Position numbers and translations under genes: made by a program | Part shown: positions 1 through 64,000 of the stretch, piece by piece | How positions within the stretch are numbered: the first letter of the stretch is position 1 | How the letters are laid out: each line of letters opens with the position of its first letter | Notes under the pieces: generated by a model | The model's database searches: none | What the model saw: only the letters and a program-made list of their open reading frames with translations | What the model was told of the DNA's origin: nothing | DNA from: Amphiscolops sp. MND2022 | Lineage: Eukaryota | Direction of reading: 5' to 3' | Length of the DNA stretch: 64,000 nucleotides | Assembly (NCBI GenBank): GCA_964187785.1 | Contig: OZ076409.1 | Location: forward strand, 63,056,001 to 63,120,000

Positions 1-2354
1 AGAAAAATTTGTTGAAAAAGTTTTTTTAATTGTTCTAATATAAGATATTTCGGTTTCTTATGAAAACGAAAAAAAAACGAAAATAGTTACTACTGTCAGA
101 GTTATCTGACGTTCGAATTGAAAAAAAGTGCTCGAGCAAAACTTTTCTCTGTTTTCATTCAAACAGAAAGATGTTTTTTTCTTAATTCAAAATTTTAGTG
201 TTTCGTAAGCACTTCTCGAAGTTAAACGAAACCTACGAAATGTTGAGAGAATCGTGATAGGTTACATGAGAGTTTGAATATTCGTATTAGAAACTTAAAA
301 TTGTTCGCAAATCACGACAAATAATTTTCGATGACCATTTTCGTGTCTCCGTGTTTCTGAGTGAAAAACGACAGAAAGTTTGATTTTTAATTCGCTCTTC
401 ACCTGTAGGCATATACAGAGTCGAGGTATCCAATTTTTGGAAGAATCTAGTTTTTTCTCGACGTGTTTTTCCCCCGAGACCTTCGGGTGTATATGAATTT
501 TGTTTTTTGGCACTGTGCAACTTTTTTCGGAAAAAAAATTTTCTTGAAAGTAATCCGCCTTTTTGGGTTCTTTGATGTCTTGAATTAAGTAAAAGCGTTT
601 TTCGGGCCTAAATACCCCGCTCTGATTATTGTCCTCACCGTGAGATTTTCTAGAACTTTATCAAAAGCACCCCTGAGCATATTAAAAGACTTAGTTCTCG
701 TTTTTTCCTCTCGAACAGCAAAACATCCGTGGTCATTTAGAATTCTTCGAGTGAAAAATTAGGTTATTTTTCATCGCTTGGATCAACGGGGGACAGTTAA
801 AACTGCGAGGCATGCCGCTGAACCTTCAAAAAAGCCGCATAAAGGCGGTTCTAAAATGCTTGCAGTTGTCTAGACATACTGCGTCATATAAACATTAATA
901 TCCTCATTTGACTGGCTTTTCTTGTTTTTTGAAACATCTAGAAGCTTGATACCCGTTGCTTTAACCTTGGGTATGACATGATGAAGCCTTCCTTGTTGGG
1001 CGCTGCATATTATACATCCCAGGAGAGTTCGAACACATTGATTAATGATTATTCTGTATTGATATTTATAGTCAATCAATTTATTTTTCAAAATTTGAGT
1101 TTGAATTTGAATTCATTATGGTTATTGTTTAACAACACGAAACACTTCACCAAAAGAAAATGTAAAGGAGAATCAACTTCAACTTGATATAACTTATTTG
1201 TAATATTTCAAAAGTTCGATAGGTGGAATCAACCACAAGTAGTAGTTTTATTGTACGCTAGTCAAATAGTTCTTTGCTGTAAGGTTGCGGTTCTGACAAG
1301 TTGCAATTGCGTGAATTGATGGAATGCTTGTTTTCAAAATCCATTGATTCAATCATTACCCTGGTCGAAGTTGCCGCGAAGTTTTACATGCACCTTCAAA
1401 AAATGCCGGCTAATTTTTTATAAAACATGGAAAATTCAGGGACCATGCCTGGAAAAATTTTGTAAAATTAACAGGTAACTTGTAAAATTTTTGTAAAATT
1501 ACCAGGCAACTTGGAAAATGCTGGCAGCATTTCAAGGTGTTTTTAAAAAATTTCCCTGCAACCTATAAAACAATTTTTAAAAAAATCCATGTAGTTTTAC
1601 TCAAAAAACTCGACAAAAAACTCTGAAAACGACCTTTCATTTTGAACTCAATTCTCATTCTGACGAAGTCTAATTTCTTCATTTCTAATGTTCTTGTAAA
1701 AAAATCAATAAGAATAAAACTGAATTAAATTCAATCAAAATATACAAAATTGAGTCACAATATACAAAATTATTGGCTCTTTTCTGTCCCAATCTTTTTT
1801 CAATTCAGATGATTCACCCAACACGTCATCACGCACATCAGCCACTCCACAAAAACATCAAATTGACAGGGTCTGAAACAAAAACATACAATCAATACTC
1901 TCTGGATCTCAGGAAAAAAACTCCAGGGCACATTTTATCGAACGAAAAATTGTTCTCGAACTTCGAAATGTCCTGAAGGCATTTCATTCAATTAATTCGG
2001 GCACAAATAAACAAGGCCAAATGGAAATTTTGGGAAGAAAAATCACTACTGAAAAAACCTTGGAAAAACGGAATGTTTCGTGCGAAACACAAGCAGCAAA
2101 AACACCAGCTATGATTGTTCCGAACACGAAGTTTTCGAAAAAGCGGAAAGCAAAAAAACATCAGAAAAAATTTACATCAAATTACGACAAAACTTGAAAG
2201 ACATACCGAAAACGTCTGTGAACGCATGTCCAAAGATGTTAGAAAGCATCGCTATCTTCTTCCACGTGCAACACTACAGCTGAAGCTGTCAACTCGGATG
2301 ATTCACCCAACACGTCAGTAGACCAGTAACAAGAAAACCAACAAACAAATCACC

Positions 2355-3245
2355 AATATAGTGATTTTAGACGTTATTTCACAAAATTAGTGATTTTAGA
2401 CGTTATTTCACTGAAATATGGGTATTTTAGTTGTTATTCCTGTGAAATACAATGCTTTTAGGTCTTATTCTACCCAAATAAAGTTATTTTAGACGTTATT
2501 CCACAATTATAGTGATTTTAGACGTTATTCCACAAATATAGTGATTTTAGACGTTATTTCACAAATATAGTGATTTTATATGTTTTTTCACAAAATTAAG
2601 GTTTTTAGACGTTATTTCACTGAAATATGGGTATTTTAGTGGTTATTCCCGTGAAATACAGTGCTTTTAGGTCTTATTCTACCCAAATAAAGTCATTTTA
2701 GACGTTATTCCACAAATATAGTGATTTTAGACGTTATTTCACAAATATAGGATTTTAGACGTTATTTCACAAAATTAAGGTTTTTAGACGTTATTTCACT
2801 GAAATATGGGTATTTTAGTGGTTATCCCCGTGAAATACAATGCTTTTAGGTCTTATTCTACCCAAATAAAGTTATTTTAGACGTTATTCCACAAATATAG
2901 TGATTTTAGACGTTATTCCACAAATATAGTGATTTTAGACGTTATTTCACAAAATTAAGGTTTTTAGACGTTATTTCACAGAAATATGGGTATTTTAGTG
3001 GTTATTCCCGTGAAATACAATGCTTTTAGGTCTTTTCTACCCAAATAAAGTTATTTTAGACGTTATTCCACAAATATAGTGATTTTAGACGTTATTCCAC
3101 AAATATAGTGATTTTAGACGTTATTTCACAAAATTAGTGATTTTAGACGTTATTTCACCAAAATATGGGTATTTTAGTGGTTATTCCAGTAAAATACAGC
3201 TTTTTGGCCATACTTTAACAAAATAACGTGATTTCAGACCTTATT
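2355..3245. repeat. Tandem satellite of ~29-31-bp monomers with ~180-210-bp higher-order structure
   Basis: Repeated core GTGATTTTAGACGTTATTYCACAAATATA; variant monomer GGTCTTATTCTACCCAAATAAAG recurs near 2461, 2670, 2849 and 3029. Confidence 0.95.
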
Positions 3246-6200
3246 TTAAAGGTAATCAGATGAGAAATGAAATACAATATCCAAAAATTTTGACAAGATT
3301 TTTCGGATTAGAATTTTTCATTTTCAAAATTTTTGTAGATTTTTTTTGATAAAAATCGACAAATTTTTCAATTCATGAGACAAACTCCAGCAAACATGAT
3401 TGTAAAAACCCAGAATAAGCCTTTCCAATAGTTTCCAAGGTTTTTTTCATGTATTTTGGCGCTGAAAAATGTTTGGAAAAATTTGAATTTCGGACCAATC
3501 GAAACAGTCTTATTTTGATATTCCGTTCTAAAGTAGTCCCTGAAAAAAATTGTGTAGAACTTCTATATGAAAATGAGTTTGTTTTTTTTATTCCGAAAAG
3601 TGATAAATATTGCCTATTTCAACAGTTTCCATGCAAAAAAAAATTTTCCACTGAAAAAAGTTCCAGTAATACGAATTTGTTTGCCACACGGGCACTGGTT
3701 GACTATTTGTTTACGTCATATTGTAGCGTCTGTGCTTACAAAATTCGAGGCCTTGCCCACGAAAACCTACAAATTTTCGCGGGGAATTTGTCTTTAATTT
3801 CCTTGATGTTACTCTGAAAACCCGCTAAATTGTAAAGAAATCTTGATAAATACCTGAAAAATCAGTGACGCAGCATGAAAATATTGAGCATGAAAACTTC
3901 TCTAAGCAGCTCCCAAAAACCTAATAAATTAGCCTTGCAACCTATAAAAGCATTAAAACTTTCGGGCACTTTCAACTAGGGTAAGCAACCAAAACGAGTC
4001 TTCTTCATTATTTATTCACGATGAAGTTCAAAACTGCTGATTTTTATACTCAACCAACTATTTGGAAACTAAATTGCTTCGTTTTAAACAAAAAGTTTTC
4101 CAATATCGATTGTGCATTGAATCGTGTTTAACAGTTGCTATTCTGTTTGCGATGTTTTGTCCAAGTTGAATTGTTTCAGCGCATATCGCACAAAAAACGT
4201 GAGGCCCCTAGGAAGAATACACTCATTGGCCTTTATGGCACTGTAATCAAAACCATAAAATCGTATACGGTTGCGTATTTTGAAAAACACAATGCTGTCA
4301 ACCGCCCAAAAAAGGTGTTACTGCGCAAAATCTTGATTGGATTTTGACTTTAGATCAAGTTTCATAACCATCGTTTGTTCCTGGCGTACGCTTTTTGTGA
4401 CGTTTTTACGAGTGCTTCAGTTTGAGGTCACAATGGAATTGCTATCTGTGAAAACACATTGCGTTACCTGATTTTGTCATTTTTAAAACTCACATTTTAT
4501 GGCGAACACGCTTGGTAGTGAGGAATTTTAGGAGAAATCTTTGCTGAAATTTTAAATACTATCAATTTTTCGGATAACAAGTTTGCATTAAGCCACGTTA
4601 ATTGTTTTACCAAACGATTGATAGAATTATGATTCAAACCGGAATTTGTTTTTTGAAATTTTAAAAATAATTCCATGTAAGCATATCTGTGACATTATCA
4701 ATTCAACTATCATACCACAATTCAAACTACAAAGTACATTGCAACTTTTTGGTCTCAAAAACGCATGGCCATCTTTTTACGTTTTACGGGATCTACTACA
4801 CTAGTTGTCTTTTGTAGAGCTAAGATTTCAACATTCTTCGACTGTCACTTAGAGAAATTTGATATCGATTTTGACTGCAGCCAAACAATTGGGTCTTACG
4901 TCAGTCAAAGACGAATGACAAAAGACTGAATTTGGGAACACCTTAGGCTTATAAGTGACAGGAGATTTTGAGAAATCACTTTCGCTTGTTGCCATTGCTG
5001 CGTCAATGTCACAATCCTTATGCAGTGCTGGCTATTACGTGCATACATACACACGTACACGTAGTTGCCTTTAAATCTTAAAGCACAGGGCATTGTCAGA
5101 AGGCACAGATTAACAGCCTTGTTGGTCTAGAAAAAGAACACTTCTGTTAGCTAGGGTTCACCCCAGAGGTATTATACTTCCCATTTTACCTGTACCTGTA
5201 ACATGTAATACCAACAACACCATGCATATAGCCAGATTTTTTTCACAGGGAAAAAACAAGTTTAGCCAGTAAAATAAAATGGCATCTCCTATTTTACATG
5301 CCGTTTTGTATTTTCCGCCTTGAGTTAATCTTTACTTCAATCCTCTGAGCTGACAAAAAAGGTAGTCGGAGAAAACGTCAGCGCCTATATCAACCTGTCA
5401 TAATCTGCATGTGTTTTGTATTATGGTCTCAGATTCAGAAAATCTTTGTTTATCAGATAGGCCGTCATTTTCCTTTGCCGCCATAATTTTGTATCCTTGG
5501 GACAATTAGCAACAAATCTTATGTTTGTTTATGGTAAAAATTTATGTTTTTATATTTCTCGATGGTACAGCGGTAAAAACGTTGGCCCAAGGTGCAGTGG
5601 GACGTTGGTTTGAACTAAGTTCAGGTCCAGATTGTTTTGTCCACAGTGAAAACTGTTCAAAAAGCGTTTTCTCATAAAGCATACTTAGAGTGAGGTAAAC
5701 CGGGTAAACGTCAAAAATTCAGCTATAGGGTATTTTTTGTTTTTGTTTTATGTTTGACAAGGCAGAGGACTCTATCTAACGAAATATAGAAGTATTTTTC
5801 CGAAAAGTATAGTTTTGGATTAATAGTGATCCCATTTCTGCGTTTTGAAAACTGGTTTGGCATTTGAGAAAACTTTTGTTTTGTGATCAGTTTTCTTGTG
5901 AGATGAACCAACTGTGGTGATTGGTATCACCTGAACCGATCAATAACAAGGAACAGCGGGAATAGCCGAGTAAGACTAACTTAACATGATTTTATAGAAA
6001 TGTCAAGGAAACTTCTATACATCAAAATTTCCCTAATTTAATTGAATTTTTTCAAGCTTCCCTGAAGATGCACCCTAAATTTGGCAATTTGGCGGCAGTC
6101 CAGCGCCATGAAGTTTTGCGAGTCTCATATACAGTTGAGACCATATCATTTTACCGCCATTTTAATCCAAATCAGCTTCAACCACATATAGATTTCAAAA

Positions 6201-6464
6201 TAGCATCATATTCAGCCTGTTGAACAGTGGTGATTACATAAGTTGAATATTCAAGAGAATAAAACGTGAAAATAGAGTTAAAACTTTCAACTCTAAATAG
6301 AGGAAATTGTGGAAAATGCATTGTATTCCTACAACTTTTTTAAATGGAATATTTTAAAATTTTTTGCACATGACGAAGTCAATGTGCATTGCAGTCCAGC
6401 TAAGTAAGTTTTTTTTCCACTATAGTCAACTTCATAATGAGCGCCTTTTAGAAAACAGCTAAAA

Positions 6465-6533
6465 CCCCAGAGAGATTCGAACCTGCAGCCTCCCGATTGC
6501 ACGGCATAAGTGTTGACCACTGTGCCATAGGGA
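6465..6533 (-). repeat. tRNA-derived (SINE-head-like) sequence
   Basis: Minus strand reads TCCCTATGGCACAGTGG (A-box-like) ... GGTTCGAATC (B-box) at tRNA-like spacing, with no convincing cloverleaf. Confidence 0.5.
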
Positions 6534-7688
6534 CGTTATTGAACAACGTTGAATATATACGCATGCGATTAAAATAATATATATACGCATATTAAAATAA
6601 TCGATGTCTTCGTCATGTGTTGCGAAGCACCGCTTCGCCTCTGTGTTAAGGTTAGGTTTAGAGTTAAGTGAAACTTTTCTGGAAAAAATTCATATACTTT
6701 AAAGGTACCCACTTGAGTTTCAAATGGTTTCCTCTTGAAAAAAGCGTTTAGCGAGCTTAAAAGCTCCTTTTTCGGCCATAGTAGACCGAATTATTTTTCG
6801 ACCATATTTCCGAAAGGAAAATGTTTTCAGAAATAAATTTTGACAAAGTTGTTATGATGTTTCCGGTTGGGGAAAAGCTGTTTTTGAGTCTTATGGGTAT
6901 TTTGTGGTGCTGTGAATTCGATTGAAACATTTACAATGCTGTACCTTCCCATATTCAAAACACTTCGCTTTTTGAAACTTTTGCTTTGGCCGTTCCCTGT
7001 TTGTCTCAAGGTTTTTTCTTTCATTTTACTTTTTCCGCAACCTCGATTTATTTTTTGCTCTGTTAGCTGCTTTAACCTTTCGGTAATATAGTCATTTGAA
7101 GTAAAAACATGGCATCCACTCTGATTTAGTTTTTCCCGAATAGTGGACTTCAACAAGGTTTCAGTCCATAACGGGAGAGTTCCTAACAATTTCTGCTTAT
7201 CTGTTCCATCTAAGTGCATAATACTATTCAGCTGTCACTAAACTCTTGTTCACGGCATTTCAACGAGCTCCCAGACTTCCTTTTTCTGTTAAGATTCCCG
7301 TTCTGCTCTCGCTGTTTGGTGCCACGTTTGAGTAAAACGTGCTTCTTTTATGCCTTTCGGTTACTCTTGATCAACATATTTGCAATGACACACCAGCGTT
7401 TGTTTTTTCGAGCTCTAACGAGTAAAAATGAAGACAAGTTGGTGCTTGTATCTGGAGCATACCTCATATATCGCATATGCCCCACATTCATTATGTGGGA
7501 AAGCACTTGAAATTATCAGGAACATTTACGAATGAAGTGGATTGAAGCTAGGCAAATGGCAATAGGCAAGATGTCTTTTCGACCGCCGCAAAGGAGCAAA
7601 AGTCTATGTGTCTGATCGGTATTTGTATTGTTAGGTTCTCCTGATAATTTTCTTTGATTTTTATTTGTCAGGATGACAATGAAGGCTA

Positions 7689-8953
7689 CCCATGTTGACC
7701 AAACATACTCACCATGCAATGATCATAGTTTGATCATACAATGATCATGGTCATTCCATGATCATGATCTTGCCAAGATCTTACCATGGAGACCATGTTT
7801 CATAGTGTGATAATACTATGACTATCATGTTTCATATTATGAACACAGTATGAAAACCATGTTTCAAAGGAAAAAATGTAGTAAGAATGTCGGACATGGC
7901 AGCTACCTGTGCACATAGTTAACAAAATTTGCTTGTTGAAGTCCCTATGCTGTATTTTTAGGGAGGCTCTCAGCTCGTGGGATACATAGTATCACACTTG
8001 ACGAGACCCACGACGAGAACGTGGCCTCTTTCGGGTCTCAAAACTGGAAAAATAAAAATCTAAAACTGCTTGAATTCAATGAAAACATTTCACATCTGTA
8101 TTTAGATACACTAGAATCGATGAATTATGACTATAACAAGACCATAATAACTAGTTTTCGGGTTAAACAATTACTAGAAACATCCGCAACAACGATGATG
8201 CAAAACGGGAATAACGTCTAAAGCCAAGTCATGCCTATTCCCTATATAGAGACCTTGAGTTTCAGTATGGGCTCAAATAACGACTGAAAATGTTTCGGCA
8301 CAACGTCTAAAGTTCAATGTATTAAAATTGGAATTAAGCACGACTTGGCTTTAGACGTTATTCCGGACCTAAGGAATAACTTCTAAATGCAAAACGGGAA
8401 AAACGTCTAAATGCAAAACGGGAATAACGTCTAAATCAGATATCATGGATCTAAAGCGTCTAAATGCAAAGCGGGAATAACATCTAAGGACCATGATATG
8501 TATTTCTTGACTTGATAAGATCGTATTATGTACTTCTTGAATTGATAAGACCATAATATGTACTCCTTGAATTGAAAAATTACCGAAAATACCCCCAAAA
8601 AATCCCGAAAATCCTACCTATCTCAGCGGCTTCAGGAAACACGGTGCCGAAAAGCGTCCTTAATGCTACCCGGGCCATTAAGGTAACCCTTATAACAGAA
8701 CAGAAACAACGGTTTCAAACTAAACATTGATAAAATGATTAATGGATGCGCGCCGATTTCCAAAAATAACCGCTAGGTGATAATCGAATTTTTGGAAAAT
8801 GTCGAACATGTTCAATCATACTATGATCATAGTCACCGACATGCTATTCATAATATGACCATACGATGATCATAGAATGACAATCATTTTCCATCATGAC
8901 CATACTATGACATGGTATGATTCATCATTTCCGAATATGTCGGTCAACCTGGG
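7689..8953. mobile_element. Non-autonomous TIR element (MITE-like) with TA target duplication and probable nested insertions
   Basis: TA-CCCATGTTGACC at the left end and GGTCAACCTGGG-TA at the right end (1 mismatch); both ends have ATGATCAT/CATG-rich subterminal arrays. Confidence 0.65.
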
Positions 8954-11349
8954 TAAGTCTGGAAAAAATCTTTTTCCGCTGTGAAACAATTCAAACTGTA
9001 AGAAAAGTAGCCCTTAATCGAAAGATCTATAAACTTTTATCCGCTTGTCAGCAAAATCCACTCTCAGTTTGCTAGGTTTTAGCAGACATTTGTGAGACCT
9101 CTATGATATTCGGGCTCTTTTTTCCACAAAACTGATAAATATTGAAATCTGTGTGCAATTTGAAAGCTTTTGAAACAGTATCGTGATCAAAGCTGTTCAA
9201 TAACAGATAAAATAGTTTATTTGATTTCAAAATTAACTTAATGCCGCGATCTTAATTTTTAATTGAGAAAGTTGCATATTTCAGAACCTTTCATTTGTTC
9301 AACACATTCTAATTCAAATGAATAAAATTGATCACAGCGTTAAAGTTTCGCAATAACAGGAACATCGGCTTCGCGAAACATCTGAAGTATTTTGAAATAC
9401 ATCATGAATGTGTCTACTAAGAAGCTGTTTATCTCAAGATAATCTGAAGAGCAAGTAGATATTTTTTTCATTTACCAAAAATAGATCATTCATTCACGTA
9501 TCTTCCGGCAATATTCTAGATTGATAATTACTTTTTAAACAGCCCCGATCGTGAATCATCACATCATCACATGTGACGAAACACATGGTACCCACTCGAG
9601 TATACTACAAAAAAATGAATTTTTGAACAGGTTTGAACCCTTGGTACCGGCACATCCATGTTTTCAGTCGGGGCATCTCATCAGAAAAAGTGCCTGACTT
9701 TTACGGTGACTAGTTTTTTTTCCTCCAGACTACAGAGCTCACATTAAATGATCCACTTGTTGAACAGACTTTTGCTGCAGCTCGATCGCTGCAAGTTATC
9801 GCTGCAGCTCGATGAGCCTCAGAGGGGACGCTAGCTTTAGACGTTTTGGTCTTGATTTGTTTCTGTAGGTGACAATTTTCACATCAAATGGCCCAGTTTT
9901 GTTGTATTTCAGCCCAAGATCTAAGCGTGCCCAGAGAGACTAAAAGGTCTCCCTTCAGTATTTCACTTTGAGTCAAAGTCATATGATATCAAAGGATACC
10001 CCTTTGGGCTTTTTTCTGTCAATGTAAGACTTTTTTCTAAAAATTTTTCATATCGCCAAAGGGTACCCCTTTGGTTTTTTCAGCTAGCGAAAACTGTTTC
10101 TTGAACCGATAGGGCCTATGAATATTTTGGCATTGTGTCACTTTTCCACTTTTGTTTTTTGAGATTTATGCGGAGCGCCGATTTTTGACGTTTTCATCTT
10201 ATTTCACTTTGCTACTATCTGTTTTCCGCCGTCAAATTATGTACGAAATAGCCACTGAAAAGAGTCGGTGAGTCTGTAACCATCTCCACAACTGTCTCCA
10301 CAATTAATCAATTGGGTTTTAAAATCTTCATTTCACGCAAACGTCCCCTACCATATAAGGTGTATATTTGCAGAAAACATTAAACAGGTATATGATTAAA
10401 CATCCTTTTGTTTCGCAACAAAGTGGAGAGATTTATTCAAAAATAAACTGCTTTGAAGTCAAGGCTTTGATGCTAGAGAAGATTTATCGCTTTTATTCTG
10501 ACATTCTGTTTGAAAATTTTTCTCTAGATTGCTGTAATTTGTGGAAAACAATGTAAAGTCTGTTAGACAATGGACCATGTCATCTAGATTGTGGTAAGAA
10601 ACCGGAATTTATTGCATCGTAAAAGAGATTTAAAAGACCATAAAGTGCGATGCCTTCCCTTGTTAGTTTGTTGACATCAAGATACTCTTCCGCTTTTCCC
10701 TTGCAAAAAAGTGGAACTCTGTTTCTTTTATCTACAAACTGCAGAAATTCTGCATAGCTTAACAAACTAAAAATTTTGAGAAGATAGATTGACAGGATAA
10801 AAGGAATACATTTTCTCCATTCTTTGTGAAACGGTTGCATCATGCAAATATAGAGAATTGATAAGGAACCAACTGGAACCAACCAAGAATATAAAACTAA
10901 TATAATTTCATCACATTTTTTGAATACGTTTTTCCGAGACAGCAAAATGAGTGAAAACTTGGTTTGCAGTGGACCCGTAGAACATTCTGAAGGTCAAACA
11001 GTTTGAAAAAGTTGAAGGCAAGCTTTTTGGTCAAACCTAGTTTTGTAATTAATGTAGCAAGTCACAACAAACAGAAGGCGACATTCTGGATGAATTTGCA
11101 ATGAACTGAAGACGATGCTGTGAAAAAATACAAAATGTGCAAAACTATTATCTACGAAGCTATTGTCTTTTTAGTCGGCGCTTCATGAAGTGGAACGCGA
11201 CTATAATAGTGGCGCTCTATTTTCAATCCACACAAACTGACCAAAATAGTTCTACAAGTTCTACAACATTTTCAGGCGCCAAATTGTACAGGGAACTGAA
11301 CTCTAATAGTTGTTCCTTTTTTAGCGTAACATACAAAACTGAACAATAC

Positions 11350-11690
11350 TAAAGGGTCTCCAAAGGGCCCCTTCCAATTTTTGATATTTTGTAACAGAAG
11401 GGATGTTGAAAAAACGCAAAGGGTCCCCCTTTTACATTTTACAGCACTATGAGACTTCTCGTTTTTCGTTTTTTTTTTCAGAAACTTTTTTAATGCCATC
11501 GAAGGGTCATTGATACTTTGCAACAGAAAAGATGTTAGAAAATTCCAAATGGTCCCGCTTTCAGCGCGCCAGTTCGATTCTCCTTTGGAATTTTTGGGTA
11601 CTGTGGGAGAGAATACTTGACACTTTGAAGTCCTGTTTGCTATTTTGAGCCTTAGGTATGGCGCCGACTGATGCCGTTCCCGACTTGTTG
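11350..11690 (+). repeat. Dispersed repeat family (AAAGGGTCCCC modules ending ...CTTAGRTATRGCGCCGACT...CGTTCCCG.CTTGTT)
   Basis: The same modules recur at ~9930-10200, 25172-25455, 25596-25797, ~25940-26200 and ~28040-28195. Confidence 0.75.
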
Positions 11691-12250
11691 CAGTAAATGC
11701 CGACTTATACCGAAGCGTTATCATTAAAATCAAAATAGACCTCGGTATGTGTTATACAAACCTTTTGTAACTTTCACAGTTATAACTTTCCGCCCATCTT
11801 TTCATAAGGGAGAAGAAAAATATTGAGCCGTGTTGTTTTTTTCTCCAAAGTTTCCCATTCCAAATTCATACCCGAATTACAAAGTCTCGTTCACAGAATT
11901 CAACTACCATAAATTTGGTTTCATGTGATATGATATTACAGAGATTTTGATTTTTAGGGTATCACCAAATTGACTCCGAAAAGAACTAAAATAACACAAT
12001 AATTTTTACAATTTTTGACAACTTACAATTTTAGAAAGATACCGTGACGATGAAAAACAGCTATGCAGTACGCGTTTTTACAGGAAAAGCCTCAGATTTA
12101 CCCAAAAAAATGGAAAGTTCAAAACTGTATAATTTTCAACACCTCACGCCATTTTTTGTAAACTTTTTGTGGCATAGAATGTTCAACACGTTTAGCAACG
12201 AATAAAATTGCCATATGGTGCGCTTATTGAAGAATTATTAGCGGAGTTTT

Positions 12251-12892
12251 CATGCGAAAAATACTTCTAAAACACAAAAATTCCAAAATGTCCGAAAATA
12301 CTCATTTTTAGGAGTCGGAAAAAATTTTCGACTACTTAAGCAGTCGTGTTGTTTTTTTTCCCGACCTTTCATGAAAATTTCAAATTTCTCAAAAACTGTC
12401 CATACGATTCTTGTAAAATTTAGCACAATTATTCTACACCCAAAGGGGCCCTGCTTGCGCAAAGGCATCAAAATGGTATGACTGGAATGTGAGAAACATA
12501 GCCAAAATTAGCCCAAAAATGTCCAAAAAAACAGCCATTTTTCGACTTTTTCTTTGATTTTCGCAAAAACTGTCGATACGATTCGAACAAAATTTGTAGT
12601 CATTCTACACCATATTATGGACCTTTGTGTATAATTTCATCAAATTTTATGGCTGCGATGTGAGAAACATTTGCCAAAATTAACCCAAAACGGTCAAAAA
12701 ACAGCAATTTTTCGACTTTTTTCAATTTTCTCAAAACTCTCCATACGATTCGAACTAAATTTTCTACAGTCATTTTCTACACCATAGTATGGTCCTATGT
12801 ATGCCATATCAATAAAATCGTATGACTGGGATTCGAGCGAGTCAGAAGGAAGAAGATCTAAGCCGACTCCTTTACCGCATATGCGGCTCTGG
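12251..12892 (+). mobile_element. Helitron-like non-autonomous repeat with three ~170-bp internal repeats
   Basis: AAAACTGTCCATACGATTC-like anchors near 12391, 12565 and 12733; ends in hairpin CCGCATATGCGG (12875-12886) followed by CTCTGG-T. Confidence 0.45.
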
Positions 12893-14107
12893 TTTTACAA
12901 CTTGTACAACTTTTCACCGAATTCATGAACTATTTTGAACAATGAAACACCCACTGACACCTATGTTGGCAACAAAAGCTCTTCAGTGCGCTTTTCGGTA
13001 GAGAAAATTGCTGTTTTATAATAGAAAAACCTCAACATTACTCCAAAAAAGTCAAACTTTTCTGTTTTTCGACCGATTGTAAGCAACGTTTTTGGTAATT
13101 TAGAGAGGTTTTGTGACTCAAAACGTTCACAAAAATTCCTTAATTGACGGACTACTGATCCAACACGCTTTTCTGAAGAGATATTTGCAGTGTTTTGTTA
13201 ACAAAATGCCTCAAAAACACCCAGAAAACCAAAACTCACTTTGTGGATTTTCAAAGCTTATTCGAACGGTTCGGTGGGTTTGAAACTTAAATGACTTAGA
13301 GGAAAAGTATTGATTTTTCAATACTACGACTTTCCCTAAAAATACAAAAAGGTATGATAATATCTATTTGCACTAGCTGTTTGTTCTATTTTTGTGACAT
13401 TTTAGTTTGTTTTCGTGGGTATGATTATCCACAGACCTTAGGAAAGTGAGTAATAAAAACAATTGGATTGAGAGACTTCAAAATTTTTTCATCGAATTGT
13501 ATTTATTGTGTTGAAAAATGACAGAAGTTCACAGTAACACCCAAGTTTTGTGCAACTTTCAAACGTTTCTGTGGATATGGCTTCTTTTATTGTTTTTTAA
13601 TGAACGCCTTCATGACTTTTGAGGAAATTTTTGCAGTGAGAAATTTCCGACAGGTTTCCAGAGGTGAGAAGATCCAGGGAAATGAAAAAAAACTGTCAGC
13701 TAATCATTTCTTTTTGCATTTGATGAAAACGAGTGTAACTGTTTAACTTTGTGTAAAAGGAACCAAAGTTTTTCGAGGATCATAGAGTAGTGGTTAAAGC
13801 GCTGAGGGTCTGTTAGCACGGACTCAGGTTCAAACCGCTCCCAACTCAGCATGTGTGTCGAGAAACCTCCTAATCCTTAGCTCAGTAGTATGATCTCTAA
13901 AAAGAGCAATTCGTAGAGAAACAAATGTGAAAAACTACAACGGACTGCCAGACCTTTGTGACCTAAAGCAGATCACTTTGATATCACAGCTTCGAGCCCT
14001 GCTCAGTTGACAACGAGGGTGCAACTTTGATACTAGATTGCTTCGGGGAGAGTGTCTTTAATTTAAGTGTTTTTAAACGAAATGAGATGATTTAAAAATT
14101 GACATTT

Positions 14108-14879
14108 TGTAACGACAAGCTGTTATCGGTCGCTTAACACGTTAACAGAGGTGGAGGAACCTGCAGAAATGGGTGAATCGCTCGAGACAGGCGCCCATCG
14201 CCACAGATCCATTTTGCCTCCAGGGGTGAAATACGTCCCGGGGCCGCGGGTGCTTCGACGAATACTGTCCAACCGGTCCTAGTCTTTGATTGCTAGTAGT
14301 AACGGGCATCTTTCTGGCTCTCTAAAGACCACCGCTTAACTAGCATATAAAAACAATGCCAAGAATAAGGTGAATTTCCAGTTCCAGAATGACATGTGAA
14401 TAAGATCTAAAATTGGGGAATAAGATCTAAACTAGCGCTAGCGCTACTGAATACAACTAAAATCACTGAAAATACATGAAAACAGGCACGAATATGGCAA
14501 ACGACACAGCTACAAGCTGGGGCGCAGGGGCTCCAAGCACCAAACAAGGATCTTTAGGCGAAAAGACTCATTTTTACGGTTTCCGCTACATAGGGTAGCA
14601 TAATGCTGAAAATCGATAAAACCGGTGTTAGCAATTCAAAAAGAGTCTCTTTTCGGATGTTCTTGCCGTCTCTGGTTTCTGTCGTGGCGGCGCGCCCGTG
14701 TTTTTGCTCGTTCTTGCTCTTTGTTGTCGAAGTACCTGCCAATTTCGTGGAAACAGCGAAAAGAGCAATCACATGCTCAGTGCCACGTCACACATCGGAT
14801 TAGAATTTTTGACAAAATTTCTGAACATGTCAAAGTTGCAAAATCGGTTGATATTGCTGTACCAGAGCTTGCCGTTACA
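14108..14879 (-). repeat. Element A 3' LTR
   Basis: Direct repeat of 20890-21661 with about 6 substitutions seen by eye; 14-bp terminal inverted repeat TGTAACGRCAAGCT/AGCTTGCCGTTACA. Confidence 0.95.
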
Positions 14880-14917
14880 TCACTCCCCGGGCTTTATGCA
14901 TGACGTCCCTGTCATGC
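14880..14917 (-). promoter_or_regulatory. Element A PPT region
   Basis: Minus strand GCATGACAGGGACGTCATGCATAAAGCCCGGGGAGTGA abuts the LTR and matches TGACGGGGACGTCA...CCCGGGGAGTGTA in element B. Confidence 0.8.
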
Positions 14918-15795
14918 GGAGAGGCTGGCATTGAATACATCGCCACATCATGAGTGCAATCTACGGGGGTCTCAAACTGGTGATGTTGCAACGGTCCAGT
15001 GGCACTGTCATCTTTTGCTGATTGGGCAACCATGAGGTCTTGCTTCTTGCCATCCAGAGAACCTGCATCGTCCAGAACCTGTTGAAACAGAGCTAGCTCG
15101 AGAGCTAGAAAAACAGTACTCAAAAATGCACCTTGAAATTGATCAAATCCAAGATTCCATACATCAATCAAAAAAGCACCACTTTTTTAGCACGAGTTTT
15201 CTGCAAAAGTCTGAATAGGATCCTGCGAGCACTTTGGTTTTTGGACGTCTAAAATTTCTTTTACGGAGCGCTCACGCTCCAAAGCGCACGTGGTTCTCAG
15301 CAAAACATCTTTTCCACGGCAACAAAATTTCAGTTTGCAGCACAGTTAAAAGTTCTTTTCGTTAGAACTTCGTTTCAGCAGTAAAACCACTGTTTAAAAG
15401 GAAGACAAGCTGTTTCTTTGATACTTTTTTTACAGTTCGGCTTGGTTTGGGCAACACGCACTGATGTGCAGCTCCATACCTGTATAGAGTTCAGTAGCAT
15501 CTGTCAAGGAGCGCATCAGAAGCAAACTACGAACTGCTCGTAAGGGTAAGCACTGGAGTAAAGCAGTCAAAGGTAGATCAAATCTTGCCATTTGCAGATC
15601 AGGAGCGCGCGCTCTCCTTGTTTTTCCGGATATCACATTGGAATCTGGAGGAAACTTCTGGAAATCATGGAAAAAAATCAAAAATAGCACCTTTCGGGCG
15701 TAGCAATACATGTAGAGTTTTTGGGTTATTTATTGCACTGGGGCTCCCCGGGCTTTAATCGTTGAGCACCTTCATTAATTTAAAGATAGCAATGA

Positions 15796-16884
15796 CTAAC
15801 AAAAATTGCGAGAGAGCGGAATGGGCGTTGAAGACACCCCTTCCCCCCGCGAAAAGAAGTGGAGTGTGGTTTGGACTGGGTAGACATCACCATCCAAAAG
15901 CAGCAGGACACGCAACAAGCATGAAGCATCAGGAAATCCGATAAAGAAAATTCTGGAGAGTGGGTCTACCTCAAGACTGGAATAGTTGTTCGGAGGACGG
16001 CCACGCCTATGTCCCTTCGATCGAAGCGACCATGGTAGAGCTTGGCGTGGTGGACGGCCACGGCGACGTCCATCATAAAGGGACAACAGAACTTTTTGCC
16101 ATGAGGGCTCAAAGTCTGTGCGCGATGGTCGACCACGTCTATGACCAGTTGTTCGAGTTTTAGCTAAACCACCAGGCAACCAATTGATAAAGACTGGCGG
16201 GTCCACCTGAATAAAATCCCGTAGCCCACCTTTAGCAGAATGTGGCTCAAAGGAGTCTTTCAGCAATTTCGAAAGCAACTTCGTAGTTCATATTAGGGAC
16301 TTTGTTCCAGGGAAGTGAGAGTTGCTTAAAGAATCCTGCGATCAGGAAATGGAGGATGAGATAGATATTCGTTCTTTCTTCGTATCATTTGAGTAGAGGT
16401 TGCGCTCGCGCAACTCATTATCACCGGCGTGATATTCAGGCAAAGTGTCAGCAATACCCATGGTTGTAGTGTCCAAAGATATTGGGTCCACCCCCATGTC
16501 TTTTGTTGGCGGTGTCAATGGTTCTGATTTGACGTCGTTTGAAACATTGATATCGGCATTTCTGAGGTGTGCCTGCACTTCTGCATTTATCTACTGCATT
16601 TGTGCTAGCGCTCGCGCTAGCAGTTTCTCCCTCCGAAACTTCAGATCCTCTAACTTCGTCGATCGGTCATGTTCATCTACCATATGGGAACCATTTTCCA
16701 CCTTCATGACTGGTTCATCGACTGGCTGGGCTACACTGGTGCCCTTTCCCCCCTTGAAAAAGGAACGGAAAACCTTCCAACGTTTCATTTCAGCTTTAGA
16801 TGTAGTCCAGAATGCGTCGCAGGCACTCAACTCTGCTGACTTGAACTGTTCAGGATCAAATTTCGAAGTCCTAGAGGAGTCCAT
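15796..16884 (-). pseudogene. Interrupted ~362-codon ORF encoding a triple AT-hook protein inside element A
   Basis: Track ORFs 16884-16591, 16578-16342 and 16278-15796 share one frame, broken by TAG (16591), TGA (16342) and TGA (16288); C-terminal part has HRRGRPSR, RRRGRPPR, HRRGRPPN. Confidence 0.65.
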
Positions 16885-19800
16885 AATTTATGACCCCTGC
16901 CGGCAATTTTTTTGAACCGTGGGATTCGCCTCGTTTGCACCCAAGAAGGTCTACTGGGTCCCTTCCGTTGGAAAATGAACGCTTTTTGGGTCCGCCTACT
17001 GTGCAGCGGAAGTATTGAGGATTTACAATATTAGTTTTTTTGCTAGATTTTCGGGATTTTCGTTCAAAACGTGTGTCTGAACAAAGTCAAATTCAGTTTT
17101 ATCAATCGTACTGGGTAAAAAATGACACATCACGTTTCGTCAGCCACACAAGTCAAAAAAATAACCTCCCGTAGCTGATGATTGCCTCCAGCTTTAAGCT
17201 AGAGCCTTTTTCAACGATTTTTGGATTTTTCAACTTTTTTCGAAAATCACTCAAATGGCTTGTACAAGTGCTGGAAACGTGGTATCGGGCTCAAAATTGG
17301 TCACGCGATCACACGTATAGCCAGCTACACTACAGTAACAACCAATGAGAATTCAGACCATTGGGCAATATTTAAATCTGATACTGACGTTCCGTATCAC
17401 CGTGTCTCGATTGACACGATTTTTCACATGCAATCAAAGACTCTCGTCCACAGTGCTGAGTTCTCGAGCTCACTTTATCAGCCGGGTGCACCAAATGACA
17501 CTAATAAGAATAGTCCAGGGCATTGTAATCCCAACTTCCCAATAAGGTGCGCCGACAATGATCCATTTCGTTACAATACACAGGATATCACAACTTCAAG
17601 TAAAAAATGCTATGATCCAGCAAAGCAGCCCACTCGATACTGATCAAATATTACACGCACAGCAATGAACGAACTACTGGGAGTTCAAACTAGGGGTTTC
17701 CACAGGTTTCCAACACGTAGAAATGACTTTTTTCTCTTTCCCAGTTTTCGTCTCGGTTAAACCTCTAACTGACACAATGAATATGCACGTCCGAGAAGCG
17801 TCGAAATAAGTTCTAAGGGTCGCAGTGTGCTGAAAGGTAAACAGCACTTCCGGATTGATGCACTGACTTAAAAAATGAGTCCAGAATCGGGGTATTAGGA
17901 TCCAGTCACAGGTCACAGGTTTTCCAGATATTTTTTGGGTTTTTCAAATTCATTTGAGAAAAACTCAAGTGGCTAGCGCTAACGCTAGAAATGCAGGATC
18001 GACTTCAAAATTAACCACACAATCCCACGTAAGTTGAGGTACACGGGAATAATAGCTGATTTGTGCTGAGATGACTAGGTGAAGTTTCAACACAGTACAG
18101 ACGTTCGGTATCACCGTGTTCCAAGATGTACTGTTCTTCACGTGTCAACCCAGATTCTGGCGAACTGCAAAGAGCGCTCACGCTCGTTTTTTCGGCAACA
18201 TTACGATAAGCTTGCATTGGTTACGATAGTGGGCAGCAATTTGGCCCCACCCTTTGAATAAGGTGTTCAGACAATCCCACAAGACTTCGTAGAATTCGCC
18301 TTCTTGCGCACCTTCTTGTGCAGTTTGTTTTAGTCAATTTCTCAACAGATACAGTACCAATTGACCCTAAATTTGGCATGCGCTGTCAGTGAGTGCCAAC
18401 CACGTTGTTAGAATAGTGAAACAGACGCTGGTAGGCTTGCAGGGGATCTTCTCGAGGATTTGGACCTCTGCTCGTCTCGGTGAGGACTTAAGAAAATTGA
18501 TGTTTTTCAACGTCCAAGATTTTCAAAACACGTTCTAAGGCTCGTAGGCTGTTCAAATTTGCACAACGCTTTCCCACAAGCACACTGGGCCAGAAAATTA
18601 ACATGGTTTAAGGCAAAAAGTCTCCAGTCACCCACAGGAAGAATTTCAAAGAAATTTTGGATTTTCCAAAAATCGCACCACAACACTCAAGAGGCTCGTG
18701 TGTGTGCTGGAAGCGCCGTATCGAGCCCAAAACTGACCAGCAAATCGTAGGTACACGTAGGTTCACGAAAGTGAACACAGTTTTGAGCTGCGCCCTTTCT
18801 ACACAGTTTCACCTAGGTACAGACGTGCGGTACCACTATGTACCGAAATACACTGTTTTCCACGTTTTTTTTTCAAGATTGCGGTCCTCTGGAAAGAGCT
18901 AGCAAGCTCAAAATCTCTGCAACAACGTACGAACTAGCACAAATTACAATGTTGGGCTGCAATACAGCCCCACCCGTCGGCTAAGGTGCTCGGGTTACTT
19001 GGAAAAATTAAGAAAAAACGGCCTTTTTGCGCTCCTTTTTGGGTGCCACGTTTTTGGTATTTTCTCAATAAGTATCGCACAAATCGGCACCAAACTTAGT
19101 AGTCTATGCCAGTGGGTACCTACAAGGCCACTGATATGGTCGAATTGAAGCGCGAGCGCTTATTTAAGGTTTCGACCCGATATGGACGTTACACACAAAA
19201 AACACTGTTTTTGACTACTTTTTTCACAATTTGACCAAGAGGTTCACCTCAGAAAGTGATACGGCAGGCAAAAGGGGACCAACGTGTTTCCCCACTACCC
19301 GTAGCACTGGGATAAACCCTCAATTGGTGGTGCCCGTTAGGTGAAAGGCACTGACAGTCCTGCAGTTTCGGATTTTTTTGGTCCTCTTACGCTTCTCTGA
19401 AGTCGAAACGTCAGAGAGCTTTTCTCGACTTTGGTGACCGATACGCTCACTAAATTGTCGGCACTAACGTTAATTTTGGTGGTGGTTACGAAAATGCAAC
19501 CACATTTTGGCTAGGGTTCAGGAATCGATGACCCGACCCTAGCTCAGAGACAGTCCGGTTTTGTGGAAAATTGATCAAATTCAGTGCGTTTTTCCACTTT
19601 TCTCAGCACTGAATGGGAGTTTTTACACGCAGTTTTCACCACCACGCGTTATATTTACTACAAAAACAGAAAATGAGAGCGCGCAGGCTCCCAGGTCACG
19701 AAAACACTGAGTGCCCCAGAGGTTTTAATGATGCACTCTGGCACTCCTGAAACTGGCCAAAAATCAAGGTTTTTCGACCTCTTCTCACCAAGAAAACGTT

Positions 19801-20856
19801 ACAAGCTCTTTTAAATCCTATTTTCGGTACTGTGGAGTGTGCCCCAAACTAACAGCAGCACGGAAGAGACAATTACATCACAATCCAGCACTCTCCCAGT
19901 GGCATTTCATAGTGGTTTTTTGCCAATTTCGCCAAAAACCGGGTTTTTTCATGCAAAATGTGTCCCAAAAAGGTCTCCAACGGCCTTTCTGGTTGTCGTT
20001 ACATTATGTAGCAAAACCCTCAAGGCTTTGGGTTGCTTTTATTCATTTTTGCAACTGCTGTGGCTAATACTTCGGGCGCTCGCGCTCGTACCAAGAAAAG
20101 TACTCAAAAATGCCAAAAATCACGTTTTTGCGACTTTTGCACTAAAAATCGCCCTTTTTTTCACTGAACACAGATGCAAAAGCACACACTGAGTTGCAAC
20201 AAGGAGAAACAAGCCTTACCAAACAATTCCCCGTCGAAAAAAGTGTATTTTTAAATTTTTCGTCAACCATGAGCCATTTGAGCGACACTTCTGGTCACAG
20301 GGGGTACATCTTCACCACGTTTTTTCTCCACATCTAGACCACATAGAGACACGCGGTTTAGACCATCAGCATCGTCTACTCTTGCACTTGCTGTCCACCA
20401 AAAACCATACCTCCAGGACGTATCCACGAGAAATGGGAGTAGGAAGTAGGCAACACACGATTTGACCCCTCTGCCGCCTCGCTGGCTCGTGGCTGACCAT
20501 CCAGCAGTCACCTTCTTGCATGGCATAAAATGGCTGAAAATAGCTCAAAAAACCTGTTAAACACCCGTAGCCACATGCTACGGTCCTCTACACCTGCAAA
20601 AAAAGATACCCGCTGATGGGAACCTCGCAATTTTAGACGATATCTGTCAACAAGTACCTGTTATCAAAACATACCAAAGGTACTCGGAAAAATACCCTGA
20701 AAGACTGGTAAAACACCAAAATACAACGTCATAACATCTAAAAAATTTGGAAAAACTCTGGGTAAACGTCTCCTTCCAGAGTTCAATCGTTCTTGGCGTC
20801 CAATACCAGGGGGTCGGAAATTTCAAAACCATATAATAGGGCAGTAATCGGAAGCG

Positions 20857-20874
20857 ATCCCTCTGTGGTCGCCA
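20857..20874 (-). promoter_or_regulatory. Element A primer-binding site (tRNA-Arg-like)
   Basis: Minus strand TGGCGACCACAGAGGGAT, identical to the element B PBS, 15 nt from the LTR end. Confidence 0.85.
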
Positions 20875-20889
20875 AAAAATGAGGTCTCA

Positions 20890-21661
20890 TGTAACGGCAA
20901 GCTGTTATCGGTCGCTTAACACGTTAACAGAGGTAGAGGAACCTGCAGAAATGGGTGAATCGCTCGGGACAGGCGCCCATCGCCACAGATCCATTTTGCC
21001 TCCAGGGGTGAAATACGTCCCGGGGCCGCGGGTGCTTCGACGAATACTGTCCAACCGGTCCTAGTCTTTGATTGCTAGTAGTAACGGGCATCTTTCTGGC
21101 TCTCTAAAGACCACCGCTTAACTAGCATATAAAAACAATGCCAAGAATAAGGTGAATTTCCAGTTCCAGAATGACATGTGAATAAGATCTAAAATTGGGG
21201 AATAAGATCTAAACTAGCGCTAGCGCTTCTGAATACAACTAAAATCACTGAAAATACATGAAAACAGGCACGAATATGGCAAACGACACAGCTACAAGCT
21301 GGGGCGCAGGGGCTCCAAGCACCAAACAAGGATCTTTAGGCGAAAAGACTCATTTTTACGGTTTCCGCTACATAGGGTAGCATAATGCTGAAAATCGATA
21401 AAACCGGTGTTAGCAATTCAAAAAGAGTCTCTTTTCGGATGTTCTTGCCGTCTCTGGCTTCTGTCGTGGCGGCGCGCCCGTGTTTTTGCTCGTTCTTGCT
21501 CTTTGTTGTCGAAGTACCTGCCAATTTCGTGGAAACAGCGAAAAGAGCAATCACATGCTCAGTGCCACGTCACACATCGGATTAGAATTTTTGACAAAAT
21601 TTCTGAACATGTCAAAGTTGCAAAATTGGTTGATATTGCTGTACCAGAGCTTGCCGTTACA
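20890..21661 (-). repeat. Element A 5' LTR
   Basis: 772-bp direct repeat of 14108-14879, followed on the minus strand by the PBS. Confidence 0.95.
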
Positions 21662-24125
21662 TTTTTTTGCAATTTTTGTTGAAGTCTTCATAGGTCATCA
21701 GCTACACTCTAGCCTTCTAGTATTGTGTTGCAGGAAAAGTTTGGGGCGACTTGTTTTTTTAAGACTGGCTAGGAATAAAATGAGGCTGACGACAGTTCAA
21801 GCAACAAAATATTTTCCGGGGAGTGAAAAAATATAAAATGATACTCAAGAGTAGTCACGTCGAAAGTTGCTCGTTTTTGGATCTTTTTGGTTCATTTCAG
21901 GAATTTTTTCTGTAAAAAACGTCTAATTTTTTTATGAAAAAATTGGATAAGAAGTTGATTGATTGCCGTTGAACTGTGTGAATAGTCATACCAACGAGAA
22001 CATTCCAGGTTTGTATAAAGAAAAGCATGAGACGGTCGAAAATTGAAGAATCGAATGTATTGCAGATTTTGCGGCATATTTTGAAGGAACAACACCAGAT
22101 CTTTTCTCACATAATTGCTTCGTCGTTGAACTTTTTATTTTCGTACTAAGTGAATCATTCAAACGCTGTACAAACACTGCTTTAATTTGGTCAATTGTTG
22201 GAAAATTTAGACATTTTCGACTTTTTCAGATTCATTTTTTGGGTAACGTTTGAGCACTTTTTGTAAGGTTGTTCCAATAAGACTCTTCTACGCAAATACA
22301 TACGAAGCTAATTTCATGCTAATTGAATTCTCTGGAAAAACCTTCATCATCCGAGTACAAAAATAGTACGTGAAATTAGTGAAAAAAAGCGTGTCGGAGA
22401 TATTTGTTTTTTTTTCGTTGTGAAATTTGGGCGGAAAATAGAAACACTTTCATCAAGAAAACAGGCAAAGCACCTTCAGCGGTGTTGGCGCCGTTTTAAA
22501 AACGGTAATGCACAATAAACGCACCATAATGCATTAGAAGCAAAAGTGCATGTTGTCAAGATTCTACTGAAACCTAGTTGGAATAATAAGTTGCAAAGGT
22601 TTAACAATTTCAAAAATTGTTAAATTCTTATTGCACTTCTGTGTTAATAAAGATTAGCCCGAACTCCAAGTATTATCGTAATGTTCAGAAATGACACTAG
22701 CTAATGCGTGAAAGTGACGGCTTAATACCTGCTGGAAATCTCGTCTAAAAACAAAGCGCATTTTTTGAAAGTCTCAACGATTTTGAACGAACAATTTGAA
22801 ACAAGAGTTGGAAAGCATAACTTCATACAAATCCCTTATCAAAGTGTTCTTTTCGCAATCCTCAAAAATGAAAATCATTGCTTTGCATCAACTTGCATTA
22901 GTCTGACCAAAAGGAAGTATGGAACTAAAATTCTACAATATAATTCTACAAAATATCAAAATAAATAAATGTATTACAGAAGTATAATTTTACGTTTGAA
23001 GTTTGCTTTGCTTTCAGAATCTCTAATTTCAATATTATGATGTTTTAGGTTGAAGCCTTGAAATCACTCCTGAGCAAGTACTCAAATTTTACCTTGAAAT
23101 ATTTAGAAAAAAAACAGTTTCATACATTTATGAGTTTGTGAAGGCTTGTAAATAATCAACCATCAGGAGGTGATGGACTGCTACATTTTGGAGGCCAATA
23201 AAAAATTGAGAAGGAACTTTTTTGCGATTATTTTGGTCAAACATCCACCTTCTCAAGTTTTTTTTCATGTAACCCAGTGATTTTTTTGACAATTGTTTTC
23301 AGCAGCCATGAATTAAGCCCAATCCGAAGTACGTTCTAGTTTTGGTTTTTTCGAGCAGTTTTTTTAAAGTGGAGGTTATATGAACGTCTACCACTGAAAA
23401 AGTTCAAGACTTTACATTCAACCATTAAAAATGATCTATTATGTGACTGGAGTTTCAATTTGAAGTGGTTTGAATATCCAAGAATGTTTCTCGTTGTTGC
23501 AGAGAAAAGTACCTGGACTTTTAAACTTTTTGTATTAATGAAATAATTTTTACCCGCGTTTTTATTGATTGACAAACTAAAATGAATCTAAATGATGACT
23601 GTAAAACAGAAATTTAGATCAACCCAGGCTGGCGTAGCAAGATTTCCAAATTCTCAGTACACCTTGGCGGCCATGAGTCCCATTGCAAGATTCTTATTGA
23701 ATCTTACAAGATGAGAAAATTTTGAAAATTTAGAAGTTTCGATTAAGAGTTCAAAAAACATTCCCAACAGTAGAATGATTCTATTACCGGGTCTTTACTG
23801 GCATTTTCCATCGTAGACATTGATCAACAGTAAAAAAACTCCATTGTTGTACTGGAGAATTTTAGATCTTATTCCAGTGATTTTTCGATTTTATCCCAGT
23901 GACTTAAGTTCAAAATACCTGACAGGTTTTGATCAAATCAGCACTTCGTTTTCTCTTTTTCCATTACTGCCAGCGAATGATTTCAAAGTTGGTGGTAATT
24001 TTATCGGCTTTTTGACAAACTTGAACAAAAAACGAGAGTATTTTTTGTGGACTGTTTTCATGGGTCATCTGGTAGTAGAGGTACGTTTTCAACCAGAACT
24101 GTTTGATTTGCCTGTCTTGTTTCAG

Positions 24126-24363
24126 CTTGCCATGCGTTCGGGTGTGTGAGCGGCAACTGCCAAGCGGCGACCCCCGAGCGGCCTGAGGAAGTCTCTTGCG
24201 TGTGCTTCCTGGGTTATTACGGACACAGATGCGAGTACCACAACCCGTGTGTGCTTGACCCTTGTGGCGAGTACCCCTGCTCCAACACGTCCACCAATAC
24301 GTACCATTGTATTTGCCCCAATGGACGAGAGGTGGACAACAAGGAAAAATGTGACCATATAAG
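24126..24363 (+). CDS. Exon of multi-EGF-repeat extracellular protein (first visible exon)
   Basis: TTTCAG acceptor and AG|GTAAGT donor; encodes CHAFGCVSGNC...CVCFLGYYGHRC...PCVLDPCGEYPC...CICPNG. Confidence 0.9.
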
Positions 24364-25171
24364 GTAAGTTTACAACCAAGCAAGCTTCCCTCTTTTGTAA
24401 ATTCAAAAGTTAGAAATAAGCCATAAAATCGATGTTTTCTGATAAAAGCATTTCACCTATCAGGCATGATCACTGGTCCTATATGAGATATCGATGTTTC
24501 TCGAAGTCCAACTTTTCTTTTCATGCCATTTACTTCGATGAAAGTGCAAAGATCAGACCCTGAAACAAGTCCCTCGTCACGCGCTACTAACCTGTATGTG
24601 TGCCGAGATTGAAGGCAATCCGACATGTCCTCTATGGAGTAGAAGTATGGGGGTCGTGGCTTTTCGATCGCTACAGAGATGTTCAATTCTTGGTTCAATT
24701 GTTATAAACTTCCTTAAAAAAGTGAACACACCGGATGTGACCTGAATTGACCGTTTGACTGGAATGAGTGACGTGTATTTGTGAAAAATGGCATCCGTCG
24801 TTGACATTGGATCCTCTCTTTAATGAACTTATAGCAAGAACTTATCTAACGAATATTTTGTAAGCCTTTTAAAAAAAGTTTTCATGAAAATTAGATTTAG
24901 TTAATATTTTATTTCATTTATTTAAATGGTCCATTTCATAAGAAAATGTGCCCGACTATTACGGTGACCATTTTTTTAGTCGTAGTGGAAAGTGCCCGAC
25001 TATTACAGCGGCTAGTTTTTTTTCGTCAGACTACAATCTCACTCTGATTGGGCCACTTTTCTTACAATCGAAACTACTAAAACTACTACCATAAGGCCAA
25101 TACCGGTCAGCGGAAATTAGTGCAAAAGGATCCCCATTTCATTTTTTACTTTTTAACGTAACCTACAAAAC

Positions 25172-25797
25172 CGGACGAGACTAAAGGGTCCCCCCTTTCG
25201 ATTTTGTCTCGGCTTTGTGCGACTTCTTTCGAAATTTTTTTAATATCTCAAAAGAGTCCCCTTTTCGAGTTTTTTTGATATTTTGCAACCGCATATATGT
25301 TAATAAAGCCCAAAGGGTCCCCCTTTTACATTTTTCGGCACTATGCGACATTTTCTGAAAAAAAATCAAAAATTTTAAGTTTATTTTTCAAAAAAAGTCT
25401 TTTGCGTTCTTTGCGCCTTAGATATAGCGCCGACTTTAGACGTTCCCGCTTTGTTTCCTTTTTTTTCGTTAGACCAAAGACCTCACCGAGTATGTACAAC
25501 TTTTTAGTACAGACTTTCTTCGGTTTACAGGGAACCCAGCGGTCACGGGTTCGAGTCCCTGCTTTAGGCAGAAACTTTTTCGAGCATTTGCGAAAGCGGA
25601 CGAGACTGAAGGGTCCCCTCTTTCAATTTGTTTCGGCACTGAGCGACTTTTTTTTCGAATTTTTTGCCTTCAAAATGTCCCCCTTCAGTTTTTTGATATT
25701 TTGCAACAAACTCGATTTCCAAAGCCCTTTTACAATATTACAAAGCGCTTTTTGAGCCTTAGATATAGCGCCAATTTCAGACGTTTCCGTCGTGTTT
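25172..25797 (+). repeat. Two tandem copies of the AAAGGGTCCCC dispersed repeat
   Basis: Both start CGGACGAGACTRAAGGGTCCCC and end CTTAGATATAGCGCC...GACGTT. Confidence 0.75.
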
Positions 25798-27429
25798 GTA
25801 AGACCACAGAATGCATCCCCATGGCCAACTTTTCAACAGAGTTTCGAAACTCAACTACACATGTGCGCTTGACGAACAGACCGCCGGCTGTTTGATGTCT
25901 GTCTAGGTCTAAATATTTTTCGTGCAAACCTTCGACGTGTCAAAGAGTCCCCCCTGTGTGTTTTTTTCGGCACTGTCCGAATTTTTTTTGGTTTTATTCA
26001 TATTTTAACTTTGAAAAAGCATTTTTTGAATAAATTCAGGTACTTTTTGATGCTTCCGTTTTCCGATGCCACTGGCTGCCCCTGCCCCTTTAGATATTAT
26101 TGCCTCTCTGAAAGTTATGAAAAATGCCAAAAAGTCATCCTAAGAATTTTATTGAGAGTTTTTGGAGCCTTAGGCGAGGCACCGACTTTTGACGTTACCT
26201 TCACATTATTGGGTTTTAAGGGGTATTTTTGCTTTTTTTCTCACTAAGAAACTGCGTAACTTTCCTTCGAAAGGCGTACAGCATATGTACTTATTCGTTT
26301 GGAGTATATTTAATGACTAACAATAGTTAAACAAAAAGGTCGGAAGAAAATTGTTTTGAATAGTGCAAATTCTTTTCGAAACCCATACAGTTAGTTACAT
26401 GTTTCGACCCCAGGGCCTTCTTGTTTTCTTTTTTGGAAAACTTTCGGAAATTGTTCAAAATTGGAAGTATACGTTCGATGAATGAGAAACTTCGGAATAT
26501 TCGACTGCTTTGTTCTCAACTTCGAGGAATATTTCCCCATCTTTTTTTCCAAGCCGAGTTTTGAATAGCCTAATGTTGTCACGTTAAGGTCAATGGAACT
26601 TCTACTCCACAAAAATTGAGCTGAGTCGTTGTTGAAAAATTAAACTACTTTATGCCACTAATTAGTTCAAAGATTCTACAAAAAAGCTGCGGAAAAACGT
26701 AAAAACGGTAAACTATTTTTGAATAATTTGGGTCATTCTGAGATTTTTTTCCTCCATAAAAATTGTGAACTCCTCTTTTAAAAGCGTGTGCGAACATAGT
26801 CGTTTCGTCTGGATATTTTCGAAGCTTTCAATTCACCAACGTTTCTAACTTTGAACAAAAAAAACTCGTCACAAACCTTACTGGACAACGAACACTTTCG
26901 TTTACGTTATTACATTTTAATACACGAAGTCTATCGAAAATTTGACGGAAATTGCATTAAAAAATCAAAAATCTGTTTTGGAGTTTTTGTCAAATTCGGT
27001 ATAATTTGACGCATTTTTCTATAAACTCTGACTTTTTTCAAAAAAGCTGTTTTTCAAAAAAGCCTCCAAGTTAACGAATTCTCTCCTTTTTGAACGTTTT
27101 TACTTTTCTAAGCCACGAAGTCTATCAAGAGTTGACAAAATTTGCAAAAAAAATCTTTAAATTCCAAAAATTTTGCAATTTTTGCCGTTCTTGCGGTCAC
27201 TTTTAGGTCATTCTGGGGTCTTTGGGATCAACCAAAAAAGTTCAAAAATCTCTACAAATACATATCGCATCAAACTAAACTCACGTCGGTTGAGTTTTAT
27301 GGGTGAAACCCTGTAACTTGGATTTAAGTTTGGAAAAGGGCAAAGTTTATAAAAATAAAAGGCCGCTGATTCAAATATTTTTCTTTCCCTTGCTGACTAT
27401 GGGCGGAAAATAGAAAACTTCAATTTCAG

Positions 27430-27635
27430 GCCTTGTGAAAGCAATCCATGTGGATTGAATGGCATCTGTCAAGACGTGAGTGCGTATGAGTACAGCTGTA
27501 AGTGCAACGTGGGCTATTTTGGTACCCACTGCGAGCGAATGGACCCCTGCATGCAGGTCAACTGTCACAACGGGGGCAAGTGTGTAAACGAGACCAACGT
27601 CAAGTTCCACTGCAAATGTAAACCCGGATACAGAG
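27430..27635 (+). CDS. Exon of multi-EGF-repeat protein (second visible exon)
   Basis: TTTCAG acceptor in phase 2 matching the previous exon; PCESNPCGLNGICQD...CKCNVGYFGTHCE..DPCMQVNCHNGGKC...CKCKPGYR; donor G|GTCAGT. Confidence 0.93.
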
Positions 27636-30600
27636 GTCAGTAGATCCAGCAGTTCCAGTTTTTAGACTTCGTTTTGGCGTTTTTAGATGACACTAAAATC
27701 GCACGACTATTGCAGTCGCTCGATATTTAGTCGGCGCTTTTATGAAACAAAACGCGACTATTATCGTGGCTTTTGGAAGTTTTTTTTTCAATCCACACTA
27801 TGACAAAAATATTTTTCAAAAATTCTACAAAATCTTCAAATGTACAATTTGGCTCAGCGAACTGAACTATATTAATTGTCTTTTCAGATATGAACAAAAT
27901 ATTCAATTGCACATCCAAATTCAATTGCGTTTCATTAAGAAGGTGGAGGTTCGAAGTTATTGCGCTGTATCCGAGTTTTTGAAGTTATATTCGAAGTAAA
28001 TTTCGTATTACTACAGAGAGGGCGGATGTTCGAAAATAATGTGCCCCCTTCGAAAAAGTCCTTTGGGTTTTTCGGTACTGTGAAATTGAGAATTTATTCT
28101 AACGAGATTTCTTGACGCTTTGAAGTACTTCTCCTATTTAGTGGGGCGCCTTACGCATTAAGCGGGCGCCGATTTATGCCGCTCCCGGCTTGTTTGCTTT
28201 AAAATGGACAGGAATGTGACAATAACGGATGAAGCGCCCGTCGTTGATTTTCTGTCTATTTTTGTACCGACTTTGAGTTGTTCTCGGCTTGTTATCATTC
28301 ATCAAAAAGTTGACAAACCACGTGCATCCATGCATAGCCAATGCATGAATGCATGGTCCATGTGAATATGGACCATGCATGGAATCAAAAATCTCAAAAA
28401 AGCTGAATTAGCTCAGAAAAGCTTTACAGCACCATCGGAGATACGAAAAATGGCTCCCTGTTAGTTTAGTTGACTCGTTTAGACACTGGCCTGTTCCCGT
28501 TGATAATTTATCCAATTTCAGCTGATCATGATTTTTTTTCAATCGATTCCAGTCTATTGAGAAAACGAAAATTATATACAACCTCTACATTCTCGGAGTT
28601 GATAATTAATTAACTGCGATGGCATCTCACCAACCGCGCCGCATTCCACGAAATCTAAAATTACTCTTTACTTTTACTCTTCCGAGGCACGTGAAACTTT
28701 TTAATCTCACGTATTTTTCTAGTTCTGCGACATCTGTTCAAATTACTTTCTTGAAATAGTTGGAAATTATGTTTTGAACTATTTACAAAACACCCCAAAC
28801 AAGATTTCGGTAATTTTTTCCCCGAATTTTATTGCGTGGTCGTTTCTAAAACATTGAGATTGGGAAAACTCCCTTAAGGGAGGTTTATTACCGAGTGATC
28901 AGAATTTTTGGGTCGCCATTCAATTTTTAAAGATCAGACAATTTGGAGACATAATGCTGTCAAGTTTATTACGTTTCCTATAAAAAGACGCGTTGCAAAC
29001 CATAGAGAACTGCAGAACAGTCGTAGATGAACGGACGCTTCTTTGAATACAACAACGAATTTCAAAACAAATTTCATTGTTTTCGGTTTCTATTTTTAAT
29101 GCTTAAAAACGCTGATTTATTTCGCTTAAAGAGTTCATTTCTTTTTTTACAATGGCGGCAACTCAACATCCTTTACACTGAGATAAAACACGCTTCCATA
29201 CCTCTGCAATAGTGACTAGTTTGAGACGCTTTTTGATACCCTGTAAAAATCTCGCCTTAGAATAATTCCGTAAATGGATGAACACTGATCGCTTTTTGGT
29301 ATTAAATTTTCATGCGGCAAGATTTTATTGTATAGAATCTTTGAATATTGCTGATACCGTGACTTTCAATATCAATTTTTATATTCTTTAACCAGATTAT
29401 ATTTTGTCTTAAAATTACAAGCTCGTTTAATATTCCGATTTGCACTGACAATTTAAACTTCTTTAGGTTAATGCAATTACTAGAAATTCTCCCCTTTTGA
29501 CTTTTTGAATAGACAAATATCTTCCAGGAAGATGGGCTAGACAGGCAATACCTTGCAGCTGTAACTGATTAGGGATTGTTTTTCGGGCGGTCGTGTGCAA
29601 TACAGACAAATTTTCTATTGTATTTCTGGTTCCCTTTCTGCCGTTGCAAGAACTGTAATGTCATCTTGCCACAAAAAATTTTCTTTTTTGATCTTTTGAA
29701 AGTCTAGCCTTTTTGCATTTTGTGCATTTGATCCTTCCTCTTTTTTGATGACCTTGAAATTCCCTATAATTGGCAACGGACAAAAAATGTGCAAATTTTC
29801 GAAAACAACCGAAAAACAACAAGCAAATTTTCGAAAAAAAACTTTTGATTTTTTTGAATGACGAGTCAGCGATGCTTGAGAGAAAGTGGGGATCTACAAA
29901 AGTTTTAGCTGATGTAGCAATACCACCGGAAATCCTATTGCTTGAATTGATCATCGCCAGAGTTATGTCATCGATTCTCCGTTCACCCAATCAAATTTGA
30001 GAAAATTAAGTTCTGGTTTCCCACCATTTAAACGTTTTCGTGCTCAGTCGTTCAGCCAATAACATGACGTTGCGGTTAATTTGTGAGGTTTGATTCGGCG
30101 ATAATGACAAAACTGGCGGCGCTTCAAGCTGGTGAGATTTTGAAACAATAAATAATTGACATGGTTTGAAATGCCCAGCAGTCAACACACTTACAGACAC
30201 TTCTAGAGGGGAAAACTGGACAAAAGATTGTTAACAATGAATGGCATAGCCAGCATCTGGCAAACGAATCCAAAAATGAGGAAAAACACAAATCATGCCA
30301 GGCGAAGCACGAATAAAGAAACTCAACAGCAGAAATTGAATTTTGTCTCTAATTATTTATGCATGCGTTTTGAAAAGTGCATTTAAAATTCATACGATTG
30401 CCAGGAGTAGATCTCACATTGATAGATAGACGACAATTGAAAAGACACGCTGTTCGCTGTTTACAGTTTCATACCTTTCTTACAAGTTGATCCATATAGA
30501 CATGCTTTCCGTTGGTATGCGAAAAAAGCAACCAGTAAAAAACTGTTTCCAATATTTTGCAAAAGCTTGCAAAAATGAAATTAATCGAAATATATCCTGA

Positions 30601-31872
30601 AAATGCAAACATAGAAGGCGTGTCAAAATTGAGGCAAAACGAAGCTGGAATTGTAATTTAATTAGCTTATCAGAATCTAACATAAATATTCTTTCACTTA
30701 TCCTCTAGTAATCACCTTACGTCAGATCTTAATGGAACCGCCTCTTAGTGGTATATAGACTCATGGATATAGACTAAAAGACTAATTAAGTTAATGGCAA
30801 ACAGTCGAAAAGCTTGCCTTGGGCTTGCTTTAGCTGTTACTGAAAGTTTCAGGCAATCAGTCAAGGATTATAAATTCCATCTTCCTCTTTTAAATTCAGT
30901 ATCCCAATTTTTGCATCATCGGTTAATACAGTTAAGTTTGTGGTGTATCTATCACTCACGCCTATTATTTTCAGCATAGAAAATAAGGTTACGTCAATAA
31001 AAACAAGTTTCAGACATTTCGTCACCTTTTTGAATAAAAACAAAAGCGCTTGTCTTACGTAGAAGGTATCAATAAGCAATGCAATTGAACAAATTCAAAA
31101 ACGAGCAAAACCTCTTTTGATACCAACACCAACCGTATCGCTCCCTCTATTCAAGGACGTTCAAGGAAAATACCTTGAAAGTCTAGTGCTATCCCGTGCC
31201 AACCTTCATCGTGTCTTACCTCTCGCGGTGGTGCAGGAATTTCACGAAAAGTAACTGATGTAGCAAACCATCGATGTACATGGATTTTGTTCGGAATTTT
31301 TGCATGCAAATTGAAGGTAATTACTTAAGTTGAAGCAAGGCATTTCAAGTTGTGTACTTCATTAGTGCTAATTGTATCCTAGAGCGACAACTGTGGAGAA
31401 AGGAAATTCTAAGCATTAGAATGGGCCTGTAGGATCTCAGTAGACCGACGTTTGTATCAAATTTTCAATGTAAATCGAATAAATATAATTGCAGCCAATT
31501 TTCGAGACGCCTGGTGTTTGTTGAGGCACGTTTCCAAATATTGGTAGGCGAAAGCATTTTGTGTCAGCCCCGACTACCAAAAGATAGAGACATGAAAAAC
31601 GATATTTTAAATGAAATTTGCTTCTCGATTTTTGATAATAGTGCAATTCTTCGGTAGCAAGTCCATAAACGTTCAACGGTACATGAACTTACATAACAGG
31701 AGCAACATATTATGTTTACAGGATTTTCAGTGTATGCTCAACAATGGAGCCTTTGTCACGGTCTTACAACTATCTTGCTCTGATCTTGAGTGAAAAGAGT
31801 TTCATTTTTCACGCTTCTTCATAATCTTGGCAGTCATTTCATGGGCTAATTGACTTTTTCAATGGACTTCAT

Positions 31873-32382
31873 AGAACTCCATAATTTTCTGTGACGTACG
31901 TTGGCAAGGGTGCCAAAATTTGGTTGAAAAGTTTCATGTGCTCGTTCTGAGAGCTGAACATTGACAACGAGATAAAATTTGAAAAAAAAACAAGTTGCAT
32001 TCAAGCCCGTAACGTTATAACCAGATTTAGACAAAGTGTTTTTTTCTAGACTACAAAATAGAGTCTTTCAAGGAGGTTTTCAATAAATTCATTTGCATAC
32101 GACTCCATGATAAAAAGTGACATAGTTTCAGCAGTACTTTTTAGCATACAGTAGTATGCAAGTGAATTTATTGAAAACCATCTTGAAAGACTCTATTTTG
32201 CAATCTAGAAAAAAAACACTTTGTCTAAATCTGGTAATAACGTTACGAGATTGAATGCAACTTTTTTATTTTCGAATTTTATCTCGGTGTCAATGTTCAG
32301 TCCTCAGAACGAACACATGAAACTATTCAACCAAAAGTTTGGCACCCTTGCCAACGTACGTCACCGAAAATTGTGAAATTCT
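31873..32382. repeat. Long inverted repeat (fold-back), ~228-bp arms with a ~53-bp spacer
   Basis: 31873-32100 is the imperfect reverse complement of 32154-32382 (e.g. GTGACGTACGTTGGCAAGGGTGCCAAA / TTTGGCACCCTTGCCAACGTACGTCAC). Confidence 0.92.
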
Positions 32383-32443
32383 TTGCTATTAGCACCGGAA
32401 GGTCGACCCCCACGAACACGTCGGCGAAGCACGGAATAAGTCA

Positions 32444-33963
32444 TGTTATATATGGAATTGATAGCGCATAGGATATTAAGCCGGTTGCGAATATTTTCAG
32501 AACCCCACGACGCGCGTAGGAGGCACGGACCCTAAGTAAATAAGCCCGGAACGTTATGTAAATCGCCACCAGTTGACCCGAGGAACATGAAACTTGCCTA
32601 AGATGATCACCCACCAACCTCAAGTTATATACATGAAAGACACTTTAATTGATCCACCACGCGCGGAGTAATGTTTGTTTAAGGCACGCGAAACCGGACT
32701 CGCGGGACCGACCGATAAATGACATTTCACTTTGGCTTGTAATATCTCAAACGAACCGGAATAACGGATGCAGTTGATTGCTATTTCGAATGAAGTCGTA
32801 TTTGTAACCCATGCGGGGGTAACCGCCTTAAGTAAACAAAAATACGCGTATCATGTAACTCGAAGAATATGACCCTAGGATGATATAACTTGGCATGTAG
32901 CAACATTGGATGACTACAAATAACCTCAAGGTCACCGATGGACCTCAAAGTCATTCTAGATGCAACCCCTAAACATAGAGAGAAACTTACGATAAAACGC
33001 GGTTTGCGTGATAATTTATGCATTTCAATTGGGCGGGGGATCCGCAGTTAATTGCTCTCATGAGCACGGAGAAGTACCCCTTACGCGTAGAAAACATGTA
33101 AGCCATGTAATAGAAGTTCAATGAACGATTGGCTCGATATAGGAAACATCTCTGGTGACTTGAATTATTATAGAAATGTGAACTTTGTACGAGTATTGTT
33201 GAATTATTTGTCGTTGTTGGCAAATAATGTTTAGTCGAAGAATATCCAGGGCGTCCGTCTTGCCATGAAAAAAATAGTAAACATGAAGGTAAACGATTTT
33301 CAATACGCTAACGCCATGTAAAATAAATATCCGGTACGACACTATGGGAGAATGTGATCACACGAAACACGCGCGAAGAACAAATATAATTGGGTCTGAA
33401 TCAGATGATACAGAATAGACAGAACCGAGTTAAAAAGCTGGGATCAAGTTGAGTTGAGTCTCGCGGAGACACGATACTTGTTCGGACTAACACTCGCGCT
33501 TCTCGACAACCGTGTAAAAGAGCTAGAAGAAAGTTGAGTCTCGCGAAGACAAGAGACACTTCTAGAAGATTACGTTGTCGCTAGCTCGGTAGATTTGCTG
33601 ACAAGTCCGGGACTTCTGATTCGGTTGAAGTTGGAGCTTCAACAATATTGAATTGCGCCTAACGCACCTCGCTGGATCGCGGATTCGACTGTTGTCGTAT
33701 CCTTTTATTGAGAATTTTAGATAGTACTTGATAAATATTAGTTAGCTTGACTAATTTGAGTTACTCCGTGTTATTTCTGTTGCAAAGAAGTAATTTTATC
33801 ATTCCATCATTTGGAAGACGCGAGCCGATAGAGCAAATCTGGAGAGATAAATTGACAGTAACTTCAAGAGAATTGGCTAACTAACTAAAACAAACGTAAG
33901 ATTCTGGTAAGATTCGAATTGGAGGTAAAATTCTCTCCAAGCCCCGAATTGGATTTTCTTACA
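32444..33963. mobile_element. Possible solo LTR or LTR-element fragment of a third family
   Basis: CpG-richer non-coding block bounded by TGTTA...TTACA with an internal repeat AGTTGAGTCTCGCG; no clean TSD at these limits. Confidence 0.3.
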
Positions 33964-35271
33964 TTAGAATGTTTAGGATACTTCACAAAAAATCACTGAA
34001 TGATTTTTTGAAACGTTTGCATGAAAAAACTTAAACTATTTCCGCAGTCTCGAACCAGAATTTTTGCAGTTATTGTATTCTTCACTGGGTATGAATATCC
34101 AGTGGGATGAAATTTTTTCAGCAGTTAAGGCTACCAAGTGCATTTAAAAATATAGCTTTTGATTTTTTTAATCTGCAAAGAAATTTAAATTTGCAGAAAA
34201 GTATCTGACATTTTAGTTTTAGTCGTTTTCCGTGCAGTTGTTAGAACATTAGTCCTTTTTCTGTTGAAATAAGTTTCGAAATTTTCGCAACACAATATTA
34301 TTGGTTTGACCAATTTCTTCGCCCTCAGCTCAGTGATATTGTCACGGTGATAACGCATTGACCGAGAAATAAAATAGAAATGAACTTTGACGGTAGTCAG
34401 ACTTTTGTGTCCTTGATTGAGTCATAAGGAAATCACACGTTCAAGCCGACCATTTTGTACCACGTGGCTGTGAATACAGTATTGTAACTTGCTTTGGAAA
34501 GTATCCGGTCCAGTTTTAGAAAAGCAGAATTTCTTGTTCGGCCTCTATATTGCGTAATAGTGATATTGATATTTCTTCTTCTTTTTTCCAAACTATCGAC
34601 TGTTTTATACAATTGCCTATCACTTTTTGGATTTTTTGTGGTTATGAGTATGCAGAGAGGTTCCAACGACTAAGCAATTGATTATTTTTAAACAACCTCT
34701 TGTTCTAATAATTTTTTCTTAAGATGAACCGAAAATTGTCGAATATTTCTGTTTCGAATTATTACGCAAGTTCGTAGTTTACTGGCTACGCTTAAGTTCT
34801 AAAAGTATGTCATTGCGGAAAGAGTGAAAAATTTCCCGCTGCTCATCGGGCGTCTTGTTTTTTTCCCATTAGCACTGATGAAGTTGGCAAAAAAGTGCCG
34901 AAGAAGCACTGGAGAGGGAGAAAACGGATTCTGAATAGTTTCTCTCAATTTTGCTCTTCTTTCAATAGATTGTTTCTCAATTTTACGTTCGTGAATTTAA
35001 CAGATCGTGAAAAGCCAGGCGTTGTTTATCCTACTAACATAAACATGGTGACCAGCTTTGCGTCCTTTTACCTTTAGTGCCTTAGAGGTGAAAAAATTGA
35101 CTGGATTCGACAACAACCAACTCCTAAGGAGCAGGTCGAGTAATCCAACCAATTTAGGCTTCTGAATTTGCCATACATGTAGAAGTTCCTTTCGATCGTT
35201 TTTTACCTCACATTTGATCAATATTTTTCCCGAAATTCATTATTTGAAGAAACTTTCAACCTGTGTTTCAG

Positions 35272-35348
35272 GTGTGTTCTGCGACCAGATAGATCCCTGC
35301 TACGACGGCATGAACGAAGGCCCGTGTCAGAACAGCGGAATCTGTAAG
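35272..35348 (+). CDS. Exon of multi-EGF-repeat protein (third visible exon)
   Basis: TTTCAG acceptor in phase 1; (G)VFCDQIDPCYDGMNEGPCQNSGICK completes the preceding EGF; donor AAG|GTAAGT. Confidence 0.92.
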
Positions 35349-35425
35349 GTAAGTACCATAGTGCAAAGAAACGAAGTATTTTTTCACAAAAAATATAACA
35401 AGACGCCCGCTGAGGAGCGGGATAT

Positions 35426-36160
35426 TGTAGCGACTACCTATCGAGTGCACGATTTCGAAAATTTCGATGAAAATTTCGTTCAAGGGACTATATCTCCTCT
35501 ACTAAAGAGTCATATTCCGCCAGACGGCAGCGTGTCTTTACTCAAGTACCTGTCCACGGAATTGAAGAGGATTTGAGCAAGAGACTCGAAAGAGACCCCA
35601 ACCGAACGAGAAGATTGCAGAAAAACACGGCCACTATCAGAAAAAGACTCAAATTTCTGCCAAAACGGACTGAACTTTGTTCTAACCAGTGCTTTCTTCA
35701 GCGAAGCGTTACAAGACGCTGTGATTACCAAAAATGAGTCAATTAGCTTGACCAAGCATCCGTGCTTGTGTCCCCGGCTAATTGCTGCCTCAAAAGTGCT
35801 AATTATGTAGTAATTTTCGTATTTTCTTGTTGTAACAGCTCGTGAGCTACTCATTTCAATCTCCTGTGTAACTTCGATAAAACTTGATTTTTCCTTTCCA
35901 CCACTTGCATTTTTTTAAAGGCTGTCTAAGTGTTGATTTCGAAGAAAAAGCGTAATGCGCACTACTGATAGCAATTACAGACTGGATCAGGCCGGCGAGC
36001 ACTTCACAAGAAGCGGAATCCTCCTCTGACGGGACAGTTTTTACCCGATAGAGGCAAAATGAGCTCATGGTCATGGGCGCCTGTCCCGGGCAAATACCCA
36101 TATCATGTGTTCCTCTAACTCTTATGGTTACGGCGACAATGGTGAGAGCTTGTCGTTACA
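35426..36160 (+). repeat. Element B 5' LTR
   Basis: No differences from 53918-54652 seen by eye. Confidence 0.97.
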
Positions 36161-36176
36161 TAGAGACATCATTTTT

Positions 36177-36194
36177 TGGCGACCACAGAGGGAT
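36177..36194 (+). promoter_or_regulatory. Element B primer-binding site (tRNA-Arg-like)
   Basis: TGGCGACCACAGAGGGAT, complementary to a ...GTGGTCGCCA tRNA 3' end of the kind found in animal tRNA-Arg(UCG); 16 nt from the LTR. Confidence 0.85.
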
Positions 36195-37433
36195 CGCTTC
36201 GAAGTGCTTCCCTTAATGGTTTTAAAATAGCCGACCCTCTGGTGATTGACGCCAAGTACGACCCGACTCTGATGGAAAGAAGAGAGAACCAGAGTTTTTC
36301 CACGTTTTTACCCTGTGTGTGTCATTGAAGATTTCAACCCCGGTGGATAAAGGTAAATCTTGTAAAAAAGCGCTGTATGTTGTGATTTTCATGCTTTTTT
36401 AGTAGTTGACAGGTAACGATTGAATTAGTCTACCCTCTTAACGGGTCACTCATAATATTGGTCTAGCAAGCCGCTGGGAGGCTGCTAGAAGTGTTAACAG
36501 GTGTTTTCTAGCCTTTTTCAGCTTTTTATGACCAATGAAGTGAGTGTTGAGAAGAGGATAACCCTTACTCAGAGGAATCCTACAATCTGCCGAAACGAGT
36601 TATACGACTCACCGATCCCATTTCCCGTACAGGCAACCTAGAGAAATGAAATTTGGTGGAGACGTACTACAAATGCTGACGTGTCTAATGGTGCAACCCG
36701 CTTGTCTCTGGCTGTTCTGGGTGATGAGCAAAAAGAACGGGAAGACACGACTCGTCAGTCCGGGTTGTATGATATTTTTGAGTCAGGTTGAAAAATTTTT
36801 TTGGGTTGCTCAAAATTTTGTGTACGACCATTTGCCAATGTTTTTACGAGCCTTCTGTAACTAAGTGTGTGCTTTTGCACCAGTTTTGTGCGAAAAAAGT
36901 GCGTTTCCTCATGTATTTTCGACGAAAAGTGCCAAATTTGGCCATTTTGAGGCAAAACACCTACATGAGCGCGAGCGCTCTTGGTGCTAGCCACACACCT
37001 GCAGAAATTAAATAAAAGTAGCTCAGGACTCTAACGAGTTCGCAAAAAACGCGACGAAGTACTCAAAGTTGCCCGAAAAGGCACTTAGTATAAGTTTTGT
37101 GAGGAAGAAAACCCGTTTTTGAAAGATTGAACATTTTAGCACTTTGGACTTATGGGGGAACTTGTGTAAAAGCTTTTAAACATCCCCGCATGGTTGCAAT
37201 TAGGTTGGGGTACACCTGCCGGTACCCAACAATACTCATTTTGGTAATTATAACCACTACTTCTTGAAAAAAGTTACGAAAACTGTGATTTTAAGGTTTT
37301 TCTATAGTACTCTTAGAAGAAACCCAACTTGACATTTGACGAACACTTCTACACTTAGAATAGCCCCCGGGCTATTATTTTCAGTTTATTCAGTAAATTT
37401 AACGATCTATAGTGAAAACCGCATGCAAAAATT

Positions 37434-37592
37434 CCCATTCAGTGCTGAGAAAAGTGAAAAAACGCACTGAATTTGATCAATTTTCCACAAAACCGGACTG
37501 TCTCTGAGCTAGGGTCGGGTCATCGATTCCTGAACCCTAGCCAAAAAGTGGTTGCATTTTCGTAACCACCACCAAAATTAACGTTAGTGCCG
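37434..37592 (+). promoter_or_regulatory. Putative packaging/dimerisation signal shared with element A
   Basis: 157/159 identical to the reverse complement of 19459-19617; hairpin 37508-37541 with ATCGAT in the loop. Confidence 0.6.
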
Positions 37593-38550
37593 AAAATTTG
37601 GTGAACGTAACTTTCACCAAAATCGAGAAAAGTGCTCTAACGTTTCAACTTCAGAGGACTGTAAAACTACCGAAATAATCCAAAACTGAAGGACTGTCGG
37701 TGCCTCGTACTTAACGGGCACATCTATTCGAGGGTTTATTCTAGTATTACGAGTAGTGGGGCAACACGTAGATCCCATTTTTTCAACCCTACCACTTTTT
37801 GAGGTGACCCTCTTAGCCAATTTGTGAAGAAAGTAGCCTAAGATTGTTTTTCTTTATGAGTGTCGTCCAAGTAAGGTCGAAACCTCAAATAAGCGTCCGC
37901 GCTTTCTTTTGATGGTCTCACCGGCATTGTACACACTCATCGGCTGTAACTACAAAGTTTCGTGTCAATCCAACCGGTACTTGGTGAGAAAATAGAAAAA
38001 ACGTACCACTCAAAAAGCTGGGCATAGAGGGTGATTTTTCAAATTTTTCCCGAGTGATCCGAATACCTTAATTGAAAAACGAGGTTGAATTACAGTTCAT
38101 TTCTACCATTTGTACCAGATATTACGTTGTTTTGCAAATTTTGAGCCCGCCAGCTTTTTTTCAGTAGAGCACAATCTCGAAATAAGCATGACAATTGATG
38201 TATTTTGATGACTGAAGGTACCGAACGTCCGGATCAACCTAAATCTTGAAATAAAAACCCTAGCTTGGATTTAATTTTGCTATCGTGTAGTACACCTACC
38301 ACAAGGTCAGGTGGCCAATTTTCAAGTGTTTCCGACGATTAGACGTTGCGTTCGAGGGATCTTAGTCATTTCCAAAGAAATTTAAAAAACTCAAAAATTG
38401 TCTAAAAACCCAATTGTTTGCGAATCAGCTATTCCGTAAGCCCCAAACGCACGGTTTCCGGCCCCACACCACGGTATCAACACGCTGTGTAAGTTTCACG
38501 CCGGTACGACCCCTAGATCGATTTTTGACTTTTTCGAGACGTGCGAAATC

Positions 38551-40257
38551 ATGAAACCCAACAGTTTGCGTAACCTTTGGATTTCCATAACGAGAACATT
38601 AGGCCGCGCGAACACCCAGCGACGCTCTAATCATTCAAGAGGGGGGAGGAAGGACATCTCGCGATGCACTGAAACATCAAAGACACCAGATCCAACGGGG
38701 TGCGAGACAAACCTCAGTGCAATATCAGACTTGACCTCAGATCCCAAGGAGGAAGATTGGCCAACTGATGACAGTTTCATTATGGAACCCGATTTTTCAG
38801 ACCCTATGTCAGACGACGCATCGGAGGAATATCAAGCCAAGCCGGTTGCCAAGACTACCGATGATATCGGAGGTTCAGCAGACGAAACAGGAAGTCAGGC
38901 GCACACGTCCAAATGGTTACAAGAACTCACCAAAGTAGCCGTCACACCTTTCGGTACTGACGAAGCAGGAACATGGCCCAACTCCAACAGGACAAACGCT
39001 GAGGAAGAAACTGAAATGAGTTGCTTGAATGCCACTGGACAACTCAAAGCTCCCAGCGTGGCCAGCGAGAGCACTGCGAACACGGCAGAGATATTGCAGC
39101 AAATGTCCTATGTCGGGGGTATGAACTATGCCAAGACACGTCTTCAAGAAGCTACAGCCCCCCGAGCATCTGGGAAGGGTAAGCAAGTACGGCCTCCAGC
39201 CTTACTAGCACAGACTGGCACTACAGGACCTCATGGCGACTCGCGCTCATCCTCACCTTCATCAAAAGCTGCATCTGCCCGATCTTCAGCATATCGAGCC
39301 GTACATGAAGCAGCGAAAGCACGCAAAGCTCTGTTAGATGCCCAGATAGGCGTGAAGCAAGCTGCTTCACAACTGTCTGAGCGTAAAGCAAGATGCGACA
39401 GAGAGCATCAGTCAATAATGGAAGAGATAGAAGCCGTACAAACTGAACTGCGAACTTCGACTGAGCGACAAGCGCAAGGACATGAAATTCAGGCAGCTCG
39501 AATGGATGCCATGGGTTATCGAATGGCCGAAATAAAAGACATGGTGACCGAAAGAGAGGTGCGCATGGAAGCTCAACTGCAAGAGGTATGTTCACAGATA
39601 CAAGCAATGGGCACCATGTTGAAAAATATCCAACCTCAACCCGCACCAGTAAGCAACACTATCAAAGAATTGCTGCAAGACACTAATATATCACTGCCAA
39701 AACCCATGAAAAGCGTCTCCCTCAAACCAAAAGAGAGTGTGACGATTTCGACAAACCCATCTGGCTCTAAACAACACTTGGCTAGGTACGCGCCCTTGCC
39801 ACAAACTCTGGTCTCAAATGGAGAAGCTGCGTCAACATCGACGAAATTTATCCCATCTGCGGTATCAACAAAAAATATTCCACCCACAACCAAAACTCAC
39901 AAGAAAGAACCAACATGCGAGGTGATAACTATCGACACTTCAAGCATGGGTATTAGCGACCTGCGAGAGCCCACACGCGCAAACATGCTAACCGAAGTCA
40001 CTAGCACCTTCCAAACAGCAAATGCAACTTTGGGAGAATCAGCTGCAGAATTCCAAACCGCGAACGACGAATTACCCTCGGGCAACCCATGCGCTAGCAG
40101 TACTCGACGCCGAGAAGTGACTCTCCCCGAGAACACTCTGTCAACTCAACGCGAGGCAGCAGTATCCCGCCACCAGCTATCAGCGAAGAAACGCCTATAT
40201 CACCGGAGCAACTCAGGTTTACCGAGGCAATATCTAAAGCCATGTCCAAGGAACTAG
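38551..40257 (+). CDS. Element B ORF1 (568 aa): low-complexity/coiled-coil protein, probably the N-terminal part of Gag
   Basis: Long ORF after the leader with a central heptad-rich helix (ARKALLDAQIG...IQAMGTML); overlaps ORF2 in the -1 frame. Confidence 0.75.
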   Translation: MKPNSLRNLWISITRTLGRANTQRRSNHSRGGRKDISRCTETSKTPDPTGCETNLSAISDLTSDPKEEDWPTDDSFIMEPDFSDPMSDDASEEYQAKPVAKTTDDIGGSADETGSQAHTSKWLQELTKVAVTPFGTDEAGTWPNSNRTNAEEETEMSCLNATGQLKAPSVASESTANTAEILQQMSYVGGMNYAKTRLQEATAPRASGKGKQVRPPALLAQTGTTGPHGDSRSSSPSSKAASARSSAYRAVHEAAKARKALLDAQIGVKQAASQLSERKARCDREHQSIMEEIEAVQTELRTSTERQAQGHEIQAARMDAMGYRMAEIKDMVTEREVRMEAQLQEVCSQIQAMGTMLKNIQPQPAPVSNTIKELLQDTNISLPKPMKSVSLKPKESVTISTNPSGSKQHLARYAPLPQTLVSNGEAASTSTKFIPSAVSTKNIPPTTKTHKKEPTCEVITIDTSSMGISDLREPTRANMLTEVTSTFQTANATLGESAAEFQTANDELPSGNPCASSTRRREVTLPENTLSTQREAAVSRHQLSAKKRLYHRSNSGLPRQYLKPCPRN

Positions 40258-43200
40258 CACCGCTGATTGCTAATCGAGACCAAACTAGGGTGCGCCCTAC
40301 GGTATACAAAGGCACTAAAGATGGTTCTGTCGATGGATGGCTCCCAGTGATGAAGCGATTTCTAGAAAGGGTGCATGCAAAATCCCCAAAAATCGACAGA
40401 GCCTGGGCTATCATCGACCACCTGGAAGGAGAGGCGAGAAATTATATTATCAACAAATCTGAACCTGAACGAGACGAGCCCGACAAGGTATTCTCTCTCT
40501 TGGCCAGCAGATTTGGAACCGGTGGGAATCGCATGCACGTAAGGCAAACCTTCATGTCTCGTGTCCAACAGGAAAAAGAAGATTGGATGCAATTCCTGGA
40601 CGCATTAGAAGGTCTGCGCACCCAAGGTTTCCCAGATGAGCCTATCACTACACGTCGTTATGAGATCCTGCAACGTTTTATAGATGGTGTCAATGATCCG
40701 ACGCTGCGACAAGAGTTGGCCGTGGTATACGCTGCAGAGGCATATCTGACCGAACCACCAACTGTAGAATCCCTAAGGTTCACCACGAGACAATTGCAAC
40801 GGCATCGCCCAAACACGTCAAAACCTTACGACCCAAGGTATGCAATGAGATCGAGGCCTCATCCTTTCGTGCCAGGAAAATTGGTTCATCCAGCACCAGG
40901 CCTACCGCAAAACGTACTACCTCCTAACCAAGGACAACGAGAGGCTAAACCCCAAATGGCTCCACCAGCCCCTGCATCAGTAAAACAGGCTCCTGCACAA
41001 CAGCAACCAGCGAGAGTGGTTCCCCAAGGAGCATGCTTCAACTGTGGGCTACCAGGTCACTTTGCAAGGGAATGCCCAAGTCGAGACCTAGCAAGGAAAC
41101 CAGCGGCTCGCGCTGCACCTGAAGAGCGAGTAAACTTATGTGAGAATAATGTGGCCTCTGCATGTTCTGGCCCCGTATTCTGTGTAAATTGTGGCATGAC
41201 TGAACACTCTGCATCACAATGCCAAAATGTTCCAGTACATGAGGATTTGGCCTACAGCCTCTGGGCTGAACAGCCACCTGCTTCTCAAACAATGAGCGAC
41301 AGTGAAATGGTACTTATGCTTCGTCCTGCTGAAACCGCTCATGTGGCAACGCCCCTTACCGTCACATGTGGCAAGATTCAAATCCAGACGAACCCGGAGC
41401 CAACTACTTTTGATCCCTCGGGACGCACTATCATGTCTGTCCGATTACTATTGGCGATTGAGAGGGAAACCCGCCCAGAACTCACCATAGACGCCCTGAT
41501 AGACGAGATAACCGCAAACGAGAATTGCCGACAATTGACCCTGCCCCAACCGGAAGAATGGCAGGTAAAAGGTGTCACTTCGACGTATCATGCCTATTCT
41601 CCGATTCCAGTCAAAGTTTGCATAGATGGTGTTGACATGCGTTTTGGTGCCACTATCATTACTGACGCATTTCCTCCTGGAATCTGCTTGGGACCACAGG
41701 AGCTGCGCTGCTATAACATTGATGCTCAAGAACCAACTGGTGAAGCGAGAATCGATGAGCGTGCGTCGCTCGTAGTTTCATTCGTGGTTCCCGATGCTGC
41801 TCCCGTGCCATTACGTGGTCTGATAGACACTGGATCAGGAGTGTCCATCCTCACCTTCTCAGCCTACAATCGAGTCGCTGTGCGCACTGGGACACTCTTA
41901 CGACCTTATGGTATTGACTTGTATGCCGCGAATGGGAAAACGATCAAAACTTTTGGTCTAGCGGAGAAAGTCAAGTTCCAATTGGGAGGCTACGAACTGG
42001 AAACTAACTTCGTGGTAGTTGACGACGCCATGGGAGTGGAAGACTTCCTCCTGGGCAGAAACTTCCTAAGAGCTTATCAAGTCTTGGTGGATCTAACCGC
42101 GATGAAGGTCATTGTCCGAGCTCCGTCTGAACCAGTGTGGTACCATGCCCACACACAAGTAAGTAACGAATCACTCAATTCGTCGGTAGCGATTGCACAG
42201 GACGTAGTGTTGCAACCTTTTGAACGCGCAATACTACGCGCTAAACTGCTTGTAGACAACTTAGAACCTTTCATATTTCGAACCGTGCTAATCAATTTCC
42301 AAACACCTAACCGAATGTTAAAAAACGCCATCTTTTTAGAGGACACCGTGGCGACCGTGGGGGAGACTGGCTTCCTTTACGTCAGTTTAGGAAATCTTAC
42401 CAGCAACGTGCAGCGGATTAAAAAGGGCACCCTTTTAGGAACCGCGGTACCCGTAACGATGGTTCACAAAGCCATCCCCCAAATTGTCCCCGGACAATCA
42501 AGTGAAACTCAGCAGTCAAATGCAAATTATGTTTGTAAAGTTTACGAACAGATGAACCTTGACTCCTCTTCTGAATATAGTTCTTCATCTGAATTTGAGT
42601 TTTTGTCCTCTACCGAACCGTCAGAACTAGGCTTGTCCGAGCGCGAAGTAAAAAAACGAACCGATCCGGCGTTAATGGCTCCGATACCGGGCCCGGAAGC
42701 ACAACTCGACGAAGTGCGCGGTTTGTGGGGATCGACCGCCAGCGACACGCTTAGTAAACTTTTGAATGAATTTGATGATTTGTTTATGAAATTCAAAGCC
42801 GATATTGGTAAGTGTAAAATCGCCAAGCACCCGGTGGAAGTAGAGCCAGGGGCTGTACCCCACCGTGAAGGTGCAAGACGAATGTCGCCTGACAAGGCAG
42901 AACGTGCAAACCAAGAAGTCCGTGACCTGCTAGCTTTGGGAATGATACAGCCTTCTCTATCCCCTTGGGCGAGTGGAATCGTCATGGTCAAAAAGAAGAG
43001 TGGTGAATTGCGATTCTGTTGTGACTTTCGACCACTTAATGAAGTGACCATCAAAGACGCTTATCCCTTGCCACGTATCGATGAAAGTCTATCCAGATTG
43101 GGCAAAGCCAAAATCTATACTAGTATTGACTTGGCATGGGCATTCTGGCAAATTCCTGTCCGAAAAGCAGATCGTCAAAAGACTGCCTTCGCTTGTGAAC

Positions 43201-46200
43201 TTGGGTTATTTGAGTGGCGGCGTATGCCTTTTGGTATGTGTAACGCATCAGCAACATTTCAACGGGCAATAGCGCGAGCGCTACAAAGAATAGTGAACCG
43301 TGAAGGAAGTATGGTTATGGCCTACATCGATGACATTGTGATTGCTACCGAGACCATCGAGGATCACATGGATAGACTACGCGAAGTATTCCAATGCCTG
43401 CGTGAGGCCGGGTTCAAAATGAGAGTCTCCAAGTGTGACTTCATGAAATCGGAGATCAAATATTTGGGCCGGGTCGTATCCGCAGATGGTATCAAGCCAG
43501 ATCCAAAAGCTGTCACCAAGCTGAAAGAATGGGATATCCCGCGAACCAAAACTGAATTGCAAAGTTTCTTGGGTTTTGCCAACTACTATCGGGATTTTAT
43601 CCCATGGCATGCAAAACTAGTTGCCCCTTTACACGCGATAACGGGAGGAGCCTCTTCATTTTTATGGGGGGAGGAGCAGCAGCGAGCCTTCAACAGCATC
43701 AAAGTGGCACTAATGGAAGCCACCGCTCTGGCGCAACCTGACACTGAAGGCGAATTTGTTCTCGACACGGATGCTAGTGGTGTAGCTATATCGGGTATTC
43801 TGCACCAATGGCAAGGACCACCTGAGAGTCGCAAACTGCGACCGATTGTATTCGGAAGCAAAAAATTAACTGCTACGCAAGCAAAGTATGGAGCCCCAAA
43901 ATTGGAAATGTATGCTGCATACTATTTCATCTTGAAAAACCACAGTTACCTCTGTCCACGAAAATTCACACTGAGGGTAGATAATCAGGCCCTATCCTGG
44001 CTAAAAACATATTCGATGGATCAGGCGATTATCGGTCGATGGATTATGGCTCTTGAAAAATATCACTTCAGCATTGAGCATCGACCCAGAACGCAACATC
44101 GAAATGCTGATGGTCTTAGCAAACGAACAAATGATTACAAAAAACACGAAAAGCAACTAAAAGGCTTACCCGCAATTGCAGACAAATGGGATTTCCTGTC
44201 ACAGGAGGAATATAACAAACTCCCGCTAGCCCCATGGTTCGACGTCCACGGACGCGTGATACCAAATCATCCAGAATTGCCTGCACACTTGCAGAGGTTG
44301 GGTAGCCAATGTTCACCCGAGACCACAGTTGCCGCTCTCTCGCGAAAGAGCGGAGGAAGCAAACGAAATGCAACCATACGCGAGGAAGCCATGAGAGCGC
44401 CTCTACCTACATTGCCAAAACCAGAATTGACACTGCCCGCCGAACTTTATCCAGAATATCCTGAGGATTGGTTAGAACTGACCGAGGAATATCAACGAGA
44501 CTATCTACTCCCCACGCATGCTGCTAACGTACCATCAAGAACCACTTACCCACTAATGGAAAAGCAAGCAACTAGCACTGCACCAGAGCACGTAAAACAA
44601 GCCGCGTTTGTGGTAAACAGCATATCAATGGAACTGCATGAACATGCTAACACAGTCCATGGATTGAAGGATCTACTACTAGCACAAAACCGTGACGTCC
44701 ATATATTGGCCATCAAGAAATTGGTAATGCAAGAATCAATAGATAATGACGTCTTTCCGGAAAATGTGCGCACCTTTGCCAAAAACTACCACAAACAGAA
44801 GAAGAACCTCCTACTGATAAACGCCAACGGGATTTTGTGTGTAAAATACTCCAAAACTCAAAGAGCTTTGCATGAACGCCCCTGTATGATAGTGATGCCA
44901 CAATTGTATCAGCATGAGATACTATTCAAGGCCCACGACGCGATGGGACATCAGGGCATCGCGAAAGTCTTGGCCAGAATTCAAGAGCGCCACACTTGGC
45001 CAGGCATCCGCCGCACCATTGGACAATACGTCAGTCAATGTATCACTTGTCAACAAGTACGCGACAAGCCTGGTGATGTACGCTTTCACTTGAAAAATAT
45101 CCAAAGCGGTTATTTCAACGAGCTAGTCCAATATGACCACATGAAAATTTGTCCCTCTGATGATGGTAACACAGGGATATTGGTTATTATCGATCATTTC
45201 TCTAAGCTCGCAGAAGCTGTGCCATGTAACCACGATGAGTACGATGCAGCGACCACTTCAAAGTTGTTGTTGCAGAAGTGGTTTGCCCGCCATGGAACGC
45301 CAACGAGGATGCAGTCAGACAATGCTCCCAATTTCACCGCGGCAGTATCTGCTGAGTTTATGAAAGCAGCCCAAGTGACCAAAGTAACCTCAACTGCTGG
45401 CCACCCCAGGACTCAAGGGTTGGTAGAACGACAAAACCGAACGCTACTCACCCTACTGCGTGTATTCTGCTCTAGACGAATGCGTGACTGGGATCAGTAC
45501 CTAGATGAAGTTATGGGTGCATACAACTCCACACGTCATGCCACTACTGGATTTTCCCCGTATATGCTGACCAGAGGCATGGAAAAAGCTATACCCCTGA
45601 CTTTTTTGTATCCGGAATTTGCAACTCAGTCATTCGAATCACACGAAGCCTATGTGGAACATGTGCTGGCTCGACAACAAGAGATTCATGACTTAGTCCG
45701 TCGCAACACGCATCAAGCCCAACAACGACAAAAATTGAAGTACGACAGAGCAATTCGTGCTAAGGCCTACGAAGTGGGCGAACCTGTTTGGGTATTCTGC
45801 CGATACATTCCTCAAAAGGGATCTCCCAAATTGATGAGAGCGTGGCGTGGTCCTCACAAGGTAGCACGAGTGCTACAAGAGGGACGTGTTTACATACTTG
45901 ACACTGGGCAGAAAGTGCATTTCGAACGATTGAAACCGCATCATGGTGGTCCAACAGAATGGGCAGCTGTTCCTGCGCATAACGGCGAGGTTGCTATTAT
46001 CATGGACCCTGATCCAGAACAATCCCATGAGGAGGTGAGAGACGATGCTTCACAACCTTCTTACCGTGCAGAGGAACCAATTTCGGAAGCCAGTGATGCC
46101 TCTTTGCCTTCTCGACAAAGACATTGGATGGACACACGGTTACGCACACACATGCGCGCAGGTGGCAGCCGCCTACATTATCAACAATTTGGCTACTCTT

Positions 46201-48311
46201 CGACTGAGTCTGACGATGAACGTTCTGATGTACTCCTATCGAGTGCTCAAACAAATCCTGACGAAAGTGTCATCTTGCCATCACAAGCAGACGAGCCTGC
46301 GCCTATTCCCGAAATGCCAATATCACCACTACCTGCTATGGAGGCTCTATTTTCAGAGAATGAAGCAGTACCAGACGCATTAGATGTCGCCCCGAATCCT
46401 AATATCCACGTACCCACCGAAAGTGCCGCCACTTCTTTGACCGGTACATCCGCCCCATTATTGACAAATCCATCTCTTACGGATATGTTGAGTAACTTTC
46501 CCATTTGGCCCCTAATCGATGACAATGACCTCAACCCAACCCTGGACGACGACGGTGCCGATACACCAACGACCAATAACGAAAAGGGATCAATTCCCCC
46601 TGTAACAAATCCCATCAACAATGATGCAGCTACTACCACGAAACTCCCCAATGCTCCTAGAGGGCGTGGACCCCGGGGACGTCCGCCAGGCAGAGCAAGG
46701 CCGCGAGCCTCGCTACCACGTGGTCACCAACGGAGAGGTGCTATTAGAGGCACTCGCAAAAGAGGCCGTCCCAGAGGTAGACCTCCTCGTACAACGCACG
46801 CCAGACCTAACACTCCTACCCATATTCGTAACACTCCATCAATGGACACTGACTCTTCTGCCCCTAGCGCGGCGGTTACCTCAGATCAGGCAGCACCACC
46901 AGAATCGACCAACGCTCATTATGGACTGCGACGCAATCGTATTCCCAGATATCGTTGCGGAACATGTGGCCTACGAAACTGCGAATGTAACTACATGGTC
47001 CACGCGGGCTTCCCAATCGAATCCCAGGGAGTCCTACTAGCACGTGAACAGGAGAAACCACTTCCGAGCGGAATGGTTGACCGTTTGATTATTCGAGCCG
47101 AGAAAACCTACACTGGGCTACAACGCAGTGACACTCCATATCCCGTGGACTATATCCTATCCAAAATGAAGGATTCTACGATAGCAAGGGCTCCGTGCCC
47201 AAGGTTCAAGGAGTGGACCTATGATCTTGTTGGTTTGGAGTTCACCTTACCCATCACTGTTCCCCCTTTGCCTACAAATATTGCTTTTGGTCCTTTCAAC
47301 TATGAGCGAGAGCCTATCCAAATGATACGCTGTATTCCTGCTGACCTCTTGTACGACAAATACAACGTCACAGCAAAACCAGGAGACGTTTATCAGCCTA
47401 CAAGCAACTGGTGGCTACTAGTTACGGCCAAACAAGCATCCGACTTGGTTCATCCCACTAACTTGAACACCTGTCTGGAGAGTTTGCGGACGATGGCCTC
47501 TCCTGATAAAATCACTTGTTTCCACACGATAGACCTATATCGTGGTAAAATTAAGTTTGAATGGTGGCTGGAACTTATTATAGCAGTTTTATCAAATTTC
47601 TCACGAATCAGATTCCTGGACGAATGGACACACTCATTTCCTAGTCCTGTATCCCTCCAATCGGCCCTGCACGCACTGGATACATGGTCCAGGGCTAACA
47701 TTGATAATCAATCATTGCCGCGATCTGTATGGCAAGATTTGGGCGCAATCAAGGGCCTCCTCCCGAATGCATGTGACGATGCTCTTTCCAAGGACCCCGG
47801 ACGAGAGTTAGTGTACCATGGAGCCGCGAGACCTCAATTGGTTGACTATGTGCAGTATGCCAATACGGACTTCCTGCAGACTCCCCATCATATCGTTTTA
47901 TGTTGTCCTGCAAATCTGGAAACTAGTTCTGCCTCTCTTCGTTACGTCATTCGTGAGCATGGTGCAGATGCAATCTTTCAACTTCGACCGGAGGTTGGCA
48001 ATATTGTAACGCTACCCACGTCTTTGATAGACGGCCATCCTCAGACTATCCACCTTTTAATCACACGAGCTACACCTCGCTGCCCTATGCTCGCTGATAT
48101 TCTTTTTGGATGTCTTGATCATTTGAAAACGTTACTCGAGCGCTTGGAGGCGATAGAAGTACACTTTGCCATCGTTGATCCTGAACGCCCAATACGTAAT
48201 CTTTTTGATTTGTATGCCTGTTTGATGGACGTATTCGCCGACACCCCCCTGACCGTCGTTCTTCACGATCGCGTTTACGTATCTATTGCAAGCGTCGCTA
48301 GCTTTCCGTAA
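40242..48311 (+). CDS. gag-pol: Element B Gag-Pol polyprotein (2689 aa from ATG; frame open from 40098)
   Basis: Capsid-like region; CCHC knuckles at 41034 and 41181; protease LIDTGSG (41820); RT with MPFG and YIDD (43323); RNase H (LDTDAS...ELE-like KLEM...NADGLS); integrase HHCC (44934-45050), DDE core and WRGPHKV; ~780-aa extension. Confidence 0.97.
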   Translation: MSKELAPLIANRDQTRVRPTVYKGTKDGSVDGWLPVMKRFLERVHAKSPKIDRAWAIIDHLEGEARNYIINKSEPERDEPDKVFSLLASRFGTGGNRMHVRQTFMSRVQQEKEDWMQFLDALEGLRTQGFPDEPITTRRYEILQRFIDGVNDPTLRQELAVVYAAEAYLTEPPTVESLRFTTRQLQRHRPNTSKPYDPRYAMRSRPHPFVPGKLVHPAPGLPQNVLPPNQGQREAKPQMAPPAPASVKQAPAQQQPARVVPQGACFNCGLPGHFARECPSRDLARKPAARAAPEERVNLCENNVASACSGPVFCVNCGMTEHSASQCQNVPVHEDLAYSLWAEQPPASQTMSDSEMVLMLRPAETAHVATPLTVTCGKIQIQTNPEPTTFDPSGRTIMSVRLLLAIERETRPELTIDALIDEITANENCRQLTLPQPEEWQVKGVTSTYHAYSPIPVKVCIDGVDMRFGATIITDAFPPGICLGPQELRCYNIDAQEPTGEARIDERASLVVSFVVPDAAPVPLRGLIDTGSGVSILTFSAYNRVAVRTGTLLRPYGIDLYAANGKTIKTFGLAEKVKFQLGGYELETNFVVVDDAMGVEDFLLGRNFLRAYQVLVDLTAMKVIVRAPSEPVWYHAHTQVSNESLNSSVAIAQDVVLQPFERAILRAKLLVDNLEPFIFRTVLINFQTPNRMLKNAIFLEDTVATVGETGFLYVSLGNLTSNVQRIKKGTLLGTAVPVTMVHKAIPQIVPGQSSETQQSNANYVCKVYEQMNLDSSSEYSSSSEFEFLSSTEPSELGLSEREVKKRTDPALMAPIPGPEAQLDEVRGLWGSTASDTLSKLLNEFDDLFMKFKADIGKCKIAKHPVEVEPGAVPHREGARRMSPDKAERANQEVRDLLALGMIQPSLSPWASGIVMVKKKSGELRFCCDFRPLNEVTIKDAYPLPRIDESLSRLGKAKIYTSIDLAWAFWQIPVRKADRQKTAFACELGLFEWRRMPFGMCNASATFQRAIARALQRIVNREGSMVMAYIDDIVIATETIEDHMDRLREVFQCLREAGFKMRVSKCDFMKSEIKYLGRVVSADGIKPDPKAVTKLKEWDIPRTKTELQSFLGFANYYRDFIPWHAKLVAPLHAITGGASSFLWGEEQQRAFNSIKVALMEATALAQPDTEGEFVLDTDASGVAISGILHQWQGPPESRKLRPIVFGSKKLTATQAKYGAPKLEMYAAYYFILKNHSYLCPRKFTLRVDNQALSWLKTYSMDQAIIGRWIMALEKYHFSIEHRPRTQHRNADGLSKRTNDYKKHEKQLKGLPAIADKWDFLSQEEYNKLPLAPWFDVHGRVIPNHPELPAHLQRLGSQCSPETTVAALSRKSGGSKRNATIREEAMRAPLPTLPKPELTLPAELYPEYPEDWLELTEEYQRDYLLPTHAANVPSRTTYPLMEKQATSTAPEHVKQAAFVVNSISMELHEHANTVHGLKDLLLAQNRDVHILAIKKLVMQESIDNDVFPENVRTFAKNYHKQKKNLLLINANGILCVKYSKTQRALHERPCMIVMPQLYQHEILFKAHDAMGHQGIAKVLARIQERHTWPGIRRTIGQYVSQCITCQQVRDKPGDVRFHLKNIQSGYFNELVQYDHMKICPSDDGNTGILVIIDHFSKLAEAVPCNHDEYDAATTSKLLLQKWFARHGTPTRMQSDNAPNFTAAVSAEFMKAAQVTKVTSTAGHPRTQGLVERQNRTLLTLLRVFCSRRMRDWDQYLDEVMGAYNSTRHATTGFSPYMLTRGMEKAIPLTFLYPEFATQSFESHEAYVEHVLARQQEIHDLVRRNTHQAQQRQKLKYDRAIRAKAYEVGEPVWVFCRYIPQKGSPKLMRAWRGPHKVARVLQEGRVYILDTGQKVHFERLKPHHGGPTEWAAVPAHNGEVAIIMDPDPEQSHEEVRDDASQPSYRAEEPISEASDASLPSRQRHWMDTRLRTHMRAGGSRLHYQQFGYSSTESDDERSDVLLSSAQTNPDESVILPSQADEPAPIPEMPISPLPAMEALFSENEAVPDALDVAPNPNIHVPTESAATSLTGTSAPLLTNPSLTDMLSNFPIWPLIDDNDLNPTLDDDGADTPTTNNEKGSIPPVTNPINNDAATTTKLPNAPRGRGPRGRPPGRARPRASLPRGHQRRGAIRGTRKRGRPRGRPPRTTHARPNTPTHIRNTPSMDTDSSAPSAAVTSDQAAPPESTNAHYGLRRNRIPRYRCGTCGLRNCECNYMVHAGFPIESQGVLLAREQEKPLPSGMVDRLIIRAEKTYTGLQRSDTPYPVDYILSKMKDSTIARAPCPRFKEWTYDLVGLEFTLPITVPPLPTNIAFGPFNYEREPIQMIRCIPADLLYDKYNVTAKPGDVYQPTSNWWLLVTAKQASDLVHPTNLNTCLESLRTMASPDKITCFHTIDLYRGKIKFEWWLELIIAVLSNFSRIRFLDEWTHSFPSPVSLQSALHALDTWSRANIDNQSLPRSVWQDLGAIKGLLPNACDDALSKDPGRELVYHGAARPQLVDYVQYANTDFLQTPHHIVLCCPANLETSSASLRYVIREHGADAIFQLRPEVGNIVTLPTSLIDGHPQTIHLLITRATPRCPMLADILFGCLDHLKTLLERLEAIEVHFAIVDPERPIRNLFDLYACLMDVFADTPLTVVLHDRVYVSIASVASFP

Positions 48312-48539
48312 AACTTTCGTTTGTCCGCTTTCTTTTTTTTGTTTTTCGTTTTTTTTGTCCGCTCGATTAAGTTTAGTGAATCGATACGAAGTTTATTTGA
48401 GACTATTACGTTATCTTTTTCTTTAATGTTAATGTGTAACATTCTATTACTTTCCCTGGTATTACCCTTAAATGACCTATGGTGTTACCCTACTATCAAG
48501 TGTGCTACAATCGACCTACGCTCTTTCAGAACTGTCGTC

Positions 48540-51500
48540 ATGAACCAAGATAATGATAGAAGCAACAACGTCCCGCCGAGGTCTACAGACAACTCTCCTG
48601 CCTTGGGGCAACGCGTCTATGACACTGCGCGTGTCCAACGCACCCCACAAATTGCCTTTATTCGAGACAGACTCGACCAAGGTCTGTCGCCAGCTGCAGT
48701 GGCCGGGGTAGCAGCAATAATTGCCCAGATGGAATCACAATTGCAAGCCCCAATGCTAACGATATCAATTACCTCAGGGTTTCCTGGATTTCAACGATCC
48801 ATGACGTACCAAGATGGAGTGTGGCACGGCCATGATCTTACGCATCACTTCACAGATGATCGTGCGGCGATCTCGTATAGTCTTGCGAATGGCGGAGTCC
48901 ACCAGACTAGACCTTTACAGATCCCTTCTTGCCCGCCTCCACCTCCACCGCCACCTCCTGTACCAACACCACAAGCAGTAGTGCGCGCGCGCACTCCTGC
49001 TCCTATGGTGCCTAGCCTGCCCAATCAATCTATGGCGGAGCAAGCAGTCATTTCAGCGCTACAAGCAGTGGCTGCCAATCCCAATTACGATGACTTCATG
49101 CGATCCATGGAGCAGTGTTGGCCAGAGCTACGTCGAATTGCTCTGCCCACTGTCACTATTCGTAACGACAATGCGACTTCAACTGAAACACGTCAAGGTG
49201 TCATCACTATTCCCCACATCAATCCTCAGTCTGAACAGCCAGGACACTCCCGCACCGTGACTGTGGAACGCAGTCGTTCGCCTTCCCGCTCTTCTCAAAA
49301 GGGGGGAGGAGAGAGCCGCCCTGCCTCCAGAAAGCGCAACGACCCCTCCCCAACAAAGAAGACTCAACAACCATTGACTGCCCGTGACAGCCCCTCGAGC
49401 AAGCCACCACCCGACAAAAAGATTTCCAACGAGAAGGCCACAACCTCCAAAGCGCCAGACCAAACGAAGTCAAAAGTGTCGGAAGCATGCGTGCTTCCCT
49501 CACCCCAATCACAACCGGACGTGACAGGCGAGCAACAAGGACTGCCGCAACCACCATCCACGCAGTCTACAACACGCGAGTCGCTGGCTCAACGAGCGAC
49601 TCCTAAGCCCTCCACGTCAGGACAGCCACAATCGGAGCAAACTGTGGGTTATCAAGGCACCCCTGTATCCCAGCGAACTGTCAAGGACATAATGGGTGAT
49701 TACCCAGGGTTGAAAGTGACCAACAGTGGTCCAACTGGAACCCCACTCCGGAAACAGGCGATTCAACATCCAACTAAGAGGACCTTTACGAAACAGCCGA
49801 CGTACCTGAGCCCCATGCAGAACACAAAGGGCACATTGGTCACCAAGGATTCCCGACGTATCTGGGAATCGGCAGTTATAGTATCGCCCGAATGGCTATT
49901 TGAGAAAAACATGTGTCCTCCAAGTGACGAAGAGCACGCGAAACTGAAGAAGGCAAATGTACCCGTATTCATGAATCGTCCAATCCGCCCAGACCACACT
50001 CCTACCAATGAGCCGGCATGGCTAGGGAAGGCAATGAATATGCTGCCAAACGTGGATGACAATTACCTAGATGCCCTCAACGTTGACCTTCGTGGGCAAT
50101 TCGCCGATCGATATTTTCTCAACGCTGGAGAGACCTTTGAGATCAACCCACGGTACGCCCGTGATCTCGAAGCCCAGCTACCAATGCCAAAAGAAAGGTT
50201 GCAGCGTGCGCGCTTCGCCTTACTTATTGACTCAACATTCCTCAAGAATGTCCCCATCGACAACGTGTTGTCAGACGTGATGGTTTTTACTCTACCGCTG
50301 TCACGTATTCCCGAGATGGCCGAAGTGTTGGTCACCATGTTTGACCCTGAGATGACAGGAACCTTCAAAGAGCCACCTCCACGTAGAGTGATCATCAGCA
50401 ACGTTTTCGATCACATGGCCTGTGAAGGACTAATGGCCCAGATCGCGAACGTTGAGATTATGAATCCAAGTCCGGCTCAGCGAACAACGGTACGCAATGC
50501 AGCATTGAACATGGCCCGAGCCATGGAGAAAGCCCAAAACATCTTGAAAGACAAACTCAAGGTGCCAGCCCTGTTCGTGACACCCCCAGGTTTTTGCCAA
50601 TGGCCCCCCGCCTTGCAGAGATTCATATACATGGTGACAGAAGTTTGCAAGTGCAGAGAAATAGACTTTGCGATCTGCGCGCCCAATATGCGGATTAGCT
50701 CCAATGACTTTCGCCCCTCCTGGCTGTCCTACATGGGGTACATTGCCTCAGTGTCTAAAGTGCTACAGTCAGTAGAGAAAACAGGGAACGCGCAGCTGAC
50801 AATCGACGATGCCATTTACTTTGATCACGGCACTCGCATGGGCTTGTTGGTGTTCAACAAGGACGGAGAAAGGCGAGTCCCAGAGCCCAGTACGGCCGAA
50901 TGCGAGGCAATCCGCCTGAATAACTGGATAGAGCGCGCGCGCTCATCCGGTGGAAAGACTTGTATCAAAACCGATCTTGCAGAAGTCACTGCCACAATGA
51001 GCAAAGTCCCCAGCGACCGAGAAGTAGAACGAGCCATCCCGCGAGTTCAATTTGCCAAGGACCTCACAATCGATCAATTATCAGTGGGAATGAAGTACAT
51101 TGCTGCTAAATTGACGAGCGAAACTCAGGCTGAAATCCAAGCCTTCAGCAGCACCTACGACGCCTGGTACCAGCGGCTACAAACTACCACCGTAGCAGAC
51201 ATTGCAAAAGAGCTTGGGATGTCAACCGACCAGTTTGCCATCTGTTTGGGATTGGGTTGGAGTCCCGATGTTATTCGAGTCGAGTTCGATTTAGAGGAGA
51301 GTTGGTTGATCGAAATCAGCGAGATTATCGGTACCGTGCAGGTGAACGAACTCTTTGCACTGATGCTCACTTTCGGGCAGAAACGCTTTGTAGCTGGCCC
51401 AATGATGATATTGACTGACCTGGTTACCGAGTGTAATCTGGAATGGCTATTTTCATATCTGGTGATTGCACGAGGGAATATCTCAGGTCTAACCGCCCTA

Positions 51501-52907
51501 GCCAAGCTGTTGCAACGGAAAGACGCTCAGGATTATCCCGCTCACCTGGAGCGTATGACAACTTCATTGTATCACTGGATGTATTGCAGTCTGGTCTTTG
51601 CCTCGGGACTCTTCGTGGGGGTGGATAAGCACCAACCGTTATATGATGGACGTCAGCTAGTGACCGAGGTAGCTGGATTTTTGACACCCAACCAGCTGGC
51701 AGATTTCACTTTGGCTGAAGTCGAAGATCTTATACCGGTGTTAGCACCCGTGCTAACTCCGATATTTGGCCCAACCGGGATACTCCGATACCCCACCAAG
51801 CCTCTGAGACTGGCCTCGGAGACGTTAACGGTATCCATCCTAACTTATCTGAAGAACGTAAAACCACACAACTATCAACAGATGCTTGAACGTGGGCTGT
51901 TTCTGCTAGTACCACGTATGTATACCACAATAAAGAATGAGACACAGCAAGACGAAAACCTGGCCGGTATTCTCAAAGCCCGAACAAAGAAGGCGTGCCC
52001 TTTACCTCGCGAATACGGCCCGGTGAATTGGTATAATTCTCCCCTAGACCACCTCGGAATCCCACAGCGATTCAATTGGAGTTTCGCACACCTCAGGAAG
52101 TACGTGACCGAGTGTGTGCAAACCATGGGCGGTCACACGAATCAGGAGTACAATTTCCAAATGATTAAGCTTCCAGCCAGGTACTGGCGAGGACCCATCG
52201 GTTATATCCGGGCCAAGCCAATCAGTATGGTCGAGAAGGGCTTTGATGAGCAGTATGCCTATCGCGACCACTACAAACTTGGCGTGTGGATGTCAAGAAC
52301 CCTGGAGGAGCGCCAAGGACGCCTAAGAGGTTTAATCATCCCCCCACTGACAATGCCTTTTTGGAATCCAGAGGCGAGGGTTACTATGGGAAGCGACATG
52401 CCAGCGGAGACTTGCTACCACGTCATGGAATTGCTAAGTGATCCCCTCGGACCCGAATGGGAAGCCTCTAGGCAAATCATAGAGCATGCGAATAGGGACA
52501 ACTGGTCCAGAGCCTGCGGGCTCTGGGGCCGACCTGATCTACGCCCGAAACTCAGTGCGAAACAGAAACGACCCATTGCCACCCGCAATAGACCGCTGGA
52601 TCTACCGCACTTGTTTAATGCTAGTAGACTGGATGTACAGATCCCAATCTCCACATCAACCACAAGTTCTGCCAATGTTAGCGGCTCAGCCAATGCAGCG
52701 CAAGAACATTCGCCAGAAGCATCAACTCCGGTAGCCGCAGAAAATGGCCCTGGTGGCTCAAACACGGCTCCTAGGACCCATGAAACTGCCAGCGCAGAAC
52801 CAAAGCCAGTCCTGCGAGGAGGAAATACGCGAAGAGGATCTCTGTCTGAACTGCAACCAAAGGCAGACGTTTCCCCCAGAGCGCGTCACTCCTCTGCCAC
52901 CCAGTAA
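48540..52907 (+). CDS. Element B ORF3 (~1455 aa) of unknown function with a degenerate SGNH/GDSL-like domain
   Basis: Intact frame from 48321 to 52907 between pol and the PPT; probable start ATG 48540 (MNQDNDR), where composition changes, 10 nt after a CTCTTTCAG acceptor. Confidence 0.85.
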   Translation: MNQDNDRSNNVPPRSTDNSPALGQRVYDTARVQRTPQIAFIRDRLDQGLSPAAVAGVAAIIAQMESQLQAPMLTISITSGFPGFQRSMTYQDGVWHGHDLTHHFTDDRAAISYSLANGGVHQTRPLQIPSCPPPPPPPPPVPTPQAVVRARTPAPMVPSLPNQSMAEQAVISALQAVAANPNYDDFMRSMEQCWPELRRIALPTVTIRNDNATSTETRQGVITIPHINPQSEQPGHSRTVTVERSRSPSRSSQKGGGESRPASRKRNDPSPTKKTQQPLTARDSPSSKPPPDKKISNEKATTSKAPDQTKSKVSEACVLPSPQSQPDVTGEQQGLPQPPSTQSTTRESLAQRATPKPSTSGQPQSEQTVGYQGTPVSQRTVKDIMGDYPGLKVTNSGPTGTPLRKQAIQHPTKRTFTKQPTYLSPMQNTKGTLVTKDSRRIWESAVIVSPEWLFEKNMCPPSDEEHAKLKKANVPVFMNRPIRPDHTPTNEPAWLGKAMNMLPNVDDNYLDALNVDLRGQFADRYFLNAGETFEINPRYARDLEAQLPMPKERLQRARFALLIDSTFLKNVPIDNVLSDVMVFTLPLSRIPEMAEVLVTMFDPEMTGTFKEPPPRRVIISNVFDHMACEGLMAQIANVEIMNPSPAQRTTVRNAALNMARAMEKAQNILKDKLKVPALFVTPPGFCQWPPALQRFIYMVTEVCKCREIDFAICAPNMRISSNDFRPSWLSYMGYIASVSKVLQSVEKTGNAQLTIDDAIYFDHGTRMGLLVFNKDGERRVPEPSTAECEAIRLNNWIERARSSGGKTCIKTDLAEVTATMSKVPSDREVERAIPRVQFAKDLTIDQLSVGMKYIAAKLTSETQAEIQAFSSTYDAWYQRLQTTTVADIAKELGMSTDQFAICLGLGWSPDVIRVEFDLEESWLIEISEIIGTVQVNELFALMLTFGQKRFVAGPMMILTDLVTECNLEWLFSYLVIARGNISGLTALAKLLQRKDAQDYPAHLERMTTSLYHWMYCSLVFASGLFVGVDKHQPLYDGRQLVTEVAGFLTPNQLADFTLAEVEDLIPVLAPVLTPIFGPTGILRYPTKPLRLASETLTVSILTYLKNVKPHNYQQMLERGLFLLVPRMYTTIKNETQQDENLAGILKARTKKACPLPREYGPVNWYNSPLDHLGIPQRFNWSFAHLRKYVTECVQTMGGHTNQEYNFQMIKLPARYWRGPIGYIRAKPISMVEKGFDEQYAYRDHYKLGVWMSRTLEERQGRLRGLIIPPLTMPFWNPEARVTMGSDMPAETCYHVMELLSDPLGPEWEASRQIIEHANRDNWSRACGLWGRPDLRPKLSAKQKRPIATRNRPLDLPHLFNASRLDVQIPISTSTTSSANVSGSANAAQEHSPEASTPVAAENGPGGSNTAPRTHETASAEPKPVLRGGNTRRGSLSELQPKADVSPRARHSSATQ

Positions 52908-53880
52908 AACAGAACTAACTTTGTCGTCATTCAATTTCCAACTTCAATAGTCTTATGCTAGATAAAATTTTGCGAAATCTCATGGTTTCAATCTCTGTTG
53001 TTGCTAAGCTTCGATTATGGAAATGCCAATTGGTCATGGGTAAAAATCTCCGAGTGGAGATGAAGCCCCCGGGCTTCATCTTCCTTGTTATTCCGTTTTG
53101 GGACCGGCAACCCAACCATGAAACTGCGTTCTTGCCTTGCCTTAGTTAGATGCAATATTCAATTTGCAATTTGTGTTTGCAGTTAGTGCTTTTTCATGCT
53201 ACTTCATGCTACATGTGGATGCGCTGTGCGCACTCCGTGCTCTAAATTTTCGGTGCTATTACACCCTTTTAGTTGCTAGTTATCGTTTACACTGTTGCCA
53301 CTGTCGAAAAAGATAAAAAGAAAAGATAAAGGAAAAGGAAACAAGGAGGGAGAGATGAGAAATGAATAGAATAAAAAGATTGATGAACCTCGACCATTGT
53401 TTTTCTTGAGCTGCCTGACAGGATCGAGAGTAAGTCTCGCAAAAGAAATTTTAAATTGACCGTACTAATTAATTGATTTTATGGCAACTGCTTACCAAAA
53501 GAACTTTTATCAAACGCCAAGCAGTGCGAAGCTCCCGAGCTTCGGAGAATATGTTTCGAACAGTCATGTGATGGTCGTTGACCTTAAAACAAGTTTTAAC
53601 GCTAACGGCAAATAAAAACTTTTTTTGAATGGCCGAAAAGAAATTTTAACGCCTGAATTGCTCACGACAGGCTACAAAAAGCAATGACTTTGCCGTATAA
53701 GATTTGTGTACAAAGTTGTATTGATTTGATCAAAATGCAGCAACGCTGGGTCAAAAATACTTCCACGAGGCCAATTTGACGATGTCTCGATGAACCGCCC
53801 AGCGCTATTTGATGTGCACTCTACCTCCTCAGTGGGACACAGATGACTCTGGGTACAGACTCAATGACGCCAACCCACAC

Positions 53881-53917
53881 TTGACGGGGACGTCAAGACT
53901 AGACCCCGGGGAGTGTA
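53881..53917 (+). promoter_or_regulatory. Element B PPT region
   Basis: TTGACGGGGACGTCAA hairpin then CCCCGGGGAGTGTA immediately before the 3' LTR. Confidence 0.8.
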
Positions 53918-54652
53918 TGTAGCGACTACCTATCGAGTGCACGATTTCGAAAATTTCGATGAAAATTTCGTTCAAGGGACTATATCTCCTCTACTAAAGA
54001 GTCATATTCCGCCAGACGGCAGCGTGTCTTTACTCAAGTACCTGTCCACGGAATTGAAGAGGATTTGAGCAAGAGACTCGAAAGAGACCCCAACCGAACG
54101 AGAAGATTGCAGAAAAACACGGCCACTATCAGAAAAAGACTCAAATTTCTGCCAAAACGGACTGAACTTTGTTCTAACCAGTGCTTTCTTCAGCGAAGCG
54201 TTACAAGACGCTGTGATTACCAAAAATGAGTCAATTAGCTTGACCAAGCATCCGTGCTTGTGTCCCCGGCTAATTGCTGCCTCAAAAGTGCTAATTATGT
54301 AGTAATTTTCGTATTTTCTTGTTGTAACAGCTCGTGAGCTACTCATTTCAATCTCCTGTGTAACTTCGATAAAACTTGATTTTTCCTTTCCACCACTTGC
54401 ATTTTTTTAAAGGCTGTCTAAGTGTTGATTTCGAAGAAAAAGCGTAATGCGCACTACTGATAGCAATTACAGACTGGATCAGGCCGGCGAGCACTTCACA
54501 AGAAGCGGAATCCTCCTCTGACGGGACAGTTTTTACCCGATAGAGGCAAAATGAGCTCATGGTCATGGGCGCCTGTCCCGGGCAAATACCCATATCATGT
54601 GTTCCTCTAACTCTTATGGTTACGGCGACAATGGTGAGAGCTTGTCGTTACA
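53918..54652 (+). repeat. Element B 3' LTR
   Basis: 735-bp direct repeat of 35426-36160. Confidence 0.97.
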
Positions 54653-55106
54653 TATTTTCCGCCCCGAACTGTTCTACAACTACATAAATTTGAGGCTCAA
54701 GAATAACTAATGCACTATAAAAACGCTGAGAAGTTCGAAGAAAAGAAAGCTTCGATTCATCTTGTCCATTTTTCTAATTCGCGGTGTCTCAAAAAATGGC
54801 AAAAATTGCATAAAAATGTTTAAAAATGAGAAATTTGGGAATTTTTGTCATTTTCGGGGTCATTTTGTCATTAAGGGGTCATTTTGTCATTAAGGGGTCA
54901 TTTTCGTCATTTTCGTCATTTTTTAAAAAAACTTCAAAAATCTCTACAAATACATATCGCACGAAGCTAAATTTATGTGGGTTGAATTCTATGGGTAACA
55001 CCCTTAAATTTAAATATAAATAAAATCTTGGCAAATTTTGTAAAAAAAAAAAAACCCGTTTGATTTAAATATTTTCCTTTCCCATATGAAATATGGGCGG
55101 AAAATA
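54653..55106. repeat. Remainder of a dispersed repeat (Helentron/DINE-like) interrupted by element B
   Basis: Rejoined site reads hairpin CCCGCTGAGGAGCGGG + ATATTTTCCGCCC ... GGGCGGAAAATA; the distal half resembles 27240-27415. Confidence 0.55.
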
Positions 55107-55343
55107 AAAAGGACATATAAGTATGTCAAAAATACAGGAAGTTCTACGGTCTTCCTTGTTGATCCAAAAAGTGATGAATTTGAGAGATACTAAAGTTTAC
55201 GGCGTGATGTGCTAACTTCCACACCTTGCGTCAACAACCTGTTTGTCAACAAGAATTCATGGAGTGTCTTTGAGCGTTCTAATTCACTATGTTAACACTT
55301 GATAATACTTCACATCTTTTTCAGAAGATTGTTTAAATTTCAG

Positions 55344-55531
55344 GTGGCAGCTAACGAGAGGGGTTTCTCGTGTACCTGTTTAGCAGGGTTCTCTGGGCCC
55401 CTGTGCGAGCAGAGCAACCCCTGCGACCGAAGGCCCTGTCAGAATGGGGGCAAATGTTCCAAGCAAGACGACCAGGATCACTTCTTATGCCAATGTCCAG
55501 CTCGGTTCTACGGAAAGTTTTGCCAATATGA
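55344..55531 (+). CDS. Exon of multi-EGF-repeat protein (fourth visible exon)
   Basis: TTTCAG acceptor in phase 0; VAANERGFSCTCLAGFSGPLCEQSNPCDRRPCQNGGKC...CQCPARFYGKFCQY; donor GA|GTAAGT. Confidence 0.93.
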
Positions 55532-58500
55532 GTAAGTTGATAGTTCTTCAATTGTACTAATGCACAAAAACAAATCCTCATTAATGTTACAGAAGATTTT
55601 TTTGTTACACAAGTTATTAAGAAATGGTTAATTATATGAGTCGAAGTTTTTACCGAGAGATGCAATTTGTTGTTTAATTTGTCGAACAACTGGAACTTCA
55701 ACTGGTCATTGCTTGATCGTACATGTAATTGCTACATATCATTTAAAGCCATATTACTTACTCTTGCGGAGAAATCTATTGCGAAATTTTGGATACTGCA
55801 GTTTTTTCTTTCCGTGTCATTTTCATTCTCCACTGAAAAGATTTAAACTGTGCTTTAACTGGGATGTTGACCATAAATTAAAAAACAACGAAGTGGTTCT
55901 GACTGGGTTCTAAACAGGTTAGCTTTTTGCACGTTTTATGGCAGTCGAGTATAATAAAAGTCGTTGCGTCGTGAACAACTTCCGCGTTTATGGTGGTCAC
56001 AATCTACGCAAATCGGTGCAGGCCTTAATGCTAGTATAGTAGTGCATACCAGCTAAGAACCAAAATACCTGCTCGCTGAGAAGCTTTGAACTTCAGTCCT
56101 CACATTCACATCTTTGCCACTGACATAATAACCAAAGCACTTGATTTTTTCTTCAAAAAATTGTCATAAAAAGGGAAATAGAATGACATATTTCAGTCAA
56201 ATTATAAATGTGGTATAAAAACTATATACATTTTATTGCTATTTTGCCAAAAACAGCATCTGCAACTGTTTTCGCTATTTTGCATGTGCTGATTTCATGG
56301 AAAATTTTCTATAGTCCAACTCATTCTGTTTAAACGTTCCCCAAGTTTGTGTGATAAAGCACAGGTATGTTTCCTGAATCGAGCAATAAAATAAAACCGA
56401 GTCCTCCCGTCAATTGGTCTATGAGTATTGTGGAAGTATCCAAAATGTACAAAATGTTCACTATTCAATGTTTTAGTTAGTAGTATATATATTAATATAT
56501 TGAAACCCTTACGTAGCAAAACTGAAGATATCTTGTCTTTAATTGAAATTATGTCAAAGTGTACCCTACTCTGTTTTTTCGTTTTTTTCCACATTAAAAG
56601 AAACTGTATAGAGAATAGTGCGTGATCGTTTCTGCTGAAATTCCTAACGAAGATTGTACGTTTTCATGCTCAAACTCGGTGAACCTGTCAGTTTTAATTT
56701 TGAGTTCTCCTGAAAGCTGAAAAGATTCAATAAATAATACGCGAGTTTCTCCAAGGCAACATGGTTTGAAATTGAGTCGCAGTGCTATGCAATTTGTTCT
56801 TTTGCTGAATAATTTAATAGAAAATGAAAGATTACTTCCCTTGTCTTTTATCAAGAGTACATTTTAGAGTTGCAATGATTTTGATTTTGATTAAATTGGA
56901 CGCAAAGTCAGGCGAAACACAGGTGCGCGCATTTTTGCAATCCTAATTAACCACTAATATAGGCATTATTTATGTTGCATGCCATGAATGATTTACAATC
57001 TGTCCTGCAATGGATTCAGGATTTAATTTAGTGTCTACTAATCTCATAAAATCTGATCATACCTCCTCTGCATTTCATTCACGAGTCAAATCCAAAATTA
57101 AACCGGCATGAAAAATGTTCCATTGAAATGCATGAACAAATTTTTTGTTCATCAACCAACAACACCTCCTAGTGATTAAAATATGGAGAAAATAATTCGG
57201 AGATAATCTTTTCAAGTTATCATTTATACATAGTTCCAGGCTTTCAATTTTCATTCCATATGATTTACAGGCGTTTGTCAATATATAGTTTTTTTGTATT
57301 TTTTTCGTGAAAAGAATGGAAGTAAACAAAACAATTGAAAGTAGACAAACAGTCTGGCCGTTATCAAAAACAAGGGGCGGAAATTTGTTTACGTGTTCTT
57401 ATCAAGCCAGATTCAATTCCACCTTTGAAAAGAATGGATTACTATTTTGATAAAACAGCGGCAACGGCTCTAAATGATTTTTCAGGCAGATTTTTCCCGC
57501 AAAAATTCGCCATATCACTTGCCCTTATCGACGAGCTGCCGTTTAAGGGCTTGCTGGCTCGCTATTTACCAGCTATCTGGATGAATTCTAGTCAGCGCTG
57601 GTCTAGAAATGACAACTGGAACCTAGAAGGCCTGGATGTGACACAGACGAAAAAGCGCGGCGGGAACGCCCAAAAATTGGTGCAAGTGTATTGCACTTAA
57701 CTTTACAAATTGCGTTCATCACGCCCAAAAAGTGCCAAAGTGACAGCATCTGTCGAAATAAATTCAAAAGTGTCGTTTGCTTGATGAAATTGTGCGAATA
57801 GAGTTGTATCTAACAGGATGGTAGCGACCGAATTCGTGTACCATGTGGGAAGCTTAAGACATACTTTCACAAGCAGAATCAACAAACTGGCCCAGGTCGG
57901 CGCCCTGCTTAAGACACAAAAACGCAGAATTGCTTTTAGAAGAAGTTTCGTGCTATAAATCATGGAGGAGACATATCCATGCAACATATTCATTCAAGTA
58001 TATTAATCGTCAATCGCTGAAACTCCGCTGTAGCTTCCGTTTGAGGCACATGCTAAGTTAGACCGATATGACTTTGCAAAGTTATCTGCCTATTGTTGAT
58101 GAAAAATCGCTTCGAAGTTTGTTCTCATTCTTTCAGTATTGGAGGACTTGCTGTATTTTGCAATGTTTAGGAAGTCGAGCAAAAACTGACTTGGATTGAT
58201 GGTAATAAGCATGAAATATCCTAATTTATTTAAAGACATCCAATGATTTATGGAAAATATTCACAAATTGCCCAAAATAAAAAGAACCCCAAGAATAACA
58301 AAAATTTATGCGAACTTTTAAAATAACTTTGATAGCTTTATGCAACTTTTGTACAGTTTCCGAATCGTTTAGTGGATATAAACTACTTGAACTTTGAGAA
58401 ACTTCCGAGCAAATCAACATGCAAAATTATGCTCTAATTAACTATTATTATTATGTTCTAGTCTGTAAGAGAGTATATTGTTCTTCGATCTTTTTCTTCC

Positions 58501-61500
58501 GGAAAGAGAGCCATAAAATTTTTCAACGGTTTTTTCATTTGACGTTGCGAATAGCGGGAATGAGAGTTCGGCACCCAAAACGAATATACTCTGAAGATGA
58601 AGAGCAAACTTGAAAAAAGGTGAAATCAAAAGCTGAATTGGAATTGTTGATGATAAAAAATTGGCGTTTTTGATTCAGTTATCAGATCGTCTTTGAACGT
58701 GACGAAAGGGAGGAGACTGTGATTTTCTACTTGATTCCAAATTTTCTGTATTTTATACTCATAAAGACCGTTTCTGACAGTTATAAGAATAGGTCTATAA
58801 GCTGCGTTCTAAATATTGACTGATTTGAGAGTTCTTCACTTCCTTCAAAAACAATTCTGATGAAATTTTCGTCGTATATGTTTTGTATAGCGTTAACGCC
58901 CCGTTTTTGCTAACCACTTCTAACACTTCAGAAGCTCAAAAACTAGAAACATTTGACTACTTGAGCGCTTCCGTAAGCACGGCTTTTTTAAACAATTTGT
59001 CGGTGAAATCTTTCATTTTCGTAACGAATTGCCTGTTAAAGCATAAATGAAAGCAAAATTTTGAAAGGTTTAAGCGATTCGATTTATGGATTGCCCATAA
59101 ACAAGAGATAAGAGAACAAAAAACTCAAAATTGCAACAAGATATGATTCAAACCCGCAGGCTAGAACAGGAATACAACCATCAAAAAGAAAAGTAAATCC
59201 ACAATAGAATTTTATGATGCGAGCAGAAAAGCATGTCAGCCTAGCACATTTGGAATGCTTGTAAACCAAAGGAGTACCTTCTCTAATACAAGGAGGGCGT
59301 GAAAAAAGTTGAAAGGTACGAATACTTTGAAAATTTAATGTACCAAGTTGCTGTAGGTTTGAATGACATTTTTGTGTAAAAGCAACGGTTTAAAAAGATT
59401 CAGGAGTGTGCAAGAAAAAATCGGTGTTTTTCGAAGTAAAATGTGACTTTGATAGTGACTGTTTTTTGATTTTTTAATTTTTTGAGAACACAAATTCATT
59501 ATATTACAGTGATTGTTAAACCGTTTTCCGAGGAAAAAGCTGAGATGACTGACTCATTCTAATCCGTTCACATTCAAACTTCTTGACTAATCTTTCTAAG
59601 TTTGTTTGCCCCGGGAAAGCAATAGTTTTATATTTTCGAAAGAATAACGCTTTATTCAGCATGCAAAAATACCTATTCATTTGTATCAATAGTGCAAGTA
59701 AAACCCCAAAATAACCTAGTCACTGCAGTAAAAATTAAAGTCTAATATGTTGCTGCTGTATCGTCTGCTCCCTAGTAACTGGGAATGCTGACAATACTCT
59801 ATTCAGGTTTAAATTTTGTTGAATAACATCTACTTGATGTTAACTACTTGATGTTAACTTAAAAGGCCAACAGCTAATTTACATAATCGGTGTATTGTTA
59901 CCTCATGCTGGCGCCATGTATTATGCTTGCTTCACCAAGAGATTTTACACAAAAATAAACTGTTAGGAAACATAGCCGCGACAGCATGTCGCGCTTGGCT
60001 TCAAACAGAAACTTTCAATGAATCTACGATTTGTGTGCATTCCAGGGCCCAAAACCATTTGAACTTATGAAGTTTCATATCAGGAAGTTTTCATGAAAGA
60101 ACTAAACATAAATATGAAAAATATCAGAAAAATGAAAGAAGGATTACTGGCGGAAACTCGAAGGCGTCATAATGGTAAAAAACGACCCAAGGTCCTTGTC
60201 GTAATTTCTGAATCACTTTTTGACTAACATGCAGATTACAAAATGCTTGTAAAAGTAACGAAACCATGGACTCTGGATTCGGACTCGGTTCTGAAATACA
60301 TGGGATCAAACATGGAAAACACTGGAAAAGTGCGTTTTTTCATAACTTTTCAAATCCATGAAGTCGAATGTTATTGAAACTGTTTTCGGAAAAAAATGTA
60401 GCTTAGGATCTTGCCCAAGTTATAGTGAAAACGTGGCACTCATATATATTCTCGGTTTTGAAAAATTTATTACACAAGTTTGAAAGTTAGGCAGTGGTCA
60501 CGAAATCTGCGTGAAAAACTCCGCCAAATGGGCATCTCGCAAGCTCGAAGCCTCGAAAGTCAACATCAGGACACTTAATAAAAATTAGCGCACGCTATTT
60601 CCATTGATTTTTACGCACGTTAACGGAACGTTTCAAGCGAGATGTCACTAAATAATTTTAGACTTTCCTGTTGAACTTCTGAATTTCGAAAGTTGTCAAC
60701 AGTTTTCAATAATATTTAATTTGATAATTTTTCGCGATTTAAAGCTTCTGTCGTTTATTTTGAAAAATAATATTTCATGACCACCATAGCGATTGCGACA
60801 TTTCACGAACTCCGAAATAATTTCGACCAAATGATCATCTCGCGAAGCTGGAGCCACAAAACATACGGCGGATTCCCGAATAGCAAAAGAAAAAATAACA
60901 AATACCGTCACTGCGGGAATAAGCCACGATCCAATCATTAACATTAGTATTCGTATTTGGGCAAATTTGAACAATTAATGAACTCAGTGTACGAACATCT
61001 AACACTAATTAGTCTCATCTCAATGAAAGTGTTGCCTGGTTGCTACGAAAATTGAATAGGCATGTCAAAACTGTAATAATTCTCTCCTGTACGGTCTTCA
61101 TATACAATTACTGTGTCATCTAAGTCAAAATTTTGGATGCATACAGGCTGTATGTATCCTTAGTTCATTCCATTTTCTTGAGTATAATTATCAGATGCGT
61201 CAATTTAACCGTTTCAACTATTTACGTGCGATTGAGGTTCTTTTCGTGATATGGTTTGTTCGTAATTTTTCTTACTTGGGACTGATTGTATTCTCCTGCT
61301 GTTCTTTACTTCTCTTATCCTCTCTTGTAGTTTCTCATTCCTTTCTTTCCTCGAATAACACATTTCACTGTTTGTTTTATCAGTCATTCTCTGCGTCCAC
61401 ACTTGCATCTTGTTTTGATTTTGTGCACCTTAATTTGAAACGGCTTCTCTGCTTCTAACTGAACTAACATTTTCAAACTTATTAACAGTTTCACTTATAG

Positions 61501-64000
61501 TTTCATTACTTTGTGACGCCTCTGCTTCTGAATCACAAATGTCTGTCTCTCAAGTGAGGGTGACATTGTCCTCGTCTAGATCTCCTGTTTCTCTTGTTGC
61601 CTCATGCTCAGTTAGAATTAGATGATATTTAGGTGGAGAAGAGAATTCCAATTATGTTAAAGAAAATAAAGAAATGTGAAGTTAGGAACAAATTCGCAGA
61701 GATCAAACATTTTAGCAAGTTGGCAAAATGAAGTAGAAGTTGATGTGAAATTACTGATTTCTAAAGTTGTTTTAAAAAGAATGAATTGAAGGGTACTTTG
61801 TTTTTGCTCTCCTGTTGTTAGTATCCGTTTTTAGCTGCACGAAATTCGTTTTTTAGGAAATCACACTCGACTTCATAGACTTTTATAGATCTTGCGTGAC
61901 ATACAACTTTGCTTTTTGATTGGCTGTAGCCTGCATCACGTTTTCTGTACTGTTATATTAGTTATCAATGGCACTTAGTGAGTCATATCATTCACAACCT
62001 TTTACTCACGCAATATACTGCAGTAGTATGAATAAAAAACCTTGATGAATCTTAGTTTCAATAAATTGTATTAGATATTTCAGGAAGGTGAAATTATACT
62101 ACATTACACTGCAAACCGGGTTCAGCATTTGTGCTAAGCGTCCAAAATCCACGTACAGTATCACTGTACTAACGCTTCGTACAGTTTGTTCTTTTCTCTA
62201 TTAACTGCAGTAGGTGGTTATATGTAGTTGTCAGGCAAGTAATATGCACTCTACTCTCATACCTATGCATGAATAAAAATGTTGGTAAGTATTACATGAC
62301 ATAATTAGTTTATGAAGGTCATCATGGCTGTTTTCAAGATATCATATATAAATTTACTTTTCTCAGTTACATATTGTAACACGTTTTGAATATAAATGGT
62401 TTGAAGGTGGCTATAAGCCTTTTTGCTTTCGTCTCTGCTCTCCGGTTCCGACGCAATTTCTAGGCTGCTACCAAAAATTTTGAGACGTCAATCGATGAAA
62501 ATCTTTTATTTACAGCAGCTAACACATTTTAGCTTACGCAGAAATATTACTGAAATCGAATTTTGTTTGTATAAGTTTTTTTTCATCAAGGACATACGTT
62601 TGATTGTTCGAAGCTCACCAACGCATGTGTTCGATCAAATTACCATAACGATTAGCCGCGCGAATAGCAACGCTTCTCCTCTACTTCTAGTGCCGTGAAT
62701 GCAGGGCTGAAGCCAAACGGAGTCACGTACCATCTGTGGTTCAGCGGTTGACTCTGACGAAGGCCGCCGTGTCGGAAAGAGGAAGGAGGTGTCACACAAT
62801 AAGTTCTGCTGTGGAAACTTTAAATTTGTATGACAACTGAAACTCTTTTCATTTTAAGGTTATTTGCTCTTATGCTATTCGGTACGTAATCATGAATACG
62901 TATGAACAGCACGGTCAATAGAAACGGATTGTTTTTTTTTCGTTTAGATAAATGACTTTCTCATCTGTGCTGGTTGTCCCATCAGATTCGTTTGCTCCAG
63001 TGATTGGGTCTGTAGTGTTCACTTCATCATTTGTCGCTTCGTCATCTTCAAAATGAAAATCCTACAGGGTTACTGTATCATAATAAAAAATCGTATACTG
63101 ACTGGTTCGCGTCTGATGGTAAAGGTTCCTTTCTAATTGTTTAGGATTGATAGTTTCGAGATTGCTGTTTTTGTTGCTTATTCTTATCATGTGGATTTTT
63201 CTGATTGTCTTCTTTGTGTCTTCCAATTGCGAACTGCCATGATTTTGACATCCCTTTTTAAGTTTTCAACAACTGGGGAGTCAGTTGCTTCTCTACTCCA
63301 GATTTTCTTTCTTCTCTCCTTTTGTGTGAATAGCTTGGTGTTTCCGAATGTCTCTCAAAGCTCCAGTCCAAATTGTTACCATCTGTTCTCTCATGTACAA
63401 GCTGTTTTTAGCATTTTTTCCTGACTTGTTTGATACTTCGTCTCTCTCCATCGAAGGTTTTGGCGGTCCACGTTGAACAATTTTTTCCTGTCTTTCTGTT
63501 CGCTGTAAAAATTAACCATCTAGTCCTCTTAGGTTCTCTTCGTTTTCTGGACAGAGGAGTATAACAAAAGCACTTTGGCAGGGAGATATTTTTCATTCAG
63601 GTTCAATGATTTTTCCCTAATTGGTAAAATCACAAACACAACATTGTATTTTTTTCAAAAATTTGTTTGTTTAAAAGAAGTAGCACAGTTGAAGTTATTC
63701 AAACGTGTCTTCGAAAAACGCGTTTCATAAAGTGAGAACATCAAAAAACCGAAGCAGCAAATCCAGAATGAAATAAGTCACACAGTCAAAAAAGACTCTA
63801 TTTTCCCACAATCCTTGAGAAAACGTTTATCAGTTTGACAAGACCGAAATTAACGAAAGACGTAACCCCTAAGACTCGGAAAACGGTTTCGCTTATTTCT
63901 TAAAGTAATATCCAGTTGTCAATACACACTAATTTGTTTACGATGTTTTTCGTGTTCGCTGCTATTATGTGGTTTCAGTTACAGCAATTCGTGACTTTGT

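Follow-up and report, generated by a model that had tools for sequence, protein, structure and literature searches.

Element A in the 64-kb window analysed here (64,000 nt of contig OZ076409.1 of Amphiscolops sp. MND2022; all positions are those of the window) is probably a copy of an amplified non-autonomous lineage. Judged from its sequence relationships, A was likely derived by deletion from a gag-pol-bearing family with the same type of LTR (the A lineage) and is likely served by the proteins of that family, rather than by those of the giant element B in the same window, of which an earlier note on this DNA had taken A to be a satellite. The features of element A are as follows.

14108–21661, minus strand: element A, 7,554 nt
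20890–21661, minus strand: 5' LTR, 772 nt, TGTAAC...GTTACA with a 14-bp terminal inverted repeat, of A-lineage type
20875–20889, minus strand: spacer between U5 and PBS, 15 nt
20857–20874, minus strand: PBS, 18 nt, able to pair with the host tRNA-Arg(TCG) 3' end and its CCA
19461–19618, minus strand: conserved leader block, three predicted hairpins
15796–16887, minus strand: ORF belonging to A; open copies have 363 codons, the window copy three stops
16233–16800, minus strand: part of the ORF from the N-terminal extension of A-lineage gag-pol, internally shortened
15871–16233, minus strand: AT-hook-like segment, 362 nt, three RGRP(P/S) motifs, marker of the non-autonomous lineage
14880–15871, minus strand: 3' UTR, closing with a short run of purines ahead of the 3' LTR
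14108–14879, minus strand: 3' LTR; 3-bp target duplication AAA/AAA

Element A has no capsid, PR, RT or IN yet retains LTRs, PBS and PPT, which makes it a LARD-type element; a Pfam search with seven of its small ORFs gave no matches. Its LTRs differ at six positions over 772 nt (0.78%), in agreement with the approximately 0.8% given earlier. In genome searches, scored on the best 40 matches each, 29 of 30 loci spanned the 2.45-kb interior at 92–100% identity, so the A structure has been amplified as such, with fresh target duplications, and mobilisation in trans, as originally proposed, stands.

A test set in advance was the search for autonomous elements with A-type LTRs. All ten of the pol-bearing relatives that were fetched have such LTRs, at 96–97.5% identity to A, and the claim that A is a satellite of B fails on the existence of this autonomous-type family. 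The family is approximately 15 kb long and has LTRs, leader, ORF start and 3' UTR in common with A; one parent element of 15,015 nt, with gag-pol, A-type LTRs 99.9% alike and a TTG/TTG target duplication, matches A 1–4950 at 90% and A 5791–7554 at 96%. The 3' UTR of A is 94–97% identical to that of the pol-bearing family and, in an independent sample, five of five A-type pol ends continued into it. Four of the ten relatives have uninterrupted ORFs of 2,773–3,054 codons with PR, RT, RH and IN motifs, and dN/dS in the A lineage is 0.07–0.17 across the capsid, PR, RT, IN and macro regions; uninterrupted copies under purifying selection are what is expected of an autonomous family. In LTR trees (three 5' LTRs were left out by the motif filter) the pol-bearing relatives are intermixed with A-like copies, and LTR-pair identities overlap (98.1–99.9% in nine of the ten relatives, 98.7–99.6% in A-like copies), indicating activity over the same period.

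The earlier note also described A as devoid of gag/pol remnants, as carrying its own cargo gene and as no simple deletion product, and each of these descriptions holds in part. Capsid, PR, RT and IN are indeed missing, but a remnant of the gag-pol N-terminal extension persists, with 92–96% identity to four pol-bearing copies across 377 nt; the piece preceding it is at 74%. The cargo gene is mostly the 5' end of the family's polyprotein gene, to which a private AT-hook-like segment is joined; a captured host gene was rejected as the source of the first two thirds of the ORF, which are gag-pol-derived. This segment, missing in every autonomous element examined, goes beyond a plain deletion of the parent. 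The search for its source returned none among families B, C and D and the A lineage, and none among longer proteins, the latter being weak evidence.

The opposite order of events, in which an older satellite backbone captured a gag-pol gene to yield the A-type gag-pol elements, is improbable. It would account for an AT-hook segment whose divergence between satellite forms (approximately 18%) exceeds that between A and its pol-bearing relatives, and for the ORF-start motif that occurs twice in long A-type elements, as expected of a recombination junction. However, older pol elements of the A lineage (84–85%) already have A-like LTRs (79–80%) and an A-like 3' UTR and lack the extra ORF found in B; they and A's parent fall in a single RT clade (support 99/100, in a tree of this genome's families only); and none of six A-type pol ends was followed by a donor with the extra ORF. 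The argument for a deletion-first order is drawn from these older sister elements.

Element B lies entirely on the plus strand.

35426–54652, plus strand: element B, 19.2 kb
35426–36160, plus strand: 5' LTR, 735 nt, TG...CA
about 35908 through 36270, plus strand: swap cassette, the part also found in the B-type satellite subfamily
36161–36194, plus strand: 16-nt spacer and 18-nt tRNA-Arg(TCG) PBS
37433–37590, plus strand: conserved leader block, an A/C/E-type tract within a B-type leader
38440–48311, plus strand: gag-pol gene, frameshifted near 40,135 in the window copy
47049–48308, plus strand: C-terminal 420 aa of Pol, predicted tandem macrodomains, TARG1/DarG-like
48312–52907, plus strand: extra ORF, 1,531 codons stop to stop, approximately 1,450 aa
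about 50196–50786, plus strand: predicted SGNH-hydrolase-like domain in the extra ORF
53918–54652, plus strand: 3' LTR, identical to the 5' LTR; 3-bp target duplication TAT/TAT

The signals said to unite A and B, namely the U5 end, the spacer with PBS and the PPT-proximal motif, are present as described. The leaders are colinear and diverged (approximately 64% over 2.7 kb, including an 820-nt stretch at 77%), the near-invariant block is 98.7% identical over 158 nt, and the resemblance is well above that of shuffled sequence (z=66 for the leader, z=31 for R-U5). The LTR interiors, reported as unalignable, are so for U3, which is near background (z=4), but not for the 3' third (A 522–773, 66%). 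That A might be B's satellite, diverged long ago, lacking any autonomous family with its LTRs and tied to B by selection on these cis sites, is a very improbable reading. Besides the common signals it draws on the youth and abundance of B, whose LTRs show no difference over 735 nt, as the earlier note had found, and whose best 40 genome matches are all at 99–100% (40/40), and on an A-type tract in young B which indicates that B and A-like RNAs have met. The autonomous-sized, pol-bearing A-type copies largely refute it; moreover, A's R-U5 is 66–76% identical to B versus 98% to its parent family, its leader is closer to families C and E (88%) than to B (77%), the U5 end, spacer, PBS and PPT-type motifs occur clade-wide, beyond A and B, and the block is a tract missing from B's own sisters.

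In this block of 158–159 nt, young B is 98–98.7% identical to A as against 82–84% to its own sisters, and at informative sites B agrees with A at 21 of 21 inside the block and at 15 of 162 outside it. The young B subfamily thus likely imported an A-type block by recombination, as read from this tract pattern, which rules out purifying selection between A and B as the sole origin of the block. Even without the tract, the block remains the best-conserved part of the leader (82–84% versus 47–76% in the flanks). Covariation in its hairpins is thin: of 31 pairs, two have changes in both partners, and these come from two closely related rows of older B.

The idea of a satellite of B, lost for A itself, survives for a sister subfamily carrying B's R-U5-PBS cassette. 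The non-autonomous lineage marked by the AT-hook segment occurs with three R-U5-PBS cassettes, termed A-type, B-type and C/E-type. The B-type subfamily is approximately 18% diverged from A and carries B's R-U5-PBS cassette at 99.2% (98.6–99.2% to the cassette interval of the window copy); in nine of 20 junction loci (two of the 20 being non-satellite LTRs) the cassette was 98.8–99.3% identical to young B versus 92% to older B. Among the best 100 of 160 junction matches, a manual count gave 31 LTR pairs, spaced at 9.3 kb or less and none of autonomous size. In a U3 tree the B-type and C/E-type satellites fall beside A, far from B and C/E, whereas in a cassette tree the B-type satellites group with B (100/100) and the C/E-type with E (95/89). 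The breakpoints are sharp, and the exchanged unit runs from a TATA-like box to approximately 100 nt beyond the PBS; discordant trees with sharp breakpoints are the signature of LTR swapping. It is therefore likely from these alignments and trees that a true B satellite exists, as A's sister subfamily, and that cassette exchange would let the satellite lineage switch helpers, helper choice probably being set by the cassette of approximately 360 nt. That non-autonomous LTR elements change helpers is usually deduced in plant families. In the present genome the three states of the cassette, its sharp breakpoints, the subfamily that donated it and a transfer in the opposite direction are all visible together.

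Swapping of this kind might instead be neutral, if any family with the tRNA-Arg PBS and the block packaged all others and A had no dedicated helper. The leaders of A, C, E and the satellites are mosaics of one another (A itself has C/E-like tracts, 87–92% at A 1040–1440), the A lineage has neither zinc knuckles nor the extra ORF, and network-like mobilisation is argued in the accessible part of a preprint (bioRxiv 10.64898/2026.03.01.708851). Against this, the two cross-family forms had different donors yet took the same region, which begins at the TATA box and stops approximately 100 nt beyond the PBS, and the B-type form follows, at 99%, the B subfamily that is active at present. This fits a helper-specific benefit better than chance; we consider such an open pool rather unlikely.

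Under the favoured reading, an internal deletion in the gag-pol-bearing A lineage would likely have founded the non-autonomous lineage, and A-lineage proteins would probably package, reverse-transcribe and integrate A. RNAs of related families may sometimes be co-packaged, presumably because they have the primer tRNA and the hairpin block in common. Two template switches by reverse transcriptase could then graft the 5' cassette of a helper onto the backbone of the satellite, which would thereby acquire the new helper's integrase end and priming context; its subfamily would then amplify alongside that helper. The same exchange in reverse would have carried the 159-nt block into B; together with the C/E-like tracts in A, the A-type block in young B indicates that exchange with B-family RNA did occur. 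As the A lineage is without CCHC knuckles and extra ORF, it may need other families, and A could ride mixed particles. Region-specific exchange of regulatory sequence between partners has precedent in the text available from PMC5491270. Mosaics could also come from DNA-level gene conversion.

CCHC knuckles were found in none of five A-lineage gag-pol elements, whereas each of nine other representatives has at least one; the A lineage may package its RNA in some other way. It is conceivable, though quite improbable, that the AT-hook-like protein of the satellite supplies the nucleic-acid binding that the knuckle-less Gag of the A lineage lacks. The loss of knuckles is lineage-wide, the three RGRPP motifs are invariant between aligned A- and B-type copies, and the frame has stayed open across 153 substitutions where approximately six stops would be expected. 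One 32-mer from the segment occurs 357 times without mismatch (a census of exact-match sites on one contig), an abundance that also suits this reading. However, dN/dS is approximately 1.0 over the ORF and 0.41–0.64 in the hook part, with intervals that reach 1 in two of three comparisons, and thus gives no support for amino-acid constraint on A's ORF, by contrast with 0.16 for B's N-terminal extension. The satellite protein also has no capsid domain, the B- and C/E-type forms retain it although their helpers have knuckles, and Pol has RGRP motifs of its own.

The gag-pol of B comprises an N-terminal extension of approximately 560 aa, a capsid region, two CCHC knuckles, PR, RT, RNase H and integrase, followed in our annotation by AT-hook-like motifs and two predicted macrodomains. 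The frameshift near 40,135 is missing from two other B copies, so the B family has a single gene where the window copy shows 'ORF1' and 'ORF2'. The order PR-RT-RNase H-integrase between two LTRs places B in Ty3/gypsy. Rfam gave nothing close to gathering score for B's LTR and leader, and ARAGORN found no tRNA across the window. A homologue search yielded only proteins without a name. A structure model of the Pol C-terminus (mean pLDDT 64) had the PARP14 tandem macrodomains (macro 1-2) as its top match (E=9e-8), and matched TARG1 at E=5e-7 with an rmsd of 2.7 over 142 columns and a TM of 0.74–0.81 depending on target length; Pol is accordingly predicted to end in two domains of macro fold. For the extra ORF, missing from the A lineage, including the ten further pol-bearing relatives (0/10), HMMER found 421 relatives, which are uninformative as to hosts, Pfam had no match and Foldseek with the model returned nothing at E≤0.001. 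SGNH/GDSL-type hydrolases made up most of the top 50 structural matches to the SGNH-like model, whose pLDDT is 46, with Z scores of 8.4 over 171 aligned positions (rmsd 4.3) and 8.1 over 131 (rmsd 3.0). ESM Atlas searches gave sub-0.9 leads only. The predicted macrodomains and SGNH-like accessory protein may suggest interplay with host ADP-ribosylation and membranes.

LTR elements usually have their PBS 0–3 nt from the LTR. Here a tRNA-Arg(TCG) PBS lies 15–16 nt away in ten of ten family representatives, with B showing an 18-nt match to host tRNA-Arg(TCG)+CCA at 16 nt, and linear cDNA would consequently carry a 15–16-bp extension at the U5 end that needs trimming. Target duplications of A- and B-type insertions are 3 bp in 27 of 29 cases and 4 bp in one (a poly-A site), with none of 5–6 bp; a 4-bp duplication counting the terminal T was rejected as it fits only 13 of 29. 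Integrase would thus cut its target with a 3-bp stagger, and B departs from the 4–6 bp described as typical of, though not defining for, Ty3/gypsy in the portion available of PMC2253517. The same source gives 4 bp as the default minimum of LTRharvest, so annotation can overlook 3-bp elements or place their boundaries wrongly. The only candidate for a polypurine tract is a short GGGGAG run, 2–4 nt before the LTR and kept in six of six representatives. The literature searched, which did not extend to Repbase, most subscription journals or supplements, yielded no description of 3-bp duplications in LTR elements or a distant PBS, nor of a giant gypsy element with a macro domain or chimeric-LTR satellites. 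The short duplication and distant PBS are outside the usual model and imply an integrase or end-processing step of different geometry.

Taken together, we tentatively propose, at slightly less than an even chance, a clade of giant gypsy-type elements not described before, with a 3-bp stagger and a trimmed 15–16-bp U5 extension, accompanied by one long-lived satellite lineage that would switch helpers by grafting TATA-R-U5-PBS cassettes, keep its AT-hook protein and pass a structured packaging element back; the helper without knuckles and SGNH domain may be semi-dependent, giving a three-tier network.

In soybean, Du et al. reportedly described 'LTR swapping' in 2010 for SNRE/SARE, in which non-autonomous subfamilies are matched to autonomous partners through exchange of LTR segments. 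The swapping of LTR segments between such partners is the likeness to the present case; the donors here are distinct families (RT DNA approximately 75% alike), three partner types coexist, and the exchanged unit starts at the TATA-like box, takes in U5, spacer and PBS and reaches the leader. LARDs, Dasheng/RIRE2 and BARE-2 are large LTR elements without replication genes that reach high copy number in trans. Unlike these, A retains an ORF remnant together with an AT-hook-like segment of its own and belongs to a lineage that changes cassettes; all three are named in the accessible text of PMC6431247 and PMC4079214. Bdelloid Vesta elements, in the part available of PMC5408684, are gypsy-type with a GDSL/SGNH ORF3 after pol, and TelKA2n is a non-autonomous derivative keeping one ORF; B has after pol an extra ORF of approximately 1,450 aa, one part of which is predicted to be SGNH-like. 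Burro and Ogre are very long gypsy-type elements with accessory domains in the available text of the giant-gypsy review PMC6431247, in which 'macro' does not occur; B is distinguished from them by its 19.2 kb with short LTRs, a leader of 2.3 kb or longer and predicted tandem macrodomains, and Pfam found no match in B to the domains named for Burro. The grass pararetroviruses eRTBVL2/ePVCVL, according to the portion available of PMC5491270, homogenise non-coding regulatory sequence between partners by region-specific recombination and not by mutation and selection; those are non-autonomous endogenous pararetroviruses whereas the present elements are integrase-bearing LTR retrotransposons, but the region-specific exchange is alike.

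The window holds two LTR elements, delimited by self-comparison, in a genome of 1.07 Gb.

14108-21661, minus strand: element A, 7,554 nt; LTRs of 772 nt with 6 differences
35426-54652, plus strand: element B, 19,227 nt; LTRs of 735 nt, identical

The motifs quoted for A and B by the earlier note were found in both as stated. Their leaders are colinear but diverged (~64% identity over 2.7 kb, rising to 77% across 826 nt) and include a hairpin-rich block with 98.7% identity over 158 nt; the note's observation is thereby confirmed in part. Against shuffled sequences, the match between A and B reached z = 66 in the 5' leader and z = 31 in R-U5, but just z = 4 in U3 and z = 2 in the 3' UTR. Within the long A leader (window 16900-19800) there are diverged internal repeats, 65-70% alike across 100-320 nt, and immediately ahead of the block a 180-bp duplication that varies.

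B is a gypsy-type element encoding a knuckle, protease, RT, RNase H and integrase. Its gag-pol gene is frameshifted near 40,135 in the window copy; two other B copies read through, indicating that the family encodes one polyprotein of ~3,300 aa and a separate ORF of ~1,450 aa. B is young, as LTR matches were 99-100% identical in all 40 of the best 40 scored. Elsewhere in the window are a 516-bp near-palindrome resembling a MITE or foldback element (31870-32385; arms 88-90% complementary), a nested tandem repeat with 29-bp subunits inside ~180-bp units (2334-3246), and dispersed short repeat families with 72-83% identity (27234-27416 with 54926-55110; 9687-11690 with 24945-26208).

A had been read as a satellite of B without an autonomous family of its own, with pol-bearing elements carrying A-type LTRs named as the outcome against that reading; such elements exist, and the reading is largely refuted for A itself. 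A genome search with the A LTR gave 3,021 first-look candidates, the best 40 scored being 97-100% identical. Two matches 14.2 kb apart delimit an element of 15,015 nt. Its LTRs are 99.9% alike, its gag-pol gene is broken in this copy, and it aligns to A over positions 1-4950 (90%) and 5791-7554 (96%). Its pol has at least 39 further copies, almost all at 97-98%; the best 10 of these all have A-type LTRs (96-97.5% to A), none has the extra ORF of B, and four have uninterrupted ORFs of 2,773-3,054 codons with PR, RT, RH and IN motifs. Older sisters (pol 84-85%) have A-like LTRs and UTR and likewise no extra ORF. In the RT tree the A-lineage, older sisters included, forms one clade (99/100) with families C and E as its sister (80/92) and B outside, and within the lineage dN/dS is 0.07-0.17 across capsid, PR, RT, IN and macro regions. 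Both the U3 and the R-U5-PBS trees (three rows dropped by a filter) intersperse 8 LTRs of A-like non-autonomous type with 14 of pol-bearing type, the non-autonomous label clustering no more than shuffled labels.

On contig C1 (34,036,000-34,112,000), five A-lineage gag-bearing units at intervals of ~14 kb come after an A-type satellite, in what looks like a tandem array. Internal duplications (99.4-99.8% alike) of 3.1 kb in the A lineage and 2.8 kb in family D reflect either recent template jumps or artefacts of assembly. The last macrodomain strand, searched as a degenerate pattern, gave 1,106 matches. As this pattern fails to pick up families C and E, pol-bearing copies in the clade number well over a thousand and belong to many families.

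A is a real parasite and not a one-off deletion: its 2.45-kb interior was matched end to end in 29 of 30 loci examined, at 92-100%. In open copies its ORF has 363 codons. The parent polyprotein gene supplied the first two thirds from its N-terminal extension (four pol-bearing copies match at 92-96% across 377 nt); after this comes a segment of 362 nt, marked by three RGRP(P/S) motifs and found in none of the autonomous elements examined, a 32-mer of which has 357 exact copies in the genome. With one open natural copy as reference, the ORF is intact in 4/29 copies; stops fall at 15 positions, each in at most two copies, and a frameshift at one G-run site recurs in eight. Most of the decay is thus specific to single copies. 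When A-type satellites are compared with B-type ones, the frame stays open over 153 substitutions where ~6 stops are expected (P about 0.002, for open copies that were chosen), yet dN/dS comes to 0.94-1.07 for the whole ORF and 0.41-0.64 for the motif region. A function for the protein is possible; to call the ORF a cargo gene was an overstatement.

Exact matches to a 25-mer of the block number 858 in the genome, and our census covered 57 of its 71 sites on contig C1, the remainder being already known. The 57 sites comprised 15 A-lineage gag-bearing elements, 11 of family C, 11 of family E, two B, one of a further family and 17 non-autonomous elements, whose LTR ends were A-type (7), B-type (5) or C/E-type (5, one truncated). 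The B-type satellite (~8.8 kb) is A-related in U3 (82%), leader, UTR and ORF (460-467 codons, open in 3/3), and 98.6% identical to B from the TATA-like TTTTTAAA through U5, spacer and PBS to ~100 nt past the PBS. The 26-mer across its junction has 160 genome matches, the first 100 listed including 31 LTR pairs, every one at most 9.3 kb apart; B-type forms also make up 12 of the first 100 listed matches to the AT-hook segment. Nine of 20 junction loci have a cassette closer to young B (98.8-99.3%) than to older B (92%), nine have older versions (90-94% to B) and two are other than this family, so that the association with B is old and likely refreshed. In the U3 tree, the B-type and C/E-type satellites sit close to A and well apart from B and C/E; the cassette tree, its bootstrap incompletely settled, instead places them with B (100/100) and E (95/89) respectively. 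Such a discordance is what a swap predicts. The B-satellite interpretation, wrong for A itself, is thus likely right for its sister subfamily with the B cassette. In a family E LTR, the first 100 nt are 89% identical to A and the remainder is C-like, apparently another cross-family exchange.

The block folds into three predicted hairpins (z -3.3); over 15 natural copies 96.8% of cells pair, with both sides changed in just 2 of 31 pairs. Even older B and A agree better within it than in the flanks (82-84% versus 47-76%), and it had no match in the more distant families D and H-K. The block of young B is 98% identical to A but only 82-84% to its own sisters, whose flanks are 90-95% alike; B sides with A/C at 21/21 informative sites inside the block and 15/162 outside, in a window picked after the data were seen (the run is 23 sites unbroken). 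The near-invariance that had been remarked on is real, and a tract acquired by B is its probable cause; most simply, young B took it up once, from the A/C/E/satellite pool.

The comparisons show that a parent family exists, that the deleted form was amplified, that the cassette occurs in three states with sharp breakpoints and that B contains the tract. The main rival, an open pool of elements without dedicated helpers, is partly compatible with the model and seems rather unlikely. We consider it probable, from these comparisons, that A is a satellite served by A-lineage proteins, in a lineage that switches helpers by cassette graft. A RNA would be packaged and copied by A-lineage proteins; the shared primer and hairpin block would permit occasional co-packaging between families, two template switches would put the helper's cassette on the satellite backbone, and the graft would fit the satellite to the RT and integrase of its new helper.

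Of 29 A- or B-type insertions, whether solo LTRs or paired elements, 27 have a 3-bp target duplication, 4 bp fitting 1/29 (poly-A) and 5-6 bp none, against a usual length of 4-6 bp (PMC2253517). By eye, 3-bp duplications also flank representatives of families C, D, H and J. The PBS is an 18-nt match to host tRNA-Arg(TCG)+CCA, a tRNA whose pattern has 255 genome matches, with tRNA genes confirmed in 3/3 loci scanned. All 10 family representatives have it 15-16 nt away from the LTR end (mutated in one), the usual distance being 0-3 nt. In the standard reverse-transcription scheme the spacer is the first part to be copied and comes to lie beyond the U5 CA; this 15-16-nt extension would then need to be trimmed from the cDNA end. 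Tandem genes for this tRNA, which serves the entire clade as primer (unit ~173 bp), run from ~57,537,000 onward on contig C9 and account for 99 of the first 100 listed pattern matches; some units have a TCA anticodon, called SeC by ARAGORN, which would read UGA.

The Pol C-terminus has two predicted macrodomains, closest to TARG1/DarG, and the extra ORF of B probably contains an SGNH-fold domain, according to a low-confidence model. CCHC knuckles were present in 0/5 A-lineage elements versus 9/9 others; the A lineage appears to have lost both knuckles as well as the extra ORF. A D-like element of family H (contig C1:5,251,500-5,277,000; ~15 kb) also has no extra ORF, apparently a second, independent loss.

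A works in the manner of LARD/Dasheng-type parasitism, with partner matching by recombination. Such matching reportedly occurs in soybean SNRE/SARE. Published work describes it for grass pararetroviruses (PMC5491270), modular and chimeric elements of non-autonomous type from sugar beet (bioRxiv 10.64898/2026.03.01.708851), SGNH accessory ORFs in rotifer Vesta elements (PMC5408684) and larger gypsy elements in planarians (PMC6431247). Our literature search, which lay outside Repbase, most subscription journals and supplements, found no paper on the features in which the present elements differ. Unlike the known systems, they combine swaps between distinct families, a defined cassette and reciprocal transfer to the helper with 3-bp duplications, a distant PBS, predicted tandem macrodomains and a knuckle-less helper lineage.

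Follow-up and report, generated by a model that had tools for sequence, protein, structure and literature searches.

Two LTR elements in the window

The window, i.e., the whole stretch of 64,000 nucleotides analysed here, carries two LTR elements on opposite strands, referred to as B and A, with the following features:

35426..54652, plus strand: element B, a coding LTR retrotransposon of 19.2 kb with PR-RT-RH-INT order and TG...CA ends
36177..36194, plus strand: primer-binding site (PBS) of B, separated from the LTR by 16 nt and matching the 3' end of host tRNA-Arg(TCG) with 18 complementary nt
38440..40257, plus strand: first open frame of B, 605 aa between stop codons, without a Pfam family
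40098..48311, plus strand: gag-pol frame of B, 2737 aa, with zinc knuckles, protease, RT, RNase H and integrase
48312..52907, plus strand: third open frame of B, 1531 aa between stop codons, without a Pfam family
14108..21661, minus strand: element A, a non-coding LTR element of 7.6 kb with TG...CA ends and without a recognisable gag/pol remnant

The LTRs of B (735 nt; 35426-36160 and 53918-54652) are identical to each other, and the element is bracketed by the 3-nt direct repeat TAT (35423-35425 and 54653-54655). Its PR-RT-RH-INT order, TG...CA LTRs, tRNA primer site and purine tract are those of Ty3/Gypsy elements (Metaviridae), and its named protein matches, at 35-41% identity, have the same Pfam set; within the Gag region, only the zinc knuckle resembles solved structures. 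Approximately 800 additional residues are encoded by gag-pol 3' of the integrase core, and at 40098-40257 the first frame and gag-pol overlap in different frames in the window copy, with a single long frame being present in L130 and L139 (L-numbers denote sampled genome loci). Element A has LTRs of 772 nt that are 99.2% alike (20890-21661 and 14108-14879), the same 18-nt primer site for host tRNA-Arg(TCG) as B (20857-20874) and a 3-nt direct repeat, AAA (21662-21664 and 14105-14107); no open frame in it exceeds 163 aa. Across families, 15-16 nt of family-specific spacer separate the LTR from the primer site, and the tRNA-Arg(TCG) genes of the host are arrayed in tandem on contig C9, a few hundred copies at intervals of ~173 nt. 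The window further contains a long interrupted inverted repeat (31870-32385), foldback/MITE-like, with arms that are 88-90% complementary, and two tandem arrays (2334-3173 and 12376-12816) with units of ~29 nt and ~170 nt.

Instead of the 4-6-bp target-site duplication of Ty3/Gypsy elements, a 3-bp duplication surrounds both window elements and each of the 9 further B copies for which both ends were found (10 tried; L191-L210). L140 shows the same pattern, L129 departs from it by one mismatch, and L126 lacks it. A 3-bp duplication has been described as peculiar to Troyka (PMC12440569), which, according to that description, is also alike in its PR-RT-RH-IN order and has CG...CG ends, LTRs of 100-400 nt, internal parts of at most 7.7 kb and a CX2CX8-10HX4C knuckle. 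As Troyka is characterized in that source, membership is ruled out by the TG...CA ends, the LTRs of 735-772 nt, the internal part of 17.8 kb and the CX2CX4HX4C zinc knuckles of the elements studied here. A literature phrase search on a 3-bp duplication with TG...CA ends returned nothing relevant. The clade possibly represents an undescribed lineage.

A near-identical block in the two leaders

Between the PBS and gag of B, starting ~1.25 kb behind the PBS, lies a leader module containing a block that is shared with element A. The block and the hairpins predicted in and around it are as follows:

19459..19617, minus strand: copy of the block in A, with the counterpart of hairpin H2 at 19510-19543
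37437..37472, plus strand: H1, predicted, CAGTGC/GCACTG stem with a purine-rich 18-nt loop
37508..37541, plus strand: H2, predicted, lower stem of 8 bp, the top forming either a 9-nt loop or 5 bp and a 3-nt loop
37522..37527, plus strand: ATCGAT, a palindrome in the A/C/B1 version only; the base at 37524 is C, T or A according to lineage
37548..37569, plus strand: H3, predicted, inside the block
37597..37621, plus strand: H4, predicted, mostly outside the patch described below, with several pairs broken in other lineages
37700..37721, plus strand: H5, predicted, GTGCC/GGCAC, in the diverged flank

The original prediction regarded the block as an ultra-conserved packaging and dimer initiation signal (Psi/DIS) built around a kissing-loop hairpin. 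The observations that it started from were reproduced: there are 2 mismatches in 159 positions (at 37457 and 37547) when 37434-37592 is compared with the reverse complement of 19459-19617, an identity far above chance, and ATCGAT lies in the two copies at 37522-37527 and 19524-19529. In 50-nt windows, the two copies are 94-100% identical within the block and ~60-80% identical in its flanks, in agreement with the flank divergence reported earlier. The block is located at the same site 3' of the PBS in several families and is therefore not an unrelated dispersed repeat inserted into both elements.

The family letters A-E, G, B0 and B1 are labels made for this analysis: B1 is the block version of window B, and B0 is the other version, present in B-family copies with the same flanks. 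In the 1.07-Gb genome, exact H2 stems of the A/C/B1 type have 854 matches, and the junction of LTR end and primer site occurs at 3691 sites, some of them with leaders that lack the exact hairpin. Of the 190 sampled loci, among which 5 places occur twice, 168 contain the module. The same genome harbors further coding families, namely C (RT-RH ~87% identical), D (~75%) and E. Many of the 40 consecutive H2-stem matches examined belong to coding family C, the leader of which is 88-91% like that of A and contains the block. Four copies (L139, L133, L130 and L128) have an RT 97-100% identical to that of B, yet carry the B0 version, and other elements with LTR pairs ~7-8 kb apart (L125, L129 and L140) keep versions of the module. 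For P0036 (57% family), no close copy was found in this genome, the best reaching 52-53%. Many A and C copies (L061-L106) have two tandem units ~180 nt apart upstream of the block, including the start of H1; there are three such units in L082, two in L087, which has a B backbone, and one full unit in the window copies of A and B.

Predicted structure of the module

The hairpin H2, with the loop TCATCGATT, and the CAGTGC...GCACTG stem of H1 appear in the predicted folds of both window copies, H2 in the minimum-energy as well as the centroid folds, in keeping with the original prediction. The stem TTTGGTGA...TCACCAAA (H4), also put forward there, is present, but it lies just outside the block, and A has a stem mismatch in addition to the loop difference that had been pointed out; H3 had not been listed. 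The fold z-scores of the two copies (217 nt) are -4.4 and -2.8, with 1 and 2 of 200 shuffles, respectively, being as good.

In an alignment of 37 copies, hand-picked to span the lineages (37 of the 40 listed, from 168 loci), 91.6% of the cells are paired with the helices as drawn, compared with 28-46% in slid controls; none of the 500 shuffles, which ignore relatedness, was as high. G·U occurs in at least 8 loci at 10 pairs and A·C at 1 pair, and the respective totals in the 168 loci, near-copies included, are 623 and 93 cells. This bias of G·U over A·C points to structure on the sense RNA strand. Compensatory double changes are few, with approximately one lineage-level event in H2, the lower stem of which has A-U in place of G-C at 37512/37537 throughout the B0 lineage. 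H2 and a portion of H3 were reproduced by RNAalifold, whereas H1, H4 and the full H5 were not obtained as drawn, the regions of H1 and H4 being paired differently. The two registers of the H2 top cannot be separated by pair counts (91.6% paired with the 9-nt loop and 91.9% with the 3-nt loop). Predicted energies favor the 9-nt loop in A, C and G, and 5 bp with an AUN loop in B0 and L125; the B0 top is predicted to be closed into the 3-nt loop with probabilities of 0.68-0.92. A scan of 36100-38600 against Rfam gave 5 weak matches, none at the family threshold. Long-range partners for the H2 loop were also sought: 8-nt complements were found in 3 of 9 copies, in different places, none of them common.

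Eleven loci were searched with a profile of the module, which gave a homologue (E-values of 4e-10 to 6e-7) in 8, all of D/E type, and one further match, a partial C-type unit. The D/E homologues retain short motifs (e.g., GAAAACCGC, GAGAAA and ACGT), and neither the H2 fold nor the palindrome was found in the aligned region; a scan of the D/E leaders for hairpins with palindromic loops revealed none that is kept in both families. Families D and E (L108:3620-4490 compared with L114) share a leader segment of ~870 nt that is mostly 85-98% identical, with flanks at ~50-70%, and this high-identity zone, which may reflect either recombination or constraint, contains the remote module homologue and a second partial copy. 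According to these folds and alignments, the module is structured but moderately conserved.

The loop palindrome differs between lineages

A loop palindrome that varies between copies had been named beforehand as an outcome that would speak against the original interpretation, and at the level of whole lineages the palindrome does vary. Hand counts among the matches listed gave ATCGAT in 98 of 100 A/C/B1 stems (854 in total); ATTGAT in 95, ACTGAT in 2, and ATCGAT, ATTAAT and GTTGAT in 1 each per 100 B0 stems (198 in total); and ATAGAT in 43, ATTGAT in 37, ATCGAT in 4, ATTAAT in 3 and other sequences in 13 per 100 G stems (131 in total). True palindromes thus account for 2 of 100 (B0) and 7 of 100 (G) among the matches listed. 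ATCAAT is absent from both the B0 and the G matches listed, so that the variants do not represent CpG decay of single copies, and block identity among the ATAGAT copies around L143 is 97-99%. The loop variants are states passed down within lineages that have multiplied. Position 37524 can be C, U or A, and G37525 is constant. The predicted self-duplex energies are -4.3 kcal/mol for AUCGAU, +0.6 kcal/mol for AUUGAU and +2.2 kcal/mol for AUAGAU. Within the leader of B, 166 of the 2229 9-mers (7.4%) contain a 6-nt palindrome, so that finding one in a 9-nt loop carries little weight on its own. Of the other 6-nt palindromes, the lineages have only AAATTT, at the base of a stem, in common, and no G/C-rich one.

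Mosaic structure of the leader of B

The near-identity of the blocks of A and B would be explained if the subfamily of B had taken over the A/C version through a double crossover, and the leader of window B has the corresponding mosaic structure:

37417..37584, plus strand: very probable recombination patch, A/C-type alleles in a B backbone, with crossovers mapped to 37411-37417 and 37584-37605

B0 can be told from A/C at 70 sites. To the left of the patch, window B has the B allele at all 13 of these; within 37417-37584 it has the A/C allele at 23 of 24, and on the right the B allele at 32 of 33. A comparison of window B with the copy L179 gives 36 differences among the 193 positions of 37412-37604, against 30 among the 2045 positions of the remaining leader. 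A hand count of 75 exact matches at the right junction yielded 30 patched and 45 unpatched copies, none of them mixed. The ratio of block to flank divergence is 0.07 for B1-A and 2.35 for B1-B0, compared with 0.40-1.11 in the 15 lineage pairs without B1; in the B1-A block, 21-33 differences would be expected under vertical descent, and 2 are seen. Given that block divergence between the unrecombined lineages has a median of 0.62 times the flank rate, the designation 'ultra-conserved' is not justified.

The 11 B rows group together on a single branch (100/100) in the right-flank tree, whereas in the block tree the 5 patched (B1) rows fall among the A/C rows, the block of L028 being identical to that of the A-type L062. 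Counting against a transfer, an approximately unbiased (AU) test on the block tree does not reject B1 and B0 as one side of a branch (p 0.155), which is attributable to the long branch of B0. The patched lineages (window B, L028, L029/L030 and L087) have a common right border and different left borders, which may reflect several captures or one capture that was trimmed later. The nearest donors of the window patch are A-type copies (4 differences in 193), and the Jukes-Cantor distance of the B1 block is 0.025 to A and 0.049 to C; the C copies are older and less sampled, and the donor is possibly a C subfamily outside the sample.

Taken together, the recombination and sliding-window identity analyses that had been suggested for this locus delimit a mosaic with mapped borders and are in line with the earlier proposal that the block was refreshed by recombination, which very probably took place into the subfamily of B. 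The accompanying proposal, that the satellite must match the signal of the coding element, fared differently: since the leader of coding family C has the block, the copy in A needs no matching to B. To judge from the alleles, the flow at this patch is into the coding element, not into the satellite.

Exchange is also apparent elsewhere in these elements. Four A-type elements (L062, L069, L074 and L081) carry the LTR end and PBS of B1 at 96-100% identity (approximately -250 to +110 from the LTR end), and the presence of the U5/PBS of B in A-type elements implies exchange in both directions. LTR swapping in plant LTR retrotransposons has reportedly been described in a soybean study. A second capture by a coding family is seen in L138, in which a B-like backbone (RT 96% identical to that of B) is combined with a ~1.3-kb leader segment, at offsets of ~1200-2600 from the LTR end, that is 73-94% like L137/L129.

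Possible roles of the module

We propose that the block forms the central part of a leader element, predicted to fold into several hairpins, in a clade of large Ty3/Gypsy-type LTR retrotransposons, and that the A/C version reached B's subfamily by template switching in particles containing both RNAs, co-packaging and switching being inferred. Template switching between co-packaged RNAs is an established route to such mosaics, as described in PMC5874298 and PMC6894440; gene conversion between chromosomal copies could yield the same mosaic. The module would then likely be a packaging signal recognised by Gag, for which the palindromic loop would not be needed. Retroviral packaging signals are described as multi-stem-loop leader elements read by Gag (PMC12789967), and the module resembles them in being a predicted stem-loop cluster in the 5' leader, present in the genomic RNA to judge from its position, and in being kept by non-coding elements (A and the versions in L125, L129 and L140). 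Its start is further from the PBS than the dimer and packaging regions described in the literature consulted. On the strength of position, sense-strand structure, retention in non-coding elements and retroviral precedent, we assign a packaging role to the module with moderate confidence, and the whole reading, i.e., a structured leader module that was recombined in and serves as a Gag-recognised packaging signal without the need for a Watson-Crick kissing loop, seems to us about evenly poised. Of the Psi/DIS interpretation offered originally, a structured leader element common to a coding element and its non-coding partner is retained, and the conserved palindrome is not.

Several other readings of the same observations were weighed against this one. 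It is distinctly unlikely that the H2 loop is a dimer initiation site of the HIV type, with the RNAs kissing via AUCGAU and the crossovers clustering because the RNAs are held together. Such a site would fit the geometry of the loop (2+6+1 nt, with the palindrome predicted to be unpaired in window B, 0.96), the prevalence of ATCGAT among the listed A/C/B1 hairpins, and the position of both crossovers within ~100 nt of H2. These flank H2 at ~45-65 nt on the 3' side and 85-100 nt or more on the 5' side, with none inside, and the common right border may be one event. The central N·G is C-G, U·G or A·G at the lineage level and never G·G, and the extended duplex is predicted to be favored over two monomers in 4 of 4 folded copies. 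There are also precedents: template switching in MuLV is described as favoring palindromic contact sites, kissing loops with two G-C pairs exist in that virus (PMC5874298), and Ty3 is reported to dimerise via a 6-nt palindrome in a hairpin top (PMC11381356). Nevertheless, the palindrome is lost in B0 (ATTGAT, 95 of 100 listed) and G (ATAGAT or ATTGAT, 80 of 100 listed), the predicted self-duplexes of these loops are unfavorable, the B0 top is predicted to be closed, the motif is missing from the D/E homologues, and the four A-U pairs and flanking pyrimidines are unlike HIV-1 sites; the existence of related families without the loop palindrome makes a kissing-loop role doubtful. A role of the module in the sense RNA other than packaging, be it internal ribosome entry, given the great length of the leader, or the export of unspliced RNA from the nucleus, we consider unlikely. 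Between the LTR and position 38550 there are 22 ATGs, 16 of them upstream of the module and 1 inside it, the evidence for sense-strand structure fits equally well, and export would explain retention in non-coding elements; however, the module is retained by numerous copies of non-coding A-type elements, which argues against translation, as do the ~950 nt and 5 ATGs that separate it from the first in-frame ATG, and no Rfam family reached its threshold.

A DNA-level enhancer or internal promoter, with the mosaic arising by gene conversion between chromosomal copies, would account for the short motifs kept even in D and E, where the fold is not, and short conversion tracts would resemble the patch; we nonetheless hold it to be very unlikely, the excess of G·U over A·C not being expected from selection at the DNA level, and the U5/PBS swap (A2 elements) and the patch being situated at reverse-transcription sites or between shared motifs. 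Least probable of all, to the point of being hardly credible, is that nothing recombined into B1, the block being ancestral and under very strong selection and the B0 version foreign or fast-evolving. The AU test and the long branch of B0 are compatible with such a history, and the G lineages have many A/C-type ('a') alleles, but the B1-A block distance (0.025) is below that of A-C (0.047) though the B-A flank distance is 3.6 times that of A-C, the Poisson chance of at most 2 differences at the lowest observed rate ratio is 1.4e-7, and the identical blocks of L028 and L062, together with the different left borders of the patched lineages, tell against it as well.

Building on the packaging-signal reading, one may picture a contest in which satellites evolve versions of the signal that compete for particles, coding families repeatedly recapture these by template switching, and satellites in turn take the helper U5/PBS. 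This scenario is tentative and, in our estimate, unlikely to be correct; equally tentatively, B1 would in that case derive from A-type elements and the L138 family from L137/L129-type elements.

Comparison with known systems

Retroviral psi/DIS elements (HIV-1 SL1 and MuLV SL-A to SL-D), as described in PMC5874298 and PMC12789967, are likewise made up of several 5'-leader stem-loops, and the likeness extends to a 9-nt loop with a 6-nt palindrome, here confined to the window copies and the A/C/B1 group, where it is predicted to be apical, and to recombination near the element. They differ in that the palindrome studied here is rich in A/U, has no purines beside it and has disappeared from two lineages that multiplied, and in that the module lies ~1.25 kb behind the PBS and is known from sequence and predicted folds. 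For the HIV-1 DIS, central G-C pairs are reported to be needed, more than one A-U pair to replicate poorly and purines to flank the palindrome (PMC5874298); AUCGAU contains four A-U pairs, with UC and U on its two sides, and self-complementarity is not maintained across the replicating lineages. The DS/PAL6 of yeast Ty3 also belongs to a Ty3/Gypsy element and has a 6-nt palindrome at a hairpin top, but it is CUGCAG, lies within the first 400 nt and was tested by deletion, whereas the palindrome here is not kept across lineages; according to the same source, the packaging and dimer sequences of Ty3 are not precisely defined (PMC11381356).

Closer parallels to the mosaic are provided by partner pararetroviruses of grasses, whose diverged genomes share a near-identical non-coding segment that is ascribed to region-specific recombination and not to selection (PMC5491270). 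These caulimovirid relatives are described as swapping whole intergenic regions, unlike the patch of ~170-190 nt inside the leader of an LTR retrotransposon observed here. Autonomous and non-autonomous LTR retrotransposons of plants also show template switching and module exchange across families (PMC13570524, PMC6894440), and the transfer of U5/PBS into A2 elements is of the same kind as the LTR swapping and module exchange described for them; the block, by comparison, is an internal structured module that moved, as we propose, into a coding family. The exchange of non-coding parts between partner elements is thus already known (PMC6894440, PMC5491270, PMC13570524), and new here are the short internal module, its apparent movement into coding families and the natural loop series. 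Searches of open-access text turned up no Gypsy element in which a module inside the leader passes from a satellite to its helper.

Implications

Packaging and dimer signals have been mapped for few LTR retrotransposons. In the clade described here, the recombination history marks a candidate signal of ~200 nt and supplies natural variants of its stem and loop. It also suggests that cis-sequence moves from non-coding partners into coding families and carries a caution, namely that a near-identical block shared by a helper and a satellite can be a recent patch and not the product of deep conservation. Should the tentative contest between satellites and coding families prove true, the three loop versions would constitute a natural panel demonstrating that packaging of a Gypsy genome does not require a Watson-Crick kissing loop.

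Follow-up and report, generated by a model that had tools for sequence, protein, structure and literature searches.

Tandem TARG1-like pseudo-macrodomains predicted at the Pol C-terminus of a Ty3/Gypsy element in Amphiscolops

What kind of protein ends the Pol product of a Ty3/Gypsy element in Amphiscolops sp. MND2022, how did it get there, and what might it do? A first-pass annotation of the window (the 64,000-nucleotide stretch of contig OZ076409.1 analysed here) had placed a tandem pair of TARG1/OARD1-like macrodomains on the integrase tail. The element is 19.2 kb long, with at least 119 near-identical copies in the genome; it is young, abundant, and recently active. Long terminal repeats (LTRs) with TG...CA ends, a primer-binding site, a purine tract, and the order protease, reverse transcriptase (RT), RNase H, integrase identify it as Ty3/Gypsy. 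Its main features are as follows.

35426..36160, forward strand: 5' LTR of 735 nt, TGT...ACA, with the same sequence as the 3' LTR and preceded by TAT
36177..36193, forward strand: primer-binding site, separated from the LTR by 16 nt and complementary to the 3' end of the host tRNA-Arg(TCG)
38440..40257, forward strand: N-terminal part of gag-pol, in another frame than the remainder in the window copy
40098..48311, forward strand: main gag-pol frame, 2737 aa, with CCHC knuckle, protease, RT, RNase H, integrase, and long tail
42987-43469, forward strand: RT, within the main frame
44898-45407, forward strand: integrase H2C2 and core, within the main frame
48540..52907, forward strand: extra open reading frame (ORF) in the interval from pol to the 3' LTR, 1455 aa
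53918..54652, forward strand: 3' LTR, with a short purine tract (GGGGAG) before it and TAT after it

The gag-pol frame of the window copy is broken within 40098-40257; many other copies encode a single frame of 3292 aa. The 1455-aa extra ORF has no significant match in Pfam, PHROG, or the PDB, and it is ruled out as an obligatory cis partner of the macrodomain pair because a sister family (3116 aa) lacks it and keeps the pair.

All ten motifs on which the macrodomain proposal was based fall between pol residues 2403 and 2723 of the 2737-aa frame (40098-48311). The C-terminal module of integrase ends at HFERLK (45918) and these motifs begin about 450 aa later; the placement on the integrase tail is borne out. 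The tail is organized as follows.

46650..46800, forward strand: low-complexity integrase tail with basic Gly-Arg-Pro (GRP) motifs, present in all five tandem-clade sequences displayed
46920..46988, forward strand: conserved Y-x-L-R motif, then a four-Cys motif
47100..47273, forward strand: conserved segment preceding domain A, under purifying selection, with no macrodomain similarity
47274..47624, forward strand: pseudo-macrodomain A, a shortened TARG1-type copy with Ala/Ser at the Lys84 position and the phosphate loop D-x-Y-R-G-K
47625..47834, forward strand: conserved linker from A to B, two helices in the AlphaFold2 model
47835..48275, forward strand: pseudo-macrodomain B, predicted TARG1 fold, with Arg at the Lys84 position, the phosphate loop D-P-E-R-P, and the Asp20 position kept

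The GRP motifs, which we take to be AT-hook-like, and the Y-x-L-R motif are kept across the tandem families; the single-domain sister elements have neither. The spacing of the latter (Y-x-x-R) resembles, at the level of sequence only, that of a chromatin-binding motif described for foamy-virus Gag (Y537/R540) in an extract of PMC6042332. As excerpted, PMC5053271 places a chromodomain at the integrase C-terminus of chromoviruses. Both kinds of Ty3/Gypsy integrase thus end in a folded domain, but here a 450-aa tail intervenes, a Pfam search found no Chromo match on it, and its end is predicted to fold as macrodomains.

The tail is opaque to single-sequence methods: it matches nothing in Pfam, the PDB, or PHROGs, and folds with a pLDDT of 36. 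A profile of 140 rows gave six PDB matches, the top five being TARG1/C6orf130 chains at E values of just 0.14-0.19, and a Pfam search with the 140 homolog rows returned no Macro match. An AlphaFold2 model built from 150 rows has a mean pLDDT of 83.7, and in it the predicted fold of domain B is that of a TARG1-type macrodomain. TARG1 is the best Foldseek match (E 1.6e-8) and again the best on VIA re-ranking (Z 17.1, rmsd 2.0 Å over 137 residues) and in a wide VIA search (Z 15.6), with bacterial DarG at Z 14.6; the profile and AlphaFold2/Foldseek check proposed earlier for the tail therefore returned TARG1 chains at the top for B. In the ESM Atlas, the clusters that B matches at scores of 0.90-0.91 are unnamed; in one of them, 14% of the members carry Macro. 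Compared with human TARG1/OARD1/C6orf130 (PDB 4J5R, 4J5S, and 2L8R), it shares the fold and the Asp20 position but has 13% identity, replacements at Lys84, Asp125, and the GxG loop, and a tandem context fused to Pol.

Domain A is harder to see. Smith-Waterman comparison of single A and B sequences is at chance level (210 of 1000 shuffles equal or better), an A-centred profile has no PDB match, and the ESM Atlas gives no usable match for A. Profile alignment with hhalign is more telling: A scores 38.4 against B (maximum of 30 shuffles, 25.8), 38.8 against the single-domain sister sequences (shuffle maximum 18.7), and 25.1 against a 56-row TARG1-like profile (maximum of 40 shuffles, 16.4), although the probability in this last case is just 22%. 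The AlphaFold2 model gives A the strand and helix order of B minus one helix; the GD motif is also absent. A fold search of the whole model did not single A out because B fills the match lists, and the two tandem-macrodomain chains that span both domains do so with a large rmsd (for 4d86, 17.1 over 258 residues at Z 10.3). From profiles and predicted topology, a second TARG1-type copy in A is well supported, and a tandem TARG1-derived pair at the Pol C-terminus is very probable. The tandem arrangement of the first-pass annotation thus stands, whereas its start at 47310 does not: A begins about 36 nt earlier, at 47274.

The earlier reading had also noted a lost catalytic lysine and a missing IGCGLD loop, and both observations hold for both domains. 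The TARG1 pattern TKx(30,35)Px[IL]GxGxD, taken from the excerpted text of PMC6397177, occurs in 45 of 56 canonical rows and in none of the 150 family rows. The Lys84 position is Arg in B (45/48 rows) and Ala or Ser in A (59/61). At the positions of Gly121 and Gly123, B has Asp (36/38) and Glu (34/40), and A has Asp (57/59) and Tyr (52/59). The catalytic Asp125 position and the GxG loop, which binds pyrophosphate according to the same excerpt of PMC6397177, are replaced in A as in B. The lysine change alone proves nothing, since the TARG1-like SCO6735 is active with Gln there (PMC9967889, as excerpted). Taken together, these replacements make it most probable, judging from the aligned residues, that the pair is not a TARG1-type hydrolase.

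Loss of the site has not been followed by decay. Nei-Gojobori dN/dS values for unsaturated pairs are 0.04-0.15 in A and 0.02-0.23 in B, and the domain region is free of stops in 116 of 119 copies; both domains are under purifying selection. A had been described as the more decayed copy, which is contradicted by a pN lower than that of B in 7/7 pairs.

Relatives of the element suggest how the pair arose. A 99%-supported clade of the integrase tree holds intact-macrodomain, single-dead-macrodomain, and tandem elements; in the sister elements a single dead domain combines features of A and B, and more distant elements carry an intact TARG1-like domain. Inactivation before duplication is therefore likely, to judge by these sequences. 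The single dead domain bridges the profiles (canonical 98.9%, B 99.4%, and A 87.3%), and A, B, and the single domains fall on one side of a 96% branch. On the integrase tree one intact-macrodomain element (P0374) nests among these, and excluding it is disfavored at AU p 0.046; a single re-acquisition or tail swap must therefore be assumed. On its integrase tail the ancestor would have had an active TARG1-like eraser; this domain would then have lost the ADP-ribose site and gained a D-x-x-R loop, and after duplication the RGK part would have stayed in A and the DP part in B, the present pair presumably binding a ligand other than free ADP-ribose. The steps from enzyme to pseudo-enzyme and on to a tandem pseudo-enzyme can be traced within a recently active mobile element.

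Macrodomain capture itself is common on Gypsy Pol, in keeping with the earlier remark that macrodomains occur in retroelements; what is unusual is the dead tandem pair. Intact TARG1-like domains occupy three positions in Pol among several unrelated Gypsy families of this genome (L034-L059), and intact domains also occur in the elements P0278, P0374, and P0247; in some families the domain lies on the integrase tail. All of these differ in having a single domain with a mostly intact catalytic pattern. Fish epsilon-like ERVs likewise have macro-domain ORFs (Basta et al. 2009, as cited in an excerpt of PMC4977317), another capture by an LTR retroelement. A parallel in form is the coronavirus nsp3 SUD, whose tandem macrodomains have lost glycines and bind G-quadruplexes rather than ADP-ribose (PMC2674928, excerpted text). 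SUD-N and SUD-M are likewise two tandem macrodomains in a polyprotein with a lost glycine motif, but they belong to another macrodomain class and virus type, their ligands are known, and SUD chains match our model only at Z 6.7-7.4. A literature search, with most subscription journals and Repbase reports outside its scope, found no account of a Gypsy integrase whose macrodomain is dead or in tandem.

Catalytic residues are missing from predicted TARG1 folds, and the pair is therefore likely to be a repurposed binding module. What it binds can be answered only tentatively. The explanation we prefer, as a real possibility short of an even chance, is a non-catalytic module that, with the upstream basic motifs, would act as a tether between the integration complex and chromatin or a chromatin protein; a role of the pair in chromatin tethering or site choice is no better than tentative. 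The domains themselves carry a net charge of +1 to -8, neutral to acidic, which is unlike typical DNA binders. That the pair stays on integrase after processing is among the least certain points, and protease could cut the 450-aa linker between them. By analogy with SUD, the pair could instead be a non-catalytic pre-integration scaffold with element RNA or a host protein as its ligand, either in the particle or in the cytoplasm, and perhaps cleaved from integrase. Loss of glycines and a tandem build are shared with SUD (PMC2674928, in the same excerpt), SUD-containing chains are among the VIA matches (8yax spans both domains at Z 7.4, rmsd 20.3, 205 aligned), the chromosomal spread of copies is uniform, and the single-domain sisters lack the basic tether motifs; but the pair ends Pol, with conserved chromatin-type motifs upstream of it, and is kept where the extra ORF is absent. 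We consider the scaffold rather unlikely. Tethering in its fullest form, in which a captured eraser became a duplicated chromatin reader that takes over the chromodomain's job and, with a 3-bp-stagger integrase, steers away from other elements, is unlikely; if true, it would amount to an integration-targeting domain of a new class whose ancestral stages survive.

The first-pass annotation had favored an ADP-ribose reader or an antagonist of PARP-based defence. Such a reader or decoy, whose remodelled pocket would still accept ADP-ribose or an ADP-ribosylated target, is doubtful because the GxG loop is replaced in both domains by conserved residues that are bulky or acidic, D-P-E or D-x-Y in almost every row. 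Loop-1 glycine positions in B are N/Y/S and A, and in a viral macrodomain one Gly-to-Ser substitution is enough to abolish binding (PMC2674928, as excerpted); A, moreover, lacks a helix and the GD motif. In its favor, B keeps the adenine-contacting Asp20 (54/68 rows; this holds for B only), leaving room for nucleotide binding, and its lysine has become a conserved Arg. The intact TARG1-like Gypsy domains, together with other macrodomain genes in the host (L031-L033), suggest ADP-ribosylation as a pressure on retrotransposons; even so, this reading is distinctly unlikely. A conserved set of polar residues (Arg, Asp, Glu, Arg, and His) is new in B and, with the SCO6735 precedent, would allow a hydrolase of rewired chemistry with A as structural partner; with both catalytic positions and the substrate-binding loop changed, this is very improbable. 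Least credible of all is a passively carried relic: identity between families is 41-56% over the 403-aa region against 74-90% in RT, but the dN/dS values contradict decay, synonymous sites between families are saturated, and the region stays nearly free of stops. The domains are small and confidently predicted, so the ligand question is directly testable.

If the pair steers integration, it would count as a new targeting module. The insertion-site distribution had been raised earlier as a check. In a comparison of top-scoring loci with 20 hand-picked control regions, flanks are AT-richer (GC 0.357 vs 0.387 in 1-kb pieces, p 0.005) and none of 37 insertion sites lies within 1 kb of Gypsy pol, against 4 of 20 controls (Fisher p 0.012). 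Positional bias and a shared target were not borne out: copies occur on all 13 large contigs (KS p 0.44, with approximate lengths for some), there is no sign of clustering or of repeat-directed insertion, and 31 flanks show no fixed target sequence, tRNA-gene targeting, or single shared satellite. These genomic grounds for targeting by the pair are weak; the AT-hook-like motifs or the integrase core alone could explain the bias, and it is likewise least certain that the pair, rather than either of these, shifts insertions to AT-rich DNA outside Gypsy bodies.

Gypsy elements generally make target duplications of 4-6 bp, and those of the tandem clade fall below this range. The duplication is 3 bp (TAT at the window copy) in 9/9 LTR pairs and one solo LTR, and in 10/12 pairs of a sister family; a clade-wide 3-bp duplication suggests an unusual integration geometry. 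A literature search of the same scope as above found no report of 3-bp duplications in Gypsy elements, and the excerpt of PMC5053271 gives 4-6 bp for retroviruses. Among the intact-macrodomain Gypsy elements, the one with clear ends has a 5-bp duplication.

The tandem domains lie at the gag-pol end of a Ty3/Gypsy LTR retrotransposon whose two 735-nt LTRs are identical in sequence and whose Pfam domains run in the order CCHC, protease, reverse transcriptase (RT), RNase H and integrase:

35426-54652, Ty3/Gypsy LTR retrotransposon
40098-48311, main gag-pol frame
47274-47624, domain A, on the integrase tail
47835-48275, domain B, on the integrase tail
48540-52907, extra ORF of 1455 aa, between pol and the 3′ LTR

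The gag-pol of this copy is broken across two frames within 40098-40257. Searching the host genome (1.07 Gb) gave 4293 candidates, 119 of them scored; there are at least 119 copies, each 96-100% identical over the tail region, which is stop-free in 116 of the 119 scored, and many of these have a single 3292-aa gag-pol frame. Related families with frames of ~3000-3220 aa share the tail at 40-56% identity. The extra ORF has no significant match in the libraries searched; its core is ~42% identical across sister families, and it is missing from one (the 3116-aa family, named by its frame length), while in another it seems to be reduced. The primer site corresponds to host tRNA-Arg(TCG), for which the genome holds 254 pattern matches, and tRNA-Arg(TCG) from a contig C9 gene array (G000:C9:57537788-57576392 and onward, L190-L192; spacing ~174 nt) is the likely primer of the tandem-macrodomain clade. 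The site lies 16 nt past the 5′ LTR (spacer 36161-36176, with a T run at its end), and sister families have a comparable spacer; the ~2.3-kb leader before gag (36163-38439) contains no 150-aa frame.

Single-sequence searches and pairwise tests on the Pol tail gave no macrodomain signal. A search of 1.84 billion representatives (E up to 0.001) yielded 285 homologs, 150 of them listed; 139 of these were aligned with the query, and 10 genome family sequences were then added (150 rows). The first family profile had six matches in the PDB, the top five being TARG1 chains (E 0.14-0.19). The AlphaFold2 model built from the 150-row alignment (mean pLDDT 83.7) consists of two alpha/beta domains with a pair of helices connecting them. 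TARG1 is its top Foldseek match (E 1.6e-8), and VIA aligns model residues 249-391, corresponding to domain B, with TARG1 over 137 residues (Z 17.1, rmsd 2.0 Å); a wide VIA search also points to TARG1 for B. Fold-search lists are taken up by B, masking A, and an A-centred profile found zero PDB matches. By hhalign, A scores 38.4 against B (maximum of 30 shuffles 25.8; reversed 14.9), 38.8 against single-domain sister sequences (30 shuffles, maximum 18.7) and, weakly, 25.1 against a 56-row TARG1-like profile (40 shuffles, maximum 16.4; probability 22%). Its strand/helix order in the model is predicted to be that of B, minus the helix following the second strand. The first-pass annotation had proposed a TARG1-like macrodomain on the integrase tail with a second copy beside it; both are borne out, and A and B very probably form a tandem TARG1-type pair.

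TARG1 uses Lys84 and Asp125, holding the pyrophosphate with a GxG loop and the adenine with Asp20 (PMC6397177). Its numbering was carried to A and B via the profile match, the intact-domain match and the single-domain alignment. The published catalytic pattern is found in none of the 150 family rows, in 45 of 56 canonical rows and in six of eight intact domains of the host genome. In B, rows that align well locally show Arg at the Lys84 position (45/48) and D-P-E-R-P at Gly121-Asp125 (Asp 36/38, Glu 34/40, Arg 35/39); in A, they show Ala or Ser at the Lys84 position (59/61) and D-x-Y-R-G-K at the phosphate-loop stretch (Asp 57/59, Tyr 52/59), in agreement with the earlier claim that the lysine reads R or A and that the IGCGLD loop is gone. 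Gly123-to-Glu is the laboratory mutation of TARG1 that blocks ADP-ribose binding.

The same annotation had taken A for the more decayed copy, and this does not hold: A is further from TARG1 yet not decaying, because its pN is below that of B in all seven family pairs and its dN/dS is low (0.04-0.15, against 0.02-0.23 for B, in unsaturated pairs; synonymous sites are saturated in deeper ones). The flanking segments are likewise constrained.

That some retroelements carry macrodomains, as the annotation had noted, is evident in the host itself. A Pfam Macro search of its genome gave 129 matches, mostly inside long frames, and among 30 loci inspected were Gypsy families in which a TARG1-like domain follows integrase or stands between RNase H and integrase or between protease and RT; those at L034-L059 keep the catalytic Lys, at three different Pol positions. 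The one such domain tested matches TARG1 at E 5e-30. Macrodomain capture and tandem arrays are both not rare, since among the 120 longer homologs listed 22 also have RT, RNase H or integrase and 14 have two or three macrodomains.

Integrase relatives at 66-100% identity have both A and B in every record of sufficient length; those at ~45-53% have one dead domain with the loop D-P-N-R-G-K, which joins the DP of B with the RGK of A. This single-domain family has no close match in the host genome (best 31%), which puts the module in more than one species. Homolog P0278 (39% integrase identity) has an intact macrodomain, and the tandem, single-dead-domain and P0278 rows form one clade in a quick integrase tree of 38 selected rows (99% support). 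A domain tree of 32 rows places A, B and the single domains together on one side of a branch whose 96% support is possibly inflated by long branches. A simple step-by-step history is opposed by homolog P0374, which has an intact domain yet adjoins the single-domain families when integrases are compared by tree (its exclusion is marginally rejected, p-AU 0.046); its macrodomain groups with canonical ones, and therefore re-acquisition or a tail swap is needed. In P0415, a related element, the tail macrodomain has degenerated in another way, suggesting independent loss of the catalytic site.

The tandem-domain observation is real, and its best-supported reading is a dead, duplicated and maintained TARG1-type module. 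We tentatively favor a role in which the pair would tether the integration complex to chromatin. GRP motifs, together with a Y-x-L-R and a four-Cys motif, occur in the stretch separating integrase from A and are kept in the five sequences displayed and in most long-tailed tandem-clade rows; the likeness of Y-x-L-R to Y537 and R540 of foamy-virus Gag, which bind the nucleosome acidic patch (PMC6042332), is a lead only. A particle or RNA scaffold is a possible but less probable role. The closest functional parallel of the module is the coronavirus SUD, likewise two macrodomains without the glycine motif, which binds G-quadruplexes and not ADP-ribose (PMC2674928). An ADP-ribose decoy is rather unlikely: the Asp20 position is retained in B (54/68 locally well-aligned rows), but the pyrophosphate-binding loop is replaced in both domains. 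A rewired enzyme is improbable given the lost pattern, with the caution that SCO6735 has Gln at the Lys position yet is active (PMC9967889), and a relic, set beside the low dN/dS, is the least credible of all. L1 silencing is tied to ADP-ribosylation (PMC4695847). Fish ERVs have macro-domain ORFs on record (PMC4977317); the available text of three accounts of accessory or chromatin domains of transposons (PMC6338049, PMC5408684, 10.1101/2021.11.30.470311) does not mention a macrodomain, and no paper describing a dead tandem pair came up in our literature search.

For insertion-site distribution, proposed earlier as a check, no positional bias was found among the 112 copies on the 13 large contigs (KS p 0.44). 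Based on top-scoring loci only, flanking DNA in two families has more AT (GC 0.357 vs 0.387 in 20 hand-picked control regions), and 0/37 insertion sites vs 4/20 control regions lie within 1 kb of Gypsy pol (p 0.012), weak indications of a bias that do not point to the macrodomains in particular. Copy pairs less than 60 kb apart number 6 against 0.8 expected (C1, C4, C5, C9 and C12), and may reflect local hopping, duplication or an assembly effect.

The element ends in TGT...ACA with a 3-bp duplication (35423-35425 and 54653-54655). Its family (30 loci, L097-L126) has 3 bp in 9/9 pairs formed and one solo LTR, the 3116-aa family (L159-L188) in 10/12 pairs and one solo LTR (one also fits 4 bp), and two further families in 1/2 and 1/1 elements. 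These ends and duplications typify the whole tandem-macrodomain clade, the duplications being shorter than the 4-6 bp of retroviruses (PMC5053271); one distant family with an intact macrodomain has 5 bp.

A 7.5-kb element is 72-77% similar to the LTR end and 5′ region of the large one and has TTT on either side; it has no 200-aa frame and no tblastn match to the large element's proteins, and is likely a non-autonomous derivative. It and other repeats in the window are:

14108-21662, minus strand, 7.5-kb element; its 773-nt LTRs share 99% identity
2334-3246, tandem array of a 29-nt unit
12376-12837, repeat of a ~172-nt unit
31870-32385, near-perfect inverted repeat of 516 nt
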